Virus record (IMG/VR): IMGVR_UViG_3300037346_000580
Span: 1-64,000 of that record
Source: a virus
Taxonomy: Duplodnaviria; Heunggongvirae; Uroviricota; Caudoviricetes
DNA length: 64,000 bases
Direction: 5' to 3' (one strand)
In this document: piece by piece, positions 1 to 64,000 of the stretch
Position numbering within the stretch: position 1 is the stretch's first letter
Layout of the letters: every line of letters begins with the position of its first letter
The notes under the pieces: generated by a model
Told to the model about the DNA's origin: nothing
The model's input: the letters and a program-made list of their open reading frames with translations, nothing else
The model's database searches: none
Position numbers and translations under genes: made by a program

Positions 1-3000
1 TTCCTGATGATCCACTAGTACCTGATGATCCACTGGTTCCTCTAGTTCCCGAAGTTCCTGATGATCCACTAGTACCTGATGATCCGCTAGTTCCTCTAGT
101 TCCCGAAGTTCCTGATGATCCACTAGTTCCTGAAGTACCTGATGATCCACTAGTTCCTGATGATCCACTAGTTCCTGATGATCCACTGGTTCCTCTAGTT
201 CCCGAAGTTCCTGATGATCCACTAGTACCTGATGATCCACTAGTACCTGATGATCCGCTAGTTCCTCTAGTTCCCGAAGTTCCTGATGATCCACTAGTTC
301 CTGAAGTACCTGATGATCCACTAGTTCCTGATGATCCACTAGTTCCTGATGATCCACTGGTTCCTCTAGTTCCCGAAGTTCCTGATGATCCACTAGTACC
401 TGATGATCCACTGGTTCCTCTAGTTCCCGAAGTTCCTGATGATCCACTAGTTCCTGAAGTTCCTGATGATCCACTAGTTCCTGAAGTACCTGATGATCCA
501 CTAGTTCCTGAAGTTCCTGATGATCCACTAGTTCCTGAAGTTCCTGATGATCCACTGGTACCTGATGATCCACTAGTTCCTGATGATCCACTGGTTCCTC
601 TAGTTCCCGAAGTTCCCGATGATCCACTAGTTCCTGAAGTTCCTGATGATCCACTAGTTCCTGAAGTACCTGATGATCCACTAGTTCCTGAAGTACCTGA
701 TGATCCACTAGTTCCCGAAGTACCTGATGATCCACTAGTTCCTGATGATCCACTAGTTCCTGATGATCCACTAGTTCCCGAAGTTCCTGATGATCCACTA
801 GTTCCCGAAGTACCTGATGATCCACTAGTTCCCGAAGTTCCACTAGTTCCTGATGATCCACTAGTTCCTGAAGTTCCTGATGATCCACTAGTTCCTGAAG
901 TTCCTGATGATCCACTAGTTCCTGATGATCCACTAGTTCCTGATGATCCACTGGTTCCTCTAGTTCCCGAAGTTCCTGATGATCCACTAGTTCCTGAAGT
1001 TCCTGATGATCCACTAGTTCCTGAAGTACCTGATGATCCACTAGTTCCTGAAGTTCCTGATGATCCACTAGTTCCTGAAGTTCCTGATGATCCACTGGTA
1101 CCTGATGATCCACTAGTTCCTGATGATCCACTGGTTCCTCTAGTTCCCGAAGTTCCTGATGATCCACTAGTTCCTGAAGTACCTGATGATCCACTAGTTC
1201 CTGAAGTACCTGATGATCCACTAGTTCCTGAAGTACCTGATGATCCACTAGTTCCCGAAGTACCTGATGATCCACTAGTTCCTGATGATCCACTAGTACC
1301 TGATGATCCACTAGTTCCCGAAGTTCCTGATGATCCACTAGTTCCAGAAGTACCTGATGATCCACTAGTTCCTGAAGTTCCTGATGATCCACTAGTTCCC
1401 GAAGTACCTGATGATCCACTAGTACCTGATGATCCACTGGTTCCTCTAGTTCCTGAAGTTCCTGATGATCCACTAGTTCCTGATGATCCACTAGTTCCTG
1501 ATGATCCACTGGTTCCTCTAGTTCCCGAAGTTCCTGATGATCCACTAGTTCCTGAAGTTCCTGATGATCCACTAGTACCTGATGATCCACTAGTTCCCGA
1601 AGTTCCTGATGATCCACTAGTTCCTGAAGTTCCTGATGATCCACTAGTTCCTGAAGTTCCTGATGATCCACTAGTTCCCGAAGTACCTGATGATCCGCTA
1701 GTTCCCGAAGTCCCTGATGATCCACTAGTTCCTGATGATCCACTAGTACCTGATGATCCGCTAGTTCCTCTAGTTCCCGAAGTTCCTGATGATCCACTAG
1801 TTCCTGAAGTACCTGATGATCCGCTAGTTCCTGATGATCCACTAGTTCCTGATGATCCACTAGTTCCTGATGATCCACTAGTTCCTGAAGTTCCTGATGA
1901 TCCACTAGTTCCTGATGATCCACTAGTACCCGAAGTACCTGATGATCCACTAGTTCCTGATGATCCACTAGTACCCGAAGTACCTGATGATCCACTAGTA
2001 CCTGATGATCCGCTAGTTCCCGAAGTTCCTGATGATCCACTAGTTCCTGAAGTTCCTGATGATCCACTAGTTCCTGAAGTTCCACTAGTACCTGATGATC
2101 CGCTAGTTCCCGAAGTTCCTGATGATCCACTAGTTCCTGAAGTTCCTGATGATCCACTAGTTCCTGATGATCCACTAGTACCTGATGATCCACTAGTTCC
2201 TGAAGTTCCTGATGATCCACTAGTTCCTGAAGTTCCTGATGATCCACTGGTACCTGATGATCCACTAGTTCCTGATGATCCACTGGTTCCTCTAGTTCCT
2301 GAAGTTCCTGATGATCCACTAGTTCCTGAAGTTCCTGATGATCCACTAGTTCCTGAAGTTCCTGATGATCCACTAGTTCCTGAAGTACCTGATGATCCAC
2401 TAGTTCCTGATGATCCGCTAGTTCCCGAAGTACCTGATGATCCACTAGTTCCCGAAGTACCTGATGATCCACTAGTTCCTGAAGTACCTGATGATCCACT
2501 AGTTCCTGATGATCCACTAGTACCTGATGATCCACTAGTTCCTGAAGTTCCTGATGATCCACTGGTTCCTCTAGTTCCCGAAGTTCCTGATGATCCACTA
2601 GTTCCTGAAGTTCCTGATGATCCACTAGTTCCTGATGATCCACTAGTTCCTGATGATCCACTAGTTCCTGATGATCCACTAGTTCCTGATGATCCACTAG
2701 TTCCTGATGATCCACTAGTTCCTGATGATCCACTAGTTCCTGAAGTACCTGATGAACCACTAGTTCCTGAAGTTCCTGATGAACCACTAGTTCCTGAAGT
2801 TCCTGATGAACCACTAGTTCCTGAAGTACCTGATGATCCACTAGTTCCTGATGATCCACTAGTTCCTGAAGTACCTGATGATCCACTAGTTCCTGATGAT
2901 CCACTAGTACCTGATGATCCGCTAGTTCCTCTAGTTCCTGAAGTACCTGATGATCCGCTAGTTCCTGATGATCCACTAGTTCCTGATGATCCGCTAGTTC

Positions 3001-3395
3001 CTGATGATCCACTAGTTCCCGAAGTCCCTGATGATCCACTAGTACCTGATGATCCACTGGTACCTGATGATCCACTGGTACCTGATGATCCACTAGTTCC
3101 TGATGATCCACTAGTTCCTGATGATCCACTAGTTCCTGATGATCCACTAGTACCCGAAGTACCTGATGATCCACTAGTACCTGATGATCCGCTAGTTCCC
3201 GAAGTTCCTGATGATCCACCAGTTCCTGAAGTTCCTGATGATCCACTAGTTCCCGAAGTACCTGATGATCCACTAGTTCCCGAAGTTCCACTAGTTCCCG
3301 AAGTTCCACTAGTACCTGATGATCCACTAGTTCCTGAAGTTCCACTAGTTCCTGATGATCCACTAGTTCCCGATGATCCGCTAGTTCCTGATGTA
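1..3395. repeat. Tandem array of 9/18/27-bp units (cctgatgatccactagtt / cctgaagtt variants), about 3.4 kb. Unit length is always a multiple of 9, so the reading frame is preserved throughout.
   Basis: Direct reading. More than 150 near-identical units. Variants fall mostly at codon third positions. There are no unique spacers, so this is not a CRISPR array. Confidence 0.95.
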
Positions 3396-3529
3396 CCGCC
3401 ACCTCCACTTAGATTCGCCAGTAGCCACTGATATCCACTCCAAATCCATAATTGCTGGATTCCGTTATCATTGGATAAAAATGCTTGACCTATTCGGGGA
3501 GATTGTGGATATTGAGCCAATTTGGAAAT
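1..3529 (-). CDS. Collagen-like repeat protein (Gly-X-Y: GTS GSS GTS GTR ...). Partial: the C-terminus lies beyond the window start. The N-terminal non-repeat region reads ...LAQYPQSPRIGQAFLSNDNGIQQLWIWSGYQWLLANLSGGGG. There is no in-frame ATG after the upstream TAA at 3530-3532, so a TTG start at 3518-3520 is possible. The plus-strand frame 0 is also open (PDDPLVPEV repeats) and ends at TGA 3429-3431.
   Basis: Manual translation of both strands. Glycine falls at every third codon for more than 1100 codons on the minus strand. Codon third positions coincide on the two strands, so the coding strand cannot be assigned with certainty. Confidence 0.45.
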   Translation of the reverse strand, partial: MSKLAQYPQSPRIGQAFLSNDNGIQQLWIWSGYQWLLANLSGGGGTSGTSGSSGTSGSSGTSGTSGTSGSSGTSGTSGTSGTSGTSGSSGTSGTSGSSGTSGTGGSSGTSGTSGSSGTSGSSGTSGTSGSSGTSGSSGTSGSSGTSGSSGTSGSSGTSGSSGTSGSSGTSGTSGSSGTSGSSGTSGSSGTSGSSGTSGTRGTSGSSGTSGSSGTSGSSGTSGTSGSSGTSGSSGTSGTSGSSGTSGTSGSSGTSGTSGSSGTSGTSGSSGTSGSSGTSGSSGTSGSSGTSGSSGTSGSSGTSGSSGTSGTSGSSGTSGTRGTSGSSGTSGTSGSSGTSGSSGTSGSSGTSGTSGSSGTSGTSGSSGTSGTSGSSGTSGSSGTSGTSGSSGTSGTSGSSGTSGTSGSSGTSGTRGTSGSSGTSGSSGTSGSSGTSGTSGSSGTSGTSGSSGTSGSSGTSGSSGTSGTSGSSGTSGTSGSSGTSGTSGTSGSSGTSGTSGSSGTSGTSGSSGTSGSSGTSGTSGSSGTSGSSGTSGTSGSSGTSGSSGTSGTSGSSGTSGSSGTSGSSGTSGSSGTSGTSGSSGTSGTRGTSGSSGTSGSSGTSGSSGTSGTSGSSGTSGTSGSSGTSGTSGSSGTSGTSGSSGTSGTSGSSGTSGSSGTSGTSGSSGTSGTRGTSGSSGTSGSSGTSGSSGTSGTRGTSGSSGTSGSSGTSGTSGSSGTSGTSGSSGTSGTSGSSGTSGTSGSSGTSGSSGTSGSSGTSGTSGSSGTSGTSGSSGTSGTSGSSGTSGTSGSSGTSGTRGTSGSSGTSGSSGTSGSSGTSGTSGSSGTSGTSGSSGTSGTSGSSGTSGTSGSSGTSGTRGTSGSSGTSGSSGTSGSSGTSGTSGSSGTSGTSGSSGTSGTSGTSGSSGTSGTSGSSGTSGTSGSSGTSGSSGTSGSSGTSGTSGSSGTSGTSGSSGTSGTSGSSGTSGTSGSSGTSGTRGTSGSSGTSGSSGTSGSSGTSGTSGSSGTSGTSGSSGTSGTSGSSGTSGTSGSSGTSGTRGTSGSSGTSGSSGTSGTRGTSGSSGTSGSSGTSGSSGTSGTSGSSGTSGTRGTSGSSGTSGSSGTSGSSGTSGTRGTSGSSGTSGSSGTSGSSGTSGTSGSSGTSGTRGTSGSSGTSGSSGTSGTRGTSGSSGTSGSSG

Positions 3530-3587
3530 TTAATTTAATCTATATATCGTCATCCGAGTAATTCCATTTAGTGTATAGTTATAAATT

Positions 3588-4760
3588 TTAATGACAATTA
3601 ATGTCATTGTTAATTTTCAACGCTTCTACGACCTCGTAACCTTGGTCTCTACGTTTGTTTTTGGTAAGGTCGTCTAAACTCCTACGACCTTCTTTTAATA
3701 TATTTTGACTTGCTAATTGGTCACGAGAATTTATTGCTCCGCAACTTGCGCAAACCCACTCTCTATCAGAAAGTTTTAACTCTTTATTTTTTACTCCACA
3801 TCCACAAGTTTTTGAAGAAGCATAATAACGGTTAACTTTATGTACTGTTTTACCGTACCAATCTGCTTTGTAAGTTAACATAGCTGTAAACTTTGACCAA
3901 CTTGCATCTGAAATACTCTTTGACATTAACTTACTCTCTAACATATCTTTAACTCCTAAATCCTCTATAAAAATAGTATCATAGTTGTTAATTAGTTGTG
4001 TTGAATAATTGTGTAAAAAGAAATCTCTTTGGTTTGTTGTCTTTTGATAAAGTTTTGCAATTTTTAATTTACATTTATCTCTACGTTTACTTCCTTTTTC
4101 TTTTCTTGCGAAGTGTTGTTGTAATCTTTTTAATTTAGCTTGGTTTTTGCTAAAGAATTTTGGATTACTAATCTCAATGCCATCGGATTGGGTTGAAAAA
4201 ACTTTTACACCTAAATCTAATGCACATTCTTTACCTGTTTTTAATTTATAATTAATTTCTTGTTCCACTAAAACTGAAGCAAAGTATTGACCACTTGAAT
4301 TAACTGAAACAGTTACAGACATAAACTTACCAGCTAAAGGTCTATCTAAAACTATTTTAATTTTGCCTATTTTCTCTAATCTTATTTTACCATCTTTTAT
4401 AGAGAATTTTTGGTTAGGTAGTCTAAAGGACTGTTTACTCTGTTTTTTCTTAAAGTTGGGTCTGCTTATAGTTGACTTTCTTGTTTTATTAAAGTATTGT
4501 TTTTTAAACTCTTTAAAATCTATTTCTTTTTGTTGTAAAATAGAAGCAGAAACTTCTTTTAACCAACTTACCTCTTCTTGGTTTCTGAATTGTGTAGAAG
4601 TGAGGTAAACAGGCTTTGGATTTTTTTCTACATCATAAGAATTAAAAACAGATGTCATATAGTTCCAAAAATATCGTGAACAACCAAAACTTTTACTTAG
4701 TAAAGTTTCTTGTTCTTGATTAGGATATATTCTGAATTTATATGATTTTAATTTATTCAC
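3588..4760 (-). CDS. tnpB: TnpB (OrfB_IS605/Fanzor-like RNA-guided nuclease family), 390 aa.
   Basis: N-terminus YKFRIYPNQEQETLL. RuvC-I ALDLGV, RuvC-II FIEDLG, zinc finger CGCG...CASCG, RuvC-III RDQLASQNI. All catalytic residues are present. Confidence 0.8.
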   Translation of the reverse strand: MNKLKSYKFRIYPNQEQETLLSKSFGCSRYFWNYMTSVFNSYDVEKNPKPVYLTSTQFRNQEEVSWLKEVSASILQQKEIDFKEFKKQYFNKTRKSTISRPNFKKKQSKQSFRLPNQKFSIKDGKIRLEKIGKIKIVLDRPLAGKFMSVTVSVNSSGQYFASVLVEQEINYKLKTGKECALDLGVKVFSTQSDGIEISNPKFFSKNQAKLKRLQQHFARKEKGSKRRDKCKLKIAKLYQKTTNQRDFFLHNYSTQLINNYDTIFIEDLGVKDMLESKLMSKSISDASWSKFTAMLTYKADWYGKTVHKVNRYYASSKTCGCGVKNKELKLSDREWVCASCGAINSRDQLASQNILKEGRRSLDDLTKNKRRDQGYEVVEALKINNDINCH

Positions 4761-5325
4761 CTATTGAATTTTTAATAATTTGTTCTGTTAATCTTTTACT
4801 TCTTCTTCTACCGTATAACCTTGCAACAAATGATGTTATTATAGAAACAAAATCTTGCATTAAATCATCTTCATCATTTGTTTGAGGATTAATTATTTCA
4901 ATTTTTCTTCCTTCTAACGCTAAAAGCTTCTGTATATAGTTTGTTCCAAATCGAGCTAACCTGTCCTTATGTTCTACAACTATAAGATTAATTGTCTTAT
5001 CCAATAAAATAGATTCTAATTTTTTACGTTCATCATTTAATCCTGAACCTATTTCAACAACTACTTTTGAAACATTATAACCTTTGGCATTACAGTAGGA
5101 AATTAACCTTTCTTTTTGTCTATTTAAATTATCTTTATTTTCAGAACTAGACACTCTAGCATAGACAGCAACTTTTAAATTTAGGTGCGCTTCTTCAACA
5201 ATTTCTACAAAAACTCTTCCTGTACTACTTTTAATAATATCTAATTCTCCTTTTGCAATCATTCTCCATAAAGTTCTAACAGAAACCCCTGACATTTTTG
5301 CGTATTTTGATAATTTTACTTTCAT
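4753..5325 (-). CDS. tnpA: IS607-type serine recombinase/transposase TnpA (MerR-like HTH plus resolvase catalytic domain).
   Basis: N-terminal HTH (VSVRTLWRMIAKGEL). Catalytic motif VYARVSSSENKD typical of serine recombinases. Confidence 0.75.
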   Translation of the reverse strand: MKVKLSKYAKMSGVSVRTLWRMIAKGELDIIKSSTGRVFVEIVEEAHLNLKVAVYARVSSSENKDNLNRQKERLISYCNAKGYNVSKVVVEIGSGLNDERKKLESILLDKTINLIVVEHKDRLARFGTNYIQKLLALEGRKIEIINPQTNDEDDLMQDFVSIITSFVARLYGRRRSKRLTEQIIKNSIGE

Positions 5326-5385
5326 ATATTTACTATTTCAATAACTGTGCCAAAGTACTTGATTGTCTCTAATTGTCATTAATTT

Positions 5386-6750
5386 TTATAAACTAATTAA
5401 ATATCTTATATAATTACCAATGCTGTCTTGTGTATTGTTCCAAGATAACCAAGTAGTACCATCTGTTGAATATTCCCAAGTTCCATACGCTGAAGTATCT
5501 ATGGTGTCACTAAAAATAAGTAAATTAGTTGATGAATCAAATAATCTCAGTTTTAAATCCGGTATATTGCCAGACCATGAGCTCACTTGTTGCCATGTAA
5601 ATATTTTGCTAGATGCTGATGATTTTGCAAGAGATGGTAAATAATGAGAATCTTGAGATCCGTCTTCATATATGCAACCAACACCATAAATTCTTGTAGG
5701 TACACAAACTTCACCTAAAATATCAAGTTCAAACATAAATTGAATATATTGTCCAGGTATATTTCCAGATATATCGCCATTTACACCAACTTCGGTCCAT
5801 GAACCGGTGTTATCATCAATACCAGAAGTTCTAAAATAAACTTTGTATGCCTCAGGTTGAAAACCTAGAGCATAAGATCCTAAATATTCTGCGTTATCTA
5901 CATATACTCTATACAGCTTTGTCGCGTCTGTCGTTGGAATCTTAGGCGCTATAATTCTTTGATTTGTTGATGATGCATAAAAAGCATCGGCAGCCATAGG
6001 AAAAGCAAAAAACCAGCTAAATTGTGTTATTGTTGATACCGGAATAGCAAACATATATCCACCCGCAGTCCAGATAGATAACGTGGATTGTGGGAATAAA
6101 CCGTCAGATGCACCTGGTGGGGTAGCTGATAATTTTTTTCTGTTTGTGTTAGTACCTACTATTTTATCAAATGGAATTGAACTAGAAGGATCATAATCAC
6201 CAACATAAACCCCTACTCGCCCTGCTCCTGTAGTTATAAAAATTCTATCCAATGTCTCGCTATAATCTATTTGAGCTAATGAATTTGTCAGTGTAAAAAC
6301 TGCATTGATTCCGCCAGGTGGAATCTCAATCATTGAGTCCGATATCCAACTAGTTGAGGATGCAATTATATCTGATACTTTAACTCGGTAAATTCTAGTA
6401 GATGTAACAAACCATAAGCACTTTACTCCATTAAATGGCCCATGATTTAAGGTAAATATTCTACCATTATTTAATTGAGAAATTAACCCAATTACTACAG
6501 CAGTAGCTGTTTTAAATTCAAATGCGCTTACACTAATTCCACCAACCACTGTCAATGGAGCACGTAAATTAAATTTATGAATTCTAGCATTTACTGTATT
6601 ATCTGCATTTAGAAAATATATGTCATGTCTACCATTATTTACAAAGTCGTCACTTCCTAATCCAGCACCTATTGTATAAAAACCAGTAAATACGGTATGT
6701 GTGCCGGATTGAGAGACATCCTCCTGCCATATCAACTGCCGATGCAGCAT
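5386..6750 (-). CDS. Putative tail fibre / receptor-binding protein (454 aa, rich in S/T/G/N/Y).
   Basis: Composition and length are typical of phage distal fibre domains. It is adjacent to the collagen-like repeat gene. No specific motif was recognised. Confidence 0.4.
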   Translation of the reverse strand: MLHRQLIWQEDVSQSGTHTVFTGFYTIGAGLGSDDFVNNGRHDIYFLNADNTVNARIHKFNLRAPLTVVGGISVSAFEFKTATAVVIGLISQLNNGRIFTLNHGPFNGVKCLWFVTSTRIYRVKVSDIIASSTSWISDSMIEIPPGGINAVFTLTNSLAQIDYSETLDRIFITTGAGRVGVYVGDYDPSSSIPFDKIVGTNTNRKKLSATPPGASDGLFPQSTLSIWTAGGYMFAIPVSTITQFSWFFAFPMAADAFYASSTNQRIIAPKIPTTDATKLYRVYVDNAEYLGSYALGFQPEAYKVYFRTSGIDDNTGSWTEVGVNGDISGNIPGQYIQFMFELDILGEVCVPTRIYGVGCIYEDGSQDSHYLPSLAKSSASSKIFTWQQVSSWSGNIPDLKLRLFDSSTNLLIFSDTIDTSAYGTWEYSTDGTTWLSWNNTQDSIGNYIRYLISL

Positions 6751-6850
6751 CCTGTACTATCTTATATGTTGTCTCCCATTTATAACCATCCTGATCTCCG
6801 AATATCAACGTGTTGTTATCCCATGGGAAATATACTCTATTCTCTGACAT
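6650..6850 (-). CDS. Small ORF (66 aa) overlapping the 5' 100 nt of the fibre-like gene in another frame. It may be the true N-terminus joined by a frameshift at the T-run ggttttta.
   Basis: The ORF starts at the first ATG after a divergent intergenic region. Frame B has a TAG two codons upstream of its ATG at 6750. Confidence 0.35.
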   Translation of the reverse strand: MSENRVYFPWDNNTLIFGDQDGYKWETTYKIVQDAASAVDMAGGCLSIRHTYRIYWFLYNRCWIRK

Positions 6851-6892
6851 TTACTGATTTTTATATCAGATATATATTCAAAAAAATAAATC

Positions 6893-7423
6893 ATGGAATT
6901 TAAAGGCCTAGCAGAAATACTTGATAAATTTACATTTGCCCAAAGAATATTAGCTCTTTTAATGTTACTTATGACCATAGTCCTTATTACACTTGGTCCA
7001 AAATTAATAGATGCATTAACGGTAAGCAATACTGAATGTATAGCAGAAACAAAAAGACAGAGCATAAGAATCTCTTATCTGGGGAAGGTTGTGGATACAC
7101 TTGATATAAAAATAATATCAAATCAGAGAAAGTTTACTAATGAGATAGCAAGAAGGGAATCTGAGTTTATAGCAATGCTGGACGAGCTTAAATTTGATAT
7201 AGATAAATCAAAAACAAAAAGGAACCCAAAAATACATCAGCTGGAGAAAAGAGAATATGATGGTAATGACGTGGTTGGTAGCGGTTCGGATCAACCGTTA
7301 GCAATGGAGAGAATACAAGAACCTGTGAGAGCGGATGAAAATGGGATTAACTCAAAAAAGGTCGATGTTATAGTAAAGAAGATAGAAACACTTAAAAAGA
7401 AAGTTAAAGATGATGCACATTAA
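6893..7423 (+). CDS. Membrane-anchored protein with an N-terminal TM helix (ILALLMLLMTIVLITLG), 176 aa.
   Basis: ORF plus hydrophobic segment. Confidence 0.5.
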   Translation: MEFKGLAEILDKFTFAQRILALLMLLMTIVLITLGPKLIDALTVSNTECIAETKRQSIRISYLGKVVDTLDIKIISNQRKFTNEIARRESEFIAMLDELKFDIDKSKTKRNPKIHQLEKREYDGNDVVGSGSDQPLAMERIQEPVRADENGINSKKVDVIVKKIETLKKKVKDDAH

Positions 7424-8111
7424 AATGTTTGAAAATTTTGAGCGAAATAATTCATTATTTTCTATTTGCGATAAACTTATAGGTGATTCCGATATATGGA
7501 AAAGAAATAGGGACAAGGTAAAGTCACTTGATCCTGATTTTGAACTAAGACAGATAAACGTTCCTGGCGTGGAGGCAAGCTTCGATGCAAATGAATCAAG
7601 ATCAAATAATATAATTATAGAAGTTGGACCAGGTAATGTCGACGATTCCACAATGGCGCACGAGCTTATTCATGCATTGCAGTTTATGGAGAGAGGTGAA
7701 TTAGATATATTTACGCAGGATGCAACAAGGGAGTTTTTAGTATTATCAGATGATAACGTTTGGGAATATTTTATGCTTGCAATCTATATGAGTGATGAAC
7801 TAGAAGCAGAAGCACAAAAGGCGGAGCTTAAATTCGGTTTACAGAAAACCCAAAAGGAAGTGATTGATTGGATAAAAATGAACACCCCTGAAAAAATAGC
7901 TAAACAAATATCCTTATTGGTACCAAATGACAATGAATTTGAACTTGAAAGCTTTGATGAATTTCCGGATCTATGGGTTAGCGTTTATTTAAACTATACA
8001 GATATTGGAATTGATAAATATCTGGAAGAACTAAAGGATAAATCATTATTGGAATTTGTTGCTTATTATTATCTAAAATTTAGCGCATTTATTAAATATA
8101 TGGAATCATAA
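7410..8111 (+). CDS. HExxH zinc-metallopeptidase-like protein (motif MAHELIHALQF).
   Basis: HELIH motif, ImmA/IrrE-like context. It overlaps the upstream gene by 14 nt. Confidence 0.5.
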   Translation: MMHIKMFENFERNNSLFSICDKLIGDSDIWKRNRDKVKSLDPDFELRQINVPGVEASFDANESRSNNIIIEVGPGNVDDSTMAHELIHALQFMERGELDIFTQDATREFLVLSDDNVWEYFMLAIYMSDELEAEAQKAELKFGLQKTQKEVIDWIKMNTPEKIAKQISLLVPNDNEFELESFDEFPDLWVSVYLNYTDIGIDKYLEELKDKSLLEFVAYYYLKFSAFIKYMES

Positions 8112-8143
8112 AAAAAGCCTGAGCATTACACTCAGGCTTTTTT
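8109..8143. terminator. Bidirectional rho-independent terminator (A7-GCCTGAGC...GCTCAGGC-T7) between convergent genes.
   Basis: Perfect 8-bp stem flanked by A-run and T-run. Confidence 0.7.
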
Positions 8144-8155
8144 TATTAACTCCGA

Positions 8156-8866
8156 TTATTTGTTAAACACAACGGTAATAGTAGCACCTGTTCTTTTAGC
8201 AATTCTTGAAAGTGCATCAAAATCTGTTTCTGTTATAGGTTGTACTTCAGAAATTATTTTTTCTTTCTTATCAGCAGGAACAGAAGCAACCTTCTCCACC
8301 ACTGGTAAATTTTTATTTTTAACTTTAGCTGCTCTCATTTTTTCCATCCTCAATAACATAGCAGCTTTCTTGTCATCAACCTTATGATCTTCAATTTTTT
8401 GGGCTGCTGCCTCCAATTTTTTCAATGTTGATTTTCTGATAGTAACTGCTGCTTCAGTTCTGTTTAAAATCATGCCGATAAATTTAGCAGAATTTCCCTG
8501 CGCATATAATGATAATAATTCTTTATCATCCTCACTAGACCATGATGATCTTGGTGACTTAACCTTTACTTGATGCTGGATTGGGGTTCTAGAGATCACT
8601 CTGATCGGTAACTCGTTTCTTTTTTTCTTTTTGTTTGTAGAAATTGATTTAGGAACATCAATTTCCCTACCCTTAGATGATTTCAAACGAACATCAACAT
8701 GCAGTGTATGTTTTCGTGTTGTTACTGCCATAATAGTTCGTCCCAATATTTTTGCAATCTCAGCGCCAGTAGCTCCACCTCTTGCCATTTTGATTAATGT
8801 TGAATCATCCGCAGTTGACCAGCCTCTTCTGTTAGAAGGTGCTTTAGGATTTCTTTTAATTTCCAT
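8156..8866 (-). CDS. DNA-binding protein with two HTH repeats (GATGAEIAKILGRTIMAVTTRKHTL and SAKFIGMILNRTEAAVTIRKSTL).
   Basis: Internal duplicated HTH-like segments. It is basic. It is preceded by the TTAATTG repeat leader and the conserved promoter. Confidence 0.5.
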   Translation of the reverse strand: MEIKRNPKAPSNRRGWSTADDSTLIKMARGGATGAEIAKILGRTIMAVTTRKHTLHVDVRLKSSKGREIDVPKSISTNKKKKRNELPIRVISRTPIQHQVKVKSPRSSWSSEDDKELLSLYAQGNSAKFIGMILNRTEAAVTIRKSTLKKLEAAAQKIEDHKVDDKKAAMLLRMEKMRAAKVKNKNLPVVEKVASVPADKKEKIISEVQPITETDFDALSRIAKRTGATITVVFNK

Positions 8867-8906
8867 ATTTGTTAATTGTTAATTGTTAATTGTTATAATT
8901 ACAATA

Positions 8907-8940
8907 CAAATATATGAAATAATCCCGAGATAAAAAAATT
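8907..8940 (-). promoter_or_regulatory. Conserved phage promoter motif, instance 1. On the minus strand it reads T7-ATCTCGGGATT-N-TTCATATATTTG-TATTGT.
   Basis: One of about 15 copies of CAAATATA(T)G...TTCGAATAAAAAAA (plus-strand reading) lying upstream of minus-strand genes. Confidence 0.55.
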
Positions 8941-8985
8941 ATTTTACATAAAGTTTCACGATATATAGATAAAATATATTAATTT

Positions 8986-9345
8986 ATGGACAATTATATA
9001 AAACTATATTCAGATTTCATTAATGAAGCTGATAAAAAAGGGGAAAGCTTTGAAGATTTTGCAAAAACCAGATTGACTGGAGCTGCGAAAATAGCCGAAG
9101 CTGCTAAAGAGAAGGGCGGTGATGCTCTTCTAACTTATCACCATTTTAGGGTTAAATTACCGGTTTATGAAAAAGCTGGTGGTGGAAATTTTGATCCTGT
9201 TGAAGCAAAGGATGAGATGGAAGCTCTAGTTAAAGCCTTGGTTAAAGGAACTGCTGGTTCTATAAAACTCGAACAGACTGAATTTCAAAAGCTCGTTGGC
9301 CTCATAGAGGTCTTTGGAGAATTACTAATAAGAAAAGGTGCTTAA
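8986..9345 (+). CDS. Hypothetical protein (119 aa).
   Basis: ORF. A GATATATA box lies about 25 nt upstream, as for the other plus-strand genes. Confidence 0.45.
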   Translation: MDNYIKLYSDFINEADKKGESFEDFAKTRLTGAAKIAEAAKEKGGDALLTYHHFRVKLPVYEKAGGGNFDPVEAKDEMEALVKALVKGTAGSIKLEQTEFQKLVGLIEVFGELLIRKGA

Positions 9346-9647
9346 TTAAGCACCTTTTCTGTTTCATTCAATTTGTTGTAATATTTCATCCTAATTGACT
9401 TGTATCCATGCCCCTGATAGAATATTCTATTTCTAATAACATTCTTTGCATCGTTATTATAATTGTCAATATACCAATCTATATTGATGTTTGATTTGGA
9501 TTTGATTTTCCCATTAACCTCGTTGAATACTCCTTCCCCGATCTCCTCGATTTTAAATATTCCTTTCTCACCCCTAATAAATGCATGCTTAGAAGTTATT
9601 CTTAAGTAGCTAACTACATCTTGTCTGTTTTGTTCTTTTGTTTTCAT
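9342..9647 (-). CDS. Hypothetical protein (101 aa).
   Basis: ORF. Confidence 0.4.
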   Translation of the reverse strand: MKTKEQNRQDVVSYLRITSKHAFIRGEKGIFKIEEIGEGVFNEVNGKIKSKSNINIDWYIDNYNNDAKNVIRNRIFYQGHGYKSIRMKYYNKLNETEKVLN

Positions 9648-9664
9648 GATTTTTTTATTTTTAA

Positions 9665-10288
9665 TTAATTATTTTTTAGTATCCATTGATAGAATCCAGG
9701 TTTTATATTGTTGTCTAATTTTTCCCATAGTCCTGACAGCTGGACGGATTCAGTCATGTATATGTTTGACCCCTGGGATTTACCATTTTCATCAAATATC
9801 TCCCATGTGTAATAGACATGCATACCCCTTTCAGTGTCTACCTTTTTATTCTGAAACCATGTCCATCCTTTTCTTGAATTTTCTATCATCTTCTGTTTTG
9901 CATTCTCAAATAACCGATCATTTATTTCCTTGTTTGAATCGAATGCTTCTCTTGCTTGTTTCAATATTCTTCCCTTTCTCTCGTTTCTTTGTTCATCGTT
10001 ACAATAACAAGCAAGTTCAAATTTAAAAAGTTTCTCAATGTCCTCCCATTTTGAATCTCTTGAATATTTATTTTCCACAAACCCATGGACATCTTCACAA
10101 TAAACATCAACCTTATATCCCTCTGCTGAATAAACATATTCACCTTTATCGTTTATGTAGGCATAAGGTCCATCCCAATAACCTTCTTTTTCTATTGCTG
10201 CTACTGGTATTCCTCCCTCCATTCTGATGTGTCCATTACCCTCAGGATCTGCTTCCCGTAACATCTTTATAAATTCGTTCGTTGTCAT
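9665..10288 (-). CDS. Hypothetical protein (207 aa).
   Basis: ORF. Confidence 0.5.
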   Translation of the reverse strand: MTTNEFIKMLREADPEGNGHIRMEGGIPVAAIEKEGYWDGPYAYINDKGEYVYSAEGYKVDVYCEDVHGFVENKYSRDSKWEDIEKLFKFELACYCNDEQRNERKGRILKQAREAFDSNKEINDRLFENAKQKMIENSRKGWTWFQNKKVDTERGMHVYYTWEIFDENGKSQGSNIYMTESVQLSGLWEKLDNNIKPGFYQWILKNN

Positions 10289-10380
10289 AATTTTTAATTT
10301 ATTTTTATTAATTTATTGTTTGTTTCGCTTCATATAAAGCTCGCTGCTTGATTATTTTTATCCTCTTATACAAATGTATC

Positions 10381-10734
10381 TTATACCTCAAATTCATTCT
10401 TTAGTGTCTCGTATTGTTTCTTTCTCTCTGCTTTTTTTGCCTCCTCGTACCTTGCCCTATCTTCCCTTTGTTTTTGTTCCCTTTTGATTCTTTCCTCCTC
10501 CTCCTTGGTCTTTCTAATCTGTATATGCTCATCAAGATCTATTGTTAGATCGTTAGCGTTTATCGTCTCTGATTCATATTCGGTTCCTCCATAGGATACA
10601 CTCCATGAACGGCTGCAGTAAAACTCTCCATCGGATAGAAGTTCTATAGAATCTGGTTTGTAGCCAGTTTTTGCAATAAATATCTGTTCCACTCTGTCGT
10701 GGATTGTGATTAGTTGTTCACCTGTTATTTTCAT
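10381..10734 (-). CDS. Hypothetical protein with a charged coiled-coil C-terminus (117 aa).
   Basis: ORF. The stop overlaps the start of the upstream gene. Confidence 0.45.
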   Translation of the reverse strand: MKITGEQLITIHDRVEQIFIAKTGYKPDSIELLSDGEFYCSRSWSVSYGGTEYESETINANDLTIDLDEHIQIRKTKEEEERIKREQKQREDRARYEEAKKAERKKQYETLKNEFEV

Positions 10735-11159
10735 TATTTTTGTTTTTTAAGTTCTAATTCTTTTACCCTTCCCATTATAATGCCTCTATATTTTTTATGT
10801 AATTCATATGGGATATTCATTACTATATTGTGCCCCTTAGAGAATATGTGGTTTATATAGAGATCAACATGCTCACTTGTGAATTCGGTGAATATTTTAT
10901 TACTTGGTTTATACCAGCTGTCCTCTCTTGCATAAGCATAAACATAATAGAGTTTTCCTGCTTCCTTTTGATATTGAATGTATATTAGTAACAAATCCCA
11001 TAGTTGATCTGGTGTTAATAAACCATGCTCTTCCAGAACAAGCATTGTTGTTGCTAATCTTCCCATCCTGTTGCCTAAATTTGTATGCTTTCCATAGGCT
11101 CTTTTTGTACTCAGCTTTTTAAGAGAGTCAAAGTTTCTTGTTTTTAGAATTCCTTTCAT
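10734..11159 (-). CDS. Hypothetical protein (141 aa).
   Basis: ORF. ATGA overlap with the ORF upstream. Confidence 0.5.
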   Translation of the reverse strand: MKGILKTRNFDSLKKLSTKRAYGKHTNLGNRMGRLATTMLVLEEHGLLTPDQLWDLLLIYIQYQKEAGKLYYVYAYAREDSWYKPSNKIFTEFTSEHVDLYINHIFSKGHNIVMNIPYELHKKYRGIIMGRVKELELKKQK

Positions 11160-11492
11160 GTCGTTTGTAGATTTTTTAGAGATAACGAAAGGTGGGACAA
11201 TGATTTTCTAACCTCTGGATTGCCAAAAAAGCATGCAGAAGTATAGGCGTCAACATCAGGCTCAAAAAACAATGATGCCTGTGTAACGTGTCTGAATTTT
11301 TCGTAAATTTTAATTAAATGTGCTTCTGATTTTGCAGAGAGACAAATTATAGAATTTGTTGTCTCTTTCCATTCTTTGAACTTTGTGGGATGTTCATATG
11401 CAAAATCTGCAAGGCTATGACAAGCCTGTGGTAATTGATAGCCTTCTGAGTGAAGGTCTGCTCTGGTAACTATTACCAGTTTCGTTTCCTGA
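11157..11492 (-). CDS. Candidate PTH2-like peptidyl-tRNA hydrolase ORF of about 110 codons with no in-frame ATG (...KLVIVTRADLHSEGYQLPQACHSLADFA...). Either a non-ATG start or a decayed gene.
   Basis: Manual translation. Pattern V-I-V-x-R-x-DL....G....Q.CHS resembles the PTH2 N-terminal motif. Open from TAG 11493-11495 to a TGA overlapping the ATG at 11159. Confidence 0.3.
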
Positions 11493-11730
11493 AATTTGTT
11501 AATCTAAGTCATTTTCTTAATTTATTTTATTATTATACATTATTTTTTGTTTTTGTTTCATTTTTTATTGGTTATATTCTTCAGGCCTTATACCGTCAGG
11601 GAAAGATAACTTTGCATTTGTTAAATCAATGGAAGAATAAACGTCGGTAATCTCCTTCCTTGTTCTGCTGCTTATATTTAAGCAAACCTCATAAACCCAT
11701 TCATCGAACGCCATATTTAATTTATTTTAG

Positions 11731-11845
11731 TGGTCAGAACAGGATTCGAACCTGTATCTCCAATGTCTTACCAAAGGCGAGTCTACCCGATGCGTAAAGC
11801 AATTCCTCTACCTGACTTAGCTTCTAACAGATTATCAGTTCTGAC
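11731..11845 (-). tRNA. tRNA-like gene A (T-arm ACAGG-TTCGAAT-CCTGT, acceptor 3' strand TTCTGAC). The matching 5' acceptor GTCAGAA lies 115 nt upstream, too far for a canonical tRNA.
   Basis: Reverse complement contains GGTTCGAATCC and an acceptor-stem match. No clean cloverleaf could be built by eye. Confidence 0.4.
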
Positions 11846-11904
11846 GCTTTACACAGCTTAGCTATTTTTGGGTTGCCCCTTACTCTCCGCTATTTGAGTT
11901 TTGT

Positions 11905-11985
11905 GATCCCCACCGGGCTCGAACCGGATACGCTGAGTTTAGAAGTCAGTTTGACGCCATGTCAATTAAGTTTAGGGACCTTTTT
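11905..11985 (-). tRNA. tRNA-like gene B (about 77 nt; 5' GGTCCCT pairs with 3' GGGGATC using two G-U pairs; T-loop TTCGAGC).
   Basis: Acceptor/T-arm complementarity. D and anticodon arms are not convincingly resolved. Confidence 0.4.
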
Positions 11986-12076
11986 CTTTACTTAGTTATT
12001 ATTAAAAATATAACAATGAATATTATTCCTATTATTCCTATTATTGCTTTTCTCATTTTATTTTATTTTTAATTAC

Positions 12077-12118
12077 AAGACAAATATAAGAAATTATTTT
12101 TAAATAAAAAAATAATTT
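12077..12118 (-). promoter_or_regulatory. Conserved promoter motif instance (CAAATATAAG...TAAATAAAAAAA).
   Basis: Motif family member, followed by hairpin terminator 12120-12153. Confidence 0.45.
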
Positions 12119-12119
12119 G

Positions 12120-12153
12120 AAAAAAATCGGGATTTTTCAATCCCGATTTCTCT
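12120..12153. terminator. Hairpin terminator (ATCGGGATT-TTTCA-ATCCCGAT) with a flanking A-run.
   Basis: 8-bp inverted repeat. Confidence 0.55.
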
Positions 12154-12155
12154 AT

Positions 12156-12977
12156 TTATTTAATATCCTCTATACCGCTACCGAATACTTGCTTCGTTTT
12201 TGTTGAGGTGAATCCAGGTTTATAATCAATCCGTGGTCTATTCAAAATTTTATTATATAGATTATTAGGCAAAGTCTGCAGCAATATGTTATTAGCTTTT
12301 GCAATATTTTGTGACTCAACCTCTAGAGCTAAATATCCGGCTCTTTGAGTTTCTACAAATTGTGATAGATCAACATAGAAATTAGAGAAATCCCCATAAG
12401 GTACTGGCTGATTTTCTTGTAGCCATTTCCATGTAAGTTTCTCGCCATCTCGTCTTCCGTCCATGATCAATTTGGTTACCTCTATGAATGTCTCTTTGTT
12501 TTCGATTAGAACATTATGCTTAAGTGTATATGATTTCCACATATTGTCATAATATGCTTCCTTCTCCTGACTTAATTGTGCATAATCATTTTGATATAAT
12601 ACAGTTTGGTTATAGATGACTTTAGTGTCCTTATAAAACCTGCTTGCTCCAATGACTAATAGCAATAGAACCAATAAACCAGCCACACCGCCGAACGGAT
12701 TTTTATCGCCATCTTTAGGTTCTTTGAAATCCCATTCTAAATTCTGATCCAAAGATTTTCTCATTAGAATAACGATATAGACAAATAAGCCTACTAGAAA
12801 AGCAATGTTGAAAGTTGTATGCATTGCTGAAAAACTTAAGGATCCGTTGTCCTTTACTGTGTCACCTGGGAACTGTACCGTCCACATGAAGCCAAATGCC
12901 AAAAGCGAGATGACTGCGCCAATCATCTTGGAGATGAATTCTGACTTACTTAATTTACCTTTTTTAAAGATACTCAT
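12156..12977 (-). CDS. N-terminally membrane-anchored protein (273 aa), paralogous to 19080..19637 (YDNMWKSYT / YDKMWKTIS; WKWLQENQP / MKWVQESNP).
   Basis: ORF, TM helix, shared motifs with the second copy. Confidence 0.55.
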   Translation of the reverse strand: MSIFKKGKLSKSEFISKMIGAVISLLAFGFMWTVQFPGDTVKDNGSLSFSAMHTTFNIAFLVGLFVYIVILMRKSLDQNLEWDFKEPKDGDKNPFGGVAGLLVLLLLVIGASRFYKDTKVIYNQTVLYQNDYAQLSQEKEAYYDNMWKSYTLKHNVLIENKETFIEVTKLIMDGRRDGEKLTWKWLQENQPVPYGDFSNFYVDLSQFVETQRAGYLALEVESQNIAKANNILLQTLPNNLYNKILNRPRIDYKPGFTSTKTKQVFGSGIEDIK

Positions 12978-13003
12978 AGAATTAATTGTTAATTGTTAAT
13001 TGT

Positions 13004-14251
13004 TTATTTTTGATCGTCTTCTGTCCATGTAATAACTGGACAATTCTTTTTATACATACTATGTATTAAATCTCTAACCATTCCAAAGAAATCTGCCATA
13101 TAGATAATACCTTGAACCATTGCTCTGAATACTGGTCCTAACCAGCCGAAAATGAATTTAAAAACTTTTTTCATTCCTTTACCAAATTTATAGACAGGTA
13201 TTTTGGGAAGTTTCGGTGGATTAATCTTACTCATTTGCATAAAAGCCCATTTAAAAAATGGATTTATGATATATTTGAATAACGAAAATATTATAAATGC
13301 AGTAGCTATAAATACAGTTATTCCTAAAAGACCATAGCCTACATATTTCCAATTTATCCACCCGATTGTTTTAATCACTGCAACACTCAATCCCCAGATT
13401 GCAAAGTATGATATGATAACTACTAATCCAATACCAATAATTTTAGATGTTTTAGATTGTTTAAATTCCTCTATCTTAACCGCTCTTGCCCCTATAATTT
13501 TTGATTTCTCCTCCGATTTCCTTTCCTTCATCTCTATTTTTAATCTAAGCTTATTATATCTTACCCTGATTGCTTCGTCATCAATATCACGTTTCGCCCG
13601 GTACCATGCCGATCCTTTATCCTCTATCATGTATCTTTCCTTGTAAGGTAATTCATACTGATATTTTTTAAAGATCTTGCTATTCTTCAGATTATATGCC
13701 TCCTTATCTGTTATTGTTGGCAGCTTATCTAGACAATCTTTAACAAAAGATGCTCTCCTTTTTTCGTCCATTCTTTTTGAATATGTCGAGCAGGATTCAA
13801 TAAAGTTGGTGTCTACTTTTCTCGTCATCTTTACAATTAAAATAATAGGAAAGGTAAGAAATACCACTACCATTATCCAGAAATATGGACACATTGTAGG
13901 GTGGACTTTATGAGGTTCTTTACCAAAAACCCATTTATAAACTTTACAATGCCAAGCATCTTTCTTAAAAGTGTAGAAATTCTTTTTTGGTTTCTGTTCC
14001 TCAGTTACCCCTGGGATATACTTATTCTCCAGACTAATATCATACTCAGGAATTCCCAATTGACATTTACAGATTTTATTCTCTCTGTCAATGTCCCATT
14101 TAGTTGAGACGTAAACTGATTCTACATCTGGATTTTCTTTGATCTGGTCTTTGTCCTGAACCATACCAATTATTACAGTTCTTGACTCGTTCAGAATCAT
14201 TTTCTTTAGATCGTATCCAGATTTGGTGGTGTGCAAATTTAAAATCTTCAT
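13004..14251 (-). CDS. Multi-pass membrane protein (415 aa).
   Basis: ORF. Several hydrophobic helices in the central and C-terminal parts. Confidence 0.55.
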   Translation of the reverse strand: MKILNLHTTKSGYDLKKMILNESRTVIIGMVQDKDQIKENPDVESVYVSTKWDIDRENKICKCQLGIPEYDISLENKYIPGVTEEQKPKKNFYTFKKDAWHCKVYKWVFGKEPHKVHPTMCPYFWIMVVVFLTFPIILIVKMTRKVDTNFIESCSTYSKRMDEKRRASFVKDCLDKLPTITDKEAYNLKNSKIFKKYQYELPYKERYMIEDKGSAWYRAKRDIDDEAIRVRYNKLRLKIEMKERKSEEKSKIIGARAVKIEEFKQSKTSKIIGIGLVVIISYFAIWGLSVAVIKTIGWINWKYVGYGLLGITVFIATAFIIFSLFKYIINPFFKWAFMQMSKINPPKLPKIPVYKFGKGMKKVFKFIFGWLGPVFRAMVQGIIYMADFFGMVRDLIHSMYKKNCPVITWTEDDQK

Positions 14252-14323
14252 TTTTGTTTATTTTTTAATTACATGGAAAATATATAAAACATTTTCGATA
14301 TAAAAAAATTATTTTAATATTTT

Positions 14324-14722
14324 TTATATTATAAAGTGTACATATTTACCTACGTGACTTCTTAGCTCTTTAAATATCGAGTGTCCGTTCTCGTCTGCGA
14401 CATAATCAAATCCTCCATATCCACATGTCCATTCTGAATAGCACCCGGATATCAAATCGGCGTAAAGCATAGAGGCAACAACCTCCGCGCTTTGCTGATC
14501 GAACGATTTTTCCTCCAGCGGTGCTTGCTCAAGTATAACATAACGAACGTGGTATCCTGGACTTTGTTTGGTTGGGTCGTTCCAATAATCTTCCTCACTT
14601 TGATTGAAGAGATCGGTTAGCTTTCCATAAAGAGAAACTCCCCCTATTTCTACATCCTCTATATGCTCACAACAAGTAACATTTACTTTGTCACCCGACA
14701 TTATAAATCCCTTTAATTCCAT
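14324..14722 (-). CDS. Hypothetical protein (132 aa).
   Basis: ORF. Confidence 0.45.
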   Translation of the reverse strand: MELKGFIMSGDKVNVTCCEHIEDVEIGGVSLYGKLTDLFNQSEEDYWNDPTKQSPGYHVRYVILEQAPLEEKSFDQQSAEVVASMLYADLISGCYSEWTCGYGGFDYVADENGHSIFKELRSHVGKYVHFII

Positions 14723-14748
14723 ATTTTTTCCATTATTTCTATTTGTGG

Positions 14749-14973
14749 TTACTCTATTATATGACCATACTTTACGATGAATTCAGATGCACTCATCTGA
14801 TTGAAAGTCTGTGGTGTGAAATCTCTCCAATATCCAGTGGTTGTAGCATAGTCTGCTTTCTCTACAAATTCTTCAACCATTCGGGTATAGTTTGCTATCA
14901 TTATATCAGCAACCTTTCTTTTTTGTTGCTCTGTAGCTTTCTTAAAGTCAACTAAATCTTTTTCCTCTATCAT
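14749..14973 (-). CDS. Hypothetical protein (74 aa).
   Basis: ORF in an operon series with 3-nt spacing. Confidence 0.4.
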   Translation of the reverse strand: MIEEKDLVDFKKATEQQKRKVADIMIANYTRMVEEFVEKADYATTTGYWRDFTPQTFNQMSASEFIVKYGHIIE

Positions 14974-14975
14974 AA

Positions 14976-15542
14976 TTAAACTTTTTCGTCAAAAAATACT
15001 TCAAATTCGTCCCTTGAATAGAAGCCAAAAAGACCAGAACGTAATGTCTCGTTGATTGATGTTATTGACATGGTTCCGCCGAAAGTTCCGCTGTCACCAT
15101 ATCGGTATTTTAATGAAATCCTAGAAAAAGCTCTCTCCCATGATGCTATATCAGTCTTAACCCATGATCCATGTCTATCTACAACCTCATTTGTCTTAAT
15201 GTAATCTCCAAGGTGATGCCAAATGTAGCCTGAAAGTTTAGTAAATTCTTTTCTGCTTACTCTTAATGAAACTTTACGTCTCTTATAGTATGAATCATAT
15301 AATTTTTCTGATTCAGCATCAGATCTATTCTCATCATATTCTACAGGTTTAGGAAATGCACTTGGCTGTGTTTTTTCAATCGAGCTGATAAGGAAAAATT
15401 CTTGTGCTACCTTGGGCATAGCATAAAATCCTCTGGAAGCAGGAGGTGAATGGAACGTTTTTTGCTCCGATGTGTAACCATTCTGTTTCTTGAGATCAAG
15501 ACCACCGAATCTAACAAATATGTTTAGGTTCTTTCCTTTCAT
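14976..15542 (-). CDS. Hypothetical protein (188 aa).
   Basis: ORF. The conserved promoter motif is immediately upstream (15545-15580). Confidence 0.5.
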   Translation of the reverse strand: MKGKNLNIFVRFGGLDLKKQNGYTSEQKTFHSPPASRGFYAMPKVAQEFFLISSIEKTQPSAFPKPVEYDENRSDAESEKLYDSYYKRRKVSLRVSRKEFTKLSGYIWHHLGDYIKTNEVVDRHGSWVKTDIASWERAFSRISLKYRYGDSGTFGGTMSITSINETLRSGLFGFYSRDEFEVFFDEKV

Positions 15543-15544
15543 AT

Positions 15545-15580
15545 TGCAAATATATGAAAAAGAATCGAAATAAAAAAATA
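15545..15580 (-). promoter_or_regulatory. Conserved promoter motif instance (GCAAATATATGAAAAAGAATCGAAATAAAAAAA).
   Basis: Motif family. It lies 3 nt upstream of the ATG at 15542. Confidence 0.55.
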
Positions 15581-15584
15581 AAAT

Positions 15585-15968
15585 TTACCTTATTTTATCC
15601 CATTCTATTAGTGAGGAGTCTGAGATAATATGATCCCTATTCGGGTCATACCTATTTATTCTTGGACCAGTGTATTCATTAGATTCCAGTGTGAATAGAT
15701 CTATTCTTGGACGATGGAATGAATATATAGCTGGATCTTCTATTCTGCAATTGATGCATCTGCCAAAGAGTTTACCGTATAGCATAACATTATTAGGAAC
15801 CGGTATATCACACTTAGCCACACCGTTGCCTTCAACCCAATACTGCACGCATTCAGATCCTCCGCAAAGCTGACATAAAAGATGTTTAGCATAATAAAGT
15901 CTATGATTAATAATGATAGTTTCCTTTAGATCATATCCTCTAGGATCTATGAGTGTGATTTCATTCAT
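15585..15968 (-). CDS. Cys-rich hypothetical protein (127 aa; CQLCGG...C...C.NC).
   Basis: ORF. Possible zinc-binding protein. Confidence 0.45.
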   Translation of the reverse strand: MNEITLIDPRGYDLKETIIINHRLYYAKHLLCQLCGGSECVQYWVEGNGVAKCDIPVPNNVMLYGKLFGRCINCRIEDPAIYSFHRPRIDLFTLESNEYTGPRINRYDPNRDHIISDSSLIEWDKIR

Positions 15969-16242
15969 ATAAATCTTTGGCCAAATCCTTAACCTTATCT
16001 ATTTTATCCTGCGATAATGTATAATATGAATTTCTTAAATTTTTAATCGATTCAGAATATTTTGCTTCATCGAAAGTCATTCCATAATATGGTTCGCTCA
16101 AAGCCATACCAGGAGACAATAGATTGATCTCATCTATTTTATCCTGTGAAAGAGTATGATATGATCTATTTAGAAAATTAATAGCTCCTGAGTATTCAAG
16201 CTGATCAAATGTTCTTTTGCGTGATTTCGGTAATTTAAGCAT
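15961..16242 (-). CDS. Hypothetical protein (93 aa) with an internal duplication (NLRNSYYTLSQDKIDK / FLNRSYHTLSQDKIDE).
   Basis: ORF. Two-fold internal repeat. Confidence 0.4.
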   Translation of the reverse strand: MLKLPKSRKRTFDQLEYSGAINFLNRSYHTLSQDKIDEINLLSPGMALSEPYYGMTFDEAKYSESIKNLRNSYYTLSQDKIDKVKDLAKDLYE

Positions 16243-16851
16243 TTCGTTATGTTTTTGAATGTTATTTAATTATATCAGAAAAATCTGAAAGTTTCCCATT
16301 TTTTTCCAATATATAGAGCAGATAACTCGAATCTCGCGATTTTTTTCCACTAACGACTGAAATTGTGCAAAAAAATTCCACTATGGACACCGATAACCCC
16401 AAAAGAAATGCAAAGAAAAAACATTCAGACTGCTGTTCTGATCCTAGCGACATTCTTCAACCCATTAGGGTTCGACGCTCTTTTTGCATTAGTGATGCAT
16501 TGGACAGGATCTTATTTAATAACAGATGGCATATTTTATTGCCTCTCAGCTTTCTTTTTTGGAATCTATTTTTGGATTTCAGACAAAAAAGTTAGTTTAC
16601 CTAGATTGAAAAGAAAAAGTCAATCCTCAATGGATTGACTTTTCATAATACCTTTTTAAATAACATTTCTAAGCATTCCCTTATATCTGGATCATCAGAC
16701 GATTCGTACAAAACAGATGGGTGCTTACTGTTACATTTCATAAGCACATTATCGACAAACTCATCCCCCCATTTTATTTTTGCCTGATGTATATCCCAGC
16801 CTTTTATAACTATAGCTCCAATCATCTTATTTTTTTATAGATATATATTCC

Positions 16852-17466
16852 ATGATAAACCTAATGAATTTTAAAATGTTTGAATCCTCTGCAGATTCAG
16901 ACTATAGCATGGATGACATTAAAAAACTTCCTGGTTTTATGTTACTTTTAGCAATCGGCTATTATGAAAGCAGCACTAGTGTTATGAAAAATCATATGAC
17001 TATGAGATTATATAACAGCGAACTCAGTATGGAAAAACCTAATGATAATGTCACTGTTTATTCAACGGGTTATGTTAGGAGATTAAGTAAGAGAGGTGGT
17101 CCATGGGGTGATACAGAACCAAGCATTTTTGTGTTGAAAAAATTCTCACCGCTAAACGGTATGCTTACCTGGAACGATCAGTTTTTATATATTTACGAAT
17201 GGACTATTAAGCAATTCAAGAAAAAAGGTATAACCAAATTTAATGATATAGATACTGGGCAATTTATAAATATGAAGAGCATTATAGATTATATGGCTAA
17301 AAAGAATGAAATTGATAAGGCATTGGTATATAAATTATATGAATTGCTAGATGCTAAGGGTAGAAATACTTTCACAAAAAAAATAGGGGTAAATAGAAAA
17401 GATTTTGAGGAAAGAAAAAAGAAATATGATCTTGGTCTGAATATTGTTTCTAAATGGCTAACCTAA
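16852..17466 (+). CDS. Hypothetical protein (204 aa), plus-strand.
   Basis: ORF. Followed by terminator 17468-17496. Confidence 0.5.
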   Translation: MINLMNFKMFESSADSDYSMDDIKKLPGFMLLLAIGYYESSTSVMKNHMTMRLYNSELSMEKPNDNVTVYSTGYVRRLSKRGGPWGDTEPSIFVLKKFSPLNGMLTWNDQFLYIYEWTIKQFKKKGITKFNDIDTGQFINMKSIIDYMAKKNEIDKALVYKLYELLDAKGRNTFTKKIGVNRKDFEERKKKYDLGLNIVSKWLT

Positions 17467-17467
17467 C

Positions 17468-17496
17468 AAAAAATCCAGCATTAAGCTGGATTTTTT
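17468..17496 (+). terminator. Rho-independent terminator (AATCCAGC-ATTA-GCTGGATT then T6).
   Basis: 8-bp stem plus T-run. Confidence 0.7.
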
Positions 17497-17810
17497 ATTG
17501 TCTTCCATTTCAGGTTACTTAAATCATATCTGCAGATAATTATTACTGATGAGCAGCCTAATTTTATATCATCCAATTCGATGGATTCGACTTTTAGATC
17601 CCTCCATTTTTTATTGAATTCCCCCATATCGCTGCCCTCCGTTGATATCATTGGACCCCCTGGTGGATCAAAACTAATAGTTTTTCCATCAAGGCCGATA
17701 CTTTTTCTGCGATATCCTGGAATAAATCCGCTCATCCTAAAATCTAGAAGTCCTAGTCTTTCGAATTTTATCTTGTCTGCATGTCTGTTTATATATATTT
17801 TTTTCTCCAT
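17481..17810 (-). CDS. Hypothetical protein (109 aa).
   Basis: ORF. Confidence 0.4.
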   Translation of the reverse strand: MEKKIYINRHADKIKFERLGLLDFRMSGFIPGYRRKSIGLDGKTISFDPPGGPMISTEGSDMGEFNKKWRDLKVESIELDDIKLGCSSVIIICRYDLSNLKWKTIKNPA

Positions 17811-19024
17811 TAATATCTATAGTTATTACCACCCTTTCCCCTGAACATGTCATTTAGAGGATCGTCATTACCGTCAATATCATTAACAACTGCCCAATAG
17901 CAAATCAATATGGTTATTGCAAGCGTTATGAATAATGTAACCCATTTAGCCCAGGTTGGTGGATCTACCGATATGTAGGAGAATTCGCTAAAGTCTTTTC
18001 TTTTGAATTCTCTATCTACATTATACCAAACTGCATTTGATAACTTTGACGCGTCAAACATCTTATTTGCCATTATATCCTCGCGAACATCTGGAATTAT
18101 TCTTCTAATTGGACTCCAAGTGAATGGTTTAACCCATTGTATCTGTCTAGATTTACTTGATAAACCAACGCATATTACAATTTCGTTATCATTACCTCCG
18201 TCCCAGTAAGCCTCCTGCATATCTGCAGCAACTGATGGCATGTCTTTGAAATATAGGAAATATATTCTTGCGTGTTTCTTTACTCCAAGCTGCCCATTTA
18301 GAAAGGTAGCCCATTGGTTCATGTACCACTTGTCCCTCTTATTTACCCATTTGATGCTATCTAAGCCAAGAACCATTTTCTGGCCATAGCCATCAACATC
18401 GGGATAGTCGAATAGCTTATATTGTTTCTTGTCACTTTCACTTATGATTGGATAATCGAATGCTGTGTGCGCTGCCTGAACCCTATTTTCATAGCTGTTC
18501 GCTGTTGTTGTTGATTCTGCACTTAAAGGTAGAGAATTCCACTTTATTTCATATGCATCCCCATCCTGTCCACATCCACCGTGATATTTTATATCCCTAT
18601 TTAGCTCAATAAATTCTGGTTTGGCCGACCATTTTTTCATTAGTCTATTATACTCAGCCTGTGTGATATTCCAGGTTTGTCCTAAGGAATTCTTAATTTC
18701 CCATTCTGGCCCATTATCGTCACAATATGAGCAATCATAATAAACTGTTCTTCTGCAATTTTTTCCACACGAAACGGTATAGCTACAGGTCCTATGAACC
18801 CAAGTTGTATAGGGCTCATAATATCTTGCTGATACGATTAAAGCCCCGTGATATTCAGTGTCTGTCACCTGTACCTTCTCGACTATGGCCTTAAAGATCG
18901 CTATGAATGATAAACAAGCTAATAGCGGAATTAAAACTTCCCACCAAGTCAATTTCTTTGAGAAAAATTTAAGGAGCACTATGGCGCCTATAATAGGTAT
19001 TAGTAGACATAACCAGATAGACAT
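17810..19024 (-). CDS. Membrane protein with N- and C-terminal TM helices and a large Cys-rich central domain (404 aa).
   Basis: ORF. Hydrophobic termini. Confidence 0.55.
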   Translation of the reverse strand: MSIWLCLLIPIIGAIVLLKFFSKKLTWWEVLIPLLACLSFIAIFKAIVEKVQVTDTEYHGALIVSARYYEPYTTWVHRTCSYTVSCGKNCRRTVYYDCSYCDDNGPEWEIKNSLGQTWNITQAEYNRLMKKWSAKPEFIELNRDIKYHGGCGQDGDAYEIKWNSLPLSAESTTTANSYENRVQAAHTAFDYPIISESDKKQYKLFDYPDVDGYGQKMVLGLDSIKWVNKRDKWYMNQWATFLNGQLGVKKHARIYFLYFKDMPSVAADMQEAYWDGGNDNEIVICVGLSSKSRQIQWVKPFTWSPIRRIIPDVREDIMANKMFDASKLSNAVWYNVDREFKRKDFSEFSYISVDPPTWAKWVTLFITLAITILICYWAVVNDIDGNDDPLNDMFRGKGGNNYRY

Positions 19025-19079
19025 AACTTTTGTTTTTTAGAAGAAAGGCAGACCGAAGCCTGCCTTTGTTTTGTTTTTA

Positions 19080-19637
19080 TTAAAATACTTTTGTATCGTT
19101 GTCCTTGCCAGTTTTTATGACATCGTCAGTTTTATCTGATGTGATTGGCTTATAGACTAATCTAGTCCTACCCATAAAACTTGAAAGTATAAATCCCGAG
19201 GGAAATTTAGTCATTATATTATCATGTGTCAATACAATATCCATAATCATTTTCTCCTGCATAAAGAAACCGTCCCTCTGCCCCTCTATCGTGCGACTAA
19301 GATCCGCATATAAAGCTGATACCTGATCGAAGTTTGCATTAGGATTTGATTCCTGAACCCATTTCATTACTAATCCTTCAGCATCCTTTCTGTTCGACAT
19401 AATGATGTTAACGTTACGAACGAACGAGCTGTCATTTTTGACTGCGATTTGCGATTTTTGAGAAATAGTTTTCCACATCTTGTCATAGAAAGCCGTACGT
19501 TCATCCATTTTTTGTTTGAATCGATTTCTTAAATCCACCTCTTCGTTACTTGTCGATATAACGCTCGAGAATAATCCAAAGATTACAATAAGTACTAAAC
19601 CAATAATACCAAACTTGATAATTTTACTAGTGTCCAT
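19080..19637 (-). CDS. Membrane-anchored protein, paralogue of 12156..12977 (185 aa).
   Basis: ORF, TM helix, shared motifs. Confidence 0.55.
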   Translation of the reverse strand: MDTSKIIKFGIIGLVLIVIFGLFSSVISTSNEEVDLRNRFKQKMDERTAFYDKMWKTISQKSQIAVKNDSSFVRNVNIIMSNRKDAEGLVMKWVQESNPNANFDQVSALYADLSRTIEGQRDGFFMQEKMIMDIVLTHDNIMTKFPSGFILSSFMGRTRLVYKPITSDKTDDVIKTGKDNDTKVF

Positions 19638-19678
19638 TTTTTTAATTTTAATTTTTAATTGTTATTATTTAATTATAT

Positions 19679-19715
19679 GGCAAATATACAAAAAAGATTC
19701 AATATAAAAAAATAT
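19679..19715 (-). promoter_or_regulatory. Conserved promoter motif instance (GGCAAATATACAAAAAAGATTCAATATAAAAAAA).
   Basis: Motif family. Upstream of 19080..19637. Confidence 0.5.
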
Positions 19716-19763
19716 TTATGGAATTATTTCATAAAATTGCTCTATAATAATCAAATAATATAC

Positions 19764-20336
19764 ATGAAGGAATCAGATAAATCAAAGGCCATAACTTTCT
19801 GTGGTGCCCCATCAAGTGGTAAGAGCACTTTGGCAGCCTCAGTTCATTATAGACTTAAGATAGGCAAGAAAAATTCTATATTTGTTGGCGAGGCTGCTAC
19901 TGACTATATAGCAGAATGGGGAATACCAAATACCCCAACGGACCAGCTGATTATATTCTATGAACAACTCGGAAGGGAGAGAATGTATGTTGGTTCTAAG
20001 GATTGGATAATATGTGATTCAAGTACGATCCTGAATTATTTCTACTTTAGATCTCTTTTTGGTAATCAGTTATCACTTAAAGATATTGCAACGATCAGCC
20101 ATATACAGAAAGAGATACTTAAGTCTCTCGGACAATGGCATAAAATTTATTACGTTCCACCCTTCTTGGAGGATGACGAAAATGATGGTATAAGGTTCCA
20201 TAATAGGGATGAAATACTTAGGCTTGATTCAATTATTAAAAATTATCTTGATCTTGAGAGAATACCATACATCGATTTATCTGGTATTCCTATGGATGAA
20301 AGGACTGATTGGGTATTAAAAGATCTACTACACTAG
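19764..20336 (+). CDS. P-loop NTPase of the AAA_28 / NadR ribosylnicotinamide-kinase-like type (Walker A FCGAPSSGKSTLA). Start placed at the ATG at 19764 rather than the TTG at 19659.
   Basis: Walker A motif and overall resemblance to NadR C-terminal kinase-like ATPases. Polynucleotide-kinase-like function is an alternative. Confidence 0.5.
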   Translation: MKESDKSKAITFCGAPSSGKSTLAASVHYRLKIGKKNSIFVGEAATDYIAEWGIPNTPTDQLIIFYEQLGRERMYVGSKDWIICDSSTILNYFYFRSLFGNQLSLKDIATISHIQKEILKSLGQWHKIYYVPPFLEDDENDGIRFHNRDEILRLDSIIKNYLDLERIPYIDLSGIPMDERTDWVLKDLLH

Positions 20337-20560
20337 TTTATAAAACCTTTGGATTTGAACATATTATAGTTTATCTCTATAATTTCACCATCATCCTCGC
20401 TTCTTGCTGATATTAAAAAATCTCCAGGCTCCTCCACTGTATAGGATGTTCCTAAGTATTTTATCTTGTCACCTCTCCTGAGGTTCTTAAATTGATCCAG
20501 TGTAGTGGATCCTATAAACGTTTTTTGTTCGTAGTTCTCGTATATTTCTATATGTTTCAT
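20333..20560 (-). CDS. Hypothetical protein (75 aa).
   Basis: ORF. Confidence 0.4.
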   Translation of the reverse strand: MKHIEIYENYEQKTFIGSTTLDQFKNLRRGDKIKYLGTSYTVEEPGDFLISARSEDDGEIIEINYNMFKSKGFIN

Positions 20561-20562
20561 AA

Positions 20563-21039
20563 TTAGTAAGTTATATCTTTAAACGAATCAAGCACAGCTG
20601 CATTTTCATCCAGGAATTTTCTAAAGTTTCTTTCCATTACTGATTCTCTCCATAATGGGGTTTTTCCATTCTTTGCATTTAATATTATTCTGGGTCCATT
20701 AAGACCTATATTTTTCTTTATGAATGTCTGATCAGCAACTATCGACAATGCCCTGAAGTTACCATCCTGTTTTGCTATTCTATAAGGCTGGAAATCAAGG
20801 TGCGCCATTCTTCCCCCACCAGCTTGTGTTATCTTCTTAATCTTGAATGCATACATTCTTTTTATGCCCTTGACATTAAGCCCTCTAACAAGCAATATTC
20901 CGCCTTCTACCCAGTCTTGCTGGCTAATGGATATATTCTCATTTATGAATGATTTAAAGTTTAGTATGTTTCCCATGATGTATATATTCAAACAAAATAA
21001 AGATATATAATAAAAAAATAAAATCATGTGGAATTTCAT
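20563..21039 (-). CDS. Hypothetical protein (158 aa).
   Basis: ORF. Confidence 0.45.
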   Translation of the reverse strand: MKFHMILFFYYISLFCLNIYIMGNILNFKSFINENISISQQDWVEGGILLVRGLNVKGIKRMYAFKIKKITQAGGGRMAHLDFQPYRIAKQDGNFRALSIVADQTFIKKNIGLNGPRIILNAKNGKTPLWRESVMERNFRKFLDENAAVLDSFKDITY

Positions 21040-21292
21040 AAAAGATATGTTTTCGAATAATAACGAAGTCTCCTCGAAAAGGGTAGCTTCTATGTTTGTG
21101 CTTGTTAATATTGTGATATTAGCTTACATAGCAACTTTCAGATCTAAAGATGGAATAACACCAGAGTTTATGTACGATTCTCTCTGCCTTATAGCTGGTG
21201 GTGGATTAGGTCTAACAGTAATCGAGAAAATATTAGCTTTAAAGTACGATGGAAAAGAAGAAACACCAACAGATACAAATAAAACAGAATAA
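21026..21292 (+). CDS. Small membrane protein (88 aa, two TM segments).
   Basis: ORF. Hydrophobic. Confidence 0.45.
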   Translation: MWNFIKDMFSNNNEVSSKRVASMFVLVNIVILAYIATFRSKDGITPEFMYDSLCLIAGGGLGLTVIEKILALKYDGKEETPTDTNKTE

Positions 21293-21565
21293 ATGAAAAA
21301 TATTAAGACTTACGAGAAATTTAACGATTTTATCGGTGAAAATTGGGATGCAGATATGCAAAAAGAATCATGCATGAGCGAGAAGGCTATACATAAAATG
21401 GGAAAGCTTTGTAAAAATTATCTGATAGATGAGGCTAACGAGTATCACAATGATATGGACGAGGGACATACATATGAAAGATATATAGGTGAATGTCAGA
21501 ATATGTTAATGGAAATGCTTGGCCAACCTGGATATGCTAGTATACAAAAAGTCAACGCGGAATAA
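21293..21565 (+). CDS. Hypothetical protein (90 aa).
   Basis: ORF. Followed by a terminator. Confidence 0.45.
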   Translation: MKNIKTYEKFNDFIGENWDADMQKESCMSEKAIHKMGKLCKNYLIDEANEYHNDMDEGHTYERYIGECQNMLMEMLGQPGYASIQKVNAE

Positions 21566-21598
21566 AAAAAAGCTGAAGAGCAATCTTCAGCTTTTTTT
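21566..21598. terminator. Bidirectional terminator (A8-GCTGAAGA-GCAAT-CTTCAGC-T7).
   Basis: 7-8-bp stem with flanking homopolymers. Confidence 0.7.
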
Positions 21599-22153
21599 AT
21601 TGAATGTTTTATTATAAACGTCTTCTATTGCTATTATTCCATTTTGGTCAATCTCTCTGGTACCTATTCCTGCAAAATTATTAGTTAGTACCGGTGTTTC
21701 ACATTCAATCCAAAATAGGGATGAGTATTTAAACCATCTTCTAGCTAATTGGCAGAAAACAAAAACGTTAATTCCTTTGTCTATTGCCATCTGAACTGCC
21801 CATCCAGTTCCTCCACTTACCCTATTATTTTCTATTCTCGATATTGCAAAAACCGAATCTGAATTTGCAACCTGAAACCAATTTCTCCTCAATAAACTAT
21901 TAATATACGAATTTCTCGTCGGGTAGCTTCTTTTTAAGCTCTTATTTGCTTTTATTAAATCTAAATCTATTACTTTACTGAGTTCTTCAGTCATTCTTAT
22001 TGATGCATTACCTTTTGGCGTTTTATATCCCTCTATAAAGTAATGATTAAATTCGGTTATACCAAAACGTCTTCCAATAATTTCCCAAGTGATGTCCGCT
22101 CCAATTGCTCCTCCCGAATGTAGTACATATTGATCATTCGTCATTTCTGTCAT
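21587..22153 (-). CDS. SLOG / DprA(Smf)-like Rossmann-fold protein (LHSGGAIGADITWE ... GTGWAVQMAIDKGINVFVF).
   Basis: SGGAxGxD and GTxxxxxxA...vfv motifs of the DprA/LOG-like SLOG superfamily. Confidence 0.5.
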   Translation of the reverse strand: MTEMTNDQYVLHSGGAIGADITWEIIGRRFGITEFNHYFIEGYKTPKGNASIRMTEELSKVIDLDLIKANKSLKRSYPTRNSYINSLLRRNWFQVANSDSVFAISRIENNRVSGGTGWAVQMAIDKGINVFVFCQLARRWFKYSSLFWIECETPVLTNNFAGIGTREIDQNGIIAIEDVYNKTFNKKS

Positions 22154-22610
22154 CCTGTGGTTTTAATTGACAATCCCCAACTGCTATGGATTTTTTATTT
22201 TTATAGTAAACCCTATGTACATCAGCAAGGAATGATACCTCATCGGGTCCAAGAAATTCCATCATCATTCTTAATACTGACGGGAGAACTTCAGTTTCGT
22301 GGAAAACCAATTTCATTTCTTTGTAACCGTTTTTCTTTCCTTCCTCCCAATCCTCTGGATCTTTGATGTTACTTTCGTGTGTATGTGTCTTATGTTGATA
22401 TATTGGTCCATCATAGTAGCTAAATTCGCTTATTTCTCCAACTATACCATCCAGCTCCTTAACATCTGAATAAAACTGATCTGAACCTTTTTCTTCTATA
22501 TACTTTTTGAATTCTGAAAGTATCTCAGGAAGTCCCATTTCATGTATTTTAAATTCGTTGGGATTGTGACCTATTTTATCCCAGAGTATGGATGAATATA
22601 AACTTACCAT
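22134..22610 (-). CDS. Hypothetical protein (158 aa).
   Basis: ORF. Confidence 0.45.
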   Translation of the reverse strand: MVSLYSSILWDKIGHNPNEFKIHEMGLPEILSEFKKYIEEKGSDQFYSDVKELDGIVGEISEFSYYDGPIYQHKTHTHESNIKDPEDWEEGKKNGYKEMKLVFHETEVLPSVLRMMMEFLGPDEVSFLADVHRVYYKNKKSIAVGDCQLKPQDDRNDE

Positions 22611-23500
22611 TATTTTTTTCTTTTAAAGTACTTGTCTATAATATATGTAATTATATTATGTTTTTTCTCAGTACCTGTTATTGTTATATAATTTTTTGAT
22701 GCATTTGGCGTGTGCACTAATCCATATCTTAAACTTAATATGGTTTCCGTCATAGTAACTAGTGATGCGTAATCAGACCTATCCATTCTTGTGTATTGTG
22801 GACCTTCGGTATGCTCGACTAGATATACACCTTCATTCGAGCTAGTAGTATCCCTTCCTATAACAATCCTTTTATCTGTCCATTTAAGTGAAGGATTTAT
22901 GAGTATATCCAAATTATCACCATATGTTCCACATTTATAGATACCCATGCTAGTAGATGAATCATGTTCAACTGCATTGAAATCGTTATCATCCGCAAAG
23001 CTGTGCAATAGACCAGGACTGATTATAATGAATTTTGCTGGACCCATTCTTGATGTTGTCGCTATGATATTAGATAGCAATCTAATTTTTCTAATGAGTG
23101 CTTTTGATTCTGATATATCAACCATTGGTATGTACCCAGTCCACTTATTGGCAAACAGTTGTAATTTTGTCCATAACTTTCTGTTGGATTCATATCCAAG
23201 CAATTTAATTTTCTTGTAAATCTGTTTTTCCTGTGACGTTATCAATTCGTTAGATAATGCAGATTCGACCATTTCTATAGCATTTATTCCATGGAGGGCA
23301 CCAAGATCACGGATTTGCTCATGGCTAATTTTAGATTTTACCTGATGCCTTTCAAGATGGACATTTTTACTTCTTGTTGTTATCCCGATTTCAGCGGTTT
23401 CTCCCGGCTGTGTCCCGATTAGTTCGGTTGATAGATAAGTTAAAACCCCATGCCCTGATTCTATCTGTGATACAGATATATGTTTTTTAATTTCGCTCAT
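22610..23500 (-). CDS. Hypothetical protein (296 aa).
   Basis: ORF. Confidence 0.5.
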   Translation of the reverse strand: MSEIKKHISVSQIESGHGVLTYLSTELIGTQPGETAEIGITTRSKNVHLERHQVKSKISHEQIRDLGALHGINAIEMVESALSNELITSQEKQIYKKIKLLGYESNRKLWTKLQLFANKWTGYIPMVDISESKALIRKIRLLSNIIATTSRMGPAKFIIISPGLLHSFADDNDFNAVEHDSSTSMGIYKCGTYGDNLDILINPSLKWTDKRIVIGRDTTSSNEGVYLVEHTEGPQYTRMDRSDYASLVTMTETILSLRYGLVHTPNASKNYITITGTEKKHNIITYIIDKYFKRKK

Positions 23501-23519
23501 TTTTATTTAATTTTTCCAG

Positions 23520-24035
23520 TTATCTTTTGTATCTTCCCACTTTATTTATTTTTGTAAGCAAAGCACCAAATGCTGAATCTATGTCCTTATATTGTTGCAT
23601 TCCGTATCTGGAGCAAATTACATCGACATTTCCCTTTCTATAGAAGCCATCAGGACAGCAAACTATAACGGAATTTCCCCTATCTTTACACATTCCTATC
23701 TCCATAAGTGTTATTGGGCTTTTAGAATCTGGTAGAATATTGAAAAAAATTATATCAGAATCCTCAATATTATCAAGTTCCCAATTAACTTGTTCATTGA
23801 ATTGTGGATTAGACTGCTCCTGTACCCAGGAGGAATCCCATGAATTTCTTCTCGGATTAAAAAGATCTATATTATCGAAAAATCCAATTGTTTCATCTAT
23901 AGCCTTTAATCTATTATGGATTTCAGTTTGCCAATCCACAGAATTTCCCATTTCTATGGTTCCACCCAGAAATATTGATATTCCATCCTCCGTTTGTGAT
24001 AACGTTTCGTTATCTGGTTTTATGAGTGTTATCAT
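23520..24035 (-). CDS. Nucleoside 2-deoxyribosyltransferase-fold protein (NDT/DNPH1-like; FLGGTIEMG...IIFFNILPDSKSPITLMEIGMCKDRG).
   Basis: GG...G N-terminal motif and the D/E-containing 'GT..E.G' C-terminal signature of the NDT fold. Confidence 0.5.
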   Translation of the reverse strand: MITLIKPDNETLSQTEDGISIFLGGTIEMGNSVDWQTEIHNRLKAIDETIGFFDNIDLFNPRRNSWDSSWVQEQSNPQFNEQVNWELDNIEDSDIIFFNILPDSKSPITLMEIGMCKDRGNSVIVCCPDGFYRKGNVDVICSRYGMQQYKDIDSAFGALLTKINKVGRYKR

Positions 24036-24080
24036 ATTAATTATTTAGAATTTATACATAACAAAGCTATTTTGTTTCAT

Positions 24081-24108
24081 AAAAAACCCCGTGATAAATC
24101 ACGGGGTT
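24081..24108 (-). terminator. Hairpin terminator (CCCCGTGA-TAAA-TCACGGGG) downstream of the SPFH gene.
   Basis: 8-bp GC-rich stem followed by a T-run on the minus strand. Confidence 0.7.
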
Positions 24109-24126
24109 TGCATATATATGAAGTAA

Positions 24127-26055
24127 TTATTTATTACCTTTTTTAGGTCCTTCCTGTGTTATTGAAGATCCGGTTGAGTCAGGGGTTTCTTTAGAGATAA
24201 CTGTTTCTTTTGTCTCTGAATTTCTCCTAGCAGTAACCTGGTTTAATAATTCCATTCCAAGTAGTCCTGAGATTGGTCCATTAGATCCATCTCCTCCACC
24301 AGTAATAAGGATTTCAGGAATAATCTTAATGTTATTGATACCGATTGACTCGACAACTTTAAGTTGACCGAAGTTATCAGCACCCATCGCTTGAACCTGC
24401 TTCTCATAAGCTTCCGCAGTTGCCTTACCAATTGCTTCAATCTTGGATGCTTCAGCATCACCTGTTAATTTGATCTGTGTAGCTTCAGCCTTTGCCATCA
24501 ATTCTTTTGCTTTTGCATCTGCTCCAGCTTTAATTTCAATTGCCTTTGCTTCCCCCTCTGATCTCTTAACCTCAGCTTCAGCTTTTCTTTGAGAAATCTC
24601 AACGGATTGTTGTGCACTTACCATTTCTCCCTGCATATTAGCCAAAGCTTTTGCTGATTCCAATGTTTTACGCTGATCCTGTGCTTTTTTCTGGGTTTCA
24701 AATGTTACCTCTTCCTCCTGAGCAATCTTACGATCTGTTAATGTTTTCATTAATGATTCTGGAGGAACTATATCACCAATCAAAGTATCTACTGCATGAA
24801 CATTATATTCATCCAAAACTTTGGATATGCTATCCTTGGCTGAATTTTGACGTTGTTGTCTTGTTGATAAGAAGGCAATAACATCGGAATCTTGAGCGGA
24901 GTTACGGAAATAATTTCCAATAGTTGGCTCCAATACCTGTGATACTAAATTAGACATTGATCCGAATCTGGCAATAACCTTAGGTGCCTCAGTGGAAGGT
25001 ATATGTATAATTTGTGATACATCAAGATTGAATGGAAATCCATCTTTAGATCTGACAGTAATAGTACTTAAATTCTTATCTAAATTGTGCGACTCTGATC
25101 TTGCATTAGCCCAATTAAGAACTAAATTTGTAGTAGGAACTATCTCGATTTTTTGTGTGTATGGATTGATTGCATATTTACCCGGATCCAATGGTGTTAT
25201 ACAAACCCCCTTCTGTCCTTTTTTAACGATGTTACCGTGTTTAAATGTCTCACCAGTGGTATCTACCCCTTCGTCTCCAACGTAAGAAATAACAACACCA
25301 ACGTGACCGATTGGAATCTGTGTCATTTCCTGTTTTTCTATCTCTATAGCCCAAGGATTGATTGAATATGAACCTGCCTGAATAACTTGAATTTGTAGAC
25401 CTCTTTGACCACCATTTTCTAAAAATCTGTCAAAGTCCTGGAAGTTATTATGCTCCTCTATTACTGAACCAGCGATTGAACCCAAACTAAGTGGGGTACC
25501 ATCCAATGCTGTTATCACACCAACCATACCATCTTCAATATAAGTAATATCAGCATCATAAATTTCAAAGAGATGCCTATTTATACGATATACACCATTA
25601 TTAAGATATCCTACCTGCTTACCACGTTGGCCACCATTAGTTAGGAATTCCCTGGCTGATTGATAATTATCCGAATCAACATGTCTTGCTAGAATGGATC
25701 CAGTTGGTAACTGAACTCCGTCTTTAGCTGTTATTAGACCTATTTTTCCCTTACCTATAACTATTAGTGGGGATTGCTCGATTGTGAATTGCCAAGCCCA
25801 GTAACCCCAATATAAACCTGGTGCTAATGTGTCTGCTTGAAATCCAGGTTCACCATTGAGAGCAATAATCTTTCCGTCAGGAAGTGTTTTGTTTGCTCCA
25901 AAGAGCACGAATTTTTTGGTAACTAAACCAATCTTATCCTCCGGGATAATTACCATCCCGAAAAACATTCGAAGAGTAAATTTGTAAAATAGTAATGCTA
26001 AAATTGGAATGATCCACCAAGCATAACCTAATAAATGTGCAATTTGTTCCTGCAT
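24127..26055 (-). CDS. SPFH/band-7 (flotillin/YqiK-like) membrane protein with a long Ala/Lys/Glu-rich coiled-coil C-terminus (642 aa).
   Basis: N-terminal TM helix, SPFH-like core, and flotillin-type EA-repeat region (KAEAEVKRSEGEAKAIEIKAGADAKAKE...). Confidence 0.6.
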   Translation of the reverse strand: MQEQIAHLLGYAWWIIPILALLFYKFTLRMFFGMVIIPEDKIGLVTKKFVLFGANKTLPDGKIIALNGEPGFQADTLAPGLYWGYWAWQFTIEQSPLIVIGKGKIGLITAKDGVQLPTGSILARHVDSDNYQSAREFLTNGGQRGKQVGYLNNGVYRINRHLFEIYDADITYIEDGMVGVITALDGTPLSLGSIAGSVIEEHNNFQDFDRFLENGGQRGLQIQVIQAGSYSINPWAIEIEKQEMTQIPIGHVGVVISYVGDEGVDTTGETFKHGNIVKKGQKGVCITPLDPGKYAINPYTQKIEIVPTTNLVLNWANARSESHNLDKNLSTITVRSKDGFPFNLDVSQIIHIPSTEAPKVIARFGSMSNLVSQVLEPTIGNYFRNSAQDSDVIAFLSTRQQRQNSAKDSISKVLDEYNVHAVDTLIGDIVPPESLMKTLTDRKIAQEEEVTFETQKKAQDQRKTLESAKALANMQGEMVSAQQSVEISQRKAEAEVKRSEGEAKAIEIKAGADAKAKELMAKAEATQIKLTGDAEASKIEAIGKATAEAYEKQVQAMGADNFGQLKVVESIGINNIKIIPEILITGGGDGSNGPISGLLGMELLNQVTARRNSETKETVISKETPDSTGSSITQEGPKKGNK

Positions 26056-26086
26056 TTTTTAAGTGTTAATTGTTAATATTATTGAA

Positions 26087-26125
26087 TGCAAATATATGGA
26101 ATCATTTCGAATTAAAAAAATAAAT
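26087..26125 (-). promoter_or_regulatory. Conserved promoter motif instance (TGCAAATATATGGAATCATTTCGAATTAAAAAAA).
   Basis: Motif family. About 30 nt upstream of the ATG at 26055. Confidence 0.55.
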
Positions 26126-26128
26126 CAC

Positions 26129-26159
26129 AAAAAAAATCCGAAATATATTTCGGATTTTT
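26129..26159. terminator. Bidirectional terminator (A8-TCCGAAATATATTTCGGA-T5).
   Basis: Perfect palindrome with flanking homopolymers. Confidence 0.65.
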
Positions 26160-26303
26160 AATTAGTATGTTCCCCAGTCAGGGATTGTTATTATCTTCTT
26201 TTCCTTAGGCCCTTTAACCCTTATTTTTTTAGGAAATTCAACATCTTCGTCTATATTGCTTATAAATGATCTGAACGTTTTTATATTCTCAAAGGTTTTC
26301 ATT

Positions 26304-27050
26304 TTATGTAATTATTTTTGCTGCTACATTCTCAACGAATGCTCTCATATCTTCTGTAGATATTTTATCTACTGAATCTTCCATACTATGACACAGAAAA
26401 AGAATTTTAAAATCCAAGAATGTTCCATCAGAACAAACAACTGGGGTTTTTTCTTCTGTTGGTGGTAATGGATTTATAACAACTGAGTCAATTCCATTTT
26501 TTCTAAAAATAACGGAATCATTGAATGGTGTTCTGACTATCGGGCAATCAAACATCGATTGTATATGATCAGTTAATGGCCCTGGGTAGTCCCCAAGAAA
26601 GAAATCTTCCCCGCCTCTACCTGTTAGTTCAAAATTAAGAACCCATTTAATCTCACCAAAGTCACCTGCATTTATTCTTTCACTTAGATGCTGTGATCCA
26701 AATCCACCATATTCCTCTCCGTCGAGTATGGATACATTTATGCTTGGAACCAATTTCTTAAGAGCGATTGCATTAATAACAGAACAACTGTTATCGTTTG
26801 CATTATCAGATTTAGGATTAACTATATCGTGATGTGCTACAACAAATTGATTTGAATTGCCTATCAGATTGACGTTGAATCCGTCAGTTGTATCATTAAC
26901 AGGAAATTTGTCAATTTCATATTCTATTCCCTCTTTATCTAAAAGATTCACTATGAACTCCAGCCTTGGTGTAAGGTCTTTTCCGTTAACGAAAACAGGT
27001 CCTAAATTTTTGGCTGCGCATAGCCCATAAATTTCATTGTATATACTCAT
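26304..27050 (-). CDS. M28-family zinc peptidase-like protein (VAHHD ... DNANDNSCSV ... EEYGGFGS).
   Basis: H-x-D, D(N/D)xSG and EE motifs in the order typical of M28 aminopeptidases. Confidence 0.5.
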   Translation of the reverse strand: MSIYNEIYGLCAAKNLGPVFVNGKDLTPRLEFIVNLLDKEGIEYEIDKFPVNDTTDGFNVNLIGNSNQFVVAHHDIVNPKSDNANDNSCSVINAIALKKLVPSINVSILDGEEYGGFGSQHLSERINAGDFGEIKWVLNFELTGRGGEDFFLGDYPGPLTDHIQSMFDCPIVRTPFNDSVIFRKNGIDSVVINPLPPTEEKTPVVCSDGTFLDFKILFLCHSMEDSVDKISTEDMRAFVENVAAKIIT

Positions 27051-27067
27051 CAGTTTATTTAATTTAA

Positions 27068-28078
27068 CTATATATCATCCCCGTGCTCATCTTCATCGTA
27101 ACCATAATATTGCTTCATTTTAGCTATTGATGGTTCCAAAGATTCGTTTATTTTTTTCCAGCCTTCCCAATTGAAGTGCTGAGATCCATATTGGGATCTT
27201 TGCAGTTTAAAGCACATTCCTGACATTGCAGAAGTTAATCTTGCAGTTTCTATTAGCCATTCAAAATCTGATTCCTCTCTTAAACATGATGCAATCAGAA
27301 CCACAGCATATTCACTCTTCATGCTTTTCATTAAATGAATACCTGATCCATACATAGCATCAATAAGTTTCTCTGAGAAATCATTGCTTTCACGATCACC
27401 TTTTCCAACCTCGATGAATTTGACTATGCCTTTTCTTATGGTGTCGGTATACTCTTTTTGCCATGTCGCTTCGTAACTGTCTTTCCTTCCCTCCGCAGAG
27501 AAATCCTGATCAATCAGTGTGTCATAAACAGGAGCATGTATATAGGTAACTGTTAGATCCTTGCATATATCAAGTATAAAACATGGTAGTTTATCATCAA
27601 CCCCCTTAAGTTTCCAATAATTATCTGATTCTCCGTCTTTTCCTTTCAAGCCGTATGTATACCATCGATCGTCGGTTGTTATATCCATCAAGCTAGCGAA
27701 TGGGATTCCACATAAAATTCCCTCCATTAGGTTTACACGCTTCTGAGTTTCCTCATCGTCAGATGGAACAACGTCACCGCAGTCATTATACTTTCCTCTG
27801 ATAGCAGGACCAAATGGAACGTAATCTGACATAGCACCTTCGTTGGAAACCTCCATGCCTTTATGGTCCATTCGATTACCCCAGCTTTTTGTTGTTTGCT
27901 CCCATGCCTCCAGGGCTTTTTCTAATCCTTCCTTTTTTGCTTGTTTAAGAAACGATGAAACCATATATCCGCTTCCTTCTTGTGCGATCCTTCTTGGTAA
28001 CATGAATTGAACTACTAGTTCCTGTCCATCAACTATAGTCTGATTAGTAATTGAACATAAGGTGTAAAAACTTCCCAT
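27068..28078 (-). CDS. Hypothetical protein (336 aa).
   Basis: ORF. Confidence 0.5.
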   Translation of the reverse strand: MGSFYTLCSITNQTIVDGQELVVQFMLPRRIAQEGSGYMVSSFLKQAKKEGLEKALEAWEQTTKSWGNRMDHKGMEVSNEGAMSDYVPFGPAIRGKYNDCGDVVPSDDEETQKRVNLMEGILCGIPFASLMDITTDDRWYTYGLKGKDGESDNYWKLKGVDDKLPCFILDICKDLTVTYIHAPVYDTLIDQDFSAEGRKDSYEATWQKEYTDTIRKGIVKFIEVGKGDRESNDFSEKLIDAMYGSGIHLMKSMKSEYAVVLIASCLREESDFEWLIETARLTSAMSGMCFKLQRSQYGSQHFNWEGWKKINESLEPSIAKMKQYYGYDEDEHGDDI

Positions 28079-28488
28079 TATTTTTTTAATTTTATTAAAT
28101 TAAGTGCTTTTATTATTCCAGCCTCCAATGCTTCCTCATAGGTTTTAAATTCCTGAAGTTTTGACTGGATCTCAGAAAACCCAAAGATCTGTGCTTTTTG
28201 TTTCATGGAGTAATCAAAAAGGATGACTTCACCATCCTCTATGGAAGAAACAGTAACATATATTCTATGTTCATCTCTTAACCATTTTTGAATAAGAGAT
28301 TGTGTGGGCGCACAATAGCTAATATTTGATCTGTCCTTTAGATCACTATTATTGGTACATTTTACTGCTCCCATAAGGGAAAGTTGCCATTTATAATCCC
28401 AATAATACCTGCCATCGCATGGTATTTTAAATCCTTTATCCCTTGCTAATTTAGCAGTTTCAAATAATATTACATCATCTCTCATCAT
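28078..28488 (-). CDS. Member A of the 'ETAKLA-KGF ... LIQKWLREVHNI ... YEEALE' small-protein family (136 aa).
   Basis: Shared motifs with 28485..28925, 51617..52066, 62027..62452 and the N-terminus of 62449..63084. Confidence 0.6.
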   Translation of the reverse strand: MMRDDVILFETAKLARDKGFKIPCDGRYYWDYKWQLSLMGAVKCTNNSDLKDRSNISYCAPTQSLIQKWLRDEHRIYVTVSSIEDGEVILFDYSMKQKAQIFGFSEIQSKLQEFKTYEEALEAGIIKALNLIKLKK

Positions 28489-28925
28489 ATCAATTTTAGT
28501 GCTTCGAGCAAACCTACTTCCATAGCTTCTTCGTATGAATTCATTTTTTCAAAAACATTTTGGCTTTTAAAGAAGAAAATATTATTTTTATTTTCAGGGA
28601 TAAATTCATAAACCTGAGCATAATAATTACCTATGTTACTTATATTCATAGTAATATGGATATTATGAATTTCTCTTAACCATTTTTGAAGTAGTGCTTG
28701 CGATGGTGCTTGTGTTGCATTCCCGCCTGCATCATATGATTCTTGAGCACCACAGCTGCAAATATTAACATCTCTAGCATCACAGTAGCATGAATATATC
28801 TCTACTAATTCATCCTTGGAATCAAAATATTGGATCTGCCTTATATTAAATCCTTTCTTGCTAGCTAGTTTAGCGGTCTCTAATTTTATTGCCTCTTCGT
28901 ACATTTCCATTTCTTTATCCCACAA
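28485..28925 (-). CDS. Member B of the same family (146 aa), in tandem with member A.
   Basis: ETAKLASKKGF ... LLQKWLREIHNIHI ... SYEEAMEVGLLEALKLI. Confidence 0.6.
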   Translation of the reverse strand: MWDKEMEMYEEAIKLETAKLASKKGFNIRQIQYFDSKDELVEIYSCYCDARDVNICSCGAQESYDAGGNATQAPSQALLQKWLREIHNIHITMNISNIGNYYAQVYEFIPENKNNIFFFKSQNVFEKMNSYEEAMEVGLLEALKLI

Positions 28926-28954
28926 ATATATAAAATTCTTTCGAATAAAAAAAA
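28921..28954 (-). promoter_or_regulatory. Conserved promoter motif instance (CACAAATATATAAAATTCTTTCGAATAAAAAAAA), fused to terminator hairpin 28947-28980.
   Basis: Motif family. Confidence 0.5.
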
Positions 28955-29000
28955 TCCTGAATGATATATTCAGGATTTTTGATCTATATTTTCTGGTGCA

Positions 29001-30749
29001 TTATTGAATTTTTAAACGTTCTCTAATCTCAGTTAGACTCACCTGATTGTGGAATTTACCATCCTCGTAGATTAAAACCAATAATCCAGATTCTTCTTGT
29101 TCCTTGGTACATTCAGTATTTACTTCCAATTGATCTTTCCCGTCATACTTGATCTCATAAGGTAAAGCATCAGGTCTGTTATTAAAGACCTGACAGAAAC
29201 CTTTTAATGATTTTTTAGTACCGTTGTCTGTTATTGGATCTTTATAGATATTATATTCGGTTGTAATATAATCAGTTTGTCCATCAGGATCAACACCTGC
29301 AAATTCTTTAGTTGAAAACCAAGAACCCTTAGCCGCATATCCAGCAGAGTCCCGGGTTAGCATAACATATGTATAAGAGCCAACACCAACCACTATGTTC
29401 GTAGATGCAAATATTTTAGATGCTAATCTTGTATAGATAGCAATTTGTCTTTCCAAGTTGATTGAATCTCCATAGATTGCTCCAATGTGTGGATCTAATA
29501 CTTTAAATCCTTGTTCATTAATAGTACCACCAAAAATGTTCCAAAGTAATTCTATTACCCCTTTAAATTCAGATTCATTTATAATTTTATCACCAAATTT
29601 ATGAACATTATTTCCATAGATTTTATTATGTAAATCCTTAAAATCCTTTACCCTATCACTTAAGCTAGGGTTTGAATTAATGCCACAGATAATATCTACC
29701 GGGTCCCCTGAGTCGGGACGAATTACCAATTTCCCATCTCTTGCAAGAATTTCTTTCTTAAGTCTTGGCAGAATGTGTGTGATGACTTTCCATAAATCCA
29801 TTGTATCAGAAACCACTGAAAGTATTCCCTTAGGAAATTTTTTCAACCAATCACGAAGATTGAGTAACTCTGCAATTGCTAGATAGTCTGGGTTATCAAT
29901 GGATCCATCGGAAGGAGAATCAGATTCATAGTATTTTAGAATTTCATGGTTTAGTAAACCTGATTTTAATTTTTTCTCATAGAAGAAAATACCAGTACAA
30001 GTCACACTGTGTTCTGAAGCATTAACACTATAAACTGGAACATCATTTTCGTCAAAATCATAATAGTATCTTGATGCTGGGATAACATTTAGTGTGTCAC
30101 TACCTGAATTACTCATTGCGTGTCCTAATCCAACTGCGATTGAAGTAAATGGATTACCACCTCTGCTGTGGAAATCGTGACACATGAAATCAGCTAGCCA
30201 AAGATTTTCTGGATCTGTTTTAGTAACCCACTCAACAGCATTCTGTTTGAATCTATGTGCAATAGTAGCAGCTGTAGGTAATTGCCAAGCTAATTTAGAC
30301 ACCAGTGTTTCTAAATAAAGCCCAAGCCAAGCATAGCCATCAACTGTATTGATCCCTGTCATATGTGGGATATTTGGTTTTGTGAATGTTCCTTCAGGGA
30401 TGGCCTTGATTTTAACTGGAAGGTAACCAAGTTTATGTAGTTCGGAGAAGTGGCCAGCTTCATAATCCATCATAAGATACTTTGACATATCTCTACCGAA
30501 TCTTTCTGCCACCTCAACTGGTTGGTCAAAGAATAACTCCTGGAAGTTACTATGAATGTATCTCCATACCAACTGTTCTCCTGCTGACATAATGCCATCA
30601 ATTGATGGGTGCATATATTTTATGCTTCTGGGAATCCAGGTCCAATACTCAATCGATGTGTTTTCAGCCAACATTGCTTTGTGACCAACTTTGTAACCAT
30701 CCGATTCGTAGAGAGGGTTGATTTTAAACGTCTTGTTTAATTTTTCCAT
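29001..30749 (-). CDS. nadV: Nicotinamide phosphoribosyltransferase (NAMPT/NadV) family enzyme, 582 aa. Could alternatively be the ADPR-PP-utilising Namat variant.
   Basis: SDGYKVGH near the N-terminus (the DSYK(V)TH motif) and HSRGGNPFTSIAVGLGHAMSNSGSDT (the GSRG...GTDT motif of NAMPT). Confidence 0.75.
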   Translation of the reverse strand: MEKLNKTFKINPLYESDGYKVGHKAMLAENTSIEYWTWIPRSIKYMHPSIDGIMSAGEQLVWRYIHSNFQELFFDQPVEVAERFGRDMSKYLMMDYEAGHFSELHKLGYLPVKIKAIPEGTFTKPNIPHMTGINTVDGYAWLGLYLETLVSKLAWQLPTAATIAHRFKQNAVEWVTKTDPENLWLADFMCHDFHSRGGNPFTSIAVGLGHAMSNSGSDTLNVIPASRYYYDFDENDVPVYSVNASEHSVTCTGIFFYEKKLKSGLLNHEILKYYESDSPSDGSIDNPDYLAIAELLNLRDWLKKFPKGILSVVSDTMDLWKVITHILPRLKKEILARDGKLVIRPDSGDPVDIICGINSNPSLSDRVKDFKDLHNKIYGNNVHKFGDKIINESEFKGVIELLWNIFGGTINEQGFKVLDPHIGAIYGDSINLERQIAIYTRLASKIFASTNIVVGVGSYTYVMLTRDSAGYAAKGSWFSTKEFAGVDPDGQTDYITTEYNIYKDPITDNGTKKSLKGFCQVFNNRPDALPYEIKYDGKDQLEVNTECTKEQEESGLLVLIYEDGKFHNQVSLTEIRERLKIQ

Positions 30750-30763
30750 TTTTATTAATTATT

Positions 30764-31222
30764 TTATTTTTCCTCAATTATTTCTAAATCTTCAGCACTG
30801 AATTCAAAAATGGTCTCCCTATCAACGAAGGTTGATTTATTATCTTTAAACCATTTTATAAATTTTCTTCTATAGTAAGCAGTGTACGGATCTATAGAAA
30901 ATATTCCACTGTGTATGTAACTCATCCCATCACCGAGTAATCTTATTGAATCTATATTCTCGTTCTCGTTCCCGTCTTTGTACATAAATACAATCGATAA
31001 ATTTGTGAATTTTGGGATGCTTGAAAATTTACCAACAAGATCTTTTCTGGAGAAGTGATAAAATCCGGATGATTGCCAGTTGAATTTATATTCACCGCTG
31101 GTAAGAAGATCATAATTTTCTTTGTATTTGTAGAAGTTCCTGCAGTTTATTAATGTTCCTACTAGGACCATTAATAAAAATGCAAAGATCGTGCTAAATA
31201 TAATTGCTGCTGGTAATGTCAT
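30764..31222 (-). CDS. N-terminally membrane-anchored protein (152 aa), paralogue of 31224..31616.
   Basis: TM helix. Shared C-terminal motif IRLLGDGMSYIHSGIFSIDPYTAYYRRKFIK. Confidence 0.5.
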   Translation of the reverse strand: MTLPAAIIFSTIFAFLLMVLVGTLINCRNFYKYKENYDLLTSGEYKFNWQSSGFYHFSRKDLVGKFSSIPKFTNLSIVFMYKDGNENENIDSIRLLGDGMSYIHSGIFSIDPYTAYYRRKFIKWFKDNKSTFVDRETIFEFSAEDLEIIEEK

Positions 31223-31223
31223 A

Positions 31224-31616
31224 TTAAAGTGATTTTATATTGTCGTTTCGATTTTCCTTCATTACCTTTCTAATTTTATTTTTCCAGTAGAGAGTATATG
31301 GATCCAGATATATGAATGATGCTTTATGAATGTATTTATTTTTACCTAATAGCTTTATTGATCCCTCACCATTATCAAAGAATAATATTTCATCATCGTT
31401 GAATGCGTTGTCACCAGGTCTTCTAAAATGGACGAGGTTACTGTACTTGCTAAGATATTCATTATAAACATAATCACCCACTAATAAGGCATTGTATGTT
31501 AATTTATAGGATGGATAATTGTCTCGGAGCGTTAGAAATGCGGCAAAACCAAAAATGAATAGGAAAGATCCCATTGCTATTAATACTGAATAAATTAAAG
31601 AAATTGTTGTTGACAT
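31224..31616 (-). CDS. N-terminally membrane-anchored protein (130 aa), paralogue of 30764..31222.
   Basis: IKLLGKNKYIHKASFIYLDPYTLYWKNKIRK. Confidence 0.5.
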   Translation of the reverse strand: MSTTISLIYSVLIAMGSFLFIFGFAAFLTLRDNYPSYKLTYNALLVGDYVYNEYLSKYSNLVHFRRPGDNAFNDDEILFFDNGEGSIKLLGKNKYIHKASFIYLDPYTLYWKNKIRKVMKENRNDNIKSL

Positions 31617-31693
31617 GTTTATATTTGTTGATTATAAATTAATTCTCTATCGTTTGGCTGGATTATTGCTTTTTTCATTGTACTTTTAATTAT

Positions 31694-31747
31694 AGGGTAA
31701 ATATAAACAAAAATTCCGAATAAAAAAAATTTATTCGGAATTTTTTA
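31694..31747 (-). promoter_or_regulatory. Conserved promoter motif (variant GTAAATATAAAC) fused to bidirectional hairpin terminator TTCCGAATAAA-A5-TTTATTCGGAA.
   Basis: Motif family plus perfect inverted repeat. Confidence 0.5.
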
Positions 31748-31748
31748 T

Positions 31749-32081
31749 CTAACAATCGATATATCTTATTTCGATCCCATTTTTAACCGCATATTCTATC
31801 TCTTCTGCAACCCCTCTTGAGTGATTCCAACCCTCCATCTTGCAGACATGTAGTTCGTCACATTTATTGAGAAACGTCAAACAAAAGTTTTGCCAGAATA
31901 CCCAGTCTGTTGGCATAGATTTAAACCCCACTAGTGTGTGTCCATATGTTATGGGTGAAAAAGCTACGTGTCCTTCTGAACATAAATCCGCTGCTATTTC
32001 TGATATTTTTTCAAAGTTTTCTTCTCGCTTCTTATCATCTGGATGACTATACGGGGAAGCTAGGTAAATTATTTTACTCAT
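31749..32081 (-). CDS. Second nucleoside 2-deoxyribosyltransferase-fold (DUF4406/NDT-like) protein (IIYLASPYSH ... EGHVAFSP).
   Basis: YLA(G/S)PYS N-terminal signature of the NDT-like fold. Confidence 0.45.
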   Translation of the reverse strand: MSKIIYLASPYSHPDDKKREENFEKISEIAADLCSEGHVAFSPITYGHTLVGFKSMPTDWVFWQNFCLTFLNKCDELHVCKMEGWNHSRGVAEEIEYAVKNGIEIRYIDC

Positions 32082-32411
32082 TTAAAAATCCATTAAATTA
32101 TCTAATTCTTTAAGTGTCATGAAGTTCGGTGTCTCATTTTCAATCTGGATCCTTGCATATGTTGTGTATGTTGGATACCCTGTATGCCCACACCCTCCTA
32201 TAGGATCTTCCAATTCCTCCAATGTATATGTCACCCATAAATCGGAATCATTTCTATTGGAATATTCGTATATAAGTTCAATGTCATTTTTGTCGGATGG
32301 ATGTATTTGATATAGTGATTTTTGGCATACCACATCTATATCGTTACATTTCCCACAACATGATATAACACACCACATAAAACCATCTTTTTTGATAAGA
32401 CCTCTTAGCAT
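32082..32411 (-). CDS. Cys-rich hypothetical protein (109 aa).
   Basis: ORF. Confidence 0.4.
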   Translation of the reverse strand: MLRGLIKKDGFMWCVISCCGKCNDIDVVCQKSLYQIHPSDKNDIELIYEYSNRNDSDLWVTYTLEELEDPIGGCGHTGYPTYTTYARIQIENETPNFMTLKELDNLMDF

Positions 32412-32680
32412 TTGTAAAGACCACCATCTTCATCCCTCCCCGGGAATCCATTATTTTTCCCTGTGAATCCTGGATTAACTTCGAAATTGTGTTCTTTGCC
32501 AAGATCCGCTAACGAAGGATTGGTTTTTTTTGGTTGTTCCGCCTCATGTTCAAAAAGACCATTTAGTTTTTTCTTAATAGTATTTGTTTGATCAACTGTT
32601 AGGCTGTCACCTGCAGCTGCAAGAAATCCATCCAACCAAACTACGAATGTTTGAAGCTTATTCATCGTCTCCGTCTTCAA
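32405..32680 (-). CDS. Small protein (91 aa), paralogue of 32873..33109 (FVVWLDGFL... / FCFWLQGFF...).
   Basis: Shared N-terminal motif. Confidence 0.4.
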   Translation of the reverse strand: MKTETMNKLQTFVVWLDGFLAAAGDSLTVDQTNTIKKKLNGLFEHEAEQPKKTNPSLADLGKEHNFEVNPGFTGKNNGFPGRDEDGGLYKC

Positions 32681-32861
32681 AAATTATACCCTCGTTATCT
32701 ATTAGAATGTCGTCAGCTATATCAGCAAGCACCTCAGGTGCTTCAATAAGAGCATCATCATCCTGCATAATCATCTCGCCAATTCCATGCTTTTCGAAAT
32801 ATGCTGTCAATTTATTAATTGCAGCTTCCTTCTTTTCTGGTGTCCAAACTACTTTAATCAT
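32658..32861 (-). CDS. Small acidic protein (67 aa).
   Basis: ORF. Confidence 0.35.
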   Translation of the reverse strand: MIKVVWTPEKKEAAINKLTAYFEKHGIGEMIMQDDDALIEAPEVLADIADDILIDNEGIIFEDGDDE

Positions 32862-32872
32862 TTTGATTTATT

Positions 32873-33109
32873 TTAACATTTTACTAATATGTTTCCTGGG
32901 TTATCCCTTTTTTTCTTTGGTGTACCGTCATGGATAGCTTGCATTTCGTCCTGCACGGCAGCATCATCTGAATATGATGGATCTATCTCATGATAGAAAA
33001 CCAATTTTAAATGATTCTTAATTATTTCCACCTGTCTAGGAGTTAATTGCTCGGTTTCTGACAGTTCAAAAAATCCCTGTAACCAGAAACAAAATTCTAC
33101 TGATTTCAT
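32873..33109 (-). CDS. Small protein (78 aa), paralogue of 32405..32680.
   Basis: Shared motif. Confidence 0.4.
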   Translation of the reverse strand: MKSVEFCFWLQGFFELSETEQLTPRQVEIIKNHLKLVFYHEIDPSYSDDAAVQDEMQAIHDGTPKKKRDNPGNILVKC

Positions 33110-33164
33110 TATTTTAAAATTTTAAAAATTATGCCACTATTAATTTTTTTACATCACCTATCAT

Positions 33165-33854
33165 TTATTTTTCTCTATTTTCTTTATTAATAATTGCTCG
33201 TGCATTTTTTAAAAGATTTAACATTTCTTCTGAAACAATTTCAGTATGTTCATATTTTTTAGTAATACTATTCCATCTTGTATTTTCGGTATAATAATTC
33301 CGAAATTTATGACATTTTAATAATGCAATGTGCCAATCTAAATCTTTACTTAAATAAATTAAATGCTTTTTATAAAAAACAATAACCTGTGCAAATTCAC
33401 TTTTATTAAACTTACATTCATTCATACGCATTAACACTCTTTTTTTGAGTTCTCTTGCTGGTGCAGTATCCTTTTCTTGATGATTAGAATACATTCTAAT
33501 TACATCAACTATAGAACTTTCTGTAGTATCTAAGTCATTAAGAATGGACTTTAATTGTAAATTTCTTTGATTCTCAAGTTTTTCAGCTAATTCTATAAAT
33601 TCAGTATAGCCAGTCTCCTGTATTTCCATCAGAAGATCTACAATAAGCACATCAACATTTAACTCCTTACAGCATTTTATTGCATTTTCTTCAGTCAATT
33701 GAACTCCTGTCTCAATAAGATCCAGTGCTCTATCGAATCCTTTTTCTGTTATTATAGGTCCACCTTCTATGAACCCTCCCTCCCTCAATTTGTTACACCA
33801 GTAAACAAATAGGATTGCTTGATCCTTAAGATTCTCGAAGCTCATTCTTAACAA
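33165..33854 (-). CDS. Hypothetical protein (229 aa).
   Basis: ORF. Confidence 0.5.
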   Translation of the reverse strand: MLRMSFENLKDQAILFVYWCNKLREGGFIEGGPIITEKGFDRALDLIETGVQLTEENAIKCCKELNVDVLIVDLLMEIQETGYTEFIELAEKLENQRNLQLKSILNDLDTTESSIVDVIRMYSNHQEKDTAPARELKKRVLMRMNECKFNKSEFAQVIVFYKKHLIYLSKDLDWHIALLKCHKFRNYYTENTRWNSITKKYEHTEIVSEEMLNLLKNARAIINKENREK

Positions 33855-34302
33855 GTGTTAATGCTTGACCTAATAAATTTAGGCCCAGCCAATATGATGG
33901 ATTCTCTACATTTTCTGCATTCTCATCAAGGCCAATACCCCAAATTTTATCAAATGGTGATGCCTCAACGAAAAATCTATTACCTGTCAATAACATTTCT
34001 TTCTTTAAGCCCTCGTTCTGTGAGAATTTTGCAAGATTTCCCTCGTATACAATGGCCAAGCAATTTGCTTCCCATACTCCTTTATCAAAATTTTTGATCA
34101 TCCTGCCAAACTTTTTTTGTTCTTTTGGATTTTTCTCCTCCATGATCTTTTCAGCAATATCATCATCACCGAATAACAATGCTTTTTGGTGCATCATATA
34201 TTGCTCGCATGAATTATATTCTATTCTACCAATGGTCATATTTGATTTATGCCATTGTGAGTAAATCCCATTCCAGAAAAATACGTATTTATCTGTTGTC
34301 AT
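33826..34302 (-). CDS. NADAR (DUF1768/YbiA-like) domain protein, a putative ADP-ribosyl / N-glycoside hydrolase.
   Basis: FFWNGIYSQWH ... EQYMMHQKALLFGD ... LLTGNRFFVEASPFDKIWGIG matches the NADAR signature (FxW...SNW, EQYxMxxKA, LxxTGxxxLVExSPxDxxWGxG). Confidence 0.7.
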   Translation of the reverse strand: MTTDKYVFFWNGIYSQWHKSNMTIGRIEYNSCEQYMMHQKALLFGDDDIAEKIMEEKNPKEQKKFGRMIKNFDKGVWEANCLAIVYEGNLAKFSQNEGLKKEMLLTGNRFFVEASPFDKIWGIGLDENAENVENPSYWLGLNLLGQALTLVKNELRES

Positions 34303-34690
34303 ATTTTAAGTATATTTTAGTGTAATATTCATCCGGATTAGAAAGATCCTCGAATATTGCGGTTTCTATTTTAACTTTTTTGAGGTCACATTTTAAAGAC
34401 TCGCATTTTTTCATGATTGAGCTTAATTTTGAATCCTTAATTTCTATTCTCTGCATAACCTCGTATTGAATTAGTAATAAAAGGTTAGCCACGTTCCCTC
34501 TCGTTGGTCTGAATTCATTTTAACATCGGACCATCCGGCTGAGATGTATCTAGTTTTCAATAAATTAAAATGCTTACTATTCATTCCTAATGGAACATCT
34601 AGGTTGATGGTCTCACCCTTCTCTATTGAATTTTTGGATAGTTTTTCGTCCAATTTAAACTCAAAATCCTCGACCTCCCTGATGAATGCT

Positions 34691-35797
34691 TTATTTAGAT
34701 ATTCCGGTGATATTGCCATGGCTTGGTCCGTATTTATGAGTTTGATCGTTTATCATTGTAATTGTTCCTGTTGTTAGAGTTTTTAAGGTCTCCTTAAAAA
34801 CTTGTATAGCCGCCGCTACGTCATCTTTATGAACCATCTCTACTGTAGTATGCATATACTTCAATGGGCTAGCTATGATTGCCGTAGGGATGTTTTCAAG
34901 AAAGAATGAAACTGTGTCGTTACCATAAGAGCCAACTGATAGTTGCATAGGGATTTCTTTTTTCTTAGCAGCCTCCCTCACAATACCAATTAAATCCTTG
35001 TGGTTTTGTGACGAGTACTCGATAACCGGACCTGCACCTCCTTTAATGTCACCAGATTTTGCTTTGTTCATCTTGGGTGAATTTGTATTGTGTGTCACGT
35101 CATGCACCAATGCGATGTCAGGTCTTATCGTCTGTGCAATCAATCTGGCTCCAAACAAACCAACTTCTTCTTGTACTGCGTTAACCACATAAAGATCGAA
35201 AGGTAGAGTTGTTCCCTCCTCTTTAAGTTCCCTAACAACCTCTGCAATGATGTATCCACCAATCTTATTATCCAGTGATCTACCGACATAATATTTACCC
35301 ATCTCGAAAAATTGCTGATCAAAGGTAACACAGTTACCAACTTCGATACCCATTTTTAAAACTTTCTTTGCTGAATCGACTCCAAGATCAATCCAAAGTT
35401 CATGAACTTCCGGACCCATCTCAACTCCTTTTTCTCTTACGTGAATAGCAGGCCATCCAAAAACTCCAGGTACTTTTTTATCTGTATGAGTATGAACTAT
35501 AACTGTCATCGAAGGTGCAATCATGTTGTCCGATCCTCCGTTAGTTTTAACCCTTACCATACCATTTGCTTCAATTTCAGTAACGATCCAGGAAATCTCA
35601 TCGCAATGGGCTTCGAGTACAACTTTTTTATCGCCTGTCCCTTTGATGAGTCCGTATGCTGTTCCATAAGCATCCACCCTTATTTCATTAACGATGGGTC
35701 TAACATAGTCAACCCATACCTTTTGTCCTTCAATTTCATTTCCAACTGGTGAAAATGCATTTAAGTAATCTTTTAAAAACTGTTTATTTTTTTCCAT
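34691..35797 (-). CDS. M42-family metallopeptidase (glutamyl aminopeptidase / FrvX-YsdC-like).
   Basis: Overall similarity to M42 aminopeptidases (HCDEIS, SLDNKIGG, HTTVE near the C-terminus), 368 aa. Confidence 0.55.
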   Translation of the reverse strand: MEKNKQFLKDYLNAFSPVGNEIEGQKVWVDYVRPIVNEIRVDAYGTAYGLIKGTGDKKVVLEAHCDEISWIVTEIEANGMVRVKTNGGSDNMIAPSMTVIVHTHTDKKVPGVFGWPAIHVREKGVEMGPEVHELWIDLGVDSAKKVLKMGIEVGNCVTFDQQFFEMGKYYVGRSLDNKIGGYIIAEVVRELKEEGTTLPFDLYVVNAVQEEVGLFGARLIAQTIRPDIALVHDVTHNTNSPKMNKAKSGDIKGGAGPVIEYSSQNHKDLIGIVREAAKKKEIPMQLSVGSYGNDTVSFFLENIPTAIIASPLKYMHTTVEMVHKDDVAAAIQVFKETLKTLTTGTITMINDQTHKYGPSHGNITGISK

Positions 35798-35799
35798 TT

Positions 35800-36003
35800 T
35801 TATCCTATTTCGTATTCTTTAAATATTTTTTCTATGTGAGATTCTAAAGCATCCATTGCTTTCTTGGCTTTCTTGCAAAGCTCCTTTAATTCCGGATCCT
35901 CTTCACCTTTGTAACCATAATGCTGAACCCAGTAACCAAGTCCCTCGTTGTCGATTTCTGCAAATAATTGCTCTGCTTCATCTTCATTTAATAATATTGA
36001 CAT
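35800..36003 (-). CDS. Small acidic protein (67 aa).
   Basis: ORF. Confidence 0.35.
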   Translation of the reverse strand: MSILLNEDEAEQLFAEIDNEGLGYWVQHYGYKGEEDPELKELCKKAKKAMDALESHIEKIFKEYEIG

Positions 36004-36185
36004 ATATTAGATTTTAGCTTTTAATATTCTTTTCTTTTAGTTCTAAATCCCCATTTGTACTGTGCCATCCATTCCACACCATAGTCGTCTATATAGAGAT
36101 TTACTGGCACCCCGTTACACACATCAGTAAATAATGAGCATTGGTATTTCATGGTCAATCTGCTTATAATTCTTTCTACCATTAT

Positions 36186-36785
36186 TTATTTTCCATATAT
36201 TACGATTGTTACCTTGCAATCTTTTAGTTCATCCTGAATTATTCTTCTAACCACATTAAAATCTCCACCTGCCAAACCGCAGCCAATCTGGGGTAACCCA
36301 ACATGTCTACCTTTGAATTGATGATTTATTTTCCTCATGCATAGTCTAAGTGCATCATAATCAAGGGGTCTAGCTGTTCCTCCCTCGTGATTTAAACCAA
36401 ATCCGTACTGAGTATATGAATTAACAACAGCTAAATCAAATTCGGCTATATCAAATTCGTTAGTTCCACTTGTGTATGTATTGACTTTCCAATCAATCTG
36501 ACCAAGTTTATTGTAATCACCTCTTTTACCCATGCCAATTTCCAATGGAAACTTATCACAGCCAAAAGCCTTAGCCATCTGTGGTGCTATCCCTGCTCCC
36601 ATCGTTGAAAAACAGTTGCAGCCGTGCGAGATTACCTGGAATTTTCCATGTTTTGCCATGGCTACCAGATCGCCAACAACCTCTCTGTATGCCGGATGTA
36701 TAGGTTCGTTCCTTGAATCCTCATGCAAACAGTACTTGTTGCATTCACCATCACAATACATGCAACCTCTAGCTCCCTTGCCCAT
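36186..36785 (-). CDS. Macro-domain protein of the TARG1/OARD1 type (ADP-ribose glycohydrolase-like) with an N-terminal Cys cluster.
   Basis: ISHGCNCFSTMGAGIA resembles the HCISEDCRMGAGIA core of TARG1-type macro domains. GLAGGDF C-terminal glycine loop. Confidence 0.55.
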   Translation of the reverse strand: MGKGARGCMYCDGECNKYCLHEDSRNEPIHPAYREVVGDLVAMAKHGKFQVISHGCNCFSTMGAGIAPQMAKAFGCDKFPLEIGMGKRGDYNKLGQIDWKVNTYTSGTNEFDIAEFDLAVVNSYTQYGFGLNHEGGTARPLDYDALRLCMRKINHQFKGRHVGLPQIGCGLAGGDFNVVRRIIQDELKDCKVTIVIYGK

Positions 36786-37090
36786 TATTTAATATCTTCT
36801 GATTTAGTTGTCCCATTCTTGCTGATGTGAACAACTATATTATCTAGTGTTTCCTTTGTCCCCTCCTTGTAGCCCTTCTGTCTTGAATTAGCAGATATAC
36901 AGGCAACCCCGATTGATAATAAAAACCAACCTATTGCATTTAGAGGAGAATGCATCTTAATATTAAAAGGGAAGAACGAGATCTCAGTATCTCCGATGAA
37001 TAGGAATCCCATTATTAATACCAATCCTATGATTATAATTTCTAACATGTTTTTCATTTTATTTGATTTTGTAAATGTACAAAGTGTCAA
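36785..37090 (-). CDS. Small membrane protein (101 aa).
   Basis: ORF. Two hydrophobic helices. Confidence 0.4.
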   Translation of the reverse strand: MTLCTFTKSNKMKNMLEIIIIGLVLIMGFLFIGDTEISFFPFNIKMHSPLNAIGWFLLSIGVACISANSRQKGYKEGTKETLDNIVVHISKNGTTKSEDIK

Positions 37091-37271
37091 CCTTTTTACC
37101 GTCTGTTGTTAATTTAGTCATTGGTTCTATTCTGGTTTTAGACTCGATATAACCGTTGTCGTCCCAGATAGTTTTGCCGATAAAAACACCAATGCTTATC
37201 GCAAGAGCAAAAACAAAAATTATAACTATTGCCATTCCTGTGAATAGGCCTTCCGCTGGATTTCCCATCAT
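37059..37271 (-). CDS. Small membrane protein (70 aa).
   Basis: ORF. One TM helix. Confidence 0.35.
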   Translation of the reverse strand: MMGNPAEGLFTGMAIVIIFVFALAISIGVFIGKTIWDDNGYIESKTRIEPMTKLTTDGKKVDTLYIYKIK

Positions 37272-37273
37272 GT

Positions 37274-38179
37274 TTATATTACTTTAAATTGTTTAAGTTT
37301 ATGAAGCTCGTTATCATTTTTTAATGAAAATTCTGGATTGCTAATATCAACATAACTGTTTGTTGTGTAAATACAATCAAAATGGTCATTCAGTGGTTTT
37401 AACCCTGCTGAGAATATCCCATGTGTTACAACCAGAAATATTTTACCTGTTGCTCCCATTACTCTAGCTGCTTTAGCAATCTCAATAAAGGTTCTTCCGC
37501 CGTCACAAATATCATCCAGTATGAATAAGTCCTTATCTAGATCCTCTTTTTTTAAAGGCACCTCTGTGTGGGTAATTTTACCAGTTTTAACGTCACGATG
37601 TTTGGAGGCTATGATAACGTCGTTTTTGTATTCGATGCTCTCTGCAACATCATAAACCTTTTTGAGAGCTCCTGCATCGGGAGAAATTAAACGCATCTTT
37701 GAGTAATCGGATGACCCGTTATTGAAATAGTCTGTAAAGACAAATGTGATTAATCCTCCAGTATATTGGGTTAACTTTTTGAAGTTTCCGATACAAGCCT
37801 CAGACACGTCTGAGTGCGGATCAAGTATTGTTACCTTGGAAAATCCTTGTGAGTTAATAATAGGAGCAAGAACCTCCTTAATATAATTAACACTACCTGT
37901 TTCAAATTTCCTGTCAGATCTTGCACCTAATAAATAGCTTATCTCGAGTGATGTTTCTTTAACCCCAAGCTCCCTAAGAGCTTTATTTGCACAAACGATA
38001 AGTTCAAGATCCAGAAATGAATCTATTCTTGATTTTATTGACACTGACTCAATTTTCTCAAACATATCATATTTAAGAACTTCTCCCTCTAATATTGTGA
38101 TCGACTGCTGTCCATCAGGAAATTTGGAGACTTTAAATTTGATACTGTAGTTGCACGGTTCTGAAAGATTTAATATCAT
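37274..38179 (-). CDS. prs: Ribose-phosphate pyrophosphokinase (PRPP synthetase) family protein. Could be the ADPR-pyrophosphate synthetase (Adps) variant.
   Basis: FPDGQ, ILDPHSD, ISPDAGALK and the PRPP-binding motif ILDDICDGGRTF align with E. coli Prs FSDGE, VDLHAEQ, VSPDIGGV and LVDDMIDTGGTL. Confidence 0.75.
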   Translation of the reverse strand: MILNLSEPCNYSIKFKVSKFPDGQQSITILEGEVLKYDMFEKIESVSIKSRIDSFLDLELIVCANKALRELGVKETSLEISYLLGARSDRKFETGSVNYIKEVLAPIINSQGFSKVTILDPHSDVSEACIGNFKKLTQYTGGLITFVFTDYFNNGSSDYSKMRLISPDAGALKKVYDVAESIEYKNDVIIASKHRDVKTGKITHTEVPLKKEDLDKDLFILDDICDGGRTFIEIAKAARVMGATGKIFLVVTHGIFSAGLKPLNDHFDCIYTTNSYVDISNPEFSLKNDNELHKLKQFKVI

Positions 38180-38246
38180 TATTTTTGTTTTTTAGCCCAT
38201 TCTATAGTGGGACAATATTTATAATATGTTGCTTTTGTAAATTCAA

Positions 38247-38993
38247 TTATGAGTTTATATTATTCCAAAATTCATTTTTAATTAATCTCCCGTTGATCGG
38301 ACTGTACATCTCGCTAACTTTAAGAGCATCTGAAAACTCCTCTATCGTGCAGCCTCTCTCGGCGTATGGATTATTAAATCTTCCATATATGTCATCACTG
38401 CCGAAATGTGGGGTTTCTAGAATCTCCATTGGATTATACATATCAACCACACCCCCCTTTATTGAATATTCAATGATAGCCTCGAGTGATGTATCATCTT
38501 CTCCAGCTTCCTGATTCATTAATTGTACCTTCATTTCAAGGAATGGAAATGCATCCGCTATTTTTACACAATCCTCATAGACATCCTGTACACTTGGATA
38601 TTTACCAATGTTATAATTACTGGACCCTATTATACCGTCCCAGTTGCACCATCCGTGTGGTCCTCCAACCCACGAGGAAACTATTCTGGAATTGCTTAAA
38701 TAATTAAGATTCAAAACACCATATTTTTCAGCTTCTTTTTCTTTAAAATGCCAGGCATCGTTAAAATCCAGATTGTGTTTTTCTTTGATTGCATCTATAA
38801 GATCACTCCATGATGCATCTATACCATAGATTAATTTATTAATCTGTTTTTCGAATTCCCTGTCGTTTGAACAGAAGCTAAATCGATCCGTCATTATATT
38901 TATAGCCATCGCCTGTTGTTTAGTAACAGGTTTACCAACAACAACTAGTGCTGGCCATTTAGGAAGTCCCTTATTGAATAATTCTTCGTTCAT
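38247..38993 (-). CDS. Hypothetical protein (248 aa).
   Basis: ORF. Conserved promoter immediately upstream. Confidence 0.5.
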   Translation of the reverse strand: MNEELFNKGLPKWPALVVVGKPVTKQQAMAINIMTDRFSFCSNDREFEKQINKLIYGIDASWSDLIDAIKEKHNLDFNDAWHFKEKEAEKYGVLNLNYLSNSRIVSSWVGGPHGWCNWDGIIGSSNYNIGKYPSVQDVYEDCVKIADAFPFLEMKVQLMNQEAGEDDTSLEAIIEYSIKGGVVDMYNPMEILETPHFGSDDIYGRFNNPYAERGCTIEEFSDALKVSEMYSPINGRLIKNEFWNNINS

Positions 38994-39007
38994 ATCATTA
39001 AATTATA

Positions 39008-39060
39008 TGCAAATATAAAAAAAAGATTCGGAATAAAAAAATTTATTCCGAATCTTTTTT
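39008..39060 (-). promoter_or_regulatory. Conserved promoter motif (TGCAAATATAAAAAAAAGATTCGGAATAAAAAAA) fused to hairpin terminator GATTCGGAATAAA/TTTATTCCGAATC.
   Basis: Motif family plus 13-bp inverted repeat. Confidence 0.55.
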
Positions 39061-39279
39061 GCTTTTTTCCCAAAGTTCCTTAAAGTGGTTGTTACCTAGT
39101 GGTGTGGATGTGATTATCGCCTTGCCCTCAGATCCCTCAATTTTTGGTAATGCCTTCTCGTATAATATTGGATCTATTGTATTAATATAATTTTTTCTAA
39201 AATAATCAATTGAATCTATGCATTTCTTTAGCTCCTTTTTGATTTCCTTTTTCTTGTGATTCTCGTTATATTGTCCCAT
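39043..39279 (-). CDS. Small basic protein (78 aa).
   Basis: ORF. Confidence 0.35.
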   Translation of the reverse strand: MGQYNENHKKKEIKKELKKCIDSIDYFRKNYINTIDPILYEKALPKIEGSEGKAIITSTPLGNNHFKELWEKSKKDSE

Positions 39280-39640
39280 TTACTTCCAATATAATTTTAA
39301 AAGTGAACCATAGCTGAATATAATGTAGTATTTGATCAAACCCAACAACAACAAATCCATTATGATAATCTCCCTTATCCCAGAAAGGCTTACCAACTCT
39401 GCTTGTGATGAAGTCCGTGATCCAGTGGCAAACGAAGGTAATAGTAGCAAAAGCTACTGCTTGTCTAAAGTATCCAAAATAAAACCAGGAAGCAATTAAC
39501 CATATTAATGAATAAACAGCAACATGATATGTTAACCATTTAGGATCTGTGCTTTTTCCCTTCGCTTGATCTTCAGTTTGTAATGCGAAATCAGCAAGAA
39601 AATGTATTAGCAAAATGAAAATGAATATTTTATCTGTCAT
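39266..39640 (-). CDS. Integral membrane protein (124 aa, DUF3307-like).
   Basis: ORF. Three to four TM helices. Confidence 0.45.
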   Translation of the reverse strand: MTDKIFIFILLIHFLADFALQTEDQAKGKSTDPKWLTYHVAVYSLIWLIASWFYFGYFRQAVAFATITFVCHWITDFITSRVGKPFWDKGDYHNGFVVVGFDQILHYIQLWFTFKIILEVNGTI

Positions 39641-39660
39641 ATTTTCTATTTTATTTTTTT

Positions 39661-40101
39661 CTATTTTATTTTTTTCCAGGAAACATTCAAAAAGTCCTCG
39701 TGATATTGAACTATATCGATACTCATAACTTTTTCGATTTTTACCTCCTTTGTCACAGGATCGAGATTTCCAGCAATTGTTGGTCTAATTATACCCATTG
39801 CGGACTCTACTATAAATCTGGCAGATTTACCCTCACTAGTATTCATAAACTCCACACTAACAACAAGAAAATCATCTGTAATTTCCACACCCTTTATTTG
39901 ATGTGTTACTCTTGAAAGATCCAATGAATTTTTTACTTGATATTGATAGTCTTCATGCATAATCTCCCCACCACAGAATCCACTTTTCATTGCTTCGTCT
40001 ATACAGGATTTCATTTTTTCTATAGATTCCCTGGTGTAGATATTTCCAACCAAATTTGGTTTATCTGCTTGTGCTATTGCGATTTTCATGATGCTACACA
40101 A
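39661..40101 (-). CDS. Hypothetical protein (146 aa).
   Basis: ORF. Confidence 0.45.
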   Translation of the reverse strand: MCSIMKIAIAQADKPNLVGNIYTRESIEKMKSCIDEAMKSGFCGGEIMHEDYQYQVKNSLDLSRVTHQIKGVEITDDFLVVSVEFMNTSEGKSARFIVESAMGIIRPTIAGNLDPVTKEVKIEKVMSIDIVQYHEDFLNVSWKKIK

Positions 40102-40352
40102 AATTTGTTTGTTATCTGTCTAGTTAAAATTGCCGAATCCTCTTCAGGTCTGGATTTTATATCCAAAGATGTGCTTTCCCCATAAGCAAAAGCTTTTATG
40201 ATCGTTTCACCATAACCATCGACCTCGGTTCTGAAGTCAACAAATCCCGCACCGTCTATTCTCCCCATTCCTCTGGCCATAGTTGAATGTGTTATGGCCG
40301 CAGAGAAAATAATTGCACTCCCATCCGCTATGATATATTTAGGTTTATACAT
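40086..40352 (-). CDS. Hypothetical protein (88 aa).
   Basis: ORF. Confidence 0.4.
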   Translation of the reverse strand: MYKPKYIIADGSAIIFSAAITHSTMARGMGRIDGAGFVDFRTEVDGYGETIIKAFAYGESTSLDIKSRPEEDSAILTRQITNKFCVAS

Positions 40353-40695
40353 TTTCTAATATTTTATTTATTGAGATTATTTTTTCCTTGATTGATTTAC
40401 ATGCTGTTAGATAGCCATTAATTGCTTCCTCTGACCAGCCTACAAAGGAATCAGACTCCAGAATATTGGCATATTCTAATAATGACATTGCATCTTTTTC
40501 TGCATTCTCCTTAATTCCATAAGTTATTGAAGCTTTCTTATTTATATCATAATTCTCATCAATGATTCTACTAAAAACATTGAGTTCACCAGTGCCCATC
40601 CATTTTTTGGATACGAAATAATAAGTTTCTCCAAATTTTATATTGACTCCATCACTTGTAGTGAATAGAATTTCGTCAGATTTTTTGCTACTCAT
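40345..40695 (-). CDS. Hypothetical protein (116 aa).
   Basis: ORF. Confidence 0.4.
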   Translation of the reverse strand: MSSKKSDEILFTTSDGVNIKFGETYYFVSKKWMGTGELNVFSRIIDENYDINKKASITYGIKENAEKDAMSLLEYANILESDSFVGWSEEAINGYLTACKSIKEKIISINKILENV

Positions 40696-40957
40696 CTTTT
40701 TGGTATTTGTCTAAAAATTTTTGTATCATTGATGATACACTTGCTGATTTACCAATAATCATATTTAACTGACCATCCTGTGGACCGACAGTGTTATTAA
40801 GTGCTTCGTGCATTCTTTCCCTGAGAGACATATTACCTACTCTTTCTTCCTCTGCTCTGTTCTCAAGGTCAATAAACTCCTTCCATTCGGGAGAAGCCAC
40901 AATTTCATTTATGTTATTGTACTTCATCTTCTTCCAATTTAAGTGATTTAATTTCAA
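40688..40957 (-). CDS. Hypothetical protein (89 aa).
   Basis: ORF. Confidence 0.4.
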   Translation of the reverse strand: MKLNHLNWKKMKYNNINEIVASPEWKEFIDLENRAEEERVGNMSLRERMHEALNNTVGPQDGQLNMIIGKSASVSSMIQKFLDKYQKDE

Positions 40958-41753
40958 ATTCTGGAATCATAATATCCATAAATTCTCTCTCCTGCGTGAA
41001 TATAGGTGTTGGAATCATTTGCCATTTAAGTCTTTCAACTTGGCCATCTCTACCTTCAACCATTGTAGGTACCTTAGCGATAATACCACCTCTTTTTTCT
41101 CTAAAGTGGTAGTCGTTCCAATTGATACCTTTTTTGAAGATCATTTCCTGCATATCCTTCTCCTTCTTGCCATTCAATTCACTTTGTGAATAAAGACTTT
41201 GAGCAACCGATTGGATTGAGTTCCTAGTCCCGTCTTGTTGTCTGAATATGAAATAGTTCTCAACCTCGCTTTTCTGAGAAATCTGAAATACCCTAGAGTC
41301 AAATTCAGCTTTTTTAATTCCTTTTAGTTTTTCTATCCATAAAGGTGTTATTGTTTTAATACCACTATTAAACTTTTCTCTGATGTATCTGTCAACCCTT
41401 AATTCGTTGAATTTTGATGTCGCCATGGAAGCTGCAACTGAAGCCATCTTCTGAAGGTTCCCATCGAACCACATCTGTGTGTCTCTTTCTTCAAAATCAG
41501 TAATTAGTATAGAAATCTCATCTGATTGACAATATCCAAATTTTGCTCCCTGTATATTTTTACAAAGGTATGCTGTTGTTTCATTCATGTCTGAAATTAA
41601 GCCCTCATCAAATGGTGACACTAGACCTTTTGTATAGGTATGGAAAGCTTTCCCATCAATTCTAATTAATGTATATGTTCTGCGTGGAACATAGTATCTA
41701 AAACGGTCTTCATAGAATTCCTTCATACGATCACCAAGGCTGAAATTTTTCAT
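40914..41753 (-). CDS. Thg1-like protein (tRNA-His guanylyltransferase family; 3'-5' nucleotide addition / tRNA 5'-end repair).
   Basis: YTLIRIDGKAFHTYTKG (the RIDGxxFHxF motif), GYCQSDEISIL (the QSDE motif) and VAASMATSKF are the signature blocks of Thg1/TLPs. Confidence 0.7.
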   Translation of the reverse strand: MKNFSLGDRMKEFYEDRFRYYVPRRTYTLIRIDGKAFHTYTKGLVSPFDEGLISDMNETTAYLCKNIQGAKFGYCQSDEISILITDFEERDTQMWFDGNLQKMASVAASMATSKFNELRVDRYIREKFNSGIKTITPLWIEKLKGIKKAEFDSRVFQISQKSEVENYFIFRQQDGTRNSIQSVAQSLYSQSELNGKKEKDMQEMIFKKGINWNDYHFREKRGGIIAKVPTMVEGRDGQVERLKWQMIPTPIFTQEREFMDIMIPEFEIKSLKLEEDEVQ

Positions 41754-42068
41754 ATCTTTATTTAATTTACATCGTCCAGGTAGTTTTTCCTGATCCTGGA
41801 AGGCCGACAGTTATATGTAGTTTTTGGTTACTCATCTTTTCCTATGAATATGAATGGGTATTTTGTTTTTATTTTTTCTATATCCTCTTCAGCCCTATTA
41901 AGGGTGATCCTCGTGATATTCTTTGGCATCTAACTTTTTTGAATATATTACTCTCAGTAGATCCCTTATAATCTCCTCCTGCGATTCAAAACTGTAATTA
42001 GCCATTGTTGGATAAATTCTTTCCGCTGCTTCGTGGATATCTATTTTTTGAGAAGTATTTTCCATGGA

Positions 42069-42299
42069 TTATCGGTTTTCATCGGGGAAGAACTTTTCAA
42101 ATAAAATTCCAAATGCACCATGTTCTGTTACGTCAGACTTTCCGGTTGATATCTCTCTTGCTGTTACCGAGATGATTCTCCATCCATTTTTTAGCACAGC
42201 ATCAACTTCCTCCTGTGCACTAATTTTACCACTTGAGGTAATTAAAAATTTTTGTTTAGTTACTGCCATTTTATTTGGGTTTATAATGAAAAAATACAT
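42069..42299 (-). CDS. Hypothetical protein (76 aa).
   Basis: ORF. Confidence 0.4.
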   Translation of the reverse strand: MYFFIINPNKMAVTKQKFLITSSGKISAQEEVDAVLKNGWRIISVTAREISTGKSDVTEHGAFGILFEKFFPDENR

Positions 42300-42712
42300 T
42301 CTTTTTTTGGATTAAATATCCTCAATACCGTGCCTTGTCCGAATATCCAATTGAAGTAGTGACCTCTGTACTTAATAGTCCCACCTCCGAAATTTGCATC
42401 GAATTCATCTAGTTGTTTGTTATATTGTCGACCCCCAATTTCGGCGGCATCAAATACGAAATACATTAGATTTCTTGGATGTGGCATATAGCCTTTAGCA
42501 TAGCATCTATCCTCGTAGGCTCTATCATGCCTAGCTATTTCTTTTGCTAATTTAGATTCAAATTCCTCGCGTGGCAAGTCATTGATATACTCAAATGCTC
42601 TAAGCTTTCTCTCTTCCACTCTTTTCAATTTGGCTTTCATTCTTTCCATGGAGGCTTTCCCCTCCGGTGTTTTCATAAAAGCTCTCATTTCATCTAGCAT
42701 CTCTTTTGACAT
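42281..42712 (-). CDS. Hypothetical protein (143 aa).
   Basis: ORF. Promoter motif upstream (42733-42775). Confidence 0.45.
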   Translation of the reverse strand: MSKEMLDEMRAFMKTPEGKASMERMKAKLKRVEERKLRAFEYINDLPREEFESKLAKEIARHDRAYEDRCYAKGYMPHPRNLMYFVFDAAEIGGRQYNKQLDEFDANFGGGTIKYRGHYFNWIFGQGTVLRIFNPKKECIFSL

Positions 42713-42784
42713 GATCAGTTTGTTAAATTATATTGCAAATGTATGGATTTAATTCGAGATATAAAAATTTATTTGGAATTATTT

Positions 42785-43432
42785 TTACCAGCCGTGTCCT
42801 TGGTTACCATTGTCCTCCGACATTCCTATGTAGGTGTTATTAACAAGATTAAAATGGTAGTAGGTGTTCCTTGTCTGGCTTGGTCCCCTGTTGTTATGCC
42901 AAGGAGTCCACTCATATGCAAATTGAACTGTTAGCTTATCATTTCCATTCCTTTTATATTTGATTTCTAGCGAGTAGTGTTGATGACCACTTCTTTCGCC
43001 ATAGTTCAGCTGGATCAGTTTCTTATTTTTGGTATCGACTATGTACCTCTTGTCCCAGGTAAATTTCAGGTTACTTAGAAGTTTATCGTATTTAGCTTTA
43101 GTTATTTTATCCATCTGAAAACTATATTGAATATCCCTTTTACCCTCCTCCCATGACCTTTCGTTCTCCCTTAGATATTGCTGAAGGCTTTTGCAGTCGT
43201 CGTCCTTGAATTGTTGAAACCACTTTTCATGCTCATCGACAGGTATATATTCAAGAATCTCCTTACCCGACTTGGTAAAAGATTCGAAAAATTTCTCCTG
43301 ATAGTTTTCAAGATTTTTCTTAATCAGCTCAAATACATCCAGTTGCATTTGCAATGTTTGCATATTTAGAAGCTCTGTGAAGTCTGCAGGTGACTTGAGA
43401 AGCTTTACCTTTACTGTTTTCTTTTCTACCAT
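42785..43432 (-). CDS. Member 1 of a tandem three-paralogue family (215 aa).
   Basis: VKVKLLKSPADFTELLNMQ ... NLENYQEKFFESFTKS is shared with the next gene. Confidence 0.5.
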   Translation of the reverse strand: MVEKKTVKVKLLKSPADFTELLNMQTLQMQLDVFELIKKNLENYQEKFFESFTKSGKEILEYIPVDEHEKWFQQFKDDDCKSLQQYLRENERSWEEGKRDIQYSFQMDKITKAKYDKLLSNLKFTWDKRYIVDTKNKKLIQLNYGERSGHQHYSLEIKYKRNGNDKLTVQFAYEWTPWHNNRGPSQTRNTYYHFNLVNNTYIGMSEDNGNQGHGW

Positions 43433-43953
43433 TTTTTTACCTGTCCCTTGTCCATGTAGCTATAATCGCTACAATCTATTAATTCGTTTGTATCAAATCT
43501 GAATGACATTCTAATATCTTTTTTGAGCTCGTCGAAATAAGTTGCCCTGTAGTATACTTGCGTATTTATTTTAATAGTCCTCTTATCACTTGCTATTAGA
43601 ATATTATCTTTCATCTTGAACTTAAGCCCCGCCAGATCATCTATTTCCATCATCCTTTTGTCTTTATGGTTGACCACCCAATTTTTTGCGGATTCCCTGA
43701 ACTTTTTAATGTGCTCCGGATAAGTAAAATCATAATCATAGCAGTTGAATATTTCATATTCTCCAATATCCTCGGGTGGTATGCATTTTATTACCTCATC
43801 TGAAGTCTTAATGAAGGATCGGATAAAGTCCATCTGATACTTTCTCAAATTACTCTTCAAATGATCCAATACTGACATCTGAGTCTTTAGATCCTGGAGA
43901 TCTAATAAATCGTTAAAATCAGCAGGGGCCTTAATTAAGTTTACTTTTACCAT
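43426..43953 (-). CDS. Member 2 of the tandem paralogue family (175 aa).
   Basis: VKVNLIKAPADFNDLLDLQ ... NLRKYQMDFIRSFIKTS. Confidence 0.5.
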   Translation of the reverse strand: MVKVNLIKAPADFNDLLDLQDLKTQMSVLDHLKSNLRKYQMDFIRSFIKTSDEVIKCIPPEDIGEYEIFNCYDYDFTYPEHIKKFRESAKNWVVNHKDKRMMEIDDLAGLKFKMKDNILIASDKRTIKINTQVYYRATYFDELKKDIRMSFRFDTNELIDCSDYSYMDKGQVKKW

Positions 43954-44591
43954 CCTTCTTCTGTGCTTTCAGATTTTAATGTTGTCATATCAATTGTACA
44001 TTTCATATGATAATTATGCACATACGGGTAGATCATATCTGCCGGATGATTTCTCGTGAATTCGTTATAGGGATCGAAAAACCGGTGTCTCCTATATTTT
44101 ATTACGAGCTTATTTAATTTATAATCTATTCCTATCTCTGGATCAATATTCGAGGGTATAAAAAACATGGTTTTATTTTGAAAATCAACAAATATCGAAC
44201 AGGGCTCAGAATCATCAAAGATTGTATTTCTAAAAGGATCCATTTTTTTCTGTGTCTTACAAAACCAAGTCATGCAATGTTCAACGCCTCTCACCCTCAA
44301 TATCATCGAAATGATTTCGGATGCGGTTTTCATCATTTTATATTGACCGAATTCGACGTTTAATAGCGAAAATTTATAAATGTCATCTGGTGATATAATA
44401 CCATCCAGATCTGACAGTTTATCAAGCCTAAACATGCTACATTTAATAAACCCATCAACGTAGTTGTCTATATTATCCGATATTTTATTGATCTTTTTTT
44501 TAAGTTCTTTTCTTCTCTTAAACTCATCCCCTAATGCAAGGAGATTTGTAATTGAGTGAAAATCAAATTCTATGTCTAAGTTTGTCTTCAT
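43947..44591 (-). CDS. Member 3 (more divergent) of the tandem paralogue family (214 aa).
   Basis: Similar architecture. 7-nt overlaps between successive genes. Confidence 0.45.
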   Translation of the reverse strand: MKTNLDIEFDFHSITNLLALGDEFKRRKELKKKINKISDNIDNYVDGFIKCSMFRLDKLSDLDGIISPDDIYKFSLLNVEFGQYKMMKTASEIISMILRVRGVEHCMTWFCKTQKKMDPFRNTIFDDSEPCSIFVDFQNKTMFFIPSNIDPEIGIDYKLNKLVIKYRRHRFFDPYNEFTRNHPADMIYPYVHNYHMKCTIDMTTLKSESTEEGW

Positions 44592-44609
44592 GGAAATTAA
44601 TTAATGGTT

Positions 44610-44640
44610 AAAAAAAAGCTGCATCAGTGATGCAGCTTTT
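44610..44640. terminator. Bidirectional terminator (A8-GCTGCATC-AGTG-ATGCAGC-T4).
   Basis: Inverted repeat with A-run and T-run. Confidence 0.65.
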
Positions 44641-44659
44641 TACATATATTATCCTATGA

Positions 44660-45055
44660 TTAACTAAGTTCTTCCTCGATTTTCAATGTTGATAGAACAT
44701 CATCGATGTCACACATTTCTAAATCAAATTTATCATCTTTGGAAAGATTTTTTCTAAGAGTTTTTCTTGCTACCTTAAGTTTAGCAAGTCTAGTTTCGGA
44801 TCTAAGCTCGTCTAAACGATTTTTGATATCTTGTGCCCAGACAGAGATTGGAAAGCCCATGAATGTAGCTTCCTCATCCAAATCTTCTTCAGTAAGACCT
44901 AATTCCTTCGCAGCTTCACCCAGACCTTCCTTTTGCTCGTTAATAACCTTCTGCGCTTTAACTACTTGTTTAATGGTTGATAATTCTGCTACATATCCAA
45001 CTGCTGGGATATACTTTGATGCCGTTGCATAAGTTGTCTTTGGTGTAGATTCCAA
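44660..45055 (-). CDS. Hypothetical protein (131 aa).
   Basis: ORF. Confidence 0.45.
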   Translation of the reverse strand: MESTPKTTYATASKYIPAVGYVAELSTIKQVVKAQKVINEQKEGLGEAAKELGLTEEDLDEEATFMGFPISVWAQDIKNRLDELRSETRLAKLKVARKTLRKNLSKDDKFDLEMCDIDDVLSTLKIEEELS

Positions 45056-45175
45056 TGTTGTAATTTCTTTTTCTACTGCTTTGAAGTTTTGTAAAACCTG
45101 ATCTCTTTTTGTTATTTTGTTATGTTTTTTTAAATTAACAATACAAATATATAAAAAAGTTTCGAATAAAAAAAA

Positions 45176-45484
45176 TTATTTTGATTTATTTTCCAAATTA
45201 GGAAATTCTAGATACTCTTTGATCCCTAATATCTCTTTTATCGCTCTTATCTTTTCACCACTTGGATCTGTTATACTAAGTAGTCCTACACTTGAGCAGA
45301 CGCTTTTTGTTTCTTCGCCCATTCCCCACCCTGATGAAAAAACCTCAGCATCCCTGCCAACAATTTCCTCAAATTTTTCTCTAACAGCCCATCTTAACGG
45401 AAAGTCTGCTCCGTGATGTAATTCACTTCTCTTAACTGGACCTATTACACAGTTCCAATACTCATTTTTTTCTTCACTATCCAT
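45176..45484 (-). CDS. Hypothetical protein (102 aa).
   Basis: ORF. Confidence 0.4.
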   Translation of the reverse strand: MDSEEKNEYWNCVIGPVKRSELHHGADFPLRWAVREKFEEIVGRDAEVFSSGWGMGEETKSVCSSVGLLSITDPSGEKIRAIKEILGIKEYLEFPNLENKSK

Positions 45485-45968
45485 TTAATATTCTTATTGC
45501 TCTATTAGTACACTCGTTTGTTAACCCATATCCTATATCAACACAATCTGGATGATTAATGTTATTCGATGTTCTTACAAAATTACACCTCTGATCTGGT
45601 AAGAAATCGTCATCGTCATCAAGAATAACATATTTTTGAATTTGTGGATTTTCATCCAGCCAATATTCAATTTCATGACCTCTCTCAATTCTAGTAGTTA
45701 ATTGCAATAACCTCTCATTGAAGAGATATGTGCAATCGGGTGTTACGTCTATAATATCCCCTGGTAGACCTCTTTTTTCCCACATCTCCCTCATTTTTTC
45801 CAATCCTGCATATCTCCAAGTTGATGATATAACAATTTTGGCTTCGGTTTCGTCTATAATTCTTTTAAGATTGTCAACGAAGTGACTGTGAAATTGGCTT
45901 CCAAATTCATCATGGTCGTGGGAATAAACATTCAGTACCCCATCAATATCAAGAAATATTATTTTCAT
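45477..45968 (-). CDS. HAD-superfamily phosphatase-like protein (motif I FLDIDGVLN).
   Basis: DxDGV motif at the N-terminus plus VISSTW (motif II-like). Confidence 0.5.
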   Translation of the reverse strand: MKIIFLDIDGVLNVYSHDHDEFGSQFHSHFVDNLKRIIDETEAKIVISSTWRYAGLEKMREMWEKRGLPGDIIDVTPDCTYLFNERLLQLTTRIERGHEIEYWLDENPQIQKYVILDDDDDFLPDQRCNFVRTSNNINHPDCVDIGYGLTNECTNRAIRILNG

Positions 45969-45971
45969 AAT

Positions 45972-46349
45972 TTAATTTTGATTTACAACCTCTAAACCTA
46001 TGAAGTTTTCATAATCTAAGTTTATCTTAAACCAATATTCATAACCTCCGTCATGGATTCCTCCTTCATTAGAATACCCAGTATCTTCCCAGAAATAGAT
46101 GGTGATAACGTCGGCATTAACAGTTATTTCATTGTCCTCACCAACTTCAAAATCCAGAAATAACTCATCGTGATTTTCGTTGGTTATGAAATGGTAAAGA
46201 GATTTCGCTTCCTCCGTGTCACCCTCTATGTCCTCGATGAATTGAATGTACTCATCAAGTGTTGGATAATCCTTCAGTGTGTTTTTTCTTATCTCGTGGT
46301 ATAGACCACTAAAGTCGAAGAAGTTCTTCAACATATCAGATTCTGTCAT
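45972..46349 (-). CDS. Acidic hypothetical protein (125 aa).
   Basis: ORF. Confidence 0.4.
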   Translation of the reverse strand: MTESDMLKNFFDFSGLYHEIRKNTLKDYPTLDEYIQFIEDIEGDTEEAKSLYHFITNENHDELFLDFEVGEDNEITVNADVITIYFWEDTGYSNEGGIHDGGYEYWFKINLDYENFIGLEVVNQN

Positions 46350-46422
46350 AATTTCTTTTTTTAAAACGTGCTCCGGTTAGTTTAAAATGTGTAGAACACG
46401 TTTATATTGTTACTAATTCTTC

Positions 46423-46869
46423 CTAAAATGGAAGATCTTCACCTACATATGCACTCATTTTGCTAACCACAATGCCTTCTGTTCTTAATTGTAATTTATT
46501 TCCGTGGTATTCTCTATTTATGTGCGATATAGCAATATCAAAACTTATATTGTGATATGCCATTAGAAACCCAACCGGAGAGGTTCCTCCGAAACCGCAT
46601 TCGAAGCATTTGAACCTTCTTTTCTGATCATTTATATATAAATGCGAATCGTTATGAGTTAATGTTCTACATAATGGACATCTACCCACATAATGACCCG
46701 ATTTTAACCTCCTTAGTGGAACGTAGGTTGAAACGACAGTGGAAATATTGGTATTTTTAAAAAGCTCGTTTAAATCGCTCTGATTGAAGTACCAATAACT
46801 CTTAACCCTATCCTTTTTCCTTCGTCCCCATATGTACCTTCTTGGTCTCTTATATTTTTTTGTTAACAT
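46423..46869 (-). CDS. Stand-alone DnaG-type CHC2 zinc-finger domain protein (CPLC...HND...CFECG).
   Basis: C-x2-C ... H ... C-x2-C spacing typical of the primase zinc-binding domain. No TOPRIM domain follows. Confidence 0.5.
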   Translation of the reverse strand: MLTKKYKRPRRYIWGRRKKDRVKSYWYFNQSDLNELFKNTNISTVVSTYVPLRRLKSGHYVGRCPLCRTLTHNDSHLYINDQKRRFKCFECGFGGTSPVGFLMAYHNISFDIAISHINREYHGNKLQLRTEGIVVSKMSAYVGEDLPF

Positions 46870-47269
46870 GTCTGTTCCAATTATAATATACTACGGTTCC
46901 GTTAATGTACTCCTTCCATGTTTTTTTCCATGGACCGGAGAATAATATGGTCATGCAACCAGTTCCGTTTCCTATTTTGTGATATGAATCTCTAGGAAAA
47001 TATTGAATGATATTTTTTCTCGTTCTAATAGCATATTCTCCGCTCTCTTCATTGATCAGAATGTATTCATCGTATTGTCCGAAGAGTTTCAATGAAATGG
47101 CATTGAAAGCATGTGTATGAAATCTGTCCTGAGACCCATTACTTTTATGAAAATAGAAGAAAATAATGGAGAATAACCATTTGCACTCAAAAACAACAAA
47201 TTGTGAAACTATCTGATCACCAAATGTAAATCTATTATAGACCAAGAATGATATTGCTTTCCCTTTCAT
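46850..47269 (-). CDS. Hypothetical protein (139 aa).
   Basis: ORF. Confidence 0.45.
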   Translation of the reverse strand: MKGKAISFLVYNRFTFGDQIVSQFVVFECKWLFSIIFFYFHKSNGSQDRFHTHAFNAISLKLFGQYDEYILINEESGEYAIRTRKNIIQYFPRDSYHKIGNGTGCMTILFSGPWKKTWKEYINGTVVYYNWNRHVNKKI

Positions 47270-47619
47270 TATTTAAAATAAATTGTTTCTGGAAATCCAC
47301 CGAATACAAACTTCGTAACGTCACAAAGCCACATATCAATATCATATCGGATCCCCATATATTTTTCCATTCTGTACCATGCGCCTTCACCAAGCTCCCA
47401 GTTTTCAAGCCTACCTAAATAAAGAAACTCCATGAAATTTGCACCTTCAAAATCCTCATCTGACAGTGTAACATAAATTGTCGTGTCGCCTTGAGATAAT
47501 AGATCCAAGAATGTGTCCGCGCCAGCAACCATCTGAAGATCCGCTTTGGTTCCTTCCCACTCAGGCAAATCTACGAACCAACCTGTCTCATCCTTGTAAA
47601 ATTTAAAAAGTCTTCTCAT
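47269..47619 (-). CDS. Hypothetical protein (116 aa).
   Basis: ORF. Confidence 0.45.
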   Translation of the reverse strand: MRRLFKFYKDETGWFVDLPEWEGTKADLQMVAGADTFLDLLSQGDTTIYVTLSDEDFEGANFMEFLYLGRLENWELGEGAWYRMEKYMGIRYDIDMWLCDVTKFVFGGFPETIYFK

Positions 47620-47629
47620 TATAAAAGTT

Positions 47630-47839
47630 TTAGTGCCTCCCTTATTCCCTCAGTTAAGCATTCTCTCATATCTCTCGTTGAGTATGAGTTATATTTTTGC
47701 ATATATCCAAAATCTCCGTGTAAATTTACCTCTGATCCGTGGTCTTCCCATATTCTAACATGTAGATCAAGATACCCATCGTCACCCCTGAATGTTTCAA
47801 TTAGGATGCTGCATTTTTTTTCTAACCAATTAATAACCT
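47630..47839 (-). pseudogene. Truncated, ATG-less sixth copy of the ETAKLA/LQKWLRE/YEEALE family. It reads (L)VRKKCSILIETFRGDDGYLDLHVRIWEDHGSEVNLHGDFGYMQKYNSYSTRDMRECLTEGIREALKLL and covers only the C-terminal half.
   Basis: Manual translation. C-terminal SYSTRDMRECLTEGIREALKLL matches the family's SYEEALExGLxEALKLI. There is no ATG; the only candidate start is a TTG. Confidence 0.35.
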
Positions 47840-47887
47840 GTGACAGTAAGAGGAGCTAAGCAGCAGGGACAAAGTATATGGCTCATT

Positions 47888-48427
47888 CTAAGATTCCTCT
47901 GTTTCTAATTCAACATTTTCAACAAGAAAACTTCTCATGAAATTAAAGAGTTCATCTTTACCATGGCTGATACATTGATGCAGGATGGAATCAAGATGCC
48001 CTGAAATTGAAGTTCTCTGGTGTATTTGACTTTTTCTTCTAAGCTTTGATAACTCCTCGCCAAGTTTTAAATATTCGGGGTCGTCAATATCTAAATCCTC
48101 AAGATTCATTTCTCTTCTAATTCTACTTCTTAAAAATAGAATAGTATTTATTCTTTTAGATTCTTCCTGAGTTATTAGTGATTCTGAGAAACATAAAGAA
48201 TCGCTGAAGTAATCGCACTGTCTTAGTGCTTTGTGAAAATTAATAAACCACCAGTTGTCTTCTGGAAATCGTTTATACTCATCAACTATATGTTCCAGAA
48301 AATCAGGATCCCCAAAATGCAGAATAGTAAAGAGATTCCAATATATAAAAAGATTAGGTTCATTGTTGCTTTTTTTCCTTAAAGCTTCCAAGAAATTCTC
48401 CTCTGTAGTTTGTCTTTTATTTTCCAT
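47888..48427 (-). CDS. Hypothetical protein (179 aa).
   Basis: ORF. Confidence 0.45.
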   Translation of the reverse strand: MENKRQTTEENFLEALRKKSNNEPNLFIYWNLFTILHFGDPDFLEHIVDEYKRFPEDNWWFINFHKALRQCDYFSDSLCFSESLITQEESKRINTILFLRSRIRREMNLEDLDIDDPEYLKLGEELSKLRRKSQIHQRTSISGHLDSILHQCISHGKDELFNFMRSFLVENVELETEES

Positions 48428-48638
48428 CCCTCAGATTTTCATATTGTTTGATCATACCACTCATATTAAAAAATATAAAGGTTAATACTATTGCTCCTAT
48501 AGAAATCAAACATTCGAACTCAATAAATCTTGTGTCTGCCTGATAAAATAAAAATCCAGAAACAAACCAGAATATCACTGCAAATATCCCCGAATCTCTT
48601 TTAAATTTCTTAGCTTCTTTTAATTGTTCTGTTGTCAT
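48417..48638 (-). CDS. Small membrane protein (73 aa).
   Basis: ORF. Two TM helices. Confidence 0.4.
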   Translation of the reverse strand: MTTEQLKEAKKFKRDSGIFAVIFWFVSGFLFYQADTRFIEFECLISIGAIVLTFIFFNMSGMIKQYENLRDGK

Positions 48639-48902
48639 ATATTATGTTTAAATTAAAAATCCGAATCATTACACAAATATATGGTAATAATTCGGATTAA
48701 AAAAATAACAATAACAATTATTTTAAAATTGTTTTTTAAATTTTACAGAATAGCTTAGTTCTCCTATCTAAATTGGTTGTTTTATCTTTCGATTTTTCTC
48801 GAGGTGTAGTGCAGCAGCCCACTGCAGTTCTCTCCTTACCTAACTATCACCAATGCGTCTATTCCATAAAATCCTGTTCATTCACCACAAAGAACATATT
48901 TC

Positions 48903-49052
48903 ATTTTGTGGTCAGTGCAGGGCTCGAACCTGCAAGGATTTAAAGATATAATCTCCTACTACTTGTGTCTGTAGTATGTCCACCACGTTTCCCCATTAAA
49001 CACACTTTTAGGTACTATGCAGCATGTAAACCATTCCATCAACTGACCATCC
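48903..49052 (-). tRNA. tRNA-like element C. The 3' half is canonical (GCAGG-TTCGAGC-CCTGC, then ACTGACC-A). The matching 5' acceptor GGTCAGT plus a D-arm-like segment lie 150 nt upstream. Possibly an intron/insert-containing tRNA or a small tmRNA-like RNA.
   Basis: Perfect 7-bp acceptor complementarity across a 150-nt span. The internal segment contains TAG-TAG. Confidence 0.35.
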
Positions 49053-49290
49053 ATGAATCAAAAAATTTCGGCCTCGGCTAAAAATATCATCACACATTAA
49101 AACTTTTTTGAATGGTTCAGGTATCTAAATAGATTTAACTATTCTGTATCTACATATCATTAAAGCAGTAACTTTTTTAAGGTTCAAAATCCGAACTGCA
49201 ACTCATTTGGTCCTTAATCCACTTAAGCAGATTTCTAGGTTCATTCCTAGCACAATGTAGATACTACATATAATTGTCATCGTCGATTTT

Positions 49291-49383
49291 GTGGAGAAGA
49301 GAGGGCTCGAACCTCTGCAAGCCGCTAAGCTGTTCCTAAACCTTCCTCTGGATTCGAACCAGACTTCCATCCATAGCTTCTCC
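49291..49383 (-). tRNA. tRNA-like element D (93 nt). Perfect 7-bp acceptor GGAGAAG/CTTCTCC, T-arm AGAGG-TTCGAGC-CCTCT, and an additional internal hairpin TCTGG-TTCGAAT-CCAGA (anticodon-like loop with CGA). Class-II-like length.
   Basis: Manual reverse complement and stem pairing. Confidence 0.45.
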
Positions 49384-49396
49384 TTTTTTAATTTGT

Positions 49397-49456
49397 AGGG
49401 ATAGAAGGAATCGAACCTCCGCTATAAAGCTCTACCACTAAGCTACATCCCGATAT
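49397..49456 (-). tRNA. tRNA-like element E (about 60 nt). Acceptor, canonical D-arm TA-GCTT-AGTGGTA-GAGC and T-arm GGAGG-TTCGATT-CCTTC are present, but only 8 nt sit where the anticodon arm should be. An anticodon-arm-less mini-tRNA.
   Basis: Manual reverse complement. The D-arm and T-arm are textbook; the anticodon stem-loop is missing. Confidence 0.4.
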
Positions 49457-49457
49457 A

Positions 49458-49706
49458 TTAACAATCACCGTTGCATGGTGATTGACATGTTCCCCATACC
49501 TCATAAGAGCATTTCTGTGAATATCCCGTTGGTGAATCCGGGTCAGACCAAGATCCTCCGTTTCTTACGCTACATAAAGGAATTCCCAATGCATTTGCCT
49601 CTATAGAAAGCTTTCGGTATATTCCGAATCTTTGCTTTTTTCTAGCAATCATTCTTCTAAGACCTTCTGCCTTATATTCAGCCTCCTTTGTTTTATCCTT
49701 TGCCAT
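49458..49706 (-). CDS. Small Cys-rich basic protein (82 aa).
   Basis: ORF. Promoter motif upstream (49725-49760). Confidence 0.4.
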   Translation of the reverse strand: MAKDKTKEAEYKAEGLRRMIARKKQRFGIYRKLSIEANALGIPLCSVRNGGSWSDPDSPTGYSQKCSYEVWGTCQSPCNGDC

Positions 49707-49774
49707 GTTCCTTATTAATTACATTGCAAATATATGAAATCCTTTCGAAATAAAAAAATAAAATCATAAAAAAA

Positions 49775-49972
49775 TTATTTTTTTAATCCAGCTATCATTG
49801 ATTCAGCTGATAGCTTTCTGGCCTCCTCCATTTCGAGTGCTGATAGAAATTTATCCAGAGTTAAATCGCAATATTCATCAATCCAGTCACCTATAAAGTA
49901 TAAATTTCTAGTACCCTTAAGAACACCAAATAGAATTGGGTCCTTCGCTTTCTCCACCTCCGCTTTTGTCAT
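49775..49972 (-). CDS. Hypothetical protein (65 aa).
   Basis: ORF. Confidence 0.35.
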   Translation of the reverse strand: MTKAEVEKAKDPILFGVLKGTRNLYFIGDWIDEYCDLTLDKFLSALEMEEARKLSAESMIAGLKK

Positions 49973-50227
49973 CTTAGTTGAGTTGTCATGCTTATCGAAA
50001 TGTAAGATAACATAGTTATCAAATAATTCTGATGTGTCATAACTTCATATTAACTATCATGAAATAGTCCATCACCATCCTCCATTATCTTCACGTCACA
50101 TGGTCCTTCGACAACATCACCTACATTGGTCCAGCCTATCCCATCTGGATCTGTCATGATGACTATCTTATCACCATCGATTTTTTCCAATATCTTAATT
50201 AAATCTCTTACTGTCATTTTATTTATA

Positions 50228-50524
50228 TTATTGCGGTTCTGTTGATCCTATTCCTCCAATTAAATCTCCACCAGTCCAGACTGTGATTATTTGACCTTCT
50301 ATAAATCTTTCACGTGTTCTGTTACGCACCATTATGATCGTATCATCACCTTGTTTATTCCTTGTTTTTAAGCTCGCTGCTCCATCCCAGTTGCTTACCC
50401 TTATTACTCTACCTACATATTTATTTGGCTCCGTATGGAGCGCTATAATAAGCAATATTGATAATATAGGGACTCCGATAAAGACAAGTAATGGTAATAT
50501 AATGTCTTTTAATGCTTCTTTCAT
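50228..50524 (-). CDS. Membrane-anchored hypothetical protein (98 aa).
   Basis: ORF. TM helix. Confidence 0.4.
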   Translation of the reverse strand: MKEALKDIILPLLVFIGVPILSILLIIALHTEPNKYVGRVIRVSNWDGAASLKTRNKQGDDTIIMVRNRTRERFIEGQIITVWTGGDLIGGIGSTEPQ

Positions 50525-50976
50525 TACATGTTTCTTTTGGTGTCTCTGTCTATGTCTTTCTCCTTTATGCTTTGTCTTTTATCATATGTCTTCTTGCCTC
50601 TTGCCAGAGCTATATCCAACTTGATTAATCCTTTCTCGGTAGTAAAGATCCTGAATGGTACTATGGTCATTCCTCTGTCCATTTCATTCTGTAGTTTTCT
50701 AAGCTCGCTCCTATTCAGCAGTAATCTTCTCTCCCTGTTAGGTTCATGAGAATATATGGATGATATCGGGGTTATGTTTAGATTTTTCAGAAAAAGTTCC
50801 TTGCCATTGAAATAACAGTATGAATCTACGAAGGAAACCCTGCCGTCACGAATAGCCTTTACTTCAGATCCCAGTAATTGCATACCAGCAGTTAGAGTTC
50901 TGATGAACTCATAATCAAACTTTGCTTTTCTGTTGTTTATATTAACTTTATTTATCATTATTCCTCTTCTATCCAT
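50524..50976 (-). CDS. smpB: SsrA-binding protein SmpB (trans-translation factor).
   Basis: NRKAKFDYEFI ... AGMQLLGSEVKAIRDG ... DSY ... RRLLLNRSEL ... ARGKKTYDKRQSIKEKD aligns along the full length with bacterial SmpB (NRKARHEY ... GWEVKSLRAG ... DSY ... RKLLL ... KGKKQHDKR). Confidence 0.85.
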   Translation of the reverse strand: MDRRGIMINKVNINNRKAKFDYEFIRTLTAGMQLLGSEVKAIRDGRVSFVDSYCYFNGKELFLKNLNITPISSIYSHEPNRERRLLLNRSELRKLQNEMDRGMTIVPFRIFTTEKGLIKLDIALARGKKTYDKRQSIKEKDIDRDTKRNM

Positions 50977-51209
50977 GCTGCAGCAGTTCGTGTACCGCTT
51001 TCAACACAAGTTAAACCCATATCAGCTTGAACATAACAATTTGGATGCTCTGCAACAAGTTCCTCAAATTTCTTATCTGAAACACAAAGAACAATTATGA
51101 TGGAATCTGTAGGTGTAATCCCAAGATTCTTAACCGCATGGGCAACCTGAGAAGCCACTTTACCCTCGGGCATCTTTAAATTTCTTTTATAAATCGCTTT
51201 TATTTTCAT
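50958..51209 (-). CDS. PTH2-type (archaeal/eukaryotic-like) peptidyl-tRNA hydrolase, short form (83 aa).
   Basis: NLKMPEGKVASQVAHA matches the PTH2 motif DLKMGKGKIAAQCSHA. C-terminal DMGLTCVESGTRTAAA resembles the DAGRT...G..TV block. Confidence 0.55.
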   Translation of the reverse strand: MKIKAIYKRNLKMPEGKVASQVAHAVKNLGITPTDSIIIVLCVSDKKFEELVAEHPNCYVQADMGLTCVESGTRTAAAWIEEE

Positions 51210-51426
51210 TTTTTAATTTTTCAAATTTAACTTCCTCTAATGTTACAATGTTGTGAAAATTACTTTCCAATATAGATGCAAATACACATGATATGAGGTT
51301 AGTATCATACCAATTTTCCGGTGCAAGACTCTTTATATTGTGACTAATATCAGGATTTTCCGCAATGCTATTTAGATATTCCTGATAGTATCGGTCAAGC
51401 TTTTTTTCGTCTATTCTTATCATCAA
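51187..51426 (-). CDS. Hypothetical protein (79 aa).
   Basis: ORF. Confidence 0.35.
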   Translation of the reverse strand: MMIRIDEKKLDRYYQEYLNSIAENPDISHNIKSLAPENWYDTNLISCVFASILESNFHNIVTLEEVKFEKLKNENKSDL

Positions 51427-51616
51427 TCAATCTTTATAAGTTCGCTTGCTCTCTGAAAACATCTTCACGATGGCCATCTAACATCAACCTCATCATCATC
51501 AATCTCAAATGGTGGTTCTACAACCTCACCCAGACCTTCGCCTGCTCCCCAACTATCGAAATCAGAAGGTATCCATGTTTTCTTATTTTTTATTACCTTG
51601 TCACCTATTTCAAATT

Positions 51617-52066
51617 TCATACTGTGATCATTTTAAGTGCTTCTGCAAGTCCGAATTCCAATGCCTCCTCGTACGTTCGCCAATCACTATATTCGTCATA
51701 CCATCTATTAGCATTTAGATTGCCTTCGTTATCAAGTTGACGCATAAATCCCCAACTTGTATAATAATTAATATATTTACCATCTGCTGATAGATCATGA
51801 GAGGCATCAACATAAATGTTATGAACTTCTCTTAACCATTTCTGAAGTAATCCTTGTGTAGGAGCTTCAGCTATAAAATGAGTATATTCATCTTCACTAC
51901 ATCTACCTAAAATTCTTGGTAGTTGATGTGGAAATAAGCAATCACCGCCCCTACCCATTTCTAAAGTGTGTTCTTCTGTTTCAAAATAAGCTTCTTCACA
52001 AAGTACATCAAATCTTTTTTCTTTAGCTAATATAGCTGTTTCTAGAGTTATTCTGTTTTCTTTCAT
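51617..52066 (-). CDS. Member C of the ETAKLA/LQKWLRE/YEEALE family (149 aa).
   Basis: LETAILAKEKRF ... APTQGLLQKWLREVHNIYV ... TYEEALEFGLAEALKMI. Confidence 0.6.
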   Translation of the reverse strand: MKENRITLETAILAKEKRFDVLCEEAYFETEEHTLEMGRGGDCLFPHQLPRILGRCSEDEYTHFIAEAPTQGLLQKWLREVHNIYVDASHDLSADGKYINYYTSWGFMRQLDNEGNLNANRWYDEYSDWRTYEEALEFGLAEALKMITV

Positions 52067-52818
52067 GCTCTTAATCTTTCCATTAGTTTGTCTCTTTCCT
52101 TTATATAATCTCTAGTATCAAAATCTTCATCAAGCATTATTCTAAAATCCTCCCAAATATAATTAACACATCCGAAATCTTCTATTTTTTGGGTTTCCTT
52201 CAACTGCAAAGCAAAATGTAATATTCTCAGAGCGTGAAATATACCTTTCTTTGCACGATCCCTGAATCCATCCCTTGCCTGCATATCAGCAGTGTGCCAC
52301 GAAGCAGAAACTTTGGAGATGATCTTTTTTGTCATCACCTTATTGTCCCACTTTTGTACCTTGAAAGGCCAGGTACTTTTAATAACATCTCCTGGATTCA
52401 ATGACAGGCATTCTAGTGCACTGATATCATAGTTATTTATGGCATCAGTAAATCCACTTCGTGAATAAAGAATCCCCTGGATGTTTCGATTGTCGCTGGA
52501 TATTGCATTCTGTTTAAAAGCACCGCTCTTTAACATTGCTCCTTTGGTAACTATGATGTAATCATGATCTGAATTATGATCAGCAGTTCCATAGATTCGA
52601 CTACCATATCTGTATATGTTTAGCACTGGCTCGTCTATCTTCAGATCTCTGAGAATTTTATGGACTGCAGCTTCCGAATATCCATTCTTAATGTCATCTA
52701 TATAGGCTTGTCTTTCTTCAATATCCTCCTGGGTCAATTTCTCAGGTTCGTCCGAACCTAGAGAGTCAATAGGATTCCATGAATCCAGCATTTTTTGAAA
52801 ATCCGATTTACTATTCAT
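52063..52818 (-). CDS. Pol-beta-superfamily minimal nucleotidyltransferase (motif YGSRIYGTADHNSDHDYIIV), 251 aa.
   Basis: GS-x9-DxD NTase signature. Immediately downstream of the CCA-adding head-domain gene with a 1-nt overlap. Confidence 0.5.
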   Translation of the reverse strand: MNSKSDFQKMLDSWNPIDSLGSDEPEKLTQEDIEERQAYIDDIKNGYSEAAVHKILRDLKIDEPVLNIYRYGSRIYGTADHNSDHDYIIVTKGAMLKSGAFKQNAISSDNRNIQGILYSRSGFTDAINNYDISALECLSLNPGDVIKSTWPFKVQKWDNKVMTKKIISKVSASWHTADMQARDGFRDRAKKGIFHALRILHFALQLKETQKIEDFGCVNYIWEDFRIMLDEDFDTRDYIKERDKLMERLRA

Positions 52819-53555
52819 TATAATTCAAATGTTGGTTTTAGCCAAAGCCCATTTTTAATCAATACCTTTAATAACTTGCCATCCATGTGATCATCACAAT
52901 CTGTAAGCAGTCTCATGGATCTAAGAGTGTCATGCTTCATCATTTTTGATATCTCTTCCCTGATTCTTTCACCACTAACTGTTAGATCTAATTTTTCAAC
53001 AAGCTCGGGTTGCTTCATAGCTTCCCAGATATCGTCACACATAACAAGATCTTTTGTTATAATAAATCTCATGGCCCTTAATAATCTCAAGGGATCATCC
53101 ATAAATGTTATCATTGGATCCCTGGGTGTTCTTAGAACACCAACTCTAAGATCATCCACACCATCAAACAGGTCTATAAGATCTCCTTCCTCGTCTACAG
53201 CCATTGCATTAATAGTAAAGTCTCTTCTGATTAAATCATCCTCAAGAGTTCCAAGTTCTAATCTGGGTCTTCTCGTTCCTTCGATGTACCCAACTTCTTT
53301 TCTTGCCATAACAAAATCTGCTACGAGTTTCTCGTTTGGATCACCTTTAGGAAATCTTGCTCTGATTGTGTACATATCTGGCACTCTAAGAAAGATCTCA
53401 AATCCATTCTCGGTCATCCAAGCATCCATGCCCTGAAATCCCTCCTCCACTGTTTGGCTTAGATCATCTAGCACGAAAGTGAAGTCTATGTCCTTAGAAT
53501 CAATCCCAAGTATAGCATCACGAACGCAACCTCCGACCTTGTATAATTTTGGCAT
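52818..53555 (-). CDS. tRNA nucleotidyltransferase (CCA-adding enzyme / poly(A) polymerase head-domain family), 245 aa.
   Basis: LYKVGGCVRDAILGIDSKDIDF is the GGxVRDxxLG...DxD head motif. RRDFTINAMA matches the downstream RRDFTINA block of class II CCA enzymes. Confidence 0.7.
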   Translation of the reverse strand: MPKLYKVGGCVRDAILGIDSKDIDFTFVLDDLSQTVEEGFQGMDAWMTENGFEIFLRVPDMYTIRARFPKGDPNEKLVADFVMARKEVGYIEGTRRPRLELGTLEDDLIRRDFTINAMAVDEEGDLIDLFDGVDDLRVGVLRTPRDPMITFMDDPLRLLRAMRFIITKDLVMCDDIWEAMKQPELVEKLDLTVSGERIREEISKMMKHDTLRSMRLLTDCDDHMDGKLLKVLIKNGLWLKPTFEL

Positions 53556-53560
53556 AATTT

Positions 53561-53806
53561 CTATTCTATTATTACGTTTCCGTTATTATTATCTACTGAT
53601 TGCCATCCGTTATTTGGATCCCTTAGTATAATGTCTCCTCTGGATAGGGATTCTTTGAATGTAATAATATCAGGATCTCCACAGTCGCATCGGTTTGTGT
53701 GTCCACAATAGCAAAGTTTCTCTCCGTCCATGTTGGCTGAGCTTTCTCTGAGATCTAACCATTCTTTATATTTCTTATCCATGTGCAATTTATTATTATA
53801 TTGCAA
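53561..53806 (-). CDS. Small Cys-rich protein (81 aa).
   Basis: ORF. Promoter motif upstream. Confidence 0.4.
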   Translation of the reverse strand: MQYNNKLHMDKKYKEWLDLRESSANMDGEKLCYCGHTNRCDCGDPDIITFKESLSRGDIILRDPNNGWQSVDNNNGNVIIE

Positions 53807-53865
53807 ATATAAGAAAAATATTCGAACAAAAAAAATAACCTTAATGTGAATTAAGGTTATTTTTA
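53801..53865 (-). promoter_or_regulatory. Conserved promoter motif (TTGCAAATATAAGAAAAATATTCGAACAAAAAAAA) fused to hairpin terminator AACCTTAATGTGAATTAAGGTT.
   Basis: Motif family plus inverted repeat. Confidence 0.5.
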
Positions 53866-53883
53866 AATAAAAATATTAGGGTT

Positions 53884-54267
53884 TTACATTATCATATTTT
53901 TAACTCTAAACATCTGCCTGTTCATTGGCTCGTTCATATCAAATATTATTCTTGATACACCCTTACCCGGCTCAAATTTCCAAGTCATTTCATTTATTCC
54001 CAATGAGCTTTCAAGTATCTTTGCTATCTCGTCAATATAATAACTTATTCTATTTGGAACTGCTCCGTTATAAGCTTTAGACCACCACTCCACAATAAAC
54101 TCAGTATCAGAAAGAGGTTCAGCTACAATGTCAGCTTCCATTGACCTATCGTCAAAGGCCTTGTCAAAGTCAACTCTAAATTTTTTATTCTCTAGATAAT
54201 CCCTTAGGAGATCAAGATTATGCTCGGATTCTTCGTTCCATTCCTCGTAGATTTTTACATTTCCCAT
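53884..54267 (-). CDS. Hypothetical protein (127 aa).
   Basis: ORF. Confidence 0.45.
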   Translation of the reverse strand: MGNVKIYEEWNEESEHNLDLLRDYLENKKFRVDFDKAFDDRSMEADIVAEPLSDTEFIVEWWSKAYNGAVPNRISYYIDEIAKILESSLGINEMTWKFEPGKGVSRIIFDMNEPMNRQMFRVKNMIM

Positions 54268-55115
54268 TATATAAATTTCAGACTATTTTTAACCCTTTTT
54301 AAAGCTTTGATTTGTTTCGAAAGACCTGAGGTTATCTTTAGATCTTTTCCACCCATATTAGAAAACCATAGATCTTTTGCCTCGTCGGAAAAATCATTAA
54401 CAGCACTCTCTAGAGATGGATCCTCTTCCATAGCCCTTGCGATCATAACCATTACTGTATCATCATCAAACTTATATTCATTAGCAATGGCGTCTAGATT
54501 TCCATCAACCAGATCAGAAACCAGAGATTGATATGTTTCATCAACCTGCTCCGCCATTATTTTTTTAAGATTTGGAAATCTCCTTATATCTGCATTAAAA
54601 ATATAATTTGCATCTTTAATAGCATCGATTATTAATTCAATCGTTCTGGTGAATATATTTTTAAGATCTCCCATGTGAATTGTATTGTATGAAACGTCAA
54701 CTTCTATATTTTTACCGATATCTGAGAATTTACGCTTGACGTCATTATCATTAGTATAATATCTTAGCCTCTCGTCGAATAAAAAATTAATTACTATTCT
54801 ATCGTCAATTAAATCGGGAATTATGTGGCATTCTGTGTTTTTTTCAAGATCTCTAACTTTAATTATAAATTCCCTCGGTAAATTGAAATTTATTCTCATA
54901 CTTTTTGGATTATTATCCTTCTTATATCCCCTAGTTAGACTGATTGCAGATATACCTTTATTAAATGATAATTGGTGGTTTCTTTGGTTTCTATAATCTT
55001 CCCATTTTTTGATCATCGGTATTTCTGAGAATGCACCTTCTATCTCATAATATGCACTATAATCTATCTCCTCGTTGATGGCCCAATCTTTAAATTTTTT
55101 CGTCAACATTATCAA
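54267..55115 (-). CDS. Hypothetical protein (282 aa).
   Basis: ORF. Confidence 0.5.
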   Translation of the reverse strand: MIMLTKKFKDWAINEEIDYSAYYEIEGAFSEIPMIKKWEDYRNQRNHQLSFNKGISAISLTRGYKKDNNPKSMRINFNLPREFIIKVRDLEKNTECHIIPDLIDDRIVINFLFDERLRYYTNDNDVKRKFSDIGKNIEVDVSYNTIHMGDLKNIFTRTIELIIDAIKDANYIFNADIRRFPNLKKIMAEQVDETYQSLVSDLVDGNLDAIANEYKFDDDTVMVMIARAMEEDPSLESAVNDFSDEAKDLWFSNMGGKDLKITSGLSKQIKALKRVKNSLKFI

Positions 55116-55527
55116 TCTTAATTTTTTTCTTCCCTGTTGGTCTTGGTTTTTTTACCCTAGGTTCCTCCTCAGATTTTATATAAACCACTGTATTTACAGC
55201 TTCCTCGCTGATGGGTTTTAATTTATGGTAAAGAGCTGCTATCTCGTCGAAAGTTAGATTACTCTTTTTACCATTTATATCAACAGTACACGAAACTACA
55301 TTTCCCTCCACGTATCCCTTTAAAGAATCCACTCTATCGAAGCTTCTTGAAAAAACTCCATCCTCCTCGAATTCTTTATTTGTATAATAACATGTTTTAT
55401 ATGTTAATAGTTTTCTAACTGTTTCTAAACTTAAATCAAATTTTAACTTTCTATCCGCAGCACTTTGATGTATTTTTATCATCTTTCTAGCAACCTCAAG
55501 GTCACTAATTTCTTGTTTTTTATTCAT
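55090..55527 (-). CDS. Hypothetical protein with a degenerate HNH-like segment (SFDRVDSLKGYVEGNVVSCTVDINGKKSN), 145 aa.
   Basis: ORF. Weak resemblance to the HNH nuclease core; the first His appears replaced. Confidence 0.35.
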   Translation of the reverse strand: MNKKQEISDLEVARKMIKIHQSAADRKLKFDLSLETVRKLLTYKTCYYTNKEFEEDGVFSRSFDRVDSLKGYVEGNVVSCTVDINGKKSNLTFDEIAALYHKLKPISEEAVNTVVYIKSEEEPRVKKPRPTGKKKIKIDNVDEKI

Positions 55528-55533
55528 TTAATC

Positions 55534-56271
55534 TTAATTTCTGTGTATTACTTCTATATCCTCAACATCAGTATCCCCAATAGGTATTTTAAGTGACGCG
55601 GTGTAACTCATTGAATCTGAGGCATCACCACAGTTAGCATCCTCCCACGTGTAATACTGATTATTATCATTTCCTTCATAGGATATTTCAAAATTACCGT
55701 GTGCTATCTCATTTCCATTCCAAAATACAATTACTAATTTATCATCACTAGTTGTTTTTGACCAATATATGGAATCTATATCAGTATTAAATCTTAATAT
55801 CCCGAATGTTGGTGGCCACCATCCCTTTAACTCATCCGGAATAAAATAGAAACATATTGTTTTTCCTGAATTACATCTGATTAATATACCTCTACCATAT
55901 TCGCCATTTCTATACGATGGTCGTCTAAGATTAATCTTATCCATCAGGTCTAGAGCTTTTTTCTCCTTGTCAGAAACAATCGGACAATATGCTTCAGGTA
56001 AATATCCCTTATCTTTTAATAATTTAAAAAGTTCGTTATAAACCTCATTGTTTGGTTTATGTGTTATATCAGATAATTTGAGATAAGATCCGGTGAAATT
56101 TGTTTTATCCCTACTATATTTTGCATAATGTCCATATTTATCACACTCAACCTGGTCCATTATATTTGGATTTATACTTTCGAAGTATTCATCAACAGTT
56201 TTATACACTTCCGTCTCCGTTGGTGCGATTTTCACATGATCCTCAATAATTGAATATGTTTCGTTTTTCAT
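55534..56271 (-). CDS. Hypothetical protein (245 aa).
   Basis: ORF. Confidence 0.5.
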   Translation of the reverse strand: MKNETYSIIEDHVKIAPTETEVYKTVDEYFESINPNIMDQVECDKYGHYAKYSRDKTNFTGSYLKLSDITHKPNNEVYNELFKLLKDKGYLPEAYCPIVSDKEKKALDLMDKINLRRPSYRNGEYGRGILIRCNSGKTICFYFIPDELKGWWPPTFGILRFNTDIDSIYWSKTTSDDKLVIVFWNGNEIAHGNFEISYEGNDNNQYYTWEDANCGDASDSMSYTASLKIPIGDTDVEDIEVIHRN

Positions 56272-56303
56272 TTATGTACTTTTCTTTCACTATATATCTA
56301 AAC

Positions 56304-56335
56304 AAAAAAAAAGGACCAGTTGCTCTGGTCCTTTT
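56304..56335. terminator. Bidirectional terminator (A9-GGACCAG-TTGCT-CTGGTCC-T4).
   Basis: 7-bp GC-rich stem with an A-run and a T-run. Confidence 0.65.
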
Positions 56336-56352
56336 AGCATCAATATTTTTTA

Positions 56353-56889
56353 TTAGAATCTATAGTTCACACCAAAGCTAGGCGTATTAAATGGATTAGT
56401 AACTCCACTAAATCCAATTTTTGTTGTACTGTCACCATTCTTAACAGATTTATATGACGCTAAATCAGCTACAGATAAAGTTAAAGATAAGTTTTTAGTA
56501 ACAAAATAATTAGCACCCAATCCTAAATTAGCACTTAGAGTTTTCGTATCGCCTTCTTTATTACTATTTAATCCTAATTGAGAATGTACATTAAAATGCT
56601 CACCGATTCTTAAAAAGTAACATCTAGCGAATGCGCCGAAACCAAAAGAGTCTGTTGTTACACCAGCAGTTTTTGTGCTTTGTGTATTAAGAGAAACACC
56701 AAGAGCAAATTTGTCTGTCACAAAGTGACCAGCTGTTGGATTGAAATCGAATGTTTTTGTATCATCTGAGGATACGAATTTAACAGTACCTTCTACAAAA
56801 GTATCGCCTTTAGAAAATGTTTGAGCAAAGCTCGTTTGCATTGCGATTAAAGCAATTGCGACAAATAAAATTTTTTTCATTTTTTTCAA
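56353..56889 (-). CDS. Outer-membrane beta-barrel protein (OmpA/opacity-like porin family) with a Bacteroidetes-type signal peptide.
   Basis: MKKMKKILFVAIALIAMQTSFAQ signal peptide. Alternating amphipathic strands. C-terminal ...GVNYRF with terminal Phe. Confidence 0.6.
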   Translation of the reverse strand: MKKMKKILFVAIALIAMQTSFAQTFSKGDTFVEGTVKFVSSDDTKTFDFNPTAGHFVTDKFALGVSLNTQSTKTAGVTTDSFGFGAFARCYFLRIGEHFNVHSQLGLNSNKEGDTKTLSANLGLGANYFVTKNLSLTLSVADLASYKSVKNGDSTTKIGFSGVTNPFNTPSFGVNYRF

Positions 56890-56957
56890 ATTTTGATTTT
56901 CCTACTCTGTTAACGGTTTTCGGATTTCACCGTATGTTATATTATATGCTGAATTAA

Positions 56958-57164
56958 TCAGAAAGTTTCAGTATCGTCGAGAAATCTAACAGTCTTCCAA
57001 TCTATATTAGTAATATGCTCAAGCAATTTCTCCAATGCATTAACTCTGTTTCTAAGATCATCAACGGTACCTGTTAGTGAATTTATATCATCGGATTTAT
57101 AGGAGCTATAATGTTTTAGAGCCTCTATATCTTGGCTGATCGTCCCTATTTTATCCTGTGCCAT
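56958..57164 (-). CDS. Small coiled-coil protein (68 aa).
   Basis: ORF. Confidence 0.35.
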   Translation of the reverse strand: MAQDKIGTISQDIEALKHYSSYKSDDINSLTGTVDDLRNRVNALEKLLEHITNIDWKTVRFLDDTETF

Positions 57165-57565
57165 ACAAAATCATTGTTATCAAATAATATACTGTCTCTT
57201 TGCGGGTTGTGAGATATCACTGTCTCTGCTATTGGCGGGGCTGGTATCATTCTTCTTTCCCATCCGTAATTAACCTCCGTAAAATTTGGACGGTATACAG
57301 TATCAATCTCAACTGAATTCTCCTTTATTCTGTGATTACTACACCTCATTAAAATCTTTCCCGTAATCGGAAGAAGATATGAATTATCCATATGGATATC
57401 ATGGATATCAAATCCATCATCCCCTTTGAATCTGATCTGAGATATATCTCTGCTATCACATTTTTCACATTTATCACACATAAATAGTGCTTTCCTCCCA
57501 TACCAAACCATTAGATATGATTCCAAATATGATGGATCTGTCAATGCGTACATCACTCTTTTCAC
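57146..57565 (-). CDS. Cys-rich hypothetical protein (139 aa).
   Basis: ORF. CDKCEKCD motif. Confidence 0.45.
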   Translation of the reverse strand: MKRVMYALTDPSYLESYLMVWYGRKALFMCDKCEKCDSRDISQIRFKGDDGFDIHDIHMDNSYLLPITGKILMRCSNHRIKENSVEIDTVYRPNFTEVNYGWERRMIPAPPIAETVISHNPQRDSILFDNNDFVWHRIK

Positions 57566-58698
57566 TCTTTCTCCTTAAGTAAGAAATTATTGGATATAAC
57601 CTTGAAGCTTGTTTTTCTATCCAAACTTCTGATAACATATCCTTCTCTCTCCGCTGACTGGTTTAGTGTTGATTTTCCTTCCGCAAACTTTAGAATTTCA
57701 TCTATTGTTTCAGGAAGCTCAAAGTTCTCGTCAATAATAGGAACTGTATCTAAGCCAAGAGACTTTGCAATCAGATTAAAATGCTCAAAATCAAAATATT
57801 CCTGTGAATCTATATTAAAAGCATTATAAACCTTTAGAGCTTGTCCCTTTACTTTGTAAGGATTCCCCTGTATACCCTCTCCTATAATTTCCCCCTGAAT
57901 TGCAAAATTACCTCCCATATCAAGCATATTTACTTCGATGTCAAGATTTTTTGCAACCTTCCAGAAGGTGTTCTCCTTCTTGGCTCTTTCTACACCATCG
58001 TCACATATAATCATTCCTTCAACAAAATCCTCGGGACGACAAAGATCCAAATTTCTAGAGCATACCCCGAATTCTCCATTATACACATAAAATGTAGATG
58101 ATGTACCATCAAGTTTTTCAGTGACGTAGAATTTTTTATCTTTCATCTTGTCGTAATTCTTTGCAAGATTTTGAATTCTTTCCTCGTCAGTTTTAGGTAT
58201 AAAACTTGGAAAGTTACCCTTAGCAACTCCTGCTAGTTCTGCTGGAATTGGTGGATCCCATTTGATGATACCAAGGAGATGTGTTACGTCTGCTCCTTCT
58301 TCTATAACTAAAGCACCATCATAAGGGCCCAATTGATAAATGGGTCCATCCGGTGTTTGTAGGTGACCAAGTTTCTGATCCTCATACTCACCTTCCAGTA
58401 TGGAAAGAGGTAAAATAAGTCCCTGTGAAACCTGACCTCTAAGTTTAATTGTTCTCAAACGGAATCCCTCCTGATCTAACATCTTTCTATATGAGCTTTT
58501 TCTAAGGAATTCGAATTCTTCCCTGATTGGCAAGAATGAATCGACCTCACAGTAGATAACGAAATCTCCAGTTTTAAATCCATTGTCTTTCCCAGTAACT
58601 AGTTTCCATCCATCAACAACTGCCATTTCTATAAGATCCGCTCCCTCTATCGGTTGGATATCTGAGATCTTTCGGATACTCGCAAGTTTTCTTTCCAT
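57562..58698 (-). CDS. ATP-dependent RNA ligase (RNA_ligase/Rnl family, DRB0094-like).
   Basis: N-terminal RKLASIRKISDIQPIEGADLIEMAVVDGWKLV OB-like segment. Nucleotidyltransferase motif I YVTEKLDGTS (KxDG). Confidence 0.7.
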   Translation of the reverse strand: MERKLASIRKISDIQPIEGADLIEMAVVDGWKLVTGKDNGFKTGDFVIYCEVDSFLPIREEFEFLRKSSYRKMLDQEGFRLRTIKLRGQVSQGLILPLSILEGEYEDQKLGHLQTPDGPIYQLGPYDGALVIEEGADVTHLLGIIKWDPPIPAELAGVAKGNFPSFIPKTDEERIQNLAKNYDKMKDKKFYVTEKLDGTSSTFYVYNGEFGVCSRNLDLCRPEDFVEGMIICDDGVERAKKENTFWKVAKNLDIEVNMLDMGGNFAIQGEIIGEGIQGNPYKVKGQALKVYNAFNIDSQEYFDFEHFNLIAKSLGLDTVPIIDENFELPETIDEILKFAEGKSTLNQSAEREGYVIRSLDRKTSFKVISNNFLLKEKE

Positions 58699-58699
58699 T

Positions 58700-58876
58700 T
58701 TATTTTTCCTTTTTGTTTTGTTCTATTTCTTTAAGAAGCGCTTCAAGCTCCTCTATACCTTGATACACTTTCTTTCTCTCCCTCCCTGAAAGATCATCCT
58801 CCCAAATACCACTATTATCAAGTTCGTCGAGAGAAACCCTGATAGCCAAAGCCATATTTTTTGTTATTTTTGCCTT
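58700..58876 (-). CDS. Small ORF (58 aa, MKAKITKNMALAIRVSLDELDNSGIWEDD...), below the ORF-track threshold.
   Basis: Manual translation. Tightly packed behind the ligase gene. Confidence 0.3.
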   Translation of the reverse strand, partial: KAKITKNMALAIRVSLDELDNSGIWEDDLSGRERKKVYQGIEELEALLKEIEQNKKEK

Positions 58877-58879
58877 CAT

Positions 58880-59032
58880 ATTATTGAACTTCTTCCGTTA
58901 CTACCCATTGTGCTAATTCCTCTAAATATTGTCTACCTGTCACCACCCATATCAATAGTGATGGAATTATAGTAAAAATCAGGGTTGCTAACAATAGGAT
59001 TCCCACCATAAGTCTAGTTAATCTAGTTACCA
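58880..59032 (-). CDS. Small single-TM protein (about 50 aa, MVTRLTRLMVGILLLATLIFTIIPSLLIWVV...).
   Basis: Manual translation. Hydrophobic core. Confidence 0.3.
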
Positions 59033-59035
59033 TAT

Positions 59036-59182
59036 TATTTTTTATCTTTTATAGTTTCTATCTGTTGTTCCAGCTTCCTAACCTTATCTCTCTCCGAATG
59101 AAATGCCATGCAATACATAACAGCACACATTAATGCCATTATAAATAGAAATATAAATTGATTTTTCTTTTTGTCTTCCATC
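59036..59182 (-). CDS. Small single-TM protein (about 48 aa, MEDKKKNQFIFLFIMALMCAVMYCMAF...).
   Basis: Manual translation. Hydrophobic core. Confidence 0.3.
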
Positions 59183-59183
59183 T

Positions 59184-59456
59184 TTATTTTTTTAGAAATT
59201 CTTCGATCTTCCCAAATTTTGGGCCATCTTCCGGATTTAATATCATTTCGTCAAATGCACCATATCTGCATTGTCTGCCAAAAATATAGCTGATACCATA
59301 CTTAACCCTCTGCCAAAATGCTCTTTTAGTTAGGTGTATACGGATATAAACAGTTGGGTACATTTTATCCTCTATATGATCTTCTGCATAGAATATCATC
59401 ATCATATGATCTGCACTATTACAGTCACAAATTAATAGGTCTTTTTCTTGCGTCAT
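59184..59456 (-). CDS. Hypothetical protein (90 aa).
   Basis: ORF. Confidence 0.4.
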   Translation of the reverse strand: MTQEKDLLICDCNSADHMMMIFYAEDHIEDKMYPTVYIRIHLTKRAFWQRVKYGISYIFGRQCRYGAFDEMILNPEDGPKFGKIEEFLKK

Positions 59457-59466
59457 TTTATAATTT

Positions 59467-60336
59467 TTAAATGTGGCAATCGTAAAGCGATATCACGGTT
59501 TCTTCCGGGAGACTGTCTAATAGATCATTAAATTCTCTGTTCCAATCAGATTGCTCTTTTTCATCAGATGTTATTCCCCACCAACCCATTTCACCTTTCT
59601 CATACCAAACACCATCCTTGATAACTGCGAAGGAAGAGATTGCTGCATCACTGCATTTTTTGCTGTATTCCTCTCTCGTCATTTTGAAATCCTCCAGGTT
59701 TAAGAAAGAATTTTTATATTCATTTTTGGAGTTCCATTCCTTTAATCTGGTTGGTGCTATTTGGGAGTTATAGAAATCTCTGGCCAATTCAATTTCTCCA
59801 GAGAACAGGTTTTGTCTGACGTATGTCCAGTCGTGCATCTCTTTTATCGAATCACCTACTATGGAGATTACCTCGTCATATTTCTCTTCACCTTCCTTAG
59901 CTGCATTGGTTCTCATGGGCCCAAAATCAATGTCACATTTTCTAGCTGAGTCAACATATCCAGCTTCCGGTTCGCTTGAAAATAGACCACGTCTTCCTAC
60001 ATTTCCTTCCGACCCTGCTTTAAGTTTAAAGTGTCCACTCCATCTACCTCCTAATTGGTAATAATCCCATTTTTTATTTGGATTTTCCCAGTACCCATAC
60101 TTTCCTGTTTCCTCATCCTTCTTGTAACCGTGATAATCAGCAGCATAAGCCTCGATGTCATTGTTATATTGACCTCTGGTTTCCTGATCTTCCTCTCCCC
60201 ATTCCTTGTTGATGTAATCGGTTTCGTCACTGAATTCCATATATTCTCCCGGGCAATTTCCCATGTTGTTCTCCTGAAAAGGAGCCAATTGTTTCTCGGC
60301 GTCCTCCCCGAAAACCATAACTGTAAAATGACTCAT
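59467..60336 (-). CDS. Hypothetical protein (289 aa).
   Basis: ORF. Confidence 0.5.
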   Translation of the reverse strand: MSHFTVMVFGEDAEKQLAPFQENNMGNCPGEYMEFSDETDYINKEWGEEDQETRGQYNNDIEAYAADYHGYKKDEETGKYGYWENPNKKWDYYQLGGRWSGHFKLKAGSEGNVGRRGLFSSEPEAGYVDSARKCDIDFGPMRTNAAKEGEEKYDEVISIVGDSIKEMHDWTYVRQNLFSGEIELARDFYNSQIAPTRLKEWNSKNEYKNSFLNLEDFKMTREEYSKKCSDAAISSFAVIKDGVWYEKGEMGWWGITSDEKEQSDWNREFNDLLDSLPEETVISLYDCHI

Positions 60337-60731
60337 TATTTTCTGTATTTAATATCGCCAGAACCAGTTTTAACTGATCCGGTGATTGTTGTTGTTTTTA
60401 CGTCTCCTGATCCAGTTTGAACGTCACCATTTATAATTTCGCATTCAATATCACCAGACCCTGTTTGTGCACCATTATTGATATTAGAACAGTTTATATC
60501 CCCGCTCCCGGTTTTTGCTTTGTTAACATTTCCATTAATCTCGATCTTATCGCAGTAATCAACATCAAGAGATTCTAAGTTTCCTGTGACTGAGATTGTA
60601 ATCGTCTTTGAATCCTTGTGGTCCGATGTTACATCCTTCCCGTCTATAATAATTTTATTCCCACTTATTGTGATAGATCTTCCGACATAATCACTATTGT
60701 TTATTCTTATCATGCTTCCTGTTTTTTCCAT
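60336..60731 (-). CDS. DUF2807 (GIN-domain) like beta-helical repeat protein with repeated TGSGDI motifs.
   Basis: Six copies of (K/Q)TGSGD(I/V) at a regular 12-14 residue spacing. Confidence 0.45.
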   Translation of the reverse strand: MEKTGSMIRINNSDYVGRSITISGNKIIIDGKDVTSDHKDSKTITISVTGNLESLDVDYCDKIEINGNVNKAKTGSGDINCSNINNGAQTGSGDIECEIINGDVQTGSGDVKTTTITGSVKTGSGDIKYRK

Positions 60732-61498
60732 TTTATATTTTGACTCATTTTAAGGCTAAGATTCTCCATTTTTTCCTTTCCCTTATTAAGCTTCTCCTCC
60801 ATCTTATTATACTCGATCATCTGCTTCCCTAGAATTGATGAGTATTTCAAATCGATCTGTTCCTCTGTGAGATACTTATCATCCAATTGAAAAATCTGTG
60901 CTGGTGTAAATTTTCCAGATTTTATTCTTGTTTTTATTCCCTCCTCTATTTCCTCCTCCGTTGGATCAAATAGAATATCCGAATGTGATTCTACATAATC
61001 ACTGCTTGAGGTGTAATCATCATAAATTTTATATGACCACCTTTTTTCCTCCCCAGTTACCAGATTTATATCGATTGTCATATTCAATCCTCTTGCATTT
61101 CCATCTCTCCTCGTAGGTATTATTCGATCCTTCGTAAACACAACAAGTTCCTTACATGTTAGAAATTGGCTCCTGTCTATTAGGAGTCTATCGAGATCGC
61201 TTTTTTTCTTTGAATTAATTAAAAGCTCATTCTTTATATGATTTAGCTCCTTTCTTTTTTCCGAAATCTCCTTATCTAAATCAGAAAGCTTTTGTCTATT
61301 CACCTCGATAGATTTATCATAAATCGGTTGAACGGATTCAAAGATTTCATTGACCACTATTTGAATACCTGAAGGATCCTCATAATTATCACCCTCGTAT
61401 CCTGCGTAATACATATAGGATTCAACCAAGAATCTATTATCACTTATTTTTTCAATAAGCCTTACCTTTTCTCCGTTTTTAAGATAGAAGTCTTTCAT
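60710..61498 (-). CDS. Coiled-coil hypothetical protein (262 aa).
   Basis: ORF. Promoter motif upstream (61513-61548). Confidence 0.5.
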   Translation of the reverse strand: MKDFYLKNGEKVRLIEKISDNRFLVESYMYYAGYEGDNYEDPSGIQIVVNEIFESVQPIYDKSIEVNRQKLSDLDKEISEKRKELNHIKNELLINSKKKSDLDRLLIDRSQFLTCKELVVFTKDRIIPTRRDGNARGLNMTIDINLVTGEEKRWSYKIYDDYTSSSDYVESHSDILFDPTEEEIEEGIKTRIKSGKFTPAQIFQLDDKYLTEEQIDLKYSSILGKQMIEYNKMEEKLNKGKEKMENLSLKMSQNIKWKKQEA

Positions 61499-61512
61499 TG
61501 CTTTATTTTATT

Positions 61513-61548
61513 ATGCAAATATAAATAAAAAAATCGAGATAAAAAAAT
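61513..61548 (-). promoter_or_regulatory. Conserved promoter motif instance (ATGCAAATATAAATAAAAAAATCGAGATAAAAAAA).
   Basis: Motif family. Confidence 0.5.
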
Positions 61549-61554
61549 AAAATC

Positions 61555-62040
61555 TTAATTAATTCGATAAGCCACTGGTGAAACCTCGTATCTATATCCC
61601 CAATCTTTCTTTAGCTGGACATTTTCAAATATGCCGTTGAATTCTATATTCTTAACAGTTCCATTCGAATAGATAACTTTTAATGTACCAGTCTCAGGAA
61701 TCACCTTAAGATCAAAACACCAATTTTCATACTTGTCTAGAATATTGGTTAAAATGTATATTTTAACCTTGTCTTCAGATGCTCTATTTCCATCCCTGTT
61801 AACATATCTATTATTTCCATAGTCATCACCAACTATTAATTCATTTACGTCATCTCCCCAAATATGATATTCTGTCTTTCTATTAGGTCCATAAACAACC
61901 ATGTGCATACCCTTACCCTTTATATGCTTTTGTCTTCCAAAAAGCCAAACACCATCACCTATATGTACTTCTTTAAGACCCCCATTTAAAGCTCTTCTGA
62001 TGTAACCTCTAAACTGTGTTAATTCTTCAAATTTTCTCAT
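61555..62040 (-). CDS. Hypothetical protein (161 aa).
   Basis: ORF. Confidence 0.45.
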   Translation of the reverse strand: MRKFEELTQFRGYIRRALNGGLKEVHIGDGVWLFGRQKHIKGKGMHMVVYGPNRKTEYHIWGDDVNELIVGDDYGNNRYVNRDGNRASEDKVKIYILTNILDKYENWCFDLKVIPETGTLKVIYSNGTVKNIEFNGIFENVQLKKDWGYRYEVSPVAYRIN

Positions 62041-62452
62041 TATCTATAAAATTTAATCCTTCTATTAATCCTTTTTCCAATGCTTCCTCATAGGATTTAA
62101 AATCTGCGAAATTGGTAAATTCCGGGAATTTAAGTTCCGCAATTGAGAATGTTTTGGTTTTAATCTTGTTCCAATTAGAGGATCTAACGATCCATCTTGT
62201 TTTGTCCTGATAATGCACTTCTGAATCCCTGGTTACCTCGACGGTTATATTATGAACTTCTCTAAGCCATCTTTGTAATAAAGATTGCGTTGGTGCCTTA
62301 AGTTCACCGTATATAGGTTCGTCATAATTGGACGTACCTAATGTTATCTCGCCGTTATCGTTTGCCCAGAAATAAGCATCACCAACCAGGATTTTAAATC
62401 CTTTCTCCTTCGCTAATTGAGCTGTCTCATATTTTATTATTTCTTCGGTCAT
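62027..62452 (-). CDS. Member D of the ETAKLA/LQKWLRE/YEEALE family (141 aa).
   Basis: YETAQLAKEKGF ... APTQSLLQRWLREVHNITV ... SYEEALEKGLIEGLNFI. Confidence 0.6.
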   Translation of the reverse strand: MTEEIIKYETAQLAKEKGFKILVGDAYFWANDNGEITLGTSNYDEPIYGELKAPTQSLLQRWLREVHNITVEVTRDSEVHYQDKTRWIVRSSNWNKIKTKTFSIAELKFPEFTNFADFKSYEEALEKGLIEGLNFIDNEKI

Positions 62453-63084
62453 TCTATAAATTTTCTAACAATTGGTTTATCTTTATCATCTTTCCATATA
62501 ACCTCATATGTTCCATATTTGGTGTTATATGTTTCCTTATATCCCTCCTCTGTTGTTTCATTATCATCAGGTAAAGTCGAGCCTATTGATAATAAAAAAT
62601 CCTCCTTTTCTATAGGATTTATTAGGACTCTCCAGCTTCCTTTGTCCAAATCGCTCTTGATCCCAACAATTTCAATTATCTTATTGAGACATGACAGTGA
62701 CTCTATGCTTCTATCCCAATTTGGAAGTCCTCTATTTGGTGTTGCAAATCCAAGATCATAAACCACTCTAAATTCTTCCTGTCTTATCTCCTTGATCAAG
62801 CTCATATATCCTATACCGTCGCCCCACAGGGTTGTTTCAGCGAATATACCATAATTATCAAGAAACCAATCAAAAGCTTGTTGCCAAAGTGGTGCTGTAC
62901 AAACCAGCTCACTTATGCTATTAACTTTTAAATTATCTAAATTTTTAGTATATGCTGATGAAAAATCATCAACATCGAAATAAAAAAATTCTTGGTCTTT
63001 AGTATAATAAGCATAACATTTTTCATCAAACCCTAATTCTTTAAGTTTCAATGCTTGTTCGTAAGGTATAAATTGTTTATTCAT
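62449..63084 (-). CDS. Protein (211 aa) whose N-terminal 60 aa resemble the family's N-terminal module (YEQALKLKELGF ... APLWQQAFDWF) fused to a distinct C-terminal domain.
   Basis: Partial motif sharing with family members A-D. Confidence 0.5.
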   Translation of the reverse strand: MNKQFIPYEQALKLKELGFDEKCYAYYTKDQEFFYFDVDDFSSAYTKNLDNLKVNSISELVCTAPLWQQAFDWFLDNYGIFAETTLWGDGIGYMSLIKEIRQEEFRVVYDLGFATPNRGLPNWDRSIESLSCLNKIIEIVGIKSDLDKGSWRVLINPIEKEDFLLSIGSTLPDDNETTEEGYKETYNTKYGTYEVIWKDDKDKPIVRKFIE

Positions 63085-63175
63085 GATGTTCTATATTTTG
63101 AAATTCAACTTGTTCCACGAATAGTGGATATTTTTTGAGATCATCAGCAAACGCAACGCAGAGTCTATCTATAAT

Positions 63176-63559
63176 TTACATATTTTCATAGAAATTGCCG
63201 TCAATATAAACATAGGATCCAAGAGGTGTAAATATTCTAAATCCTCTAGTCAGAGGAATTATATTATAGACTTCACCATCCGCTTCTCTAAGAAGATATA
63301 TTGCAAGATTTAAGGAAAGATCATAACCAATTTGTTTATAGTTATTAGATGCCTTAGTCGCTAACATAGCCCCTTCCTCATTTCTTTTTATAAAATAAAG
63401 ATAGCCATACTTTGAGTCCTTGAAACAATCCCTTCCTCCATAGTAAACCTCTCCCTCGTAGAGGTATATAGGTGTTCCATTATTTAGGCTCGTGCTCATA
63501 TGTCCGCCAGATGCGTACAGCATGTTGCAAAATTTTTCAAAATCCCTACTCATCTTCAT
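63176..63559 (-). CDS. Hypothetical protein (127 aa).
   Basis: ORF. Confidence 0.45.
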   Translation of the reverse strand: MKMSRDFEKFCNMLYASGGHMSTSLNNGTPIYLYEGEVYYGGRDCFKDSKYGYLYFIKRNEEGAMLATKASNNYKQIGYDLSLNLAIYLLREADGEVYNIIPLTRGFRIFTPLGSYVYIDGNFYENM

Positions 63560-63941
63560 CCTCTGATTCGTTCATATAATCACCAAATTTTTCTCTCATC
63601 TCCTCGTCCACTCTCCTGCGTATTTCTTTAACATCTTTTTTGTACTGTTCCGGAGTTTTATTAGGATCGTGGAATGTTCCATCGTTGAACATAAATTTAC
63701 CATCCACTAAAGGATGCGATCCGATTTTTTCTAGCTTTTCCGGGTCATCAACCAATTCTCCATTCTCGTTTACTGATTTCATAAAACCATTTGTTACTCT
63801 GTCATGTAAGCCATGACAAGAATAACCGCAACATATGATAGTGTTGCACATGACATGGTCTGACACTTTAGAAACCCAAGCATGACAATATGTTGGTTTC
63901 TCTTCTATTTTTGGTGTTTTTAATTCTATCATTTTATTCAA
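63546..63941 (-). CDS. Cys/His-rich hypothetical protein (131 aa) with an acidic C-terminus.
   Basis: ORF. Confidence 0.45.
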   Translation of the reverse strand: MNKMIELKTPKIEEKPTYCHAWVSKVSDHVMCNTIICCGYSCHGLHDRVTNGFMKSVNENGELVDDPEKLEKIGSHPLVDGKFMFNDGTFHDPNKTPEQYKKDVKEIRRRVDEEMREKFGDYMNESEDEDE

Positions 63942-64000
63942 AATATGACATTTCTGTATTATAGAGTTCGCATATTCTTTCTTTTGTCAGAATATGTAAG

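What the first reader, a model, noticed from the sequence alone, without database searches (positions are those of the whole stretch)
29001..38179. Nine-kb island of NAD+ salvage and ADP-ribose removal enzymes: NAMPT-like, PRPP-synthetase-like, NADAR, TARG1-like macro domain, NDT-fold protein
A single 9-kb block carries a NAMPT/NadV-family enzyme (29001-30749), a Prs-family pyrophosphokinase (37274-38179), a NADAR/YbiA-like hydrolase (33826-34302), a TARG1-type macro domain (36186-36785) and an NDT-fold protein (31749-32081). Elsewhere in the window there are a second NDT-fold protein (23520-24035), a SLOG/DprA-like protein (21587-22153) and a NadR-like P-loop kinase (19764-20336). By established knowledge, phage Nampt+Nmnat (NARP2) or Adps(Prs-homologue)+Namat(Nampt-homologue) (NARP1) pairs rebuild NAD+ after depletion by Thoeris, DSR, SIR2 or SEFIR-type defences. 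Macro and NADAR domains reverse protein or DNA ADP-ribosylation such as that by DarT. This combination, which also includes an M42 peptidase and several unknown ORFs, does not match the adjacent two-gene NARP layouts. Here the Prs-like and Nampt-like genes are 7 kb apart, and no Nmnat/NatV is visible. Whether the pair makes NMN from PRPP or NAD+ from ADPR-PP cannot be decided from sequence by eye.
Basis: partly seen in the sequence, partly recalled or inferred. Interest (0 to 1): 0.8.

Follow-up and report, generated by a model that had tools for sequence, protein, structure and literature searches.

The report
Stretched-out phage NAD+ rebuilding gene cluster
This 9-kb stretch of an uncultivated giant phage most likely carries the known three-enzyme pathway that rebuilds NAD+ after bacterial defences destroy it, with 17 other genes between its first and last enzyme; it is a new example of a known system.

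Summary

- **29001-30749** is a Namat-type enzyme, not a Nampt: 243-341 bits to Adps-linked Namats against 69-150 bits to Nmnat-linked Nampts. It has the IYGDSI and GSYTYVMLTRD signatures.
- **37274-38179** is an Adps-type kinase, not a cellular Prs: 113-141 bits against 56 bits to E. coli Prs, with the DDICDGGRTF motif.
- **36186-36785** is a homologue of Adpp, the ADPR-1''-phosphate phosphatase of Vibrio phage Gary (35% identity, E 2e-18).

Order and strand (Adps, macro, Namat) match the published NARP1-AP operon, but 17 genes separate Adps from Namat. No Nmnat is present in the window. Two ~430-kb relatives keep the whole island in order. In 70 of 77 related viral loci Adps lies 0-9 kb from Namat.

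The NADAR gene is most simply an AdfN-like anti-DarT1 enzyme. The M42 peptidase looks like a passenger.

One result is not in the literature I searched. NDT-fold genes sit beside NARP1 core genes more often than chance would give: PF15891-like in 34 of 77 loci and DUF1937 in 9 of 77.

Verdict: a new member of a known kind, in an unusually dispersed layout.

The parts
37274..38179 (-). Adps-type ADP-ribose pyrophosphokinase (Prs homologue), 301 aa; first enzyme of NARP1
   Evidence: - phrog_619, E 4e-64.
- Below the TIGR01251 Prs cut-off: 88.5 bits against 113.
- blastp 113-141 bits to Adps of phi92, Ceto, RYC, FelixO1, phiR1-37 and DAC15, and 121 bits to Gary Adps, against 56 bits to E. coli Prs.
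- Adps-type motifs DPHSDV, KHRDVKTG, DDICDGGRTF and THGIFS.
- The catalytic Lys is kept: SPbetaL1 K162 corresponds to K193 here.
36186..36785 (-). Macro-domain protein, 199 aa; probable Adpp (ADPR-1''-phosphate phosphatase) of NARP1-AP. It has a 32-aa Cys-rich N-terminal extension.
   Evidence: - 34.9% identity over 172 aa, E 2.4e-18, to Vibrio phage Gary KNV71_gp137, the purified Adpp.
- phrog_335 'phosphatase', E 7e-42.
- PDB: BT1257 (2fg1) E 4e-11, 5e3b E 3.5e-6, Poa1p and TARG1 weak.
- Conserved H(G/Q)CNC, GIAP and IGxGLAGGD motifs.
- Third gene downstream of Adps.
29001..30749 (-). Namat-type nicotinamide ADP-ribose transferase (Nampt homologue), 582 aa; last enzyme of NARP1
   Evidence: - The best PDB hit is SPbetaL1 Namat (9w5w/9w5x, 302 bits), against Xcc Nampt 120 bits and human NAMPT 85 bits.
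- blastp 243-341 bits to Adps-linked Namats, against 69-150 bits to Nmnat-linked Nampts (KVP40, Moby, B614, BcepSaruman).
- The catalytic core is kept: D17, Y19, F193, R196, D218, H247, R344, D346.
- Clamp helix GSYTYVMLTRD and clamp loop S-I-K44-Y45.
- Below the bacterial PRK09198 cut-off: 356 bits against 405.
33826..34302 (-). NADAR-domain ADP-ribosyl N-glycohydrolase, 158 aa
   Evidence: - PF08719, E 6e-49.
- TIGR02464, 144 bits.
- PDB 8bau NADAR, E 4e-16.
- Conserved in L014 and L020, and found next to Namat in L023.
- Present in 10 of 77 related NARP1 loci.
31749..32081 (-). DUF1937 protein (nucleoside deoxyribosyltransferase-fold clan), 110 aa; function unknown
   Evidence: - PF09152, E 5e-17.
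- phrog_355, E 1e-21.
- PDB 1t1j, E 3e-11.
- Present in 9 of 77 related loci, 4 of them within 500 bp of a core gene (expected 0.8, P 0.006).
23520..24035 (-). Nuc_deoxyri_tr2 (PF15891) NDT-fold protein, 171 aa, 5 kb downstream of Namat; a recurrent NARP1 neighbour of unknown function
   Evidence: - PF15891, E 2e-31.
- PDB 4mcj (uncharacterised), E 5e-29.
- Homologues in 34 of 77 related loci, 17 of them within 500 bp of Adps or Namat (expected 4.3, P 1e-7), all on the Namat strand.
- Conserved NPRR and SPITLxExG motifs, with Glu at the NDT nucleophile position.
34691..35797 (-). M42-family aminopeptidase, 368 aa; probable passenger gene inside the island
   Evidence: - PF05343, E 2e-67.
- Found only in the two closest relatives, 2 of 89 loci.
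30764..31616 (-). Two paralogous small ORFs (130 and 152 aa) directly upstream of Namat. The 130-aa product starts with a hydrophobic helix.
   Evidence: - No Pfam or PHROG hit.
- Both hit the same L014 region.
- The translation shows an N-terminal hydrophobic stretch.
32082..33854 (-). Five ORFs of unknown function (109, 91, 67, 78 and 229 aa) between NADAR and DUF1937. The 229-aa ORF shares only its first ~100 residues with the relatives.
   Evidence: - No informative family hits.
- L014 and L020 carry a different block of about 2.2 kb here.
35800..37271 (-). Small ORFs flanking the macro gene: 70 and 101 aa upstream, 53 and 67 aa downstream; function unknown
   Evidence: - Conserved in L014 and L020.
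- Only weak hits to PHROGs of unknown function.
39019..39060 (-). Terminator-like hairpin (A-run, 19-bp stem, T-run) upstream of the block that starts with 38247-38993 and Adps
   Evidence: Consensus scan. RNA fold -22.3 kcal/mol, z -5.7.
31709..31745 (-). Terminator-like hairpin between DUF1937 and the Namat sub-block. It shares the TTCCGAATAAA core with the 39-kb hairpin.
   Evidence: RNA fold -18.8 kcal/mol, z -6.1. The same element sits after DUF1937 in L020, at 9356-9395.
28950..28980 (-). Terminator-like palindromic hairpin directly after Namat
   Evidence: RNA fold -14.1 kcal/mol, z -4.1. Conserved after Namat in L014 (11673-11705) and L020 (11697-11729).
21587..22153 (-). SLOG-superfamily-fold protein, 188 aa, from a large unannotated family; link to the island unproven
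   Evidence: - 843 homologues, none with an informative Pfam domain.
- AlphaFold model pLDDT 95.2.
- Present in only 3 of 89 related loci.
19659..20336 (+). AAA_28 P-loop protein (kinase-like), 225 aa from a TTG start; no Nmnat domain
   Evidence: PF13521, E 1.6e-13. No PDB or NCBIfam match of note. Conserved in L014, L020 and L035.

Best explanation
[quoted passage not shown] The mechanism below is inferred from the published pathway.

1. When a host defence (Thoeris, DSR, SIR2-HerA, SEFIR and similar) cleaves NAD+ to ADP-ribose and nicotinamide, the Prs-like enzyme (Adps, 37274-38179) uses ATP to turn ADP-ribose into ADPR-pyrophosphate.
2. The Nampt-like enzyme (Namat, 29001-30749) then joins ADPR-pyrophosphate to nicotinamide and gives NAD+ directly. 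No Nmnat step is needed.
3. The macro protein (36186-36785) acts as Adpp. It removes the 1''-phosphate from ADPR-1''-phosphate, the product of RES-type (aRES) NADases, so that this product can also enter the pathway.

Shown here: family membership, residue conservation, gene order and conserved linkage. Inferred: the enzymatic activities and the anti-defence effect.

The other genes are most simply read as separate counter-defence or passenger genes that have accumulated in a variable accessory region of a ~430-kb phage. The NADAR protein is probably an AdfN-like DNA guanine de-ADP-ribosylase against DarT1. The M42 peptidase and the small ORFs are probably passengers.
For: **Namat membership**
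- The best solved-structure hit is SPbetaL1 Namat (302 bits), against 120 bits for Xcc Nampt and 85 bits for human NAMPT.
- Scores are 243-341 bits to six Adps-linked Namats, including tested or near-tested ones (SPbetaL1, FADO, Gary, Bas63-like Henu11), against 69-150 bits to four Nmnat-linked Nampts including KVP40 NadV.
- The diagnostic columns are IYGDSI and GVGSYTY..TRD in Namats, against IQGDG and GMGGGLLQ in Nampts.
- All catalytic-core residues of the Namat crystal structure are kept (residues taken from PMC12774641).
- The clamp loop has Lys44-Tyr45, the Bas63-type arrangement described in that paper.

**Adps membership**
- 113-141 bits to Gram-negative-phage and crAss-like-phage Adps and 121 bits to Gary Adps, against 56 bits to E. 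coli Prs.
- Below NCBIfam's Prs cut-off.
- Adps-type motifs are present, and the Lys mutated in Osterman 2024 (K162A) is kept.
- phrog_12872 is a Prs-Nampt fusion family that both proteins hit.

**Adpp membership**
- E 2e-18 to the purified Gary enzyme (biochemistry in bioRxiv 10.64898/2026.01.28.702374).
- The order Adps, macro, Namat on one strand is the same as in Gary and Ceto.

**Linkage**
- The whole island is syntenic in two relatives at 85-87% Namat identity.
- Adps lies within 10 kb of Namat, on the same strand, in 70 of 77 non-redundant related viral loci. The gap forms a continuum from 0 to 9.2 kb.
- Macro lies between the two genes in 18 loci, and is within 500 bp of a core gene in 13 of 21 loci that have it (expected 2.6, P 1e-7).

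**No alternative route**
- No Nmnat in the window or in any of the 89 loci.
Against: - Clamp-helix position 7, an adenine-stacking aromatic in the crystal structure, is Met463 here. The same Met occurs in 17 of 85 Adps-linked relatives.
- Adps and Namat are 6.5 kb and 17 genes apart. That is outside the 'within 10 genes' rule used to define NARP1.
- A strong terminator-like hairpin lies between them, so they may not be co-transcribed.
- The macro gene is the third gene from Adps, not the first or second.
- SPbetaL1 and FADO Adps score only 60-71 bits to the window protein, close to the 56 bits of E. coli Prs. Clade membership therefore rests on the Gram-negative-phage Adps branch. I built no formal tree with many cellular Prs sequences.
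- No activity was measured.
- Only 64 kb of a genome of probably ~430 kb was seen.
Confidence: 0.78

Rival explanations
1. Classical salvage (NARP2-like). The Prs-like enzyme makes PRPP from ribose-5-phosphate and the Nampt-like enzyme makes NMN. A host NadD or NadR, or a phage Nmnat outside the window, finishes NAD+.
For: - Both proteins hit the general Prs and NAPRTase/Nampt families.
- Namat retains NMN-forming activity from PRPP in vitro according to PMC12774641.
- Clamp position 7 is Met rather than an aromatic.
- Only 64 kb of the genome was examined.
Against: - The window protein scores 2-4 times higher to Adps-linked Namats than to Nmnat-linked Nampts, and it lacks the IQGDG and GMGGGLLQ Nampt signatures.
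- The Prs-like protein is below the Prs family cut-off and carries Adps motifs.
- No Nmnat in the window or in 89 related loci.
- Osterman 2024 found no phage with both pathways, and 94% of KVP40-type Nampts come with an Nmnat.
Confidence: 0.07
2. The macro protein is not part of the NAD+ pathway. It is a DarG/TARG1-like hydrolase that removes ADP-ribose from DNA or protein. Together with NADAR it makes an anti-DarTG pair, and both merely sit in the same accessory region as NARP1.
For: - Weak matches to the DarG macro domain (NF048014, E 1e-5) and to TARG1/OARD1 (E 0.1-0.4).
- The family is very widespread in phages (2440 records), most of which are not known NARP1 carriers.
- Phage DarG-like antitoxin mimics exist (abstracts).
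Against: - The match to the biochemically tested Gary Adpp (E 2e-18) is far stronger than to DarG or TARG1.
- The macro gene lies between Adps and Namat in 18 of 70 related loci, and within 500 bp of a core gene five times more often than chance.
Confidence: 0.15
3. Extended funnel. NADAR, DUF1937 and the PF15891 NDT-fold protein (and ARH in some relatives) are further adaptor enzymes. They would convert non-canonical NAD+-derived products (N-glycosidic ADPR conjugates, cyclic ADPR isomers, NMN) into ADP-ribose or nicotinamide for Adps and Namat, as Adpp and RyDEP are known to do.
For: - In 77 related loci, PF15891-like genes occur in 34, NADAR in 10, DUF1937 in 9 and ARH in 1, all on the Namat strand.
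- Proximity (within 500 bp) to a core gene is enriched for NDT2 (17 of 34 against 4.3 expected, P 1e-7), DUF1937 (P 0.006) and NADAR (P 0.014).
- The NDT2 family keeps the nucleophile Glu and an NPRR motif.
- There is precedent for adaptor enzymes: Adpp and RyDEP.
- Iyer et al. 2022 noted NADAR next to NadV and NadM.
Against: - All phage NADARs tested so far act on guanine-ADP-ribosylated DNA, which explains the gene without any link to NARP1.
- NDT-fold enzymes usually act on deoxynucleosides or deoxynucleotides.
- The cultured NARP1 phages examined lack these genes in the fetched flanks.
- Loci were de-replicated only at 90% Namat identity, so shared ancestry inflates the statistics.
- In the window itself NDT2 is 5 kb from Namat.
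Confidence: 0.25

Closest known systems
NARP1-AP of Vibrio phage Gary (Adps, Adpp, Namat; Osterman et al. 2026, bioRxiv 10.64898/2026.01.28.702374)
   Same: The same three protein families, in the same order and on the same strand. Window proteins against Gary: 33% identity / 121 bits (Adps), 35% / E 2e-18 (Adpp), 34% / 243 bits (Namat).
   Different: Gary has a compact 3-gene operon of about 3 kb. Here two small ORFs separate Adps from the macro gene and 14 genes (5.4 kb) separate the macro gene from Namat. A hairpin lies in between. The macro protein has an extra Cys-rich N-terminus, and Namat is 45 aa longer through insertions.
NARP1 of Bacillus phages SPbetaL1 and FADO and coliphage Bas63 (Osterman et al. 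2024; Namat structures 9w5w/9w5x, PMC12774641)
   Same: Catalytic core residues, the clamp loop and most of the clamp-helix motif of Namat are kept. The Adps catalytic Lys is kept.
   Different: Clamp position 7 is Met rather than Tyr/Phe. Adps is only 28-32% identical to the Bacillus-phage enzymes. The genes are not adjacent.
NARP2 of Vibrio phage KVP40 (NadV Nampt plus NatV Nmnat/Nudix)
   Same: A Nampt-fold enzyme that uses nicotinamide, and the same counter-defence purpose.
   Different: The window protein is 25% identical (117 bits) to KVP40 NadV and lacks its IQGDG and GMGGGLLQ signatures. No Nmnat is present.
AdfN and other phage NADAR proteins (anti-DarT1 DNA ADP-ribosylglycohydrolases; PMC11257639, PMC11125620)
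   Same: A stand-alone phage NADAR domain of about 160 aa.
   Different: It is not from a T4-like phage. It lies inside a NARP1 locus. Activity and specificity are untested.
RyDEP plus NARP1 in mycobacteriophage DyoEdafos (bioRxiv 10.64898/2026.05.28.727677)
   Same: The same idea of an accessory enzyme encoded beside NARP1 that produces linear ADP-ribose for it.
   Different: No RyR (PF02026) domain was found in any island ORF scanned. The accessory genes here are of macro, NADAR and NDT fold.

Membership tests
Namat (NARP1) | Nampt-fold enzyme with the conserved catalytic core (SPbetaL1 D13, Y15, F189, R192, D215, catalytic His, R306, D308) | tested here: met
   The window has D17, Y19, F193, R196, D218, H247, R344 and D346.
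Namat (NARP1) | Clamp-helix motif G-S-X-phi-X-phi-X-phi-T-R-D, with aromatics at positions 3 and 7 | tested here: inconclusive
   The motif here is GSYTYVMLTRD. The length, G-S, Tyr at position 3 and T-R-D fit; position 7 is Met. Met occupies this position in 17 of 85 Adps-linked relatives. In the paper, single clamp mutants lost only 1.3-1.7-fold activity.
Namat (NARP1) | Clamp loop whose third residue is Arg, Lys or Tyr (a stacking residue follows when it is Lys or Tyr) | tested here: met
   P-R-S-I-K44-Y45, the Bas63-type arrangement.
Namat (NARP1) | Groups with Adps-associated rather than Nmnat-associated homologues | tested here: met
   243-341 bits against 69-150 bits. PDB 302 bits against 120 and 85 bits. 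These are score comparisons, not a full phylogeny.
Namat (NARP1) | Prefers ADPR-PP over PRPP and makes NAD+ directly | not testable with these tools
   Needs an enzyme assay.
Adps (NARP1) | Prs-family protein in the phage Adps clade, distinct from cellular Prs | tested here: met
   113-141 bits to phage Adps against 56 bits to E. coli Prs. Below the TIGR01251 cut-off. DDICDGGRTF, DPHSDV and KxRDxxTG motifs. Caveat: only one cellular Prs was compared, and the Bacillus-phage Adps score only 60-71 bits.
Adps (NARP1) | Catalytic Lys (SPbetaL1 K162) | tested here: met
   K193 in the window; invariant in all 14 aligned sequences.
NARP1 pathway | Adps and Namat in close proximity (operational rule: Namat within 10 genes of Adps) | tested here: not met
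   17 called genes (6.5 kb) lie between them. Linkage is nevertheless conserved: the region is syntenic in L014 and L020, and the gap ranges from 0 to 9.2 kb across 70 related loci.
Adpp (NARP1-AP) | Macro-domain protein homologous to the tested Gary Adpp, which Osterman et al. report as Poa1p-like | tested here: met
   E 2.4e-18 and 35% identity to KNV71_gp137. Poa1p itself matches only weakly by sequence (E 0.014-0.09).
Adpp (NARP1-AP) | Encoded within two genes of a NARP1 core gene | tested here: inconclusive
   It is the third gene downstream of Adps. In 10 of the 21 related non-redundant loci that carry the macro gene, it lies within 100 bp of a core gene.
Adpp (NARP1-AP) | Dephosphorylates ADPR-1''-phosphate; catalytic residues as mutated by Osterman et al. 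| not tested
   The mutated residues are given only in a figure that is not held. The activity needs an assay.
NARP2 | KVP40-type Nampt together with an Nmnat in the same genome | tested here: not met
   The Nampt signatures are absent. tblastn with Moby Nmnat gives E > 0.8 on the window. There is no Nmnat HMM hit in the window or in the 89 loci. Only 64 kb of the genome was seen.
NARP3 | PnuC-like transporter plus a bifunctional NadR-like enzyme (Nmnat plus kinase) | tested here: not met
   The only candidate (19659-20336) has an AAA_28 P-loop domain alone. No PnuC or Nmnat domain turned up in the roughly 70 window ORFs scanned.
NADAR / AdfN | NADAR domain | tested here: met
   PF08719, E 6e-49; 8bau, E 4e-16.
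NADAR / AdfN | Removes ADP-ribose from guanine in DNA and counters DarT1 | not testable with these tools
   Needs an assay. All phage NADARs tested so far have this activity.
SLOG superfamily (21587-22153) | SLOG Rossmann-like fold with a Gly-rich nucleotide loop | tested here: met

The most novel reading that the evidence does not exclude
In this clade of uncultivated phages, NARP1 may be a hub fed by several accessory enzymes, not only the published macro phosphatase. In particular, the uncharacterised PF15891 NDT-fold family (and DUF1937, NADAR and ARH) would convert further NAD+-derived defence products into ADP-ribose or nicotinamide. That would make a set of undescribed NARP1 extensions aimed at non-canonical NADases or ADPR-based signals.
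Probability: 0.25. Interest if true: 0.6.

Novelty: new member of a known kind. Interest (0 to 1): 0.38.

Why it matters
- **Detection.** Automated NARP1 detection relies on adjacency: Namat within 10 genes of Adps, and macro within 2 genes. This locus would be missed. In 18 of 70 related viral loci the core genes are more than 2 kb apart. The pathway may therefore be under-counted in large uncultivated phages.
- **Range.** The locus extends NARP1-AP to a ~430-kb phage lineage. Its nearest cultured-phage protein matches are phages of Tenacibaculum, Cellulophaga and Leptolyngbya.
- **Signature.** It shows a natural Met variant at an adenine-stacking position of the Namat clamp.
- **Candidates for experiment.** The comparative survey gives concrete, testable candidates for new accessory enzymes of NAD+ reconstitution: PF15891 NDT-fold, DUF1937, NADAR and ARH.

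Tried and rejected
- **Source of the window.** Megablast of the island against 50,697 phage records found nothing. The window has no close cultured relative.
- **PDB entry 9ke8.** I suspected it was KVP40 NadV. It matches no phage record above 60% identity, so I dropped it as a reference.
- **Cronobacter phage leE.** Its Nampt is split by a frameshift. I used KVP40, Moby, B614 and BcepSaruman instead.
- **RyR/RyDEP.** No RyR domain was found in any island ORF scanned.
- **Small ORFs.** PHROG scans gave only families of unknown function.
- **Promoters.** The sigma-70 scan was uninformative: 47 sites against 48.8 expected.
- **M42 and M28 peptidases.** I rejected them as part of the pathway. They occur in only 2 of 89 related loci.
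- **NARP3.** Considered because of the AAA_28 protein, and rejected.

Full report
**Source and context**

The window is almost identical in extent to a 63.9-kb Logan assembly contig (SRR12911269_8876). It is about 34% G+C, and nearly all genes are on the minus strand. It has no nucleotide-level relative among 50,697 phage records.

The closest relatives are two IMG/VR contigs of 430 and 434 kb (L014 and L020), whose Nampt-like proteins are 85-87% identical. The window therefore probably comes from a very large uncultivated phage. The nearest cultured-phage protein matches are Leptolyngbya phage Lbo-JY46, Tenacibaculum phage PTm1 and Cellulophaga phages. The host assignment is only an inference.

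The surrounding genes are typical of an accessory, RNA-repair and counter-defence region: Thg1-like, HAD_SAK_2, a DnaG zinc ribbon, SmpB, a CCA/polyA-polymerase head, an RNA ligase and an IS607-like TnpB/resolvase pair.

**Checking the observation**

- Pfam confirms NAPRTase, NADAR, DUF1937, Nuc_deoxyri_tr2, AAA_28 and Peptidase_M42.
- The Prs-like and macro proteins are weak in Pfam. They are strong in PHROGs (phrog_619, E 4e-64; phrog_335, E 7e-42) and against solved structures.
- That protein belongs to a family of more than 800 unannotated proteins. An AlphaFold model built on 41 of them is confident (pLDDT 95).
- The 'NadR-like' protein has only the P-loop half.

**PRPP route or ADPR-PP route**

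Three papers define the discriminating features:

- Osterman et al. 2024 (NARP1 and NARP2).
- Lan et al. 2026 (Namat structures and the selectivity clamp).
- Osterman et al. 2026 (NARP1-AP with a macro-domain ADPR-1''-phosphate phosphatase, Adpp).

*The Nampt-like protein.*
- Its best solved-structure match is SPbetaL1 Namat (302 bits). Xanthomonas Nampt scores 120 bits and human NAMPT 85 bits.
- I fetched reference loci and compared locally. It scores 243-341 bits to Namats that sit next to an Adps (DAC15, SPbetaL1, FADO, Henu11, Ceto, Gary).
- It scores only 69-150 bits to Nampts that sit next to, or co-occur with, an Nmnat (BcepSaruman, KVP40, B614, Moby).
- The alignment shows class-specific columns: IYGD(S/A)I and G(V/I)GS(F/Y)TY..TRD in Namats, against IQGDG and GMGGGLLQ..RD in Nampts. 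The window protein has the Namat versions.
- All catalytic-core residues are kept.
- In the clamp, Phe392 is Tyr459. Arg40 is replaced by Lys44-Tyr45, the Bas63-type solution described in the paper. Tyr396 is Met463.
- That Met is not an oddity of this sequence. It occupies the position in 17 of 85 related Namats, including ones with an Adps gene directly adjacent.

*The Prs-like protein.*
- It scores 113-141 bits to Adps proteins of phages of Gram-negative hosts and of the crAss-like Bacteroides phage DAC15, and 121 bits to Gary Adps. It scores 56 bits to E. coli Prs.
- It falls below NCBIfam's ribose-phosphate diphosphokinase cut-off.
- It has the motifs shared by Adps sequences (DPHSDV, KxRDxxTG, DDICDGGRTF, THGIFS) where E. 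coli Prs has DLHAEQ, KRRPRAN and DDMIDTGGT.
- The Lys mutated to inactivate SPbetaL1 Adps (K162) is K193 here.
- Caveat: the Bacillus-phage Adps are so divergent that they score little better than E. coli Prs. I compared only one cellular Prs.

*The macro protein.*
- It is 35% identical (E 2.4e-18) to KNV71_gp137 of Vibrio phage Gary, the protein that was purified and shown to convert ADPR-1''-phosphate to ADP-ribose.
- Its matches to DarG, TARG1 and Poa1p are much weaker.

*Nmnat.* None is detectable in the window.

**Layout**

In transcription order the island reads:

1. Adps
2. Two small ORFs
3. The macro gene
4. Two small ORFs
5. M42 peptidase
6. Two small ORFs
7. NADAR
8. Five ORFs
9. DUF1937
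10. A hairpin
11. Two paralogous small ORFs
12. Namat
13. A hairpin

Seventeen called genes lie between Adps and Namat. Genes mostly abut or overlap. Only three intergenic gaps exceed 50 bp.

Two of these gaps hold stable A-run/stem/T-run hairpins, at 31709-31745 and 28950-28980. A third hairpin lies at 39019-39060. Their fold z-scores are -4 to -6. The hairpins after DUF1937 and after Namat are conserved in relatives. Adps and the macro gene may therefore be in a different transcription unit from Namat, or the hairpins may be read through. This is unresolved.

**Comparative evidence that this is one system**

- L014 and L020 keep the entire island in order, from the small ORFs next to Adps through to the M28 peptidase beyond Namat. 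L020 also covers Adps itself; the L014 locus starts just downstream of it. They differ by local indels: a different 2.2-kb block replaces the C-terminal part of ORF 33165-33854, and L014 has an extra AAA_33 kinase.
- More distant relatives show compact versions, with Adps-Namat adjacent (L015, L017), Adps-macro-Namat (L016), and Adps-macro with a short gap before Namat (L022, L024).
- Others carry accessory genes. L023 has Adps, then an NDT-fold gene, the macro gene and NADAR before Namat. L018 and L019 have Adps, then an ADP-ribosylglycohydrolase directly before Namat.
- I surveyed 89 IMG/VR loci with home-made HMMs, which reduce to 77 clusters at 90% Namat identity. Seventy have Adps on the same strand, at a gap that runs continuously from 0 to 9.2 kb. 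Eighteen have a gap above 2 kb.
- The macro gene is present in 21 clusters, and lies between the core genes in 18.
- The window's layout is thus the stretched end of a continuum, not a different system.

**The other genes**

- *NADAR.* Stand-alone phage NADARs tested so far remove ADP-ribose from guanine in DNA and counter DarT1. That is the most economical reading.
- *Peptidases.* The M42 and M28 peptidases occur only in the two closest relatives. I treat them as passengers.
- *NDT-fold genes.* This result was unexpected. PF15891-like genes are the commonest neighbour of NARP1 in this clade (34 of 77 clusters). Half of them lie within 500 bp of Adps or Namat, against 4.3 expected from random placement within the same loci (P about 1e-7).
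- DUF1937 (9 clusters, P 0.006) and NADAR (10 clusters, P 0.014) show weaker enrichment. The macro gene serves as a positive control (13 of 21, P about 1e-7).
- The PF15891 homologues keep a Glu at the position of the NDT nucleophile and an NPRR motif. The nearest structure, 4mcj, is uncharacterised.
- No paper in the searchable library mentions Namat together with deoxyribosyltransferase, or connects NARP1 functionally with NADAR. Iyer et al. 2022 did note NADAR genes near NadV and NadM.
- Caveats: the loci are related to one another, the null model is crude, and the cultured NARP1 phages I fetched lack these genes in the flanks examined. In the window itself the PF15891 gene is 5 kb downstream of Namat.

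**Verdict**

The island is best explained as NARP1-AP: Adps makes ADPR-pyrophosphate from ADP-ribose, Namat joins it to nicotinamide to give NAD+, and Adpp admits ADPR-1''-phosphate from RES-type NADases. Family membership, residue conservation, gene order and conserved linkage are shown here. The activities are inferred from homologues.

It is a new member of a known kind with an unusually dispersed layout that rule-based detection would miss. The most novel reading still open is that the NDT-fold, NADAR and ARH neighbours are further feeder enzymes for NARP1. I put that at about one in four.

Noticed in passing
window 1-3587 (minus strand): A long ORF of more than 1170 codons runs off the start of the window. 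It encodes collagen-like Gly-X-Y repeats (GTSGSSGTSG...). This accounts for the 43-47% G+C of the first 4 kb, against about 34% elsewhere. It is possibly a collagen-like fibre protein.
   Followed up: partly
window 3588-5325 (minus strand): An IS607-like pair inside the phage genome. One gene is a TnpB (OrfB_IS605 plus Cas12f1-like TNB domain, 390 aa). It overlaps a serine resolvase-type transposase (190 aa).
   Followed up: no
window 40914-41753, 45477-45968, 50524-50976, 52818-53555, 57562-58698: A concentration of RNA and tRNA repair or translation-rescue genes: Thg1-like, HAD_SAK_2, SmpB, a CCA/polyA-polymerase head and an RNA ligase. The Thg1-like protein is 42% identical to FADO_72, which also lies 2 kb from FADO's NARP1. 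Thg1 homologues occur in 12 of 89 related NARP1 loci. ARAGORN found no tmRNA to partner the SmpB.
   Followed up: partly
window 36690-36785 (N-terminus of the macro protein): The macro protein has a 32-residue N-terminal extension that the Gary Adpp lacks. It contains CMYCDGECNKYC, a possible zinc knuckle, and is conserved in L014 (CMYCNGECDRSC) but not in L020.
   Followed up: no
window 39019-39060 and 31709-31745; L020 9356-9395: Intergenic hairpins share the palindromic core TTCCGAATAAA/TTTATTCGGAA, flanked by an A-run and a T-run. They are bidirectional-terminator-like and conserved between relatives.
   Followed up: partly
window 22610-23500 and 24127-26055: A short Gp23-like (major capsid fold) protein of 296 aa and a 642-aa SPFH/Band-7 protein lie downstream of Namat. 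Their homologues recur in 10 and 13 of 89 related NARP1 loci. Their function there is unknown.
   Followed up: no
window 33165-33854; L014 4613-7197; L020 5442-8004: This is an indel hot spot. The 229-aa window ORF shares only its first ~100 residues with a 109-aa ORF in the relatives. The relatives then carry four or five other genes (about 2.2 kb) that are absent from the window.
   Followed up: partly
L018 6592-7344 and L019 3112-3864: An ADP-ribosylglycohydrolase (PF03747) gene ends 3 bp before Namat in these related loci. It is another ADPR-processing enzyme embedded in a NARP1 locus.
   Followed up: partly
L029 1885-2766 and 3810-4682: The Namat gene is split into two pieces about 1 kb apart. 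This suggests an inserted element (intron, intein or homing endonuclease) or an assembly problem.
   Followed up: no
window 11730-11817, 49396-49452, 56899-56933: Odd RNA calls. ARAGORN reports an 88-nt 'tRNA-Asp' with anticodon ATC. Rfam instead reports a 57-nt tRNA match at 49396-49452 and a DUF805b RNA motif at 56899-56933. The two tools do not agree on any tRNA.
   Followed up: no
window 21587-22153: This SLOG-fold protein belongs to a family of more than 840 proteins with no Pfam annotation. Many lie on contigs of 386-462 kb. The motifs HSGGAxGxD and GGTGWAVQMA are invariant or nearly so.
   Followed up: yes

Follow-up and report, generated by a model that had tools for sequence, protein, structure and literature searches.

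RNA ligases, Swiss-army-knife HAD phosphatases, RlaP nucleotidyltransferases, a CCA-adding enzyme, Thg1 and PTH2 have been catalogued as the RNA repair and ribosome rescue complement of jumbo phages (Iyer, Anantharaman, Krishnan, Burroughs and Aravind 2021, Viruses 13:63; PMC7824862, section 3.4.9). In this catalogue, Rnl1 and Rnl2 account for most jumbo-phage ligases, and SmpB is not mentioned; SmpB and tmRNA are reported in huge phages by Al-Shayeb et al. 2020 (PMC7162821). Nearly the same set is encoded in the stretch of DNA analyzed here (the window, 64 kb), so the view of the first-pass annotation that this is not a described module falls away. Instead, on a slight balance of probability, the interval at 40.9-58.7 kb is where this phage groups its genes for RNA repair and the maintenance of translation, a type of neighbourhood known from the jumbo-phage catalogue.

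The window belongs to the genome of a huge phage. A Gp23-like capsid match supports the phage assignment, and the close relatives of the window are IMG/VR contigs of 80-435 kb, two of them of 430 and 435 kb. The host is probably a member of the Bacteroidota, as indicated by a DUF805b RNA and an OMP beta-barrel gene in the window. Upstream of genes, TATATTTG, which matches the Bacteroidota -7 promoter box TAnnTTTG, is enriched (18 versus 7.6 expected), and one copy of the ORF-RNA cassette described below lies on a contig binned as Flavobacterium.

Seven proteins predicted to mend tRNA ends or release stalled ribosomes lie within 18 kb, all on the minus strand. Profile searches and motif inspection confirmed all seven, with their catalytic residues intact. 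The searches matched each of the families on which the first-pass annotation depended (Thg1, CCA, Rnl), and the Thg1 carboxylates and ligase lysine that it had singled out are all present: D33 in RIDG, D78/E79 in QSDEIS, and K195 in the KLDG motif of the ligase.

In such a set, acceptor stems truncated at the 5' end would be rebuilt, with the 3' strand templating the synthesis, by the Thg1-like protein (40914-41753, minus strand; 279 aa). This is a bacterial/phage TLP-type 3'-5' nucleotidyltransferase that matches PF04446 (5e-25) and phrog_4717 (1e-79), with the Bacillus thuringiensis Thg1-like protein (BtTLP, 4kgk; 1.7e-56) as its best solved relative. At the other end of the tRNA, the 3' CCA would be restored or added by a class II tRNA nucleotidyltransferase (52818-53555, minus strand; 245 aa), which matches PF01743 (4e-20) and phrog_24229 (2.5e-62). 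The protein has motifs A, B and D, with GGCVRD, DIDF, RRDFTIN and DDPLRLLRAMRF found, in keeping with the CCA-adding head domain originally proposed. The protein consists of head and neck only: it aligns with the first ~200-250 residues of solved enzymes of 390-580 aa and scores below every full-length NCBIfam cut-off. The missing body and tail domains, which hold the tRNA, count against a role in repair.

Directly adjoining this enzyme is the second nucleotidyltransferase (52063-52818, minus strand; 251 aa), which, judging from its family, may put back other missing terminal nucleotides. Its earlier assignment to the Pol-beta superfamily is borne out by an hGS...DxD signature and by an AF2 model (pLDDT 86.8) with a two-domain kanamycin-NTase/HalB-like fold, for which the top Foldseek matches are HalB, KNTase and LinB (E ~1e-4, TM 0.26-0.43). 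The protein matches phrog_388 (2e-9) and falls below the cut-off for NTP_transf_2 (0.0038). In Pfam searches, RlaP (PF10127) was matched by 19/36 homologues (best 8.6e-6) and not by the window's protein itself, which appears weakly RlaP-like.

Broken strands also require end healing and sealing. The HAD phosphatase (45477-45968, minus strand; 163 aa) belongs to the Swiss-army-knife RNA-repair family (PF18143 HAD_SAK_2, 5.6e-28; also phrog_1818), with the DxD residues at D7/D9 in DIDGV, and is predicted to strip 3'-phosphates left by metal-independent RNases. Nicks with 3'-OH/5'-PO4 ends in double-stranded RNA, such as tRNA stems, would be closed by the ATP-dependent RNA ligase (57562-58698, minus strand; 378 aa). 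This protein combines an N-terminal OB domain with a nucleotidyltransferase domain (PF21189, PHA02142 OB domain, 5e-37; PF09414, RNA_ligase, 1e-24), scores 179.7 against a TIGR02306 cut-off of 151, and aligns with NgrRnl (5cot; 2.6e-64). By sequence it is an Rnl5 ligase of the NgrRnl/DraRnl type, a predicted sealer of duplex-RNA nicks. The identification of a KxDG-bearing ligase was therefore correct, and its analogy with T4 RnlA was not, as the class is not T4 Rnl1-like. An HNH-like/Srd-like small protein (55090-55527, minus strand; phrog_1400, phrog_3118) travels with the ligase: two distant phages, L215 and L249, also have it between Rnl5 and SmpB (72-73% identity).

The genes seen include no polynucleotide kinase and so offer no means of healing 5'-OH ends. 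A P-loop protein (19677-20336, plus strand) had been put forward as an end-healing kinase; it was rejected as a polynucleotide kinase because it is an AAA_28 NadR-type kinase in an NAD-salvage cluster, adjoining an NAPRTase, an NADAR and a PRPP-synthetase-like gene. These NAD-salvage genes are the window's other functional group and are likewise loosely clustered.

Ribosomes that have stalled because mRNA or tRNA is broken would be freed, and peptidyl-tRNA recycled, by SmpB and a shortened PTH2-like peptidyl-tRNA hydrolase, with a tmRNA supplied by the host or by another part of the phage genome. SmpB (50524-50976, minus strand; 150 aa) is unambiguous, as first annotated: it matches PF01668 (1e-48), exceeds both NCBIfam equivalog cut-offs (NF003843, 167.5 against 130), and is full length with its C-terminal tail, aligning with 7ljp to residue 154/161 and carrying DKR at 132-134. 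Among phages, it matches LR756501 (735 kb) and Lak phages best. The PTH2-like gene (50958-51209, minus strand; 83 aa) shares 19 nt with the start of smpB, and the two genes remain adjacent in the close relatives L001-L003. The hydrolase matches phrog_31188 (1e-13) and is just above the PF01981 cut-off (1.5e-5 across 22 residues only; 25.6 bits against 23). K17 and D63 align to the catalytic K18/D86 of 1xty, consistent with the PTH2 assignment; the protein reaches two thirds of the length of characterised enzymes, which counts against the repair reading. The absence of an evident tmRNA, pointed out in the first-pass annotation, holds for the 64 kb window (ARAGORN and Rfam models), which compares with 430-435 kb in two close relatives, and for the sequence up to 10 kb from smpB in L001-L003. 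Relatives at ~50% SmpB identity have a tmRNA directly after smpB (L008/L009) or 7 kb away (L011).

Together, these activities would keep translation going under attack on tRNA or mRNA by host defence nucleases or transferases. Such a counter-defence role, suggested at the outset, is plausible: it is predicted by the literature for these families and is a prediction here too.

The neighbourhood also contains tRNA-like RNAs, in the window and in L001-L003. The reported cluster of tRNA-like genes is real (48909-49452, minus strand); its members are non-canonical RNAs and not ordinary tRNAs. By default ARAGORN calls no tRNA among them, and the Rfam tRNA model matches one (49396-49452, minus strand; 57 nt; 40.9 bits), which has an acceptor stem, D-arm and T-arm, with the 15 model positions of the anticodon arm replaced by 1 nt. 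Its ends comprise a C1.U72 mismatch and A73 followed by CAAA. In a family alignment of 36 distinct phage sequences (A1), 95.7% of cells are paired versus 40-55% in slid controls, and double-change cells number 171 versus 57 in shuffles, supporting covariation; the window's RNA scores 66 bits with model R1. This kind of tRNA without an anticodon arm recurs across many phages, and no earlier account of it was found.

Five nucleotides before the start of the 57-nt RNA sits the stop codon of a small ORF (49458-49706, minus strand; 82 aa) with a basic N-terminal helix and a Cys-rich C-terminus (ending CQSPCNGDC, then stop). The same layout, with gaps of 3-11 nt, is found in 15 further distinct loci among those compared, 14 of them with the Cys-rich C-terminus. 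The ORF matches nothing in Pfam or PHROG; of 1.84 billion representatives, 67 clusters belong to its family, with lengths of 54-130 aa throughout, and last-codon differences between relatives are synonymous. No published description of this cassette was found in the literature.

A custom scan identified two further RNAs on the minus strand. The 140-nt RNA (48909-49048) has a 7-bp acceptor stem (GGTCAGT/ACTGACC), a T-arm (GCAGG-TTCGAGC-CCTGC), A73, no encoded CCA, and ~90 nt where the anticodon arm would be. ARAGORN calls it only under the intron option, inconsistently; in its L001/L003 relatives, changes in the acceptor stem compensate one another (GGCCAG/CTGGCC, GACCAG/CTGGTC, GGTCAG/CTGACC). 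The 92-nt RNA (49292-49383) has an acceptor stem (GGAGAAG/CTTCTCC), a T-arm (AGAGG-TTCGAGC-CCTCT), a central hairpin (TCTGG-TTCGAAT-CCAGA), a poor D-arm and a long extra region. It matches the tRNA-Sec model weakly (19 bits, E 2.3) and has no homologue among the loci compared. Downstream lies a non-coding stretch (48737-48875, minus strand) predicted to be structured, with a long closing stem. It is 87-89% identical in L001-L003 versus 72-82% for flanking coding sequence, RNAalifold, applied to 4 sequences, finds 3 compensatory pairs in it, and no Rfam model matches it; relatives differ by a 1-nt indel, which rules out a conserved ORF.

The CCA is encoded neither by the tRNA-like genes nor by the tmRNAs of the related phages L008 and L011, which leaves work for a CCA-adding enzyme, and the tRNA-like transcripts are likely substrates of the neighbouring end-processing enzymes. 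The enzymes might then mainly mature the phage's own unusual RNAs instead of repairing damage: the CCA enzyme would complete the tRNA-like and tmRNA transcripts, the Thg1-like protein would edit 5' ends at mismatched 1:72, and the ligase and phosphatase would finish intermediates. Consistent with this proposal, 1:72 is unpaired in 10/36 family members, and the RNAs lie among the genes concerned. However, L215 and L249 keep Rnl5, SmpB, Thg1 and CCA with no tRNA-like RNA within 10 kb, most loci of the anticodon-less RNA are without these enzymes in the flanks examined, and a host CCA-adding enzyme is normally available. Maturation as the main role is unlikely.

About equally doubtful is the absence of any functional unit, whereby independent auxiliary genes are neighbours only because all go back to the early, non-structural part of one ancestral genome. 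The interval holds 31 ORFs, of which 7 are members of the set; the other 24, unrelated or of no recognized function, are interspersed, making this a neighbourhood and not an operon. The only abutting pairs are PTH2-SmpB and CCA-NTase2, and inserts of 0.3-1.3 kb split the latter in L001-L003, against the repair reading. Partners are also missing around SmpB in the other SmpB-encoding phages L004-L012 (no other set gene within 10 kb) and at most Thg1 loci (29/41), and the NAD-salvage genes, too, are loosely clustered. Against this, the seven genes span 16.8 kb among 99 window ORFs (permutation P ~0.0025, computed post hoc), and clustering survives changes of gene order. Synteny is kept in L001-L003 (Thg1 to smpB, 12.8 kb on L001 and 15 kb on L002), and L215 and L249 (protein identity 45-73%) have Rnl5, the HNH-like protein, SmpB, Thg1 and CCA all inside 11-16 kb, in changed order. 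Rnl5, SmpB, Thg1 and CCA recur jointly in distant 270-430 kb phages, and Thg1 is accompanied by CCA and/or HAD in L212, L216, L232, L240 and L248. In the collection of Al-Shayeb et al. 2020, tblastn matched SmpB in 68 phage records and the Thg1-like protein in 164.

Very improbable is a tag-less rescue particle in which SmpB or the Cys-rich protein replaces the missing anticodon arm, letting the 57-nt RNA enter stalled ribosomes and accept the nascent chain before PTH2 hydrolyses the peptidyl-RNA. In its favour, the RNA combines a D-stem with exactly what makes up the tRNA-like domain of a tmRNA, PTH2-smpB is 1 kb away in a window without tmRNA, and a 68-nt variant in L001 and L003 has the alanine identity set (G3.U70 and A73). 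Against it, the window's own RNAs are without G3.U70 and so are not expected to be charged by AlaRS, SmpB is of the canonical form and keeps its whole tail, many phage loci of the family have no SmpB in the flanks examined, and the RNAs are 5 kb from smpB in L001-L003. Such a particle would resemble the jakobid mitochondrial tmRNA, which is a tRNA-like domain only.

The favoured repair neighbourhood shares its logic with T4, where Pnk and Rnl1 repair PrrC-cleaved tRNA-Lys: phage-encoded healing and sealing against a host tRNA nuclease. In contrast to T4, the window's set is without Pnk, and its ligase, with an N-terminal OB domain and NgrRnl/DraRnl match, would act on duplex nicks and not on anticodon-loop breaks. 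The 57-nt RNA has counterparts in the tmRNA tRNA-like domain, the tRNA-like domain of the bacterial Y RNA YrlA, and T4 stable RNAs species 1 and 2 of the tRNA cluster: acceptor, T-arm and elbow are kept without an anticodon, the RNAs are encoded among tRNA genes, and CCA is unencoded in these phages. Unlike these, it has a single nucleotide for the anticodon arm with nothing substituted, is without G3.U70, and in one subfamily starts 3-11 nt past the stop of a Cys-rich micro-ORF. In Bacteroidota genomes, the YrlA-like hits have a loop that closes the acceptor-like stem, whereas both ends of the 57-nt RNA are open, as in tRNA. With huge phages (Al-Shayeb et al. 2020; Lak phages) the window shares a canonical SmpB in a phage of >200 kb; L008/L009 and L011 have a tmRNA, and the 64 kb window has none. 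Compared with the jumbo-phage complement (Iyer et al. 2021; Burroughs and Aravind 2016), the window has an smpB that overlaps the PTH2 gene, an Rnl5 ligase, truncated CCA and PTH2 enzymes and no polynucleotide kinase seen; the families, and the roles predicted for them, are the same.

Comparison with Pfam, PHROGs, NCBIfam and the PDB covered every gene of the repair and rescue set, and all of them are on the minus strand of the window. The Thg1-like protein (TLP; 40914-41753) matches Pfam PF04446 above its gathering score (88.3 bits against a cut-off of 29.2; 5e-25) and phrog_4717 (1e-79). Among solved structures it is nearest to the Thg1-like protein of Bacillus thuringiensis (BtTLP, 4kgk; 1.7e-56), to which it is far closer than to the tRNA-His-specific Thg1 of eukaryotes (3wbz, 6.5e-7 only), and it is a candidate for the bacterial TLP type with template-dependent 5' repair. 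The first-pass annotation had staked the Thg1 identity on the catalytic carboxylates. These are found at D33 (RIDG) and D78/E79 (QSDEIS), the equivalents of human D29 and D76/E77, and their alignment with BtTLP is identical. Together with the PF04446 score, this upholds the assignment.

The RNA ligase (57562-58698, minus strand) contains an N-terminal PHA02142 OB domain (PF21189, residues 5-98) and an RNA_ligase domain (PF09414, residues 189-368). It aligns with the Naegleria ligase NgrRnl (5cot) across both domains (2.6e-64) and exceeds the TIGR02306 (DRB0094) equivalog cut-off (179.7 against 151.15), and the motif I lysine is K195 in KLDG, bearing out the proposed KxDG-type RNA ligase. The enzyme is of the Rnl5 type (NgrRnl/DraRnl), not T4 Rnl1. 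Rnl5 enzymes such as NgrRnl and DraRnl seal 3'-OH/5'-PO4 nicks in duplex RNA. At a distant Thg1 locus (L215), the homologous ligase gene (1131-3714) is interrupted by an inserted ORF, and its downstream piece starts at an intein-like ...VHNFYANDILVHNC junction, which suggests an intein or homing-endonuclease insertion. Within the window itself, a serine-recombinase gene (Resolvase domain) adjoins a TnpB-like gene (OrfB_IS605 and Cas12f1-like TNB) at 3588-5325 (minus strand), an arrangement that resembles an IS607-type insertion into the genome of the phage.

The CCA-adding candidate (52818-53555, minus strand) is a class II tRNA nucleotidyltransferase with head and neck (PF01743, 4e-20, 72.8 bits). 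Class II CCA-adding enzymes are recognized by the head motifs GGxVRD, DxD and RRD and by the neck motif [ED]DxxR; here the corresponding segments are GGCVRD (8-13), DIDF (22-25), RRDFTIN (110-116) and the neck motif DDPLRLLRAMRF (153-164). The protein stops at residue 245, and the body and tail domains, which bind the tRNA elbow, are absent. In solved class II enzymes the N-terminal half alone aligns with it, and all full-length NCBIfam CCA models fall far under cut-off (e.g., 109.7 against 438.8). The reading of this gene as a CCA-adding-type nucleotidyltransferase therefore stands for the head and neck but not for a full-length enzyme. The second Pol-beta nucleotidyltransferase, NTase2 (52063-52818, minus strand), carries a GS...DxD motif. 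Its AF2 model (pLDDT 86.8) resembles kanamycin nucleotidyltransferase, LinB and Hailong HalB, a likeness that points to a generic KNTase/HalB-like fold. Pfam RlaP (PF10127) does not match NTase2 and gives weak matches in 19 of 36 homologues (best 8.6e-6). The HAD protein (45477-45968, minus strand) is a "Swiss-army-knife" RNA-repair phosphatase (PF18143, 6e-28; 98.5 bits against a cut-off of 27.5) with the DxD nucleophile motif at D7 and D9.

SmpB (50524-50976, minus strand) is canonical. It exceeds both NCBIfam equivalog cut-offs (NF003843, 167.5 against 130; TIGR00086, 163.1 against 119.1), its C-terminal tail aligns up to residue 154 of 161 in 7ljp, and DKR is found at 132-134, as anticipated for a clear SmpB. 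The start of smpB is overlapped by 19 nt by a gene for an 83-aa PTH2-like protein (50958-51209, minus strand). This protein matches Pfam PTH2 through the N-terminal GK..Q..HA motif only (25.6 bits over 22 residues, cut-off 23), and the catalytic Lys and Asp of Sulfolobus Pth2 (K18 and D86 in 1xty) are matched in the alignment by its K17 and D63. A full-length PTH2 domain of about 115 aa is not reached (NCBIfam, 27.9 against 126), about a third being missing. Of the proposed PTH2-like hydrolase, the catalytic Lys and Asp are thus retained but the complete domain is not. One of several paralogous ORFs of about 140 aa (28078-28910, 51617-52066 and 62027-62452, minus strand) sits between PTH2 and NTase2; these share an N-terminal ETAxLAKEKGF motif and belong to phrog_12005, whose function is not annotated.

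The absence of an obvious tmRNA beside SmpB had been remarked from the sequence, and it holds across the 64-kb window with ARAGORN and with Rfam, the latter both at gathering scores and at E up to 1. No tmRNA is found in the fetched loci of three close relatives (L001-L003) either; a permuted tmRNA predicted by low-threshold ARAGORN in L001 is not credible. The conserved tmRNA pattern CTAARCATGTAG...TTCGA was aimed at the full contigs of the relatives, and none of the matches listed (80 of at least 120) lies on them. Another SmpB-encoding phage locus (L011), whose SmpB is 49% identical to that of the window, carries a GOLLD RNA (15429-15837, 321 bits) and a tmRNA (17712-18108).

End healing by a P-loop kinase had also been suggested. 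This is not sustained: the protein (19677-20336, on the strand opposite to the repair genes) is an AAA_28, NadR-type kinase (1.4e-13) in the company of genes for NAPRTase (29001-30749), NADAR (33826-34302) and a PRPP-synthetase-like protein (37274-38179). With a nucleoside deoxyribosyltransferase-like gene (23520-24035), these form a loose NAD-salvage/ADP-ribose group spanning 19677-38179, a region that also encodes an SPFH/Band 7 protein (24127-26055) and M28/M42 peptidases. No polynucleotide kinase (Pnk-type P-loop kinase) was found in the window.

Seven repair and rescue genes fall within 16.8 kb of the 64 kb, and a permutation over the 99 ORFs gives a post hoc P of about 0.0025. Unrelated or unassigned ORFs make up 24 of the 31 in the interval. 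Megablast of 19 kb of the window against phages gave no match, and relatives were therefore reached via proteins. In L001-L003 (contigs of 430, 435 and 80 kb, the two large ones being IMGVR_UViG_3300034116_002156 and 3300032236_001850; SmpB identity about 90%), the order Rnl5, OMP, HNH-like, CCA, NTase2, PTH2, SmpB is kept, and Thg1 lies 12.8 kb (L001) and 15 kb (L002) from smpB. On two Thg1-bearing contigs, L215 (319 kb) and L249 (271 kb), Rnl5, HNH-like, SmpB, Thg1 and CCA genes lie inside 11-16 kb in changed order. The conserved synteny and the reordered clusters together indicate a neighbourhood that recurs in a huge-phage clade and outlasts rearrangement. Five further loci carry Thg1 with CCA and/or HAD, and 12 of 41 Thg1 loci have at least one partner inside 10 kb; in nine other SmpB-encoding phage loci (L004-L012, SmpB about 50% identical), no other gene of the set lies within 10 kb. 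The neighbourhood does not amount to an operon, and phages with these genes do not share it as a rule. Directly upstream of an outer-membrane beta-barrel gene in the window (56353-56889) lies a DUF805b RNA motif (56899-56933, minus strand; Rfam RF02914, 36.5 bits, just above gathering score).

If each protein acts as its family would predict, the TLP would repair acceptor 5' ends; the predicted CCA enzyme and NTase2 would restore 3' ends; the HAD phosphatase would take off 3'-phosphates; Rnl5 would seal nicks in stems; and SmpB and PTH2 would release stalled ribosomes and peptidyl-tRNA. We infer that tRNAs injured in their stems or at their ends are a better match for this set than tRNAs cut in the anticodon loop: Rnl5 requires a nick in duplex RNA, and a Pnk is missing.

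The part of the interval that deserves follow-up is its RNA cassette, and the larger potential value lies in these RNAs. The non-coding stretch at 48640-49456 (minus strand), 3' of a small ORF (49458-49706, minus strand), encodes three tRNA-like RNAs of 57 nt (49396-49452), 92 nt (49292-49383) and 140 nt (48909-49048), all on the minus strand. Each has a 7-bp acceptor stem, a GGTTCGA-type T-arm and A73, and none encodes CCA. The 57-nt RNA scores 40.9 bits against the Rfam tRNA model, with 15 anticodon-arm positions replaced by 1 nt. ARAGORN finds no tRNA in 48600-49800, and no canonical tRNA was found elsewhere in the 64-kb window. The cluster of tRNA-like genes reported by the first-pass annotation is real as to tRNA-like RNAs, but these are not canonical and the 57-nt RNA lacks an anticodon arm. 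Treatment of the 92-140-nt RNAs as intron-containing tRNAs (ARAGORN intron option) was rejected: anticodons and intron positions differ between homologues. Rfam and ARAGORN tmRNA models match none of the window's tRNA-like RNAs.

Locus content varies among four close relatives. L001 (15716-15782) and L003 (16466-16534) carry an anticodon-less variant of 68 nt that the window lacks; it has A73 and G3.U70, which make up the identity set for alanine in tmRNA and tRNA-Ala. A stretch of about 140 nt (about 48737-48875, minus strand) is 87-89% identical in L001-L003, above the neighbouring genes. It has a predicted long closing stem, three compensatory pairs and no Rfam match, and on its 3' side come a hairpin with a T-run and then the next TATATTTG box. 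A conserved reading frame in 48640-48905 is excluded by a 1-nt indel between relatives. The window has 18 copies of the -7 box TATATTTG where 7.6 are expected, most of them in front of genes, and the copy at 49727-49734 belongs to the small ORF; the enrichment is of the -7 box alone and does not extend to the two-box Bacteroidota promoter pattern TTTG-N17-21-TANNTTTG. A second, degenerate tRNA-like pair lies at 11731-11995 (minus strand). One member is an 88-nt ARAGORN "tRNA-Asp(atc)" (Rfam tRNA, 28.9 bits, just under cut-off); the other, of about 80 nt, has a 4-bp stem and a 9-nt loop instead of a normal anticodon arm.

Relatives of the 57-nt RNA were sought with a pattern that sets the D-arm to T-loop spacing at 8-16 nt, which no normal tRNA can satisfy, and leaves the flanks unconstrained. 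The pattern occurs at 55 loci in IMG/VR, whereas genomes of bacteria and archaea totalling 596 Gb yield just 22, several of the latter being a different, chained arrangement. Alignment of 36 distinct members shows the 7 nt on either side forming an acceptor stem, with 95.7% of cells paired as compared to 40-55% when the partner is slid; double-change cells number 171 in the alignment against 57 in shuffles; and covarying pairs are seen at 7/7 acceptor and 4/5 T-stem positions. The 1:72 pair is open in 10 of the 36. At about 40% of loci, the RNA lies in or beside ordinary tRNA arrays. Matches in Bacteroidota bins (Chitinophagaceae, Cytophagales and related) were rejected as the same element: their flanking strands pair with neighbouring units, not with each other. 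Such chained or closed-hairpin D-arm/T-arm units occur in genome bins at L070, L071, L074, L075, L078, L080, L081, L084 and L087, and may be a Y-RNA-like or multi-unit tRNA-like RNA. The literature searched gave no description of anticodon-less phage tRNA-like genes, and no Rfam family was found; the lone "anticodon-less" match refers to a cleavage product.

One subfamily, to which the window belongs, comes from large contigs of aquatic phages; in it the RNA begins 3-11 nt past the stop codon of an ORF of 58-87 aa. This arrangement is found at 16 distinct loci, the window among them (others include L016, L017, L020, L024, L028, L033, L039, L044, L049, L058, L061, L072 and L083), and the ORF has a Cys-rich C-terminus (at least 3 Cys) in 15 of the 16. 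The N-terminus is basic, and the C-termini are of the types ...CQSPCNGDC, ...C..CYEDS.GDI, ...CC.DYGTC.CS and ...C.H.CAMDI. This is a rare protein family, with 67 clusters, each of small proteins, in 1.84 billion representatives; its matches always extend to the last residue, and Pfam and PHROGs give none. The AF2 model (pLDDT 72.6) predicts a long N-terminal helix and a poorly defined Cys-rich end. Judged from sequence, the small ORF is translated, because the last-codon differences between relatives are synonymous. A hairpin in these codons occurs in the window and is not kept in L016 or L020; because only synonymous changes separate the sequences there, the constraint comes from protein coding.

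These features suggest, as a possible but rather unlikely reading, that the 57-nt RNA family represents widespread, previously undescribed phage tRNA mimics that retain acceptor stem, D-arm and T-arm, are devoid of an anticodon arm and could act at the acceptor end. In the huge-phage subfamily, the RNA would be transcribed as the 3' end of the mRNA for the small basic, Cys-rich protein; RNase P would release it a few nucleotides after the stop codon; and a CCA-adding enzyme would then complete it. The tRNA-like RNAs, all without CCA, are likely candidate substrates of both enzymes. On one option it would serve as a decoy, drawing away host toxins by which tRNA 3' ends are cleaved, extended or pyrophosphorylated; on another it would be a ligand of the ribosome or of a synthetase, together with the small protein or SmpB. 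In either case the 57-nt RNA would be functionally part of the surrounding repair and rescue genes. The tRNA-like RNAs may be decoys, processing signals of the micro-ORF mRNA, or partners of the small protein or of SmpB. The SmpB partnership is weakened: the 3:70 pairs of the three window RNAs are G-C, A-U and U-A, so the G3.U70 of tmRNA is missing; SmpB is canonical; at many loci of the RNA family the fetched flanks contain no SmpB; and there are SmpB/Thg1 clusters that lack the RNA. As for the tRNA-mimic reading, an anticodon-arm-less tRNA, conserved with compensatory changes in many phages and coupled to a micro-ORF, would if functional represent a mimic of a new type and offer a way into phage manipulation of tRNA end-processing, aminoacylation or ribosome rescue.

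The protein set, by comparison, belongs to an already known kind. The first-pass annotation had held that such a combination is not a described module. Iyer et al. 2021 (section 3.4.9; PMC7824862) describe RNA repair and ribosome rescue combined in jumbo phages, with phage tRNAs, RtcB or ATP-dependent ligases, polynucleotide kinase, HAD phosphatases including the Swiss-army-knife family, RlaP nucleotidyltransferases, CCA-adding enzyme, Thg1 and PTH2, and propose the counter-defence logic that the first-pass annotation also put forward. Anantharaman et al. 2010 (PMC2904730) had earlier placed Thg1 in RNA repair alongside enzymes of the kinase, ligase and CCA type and remarked on a phage copy, and Al-Shayeb et al. 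2020 (PMC7162821) reported that huge phages encode SmpB and tmRNA. By tblastn, 68 records of the phage collection match SmpB (Lak phages and a phage of 735 kb among them) and 164 match the Thg1-like protein. Given these descriptions and records, the claim of an undescribed set fails and the novelty claim is wrong, whereas the observation, the gene identities and a plausible function survive. With this set, a huge phage of Bacteroidota type joins the known picture of counter-defence through RNA repair. Its Rnl5, SmpB, Thg1-like and CCA genes remain neighbours in divergent huge phages, and are therefore a reasonable target for testing which tRNA- or mRNA-damaging host defences they answer. Relative to the jumbo-phage set, the window is peculiar in that no Pnk is seen, the CCA enzyme consists of head and neck only, the ligase is of the Rnl5 type and smpB overlaps a mini-PTH2 gene.
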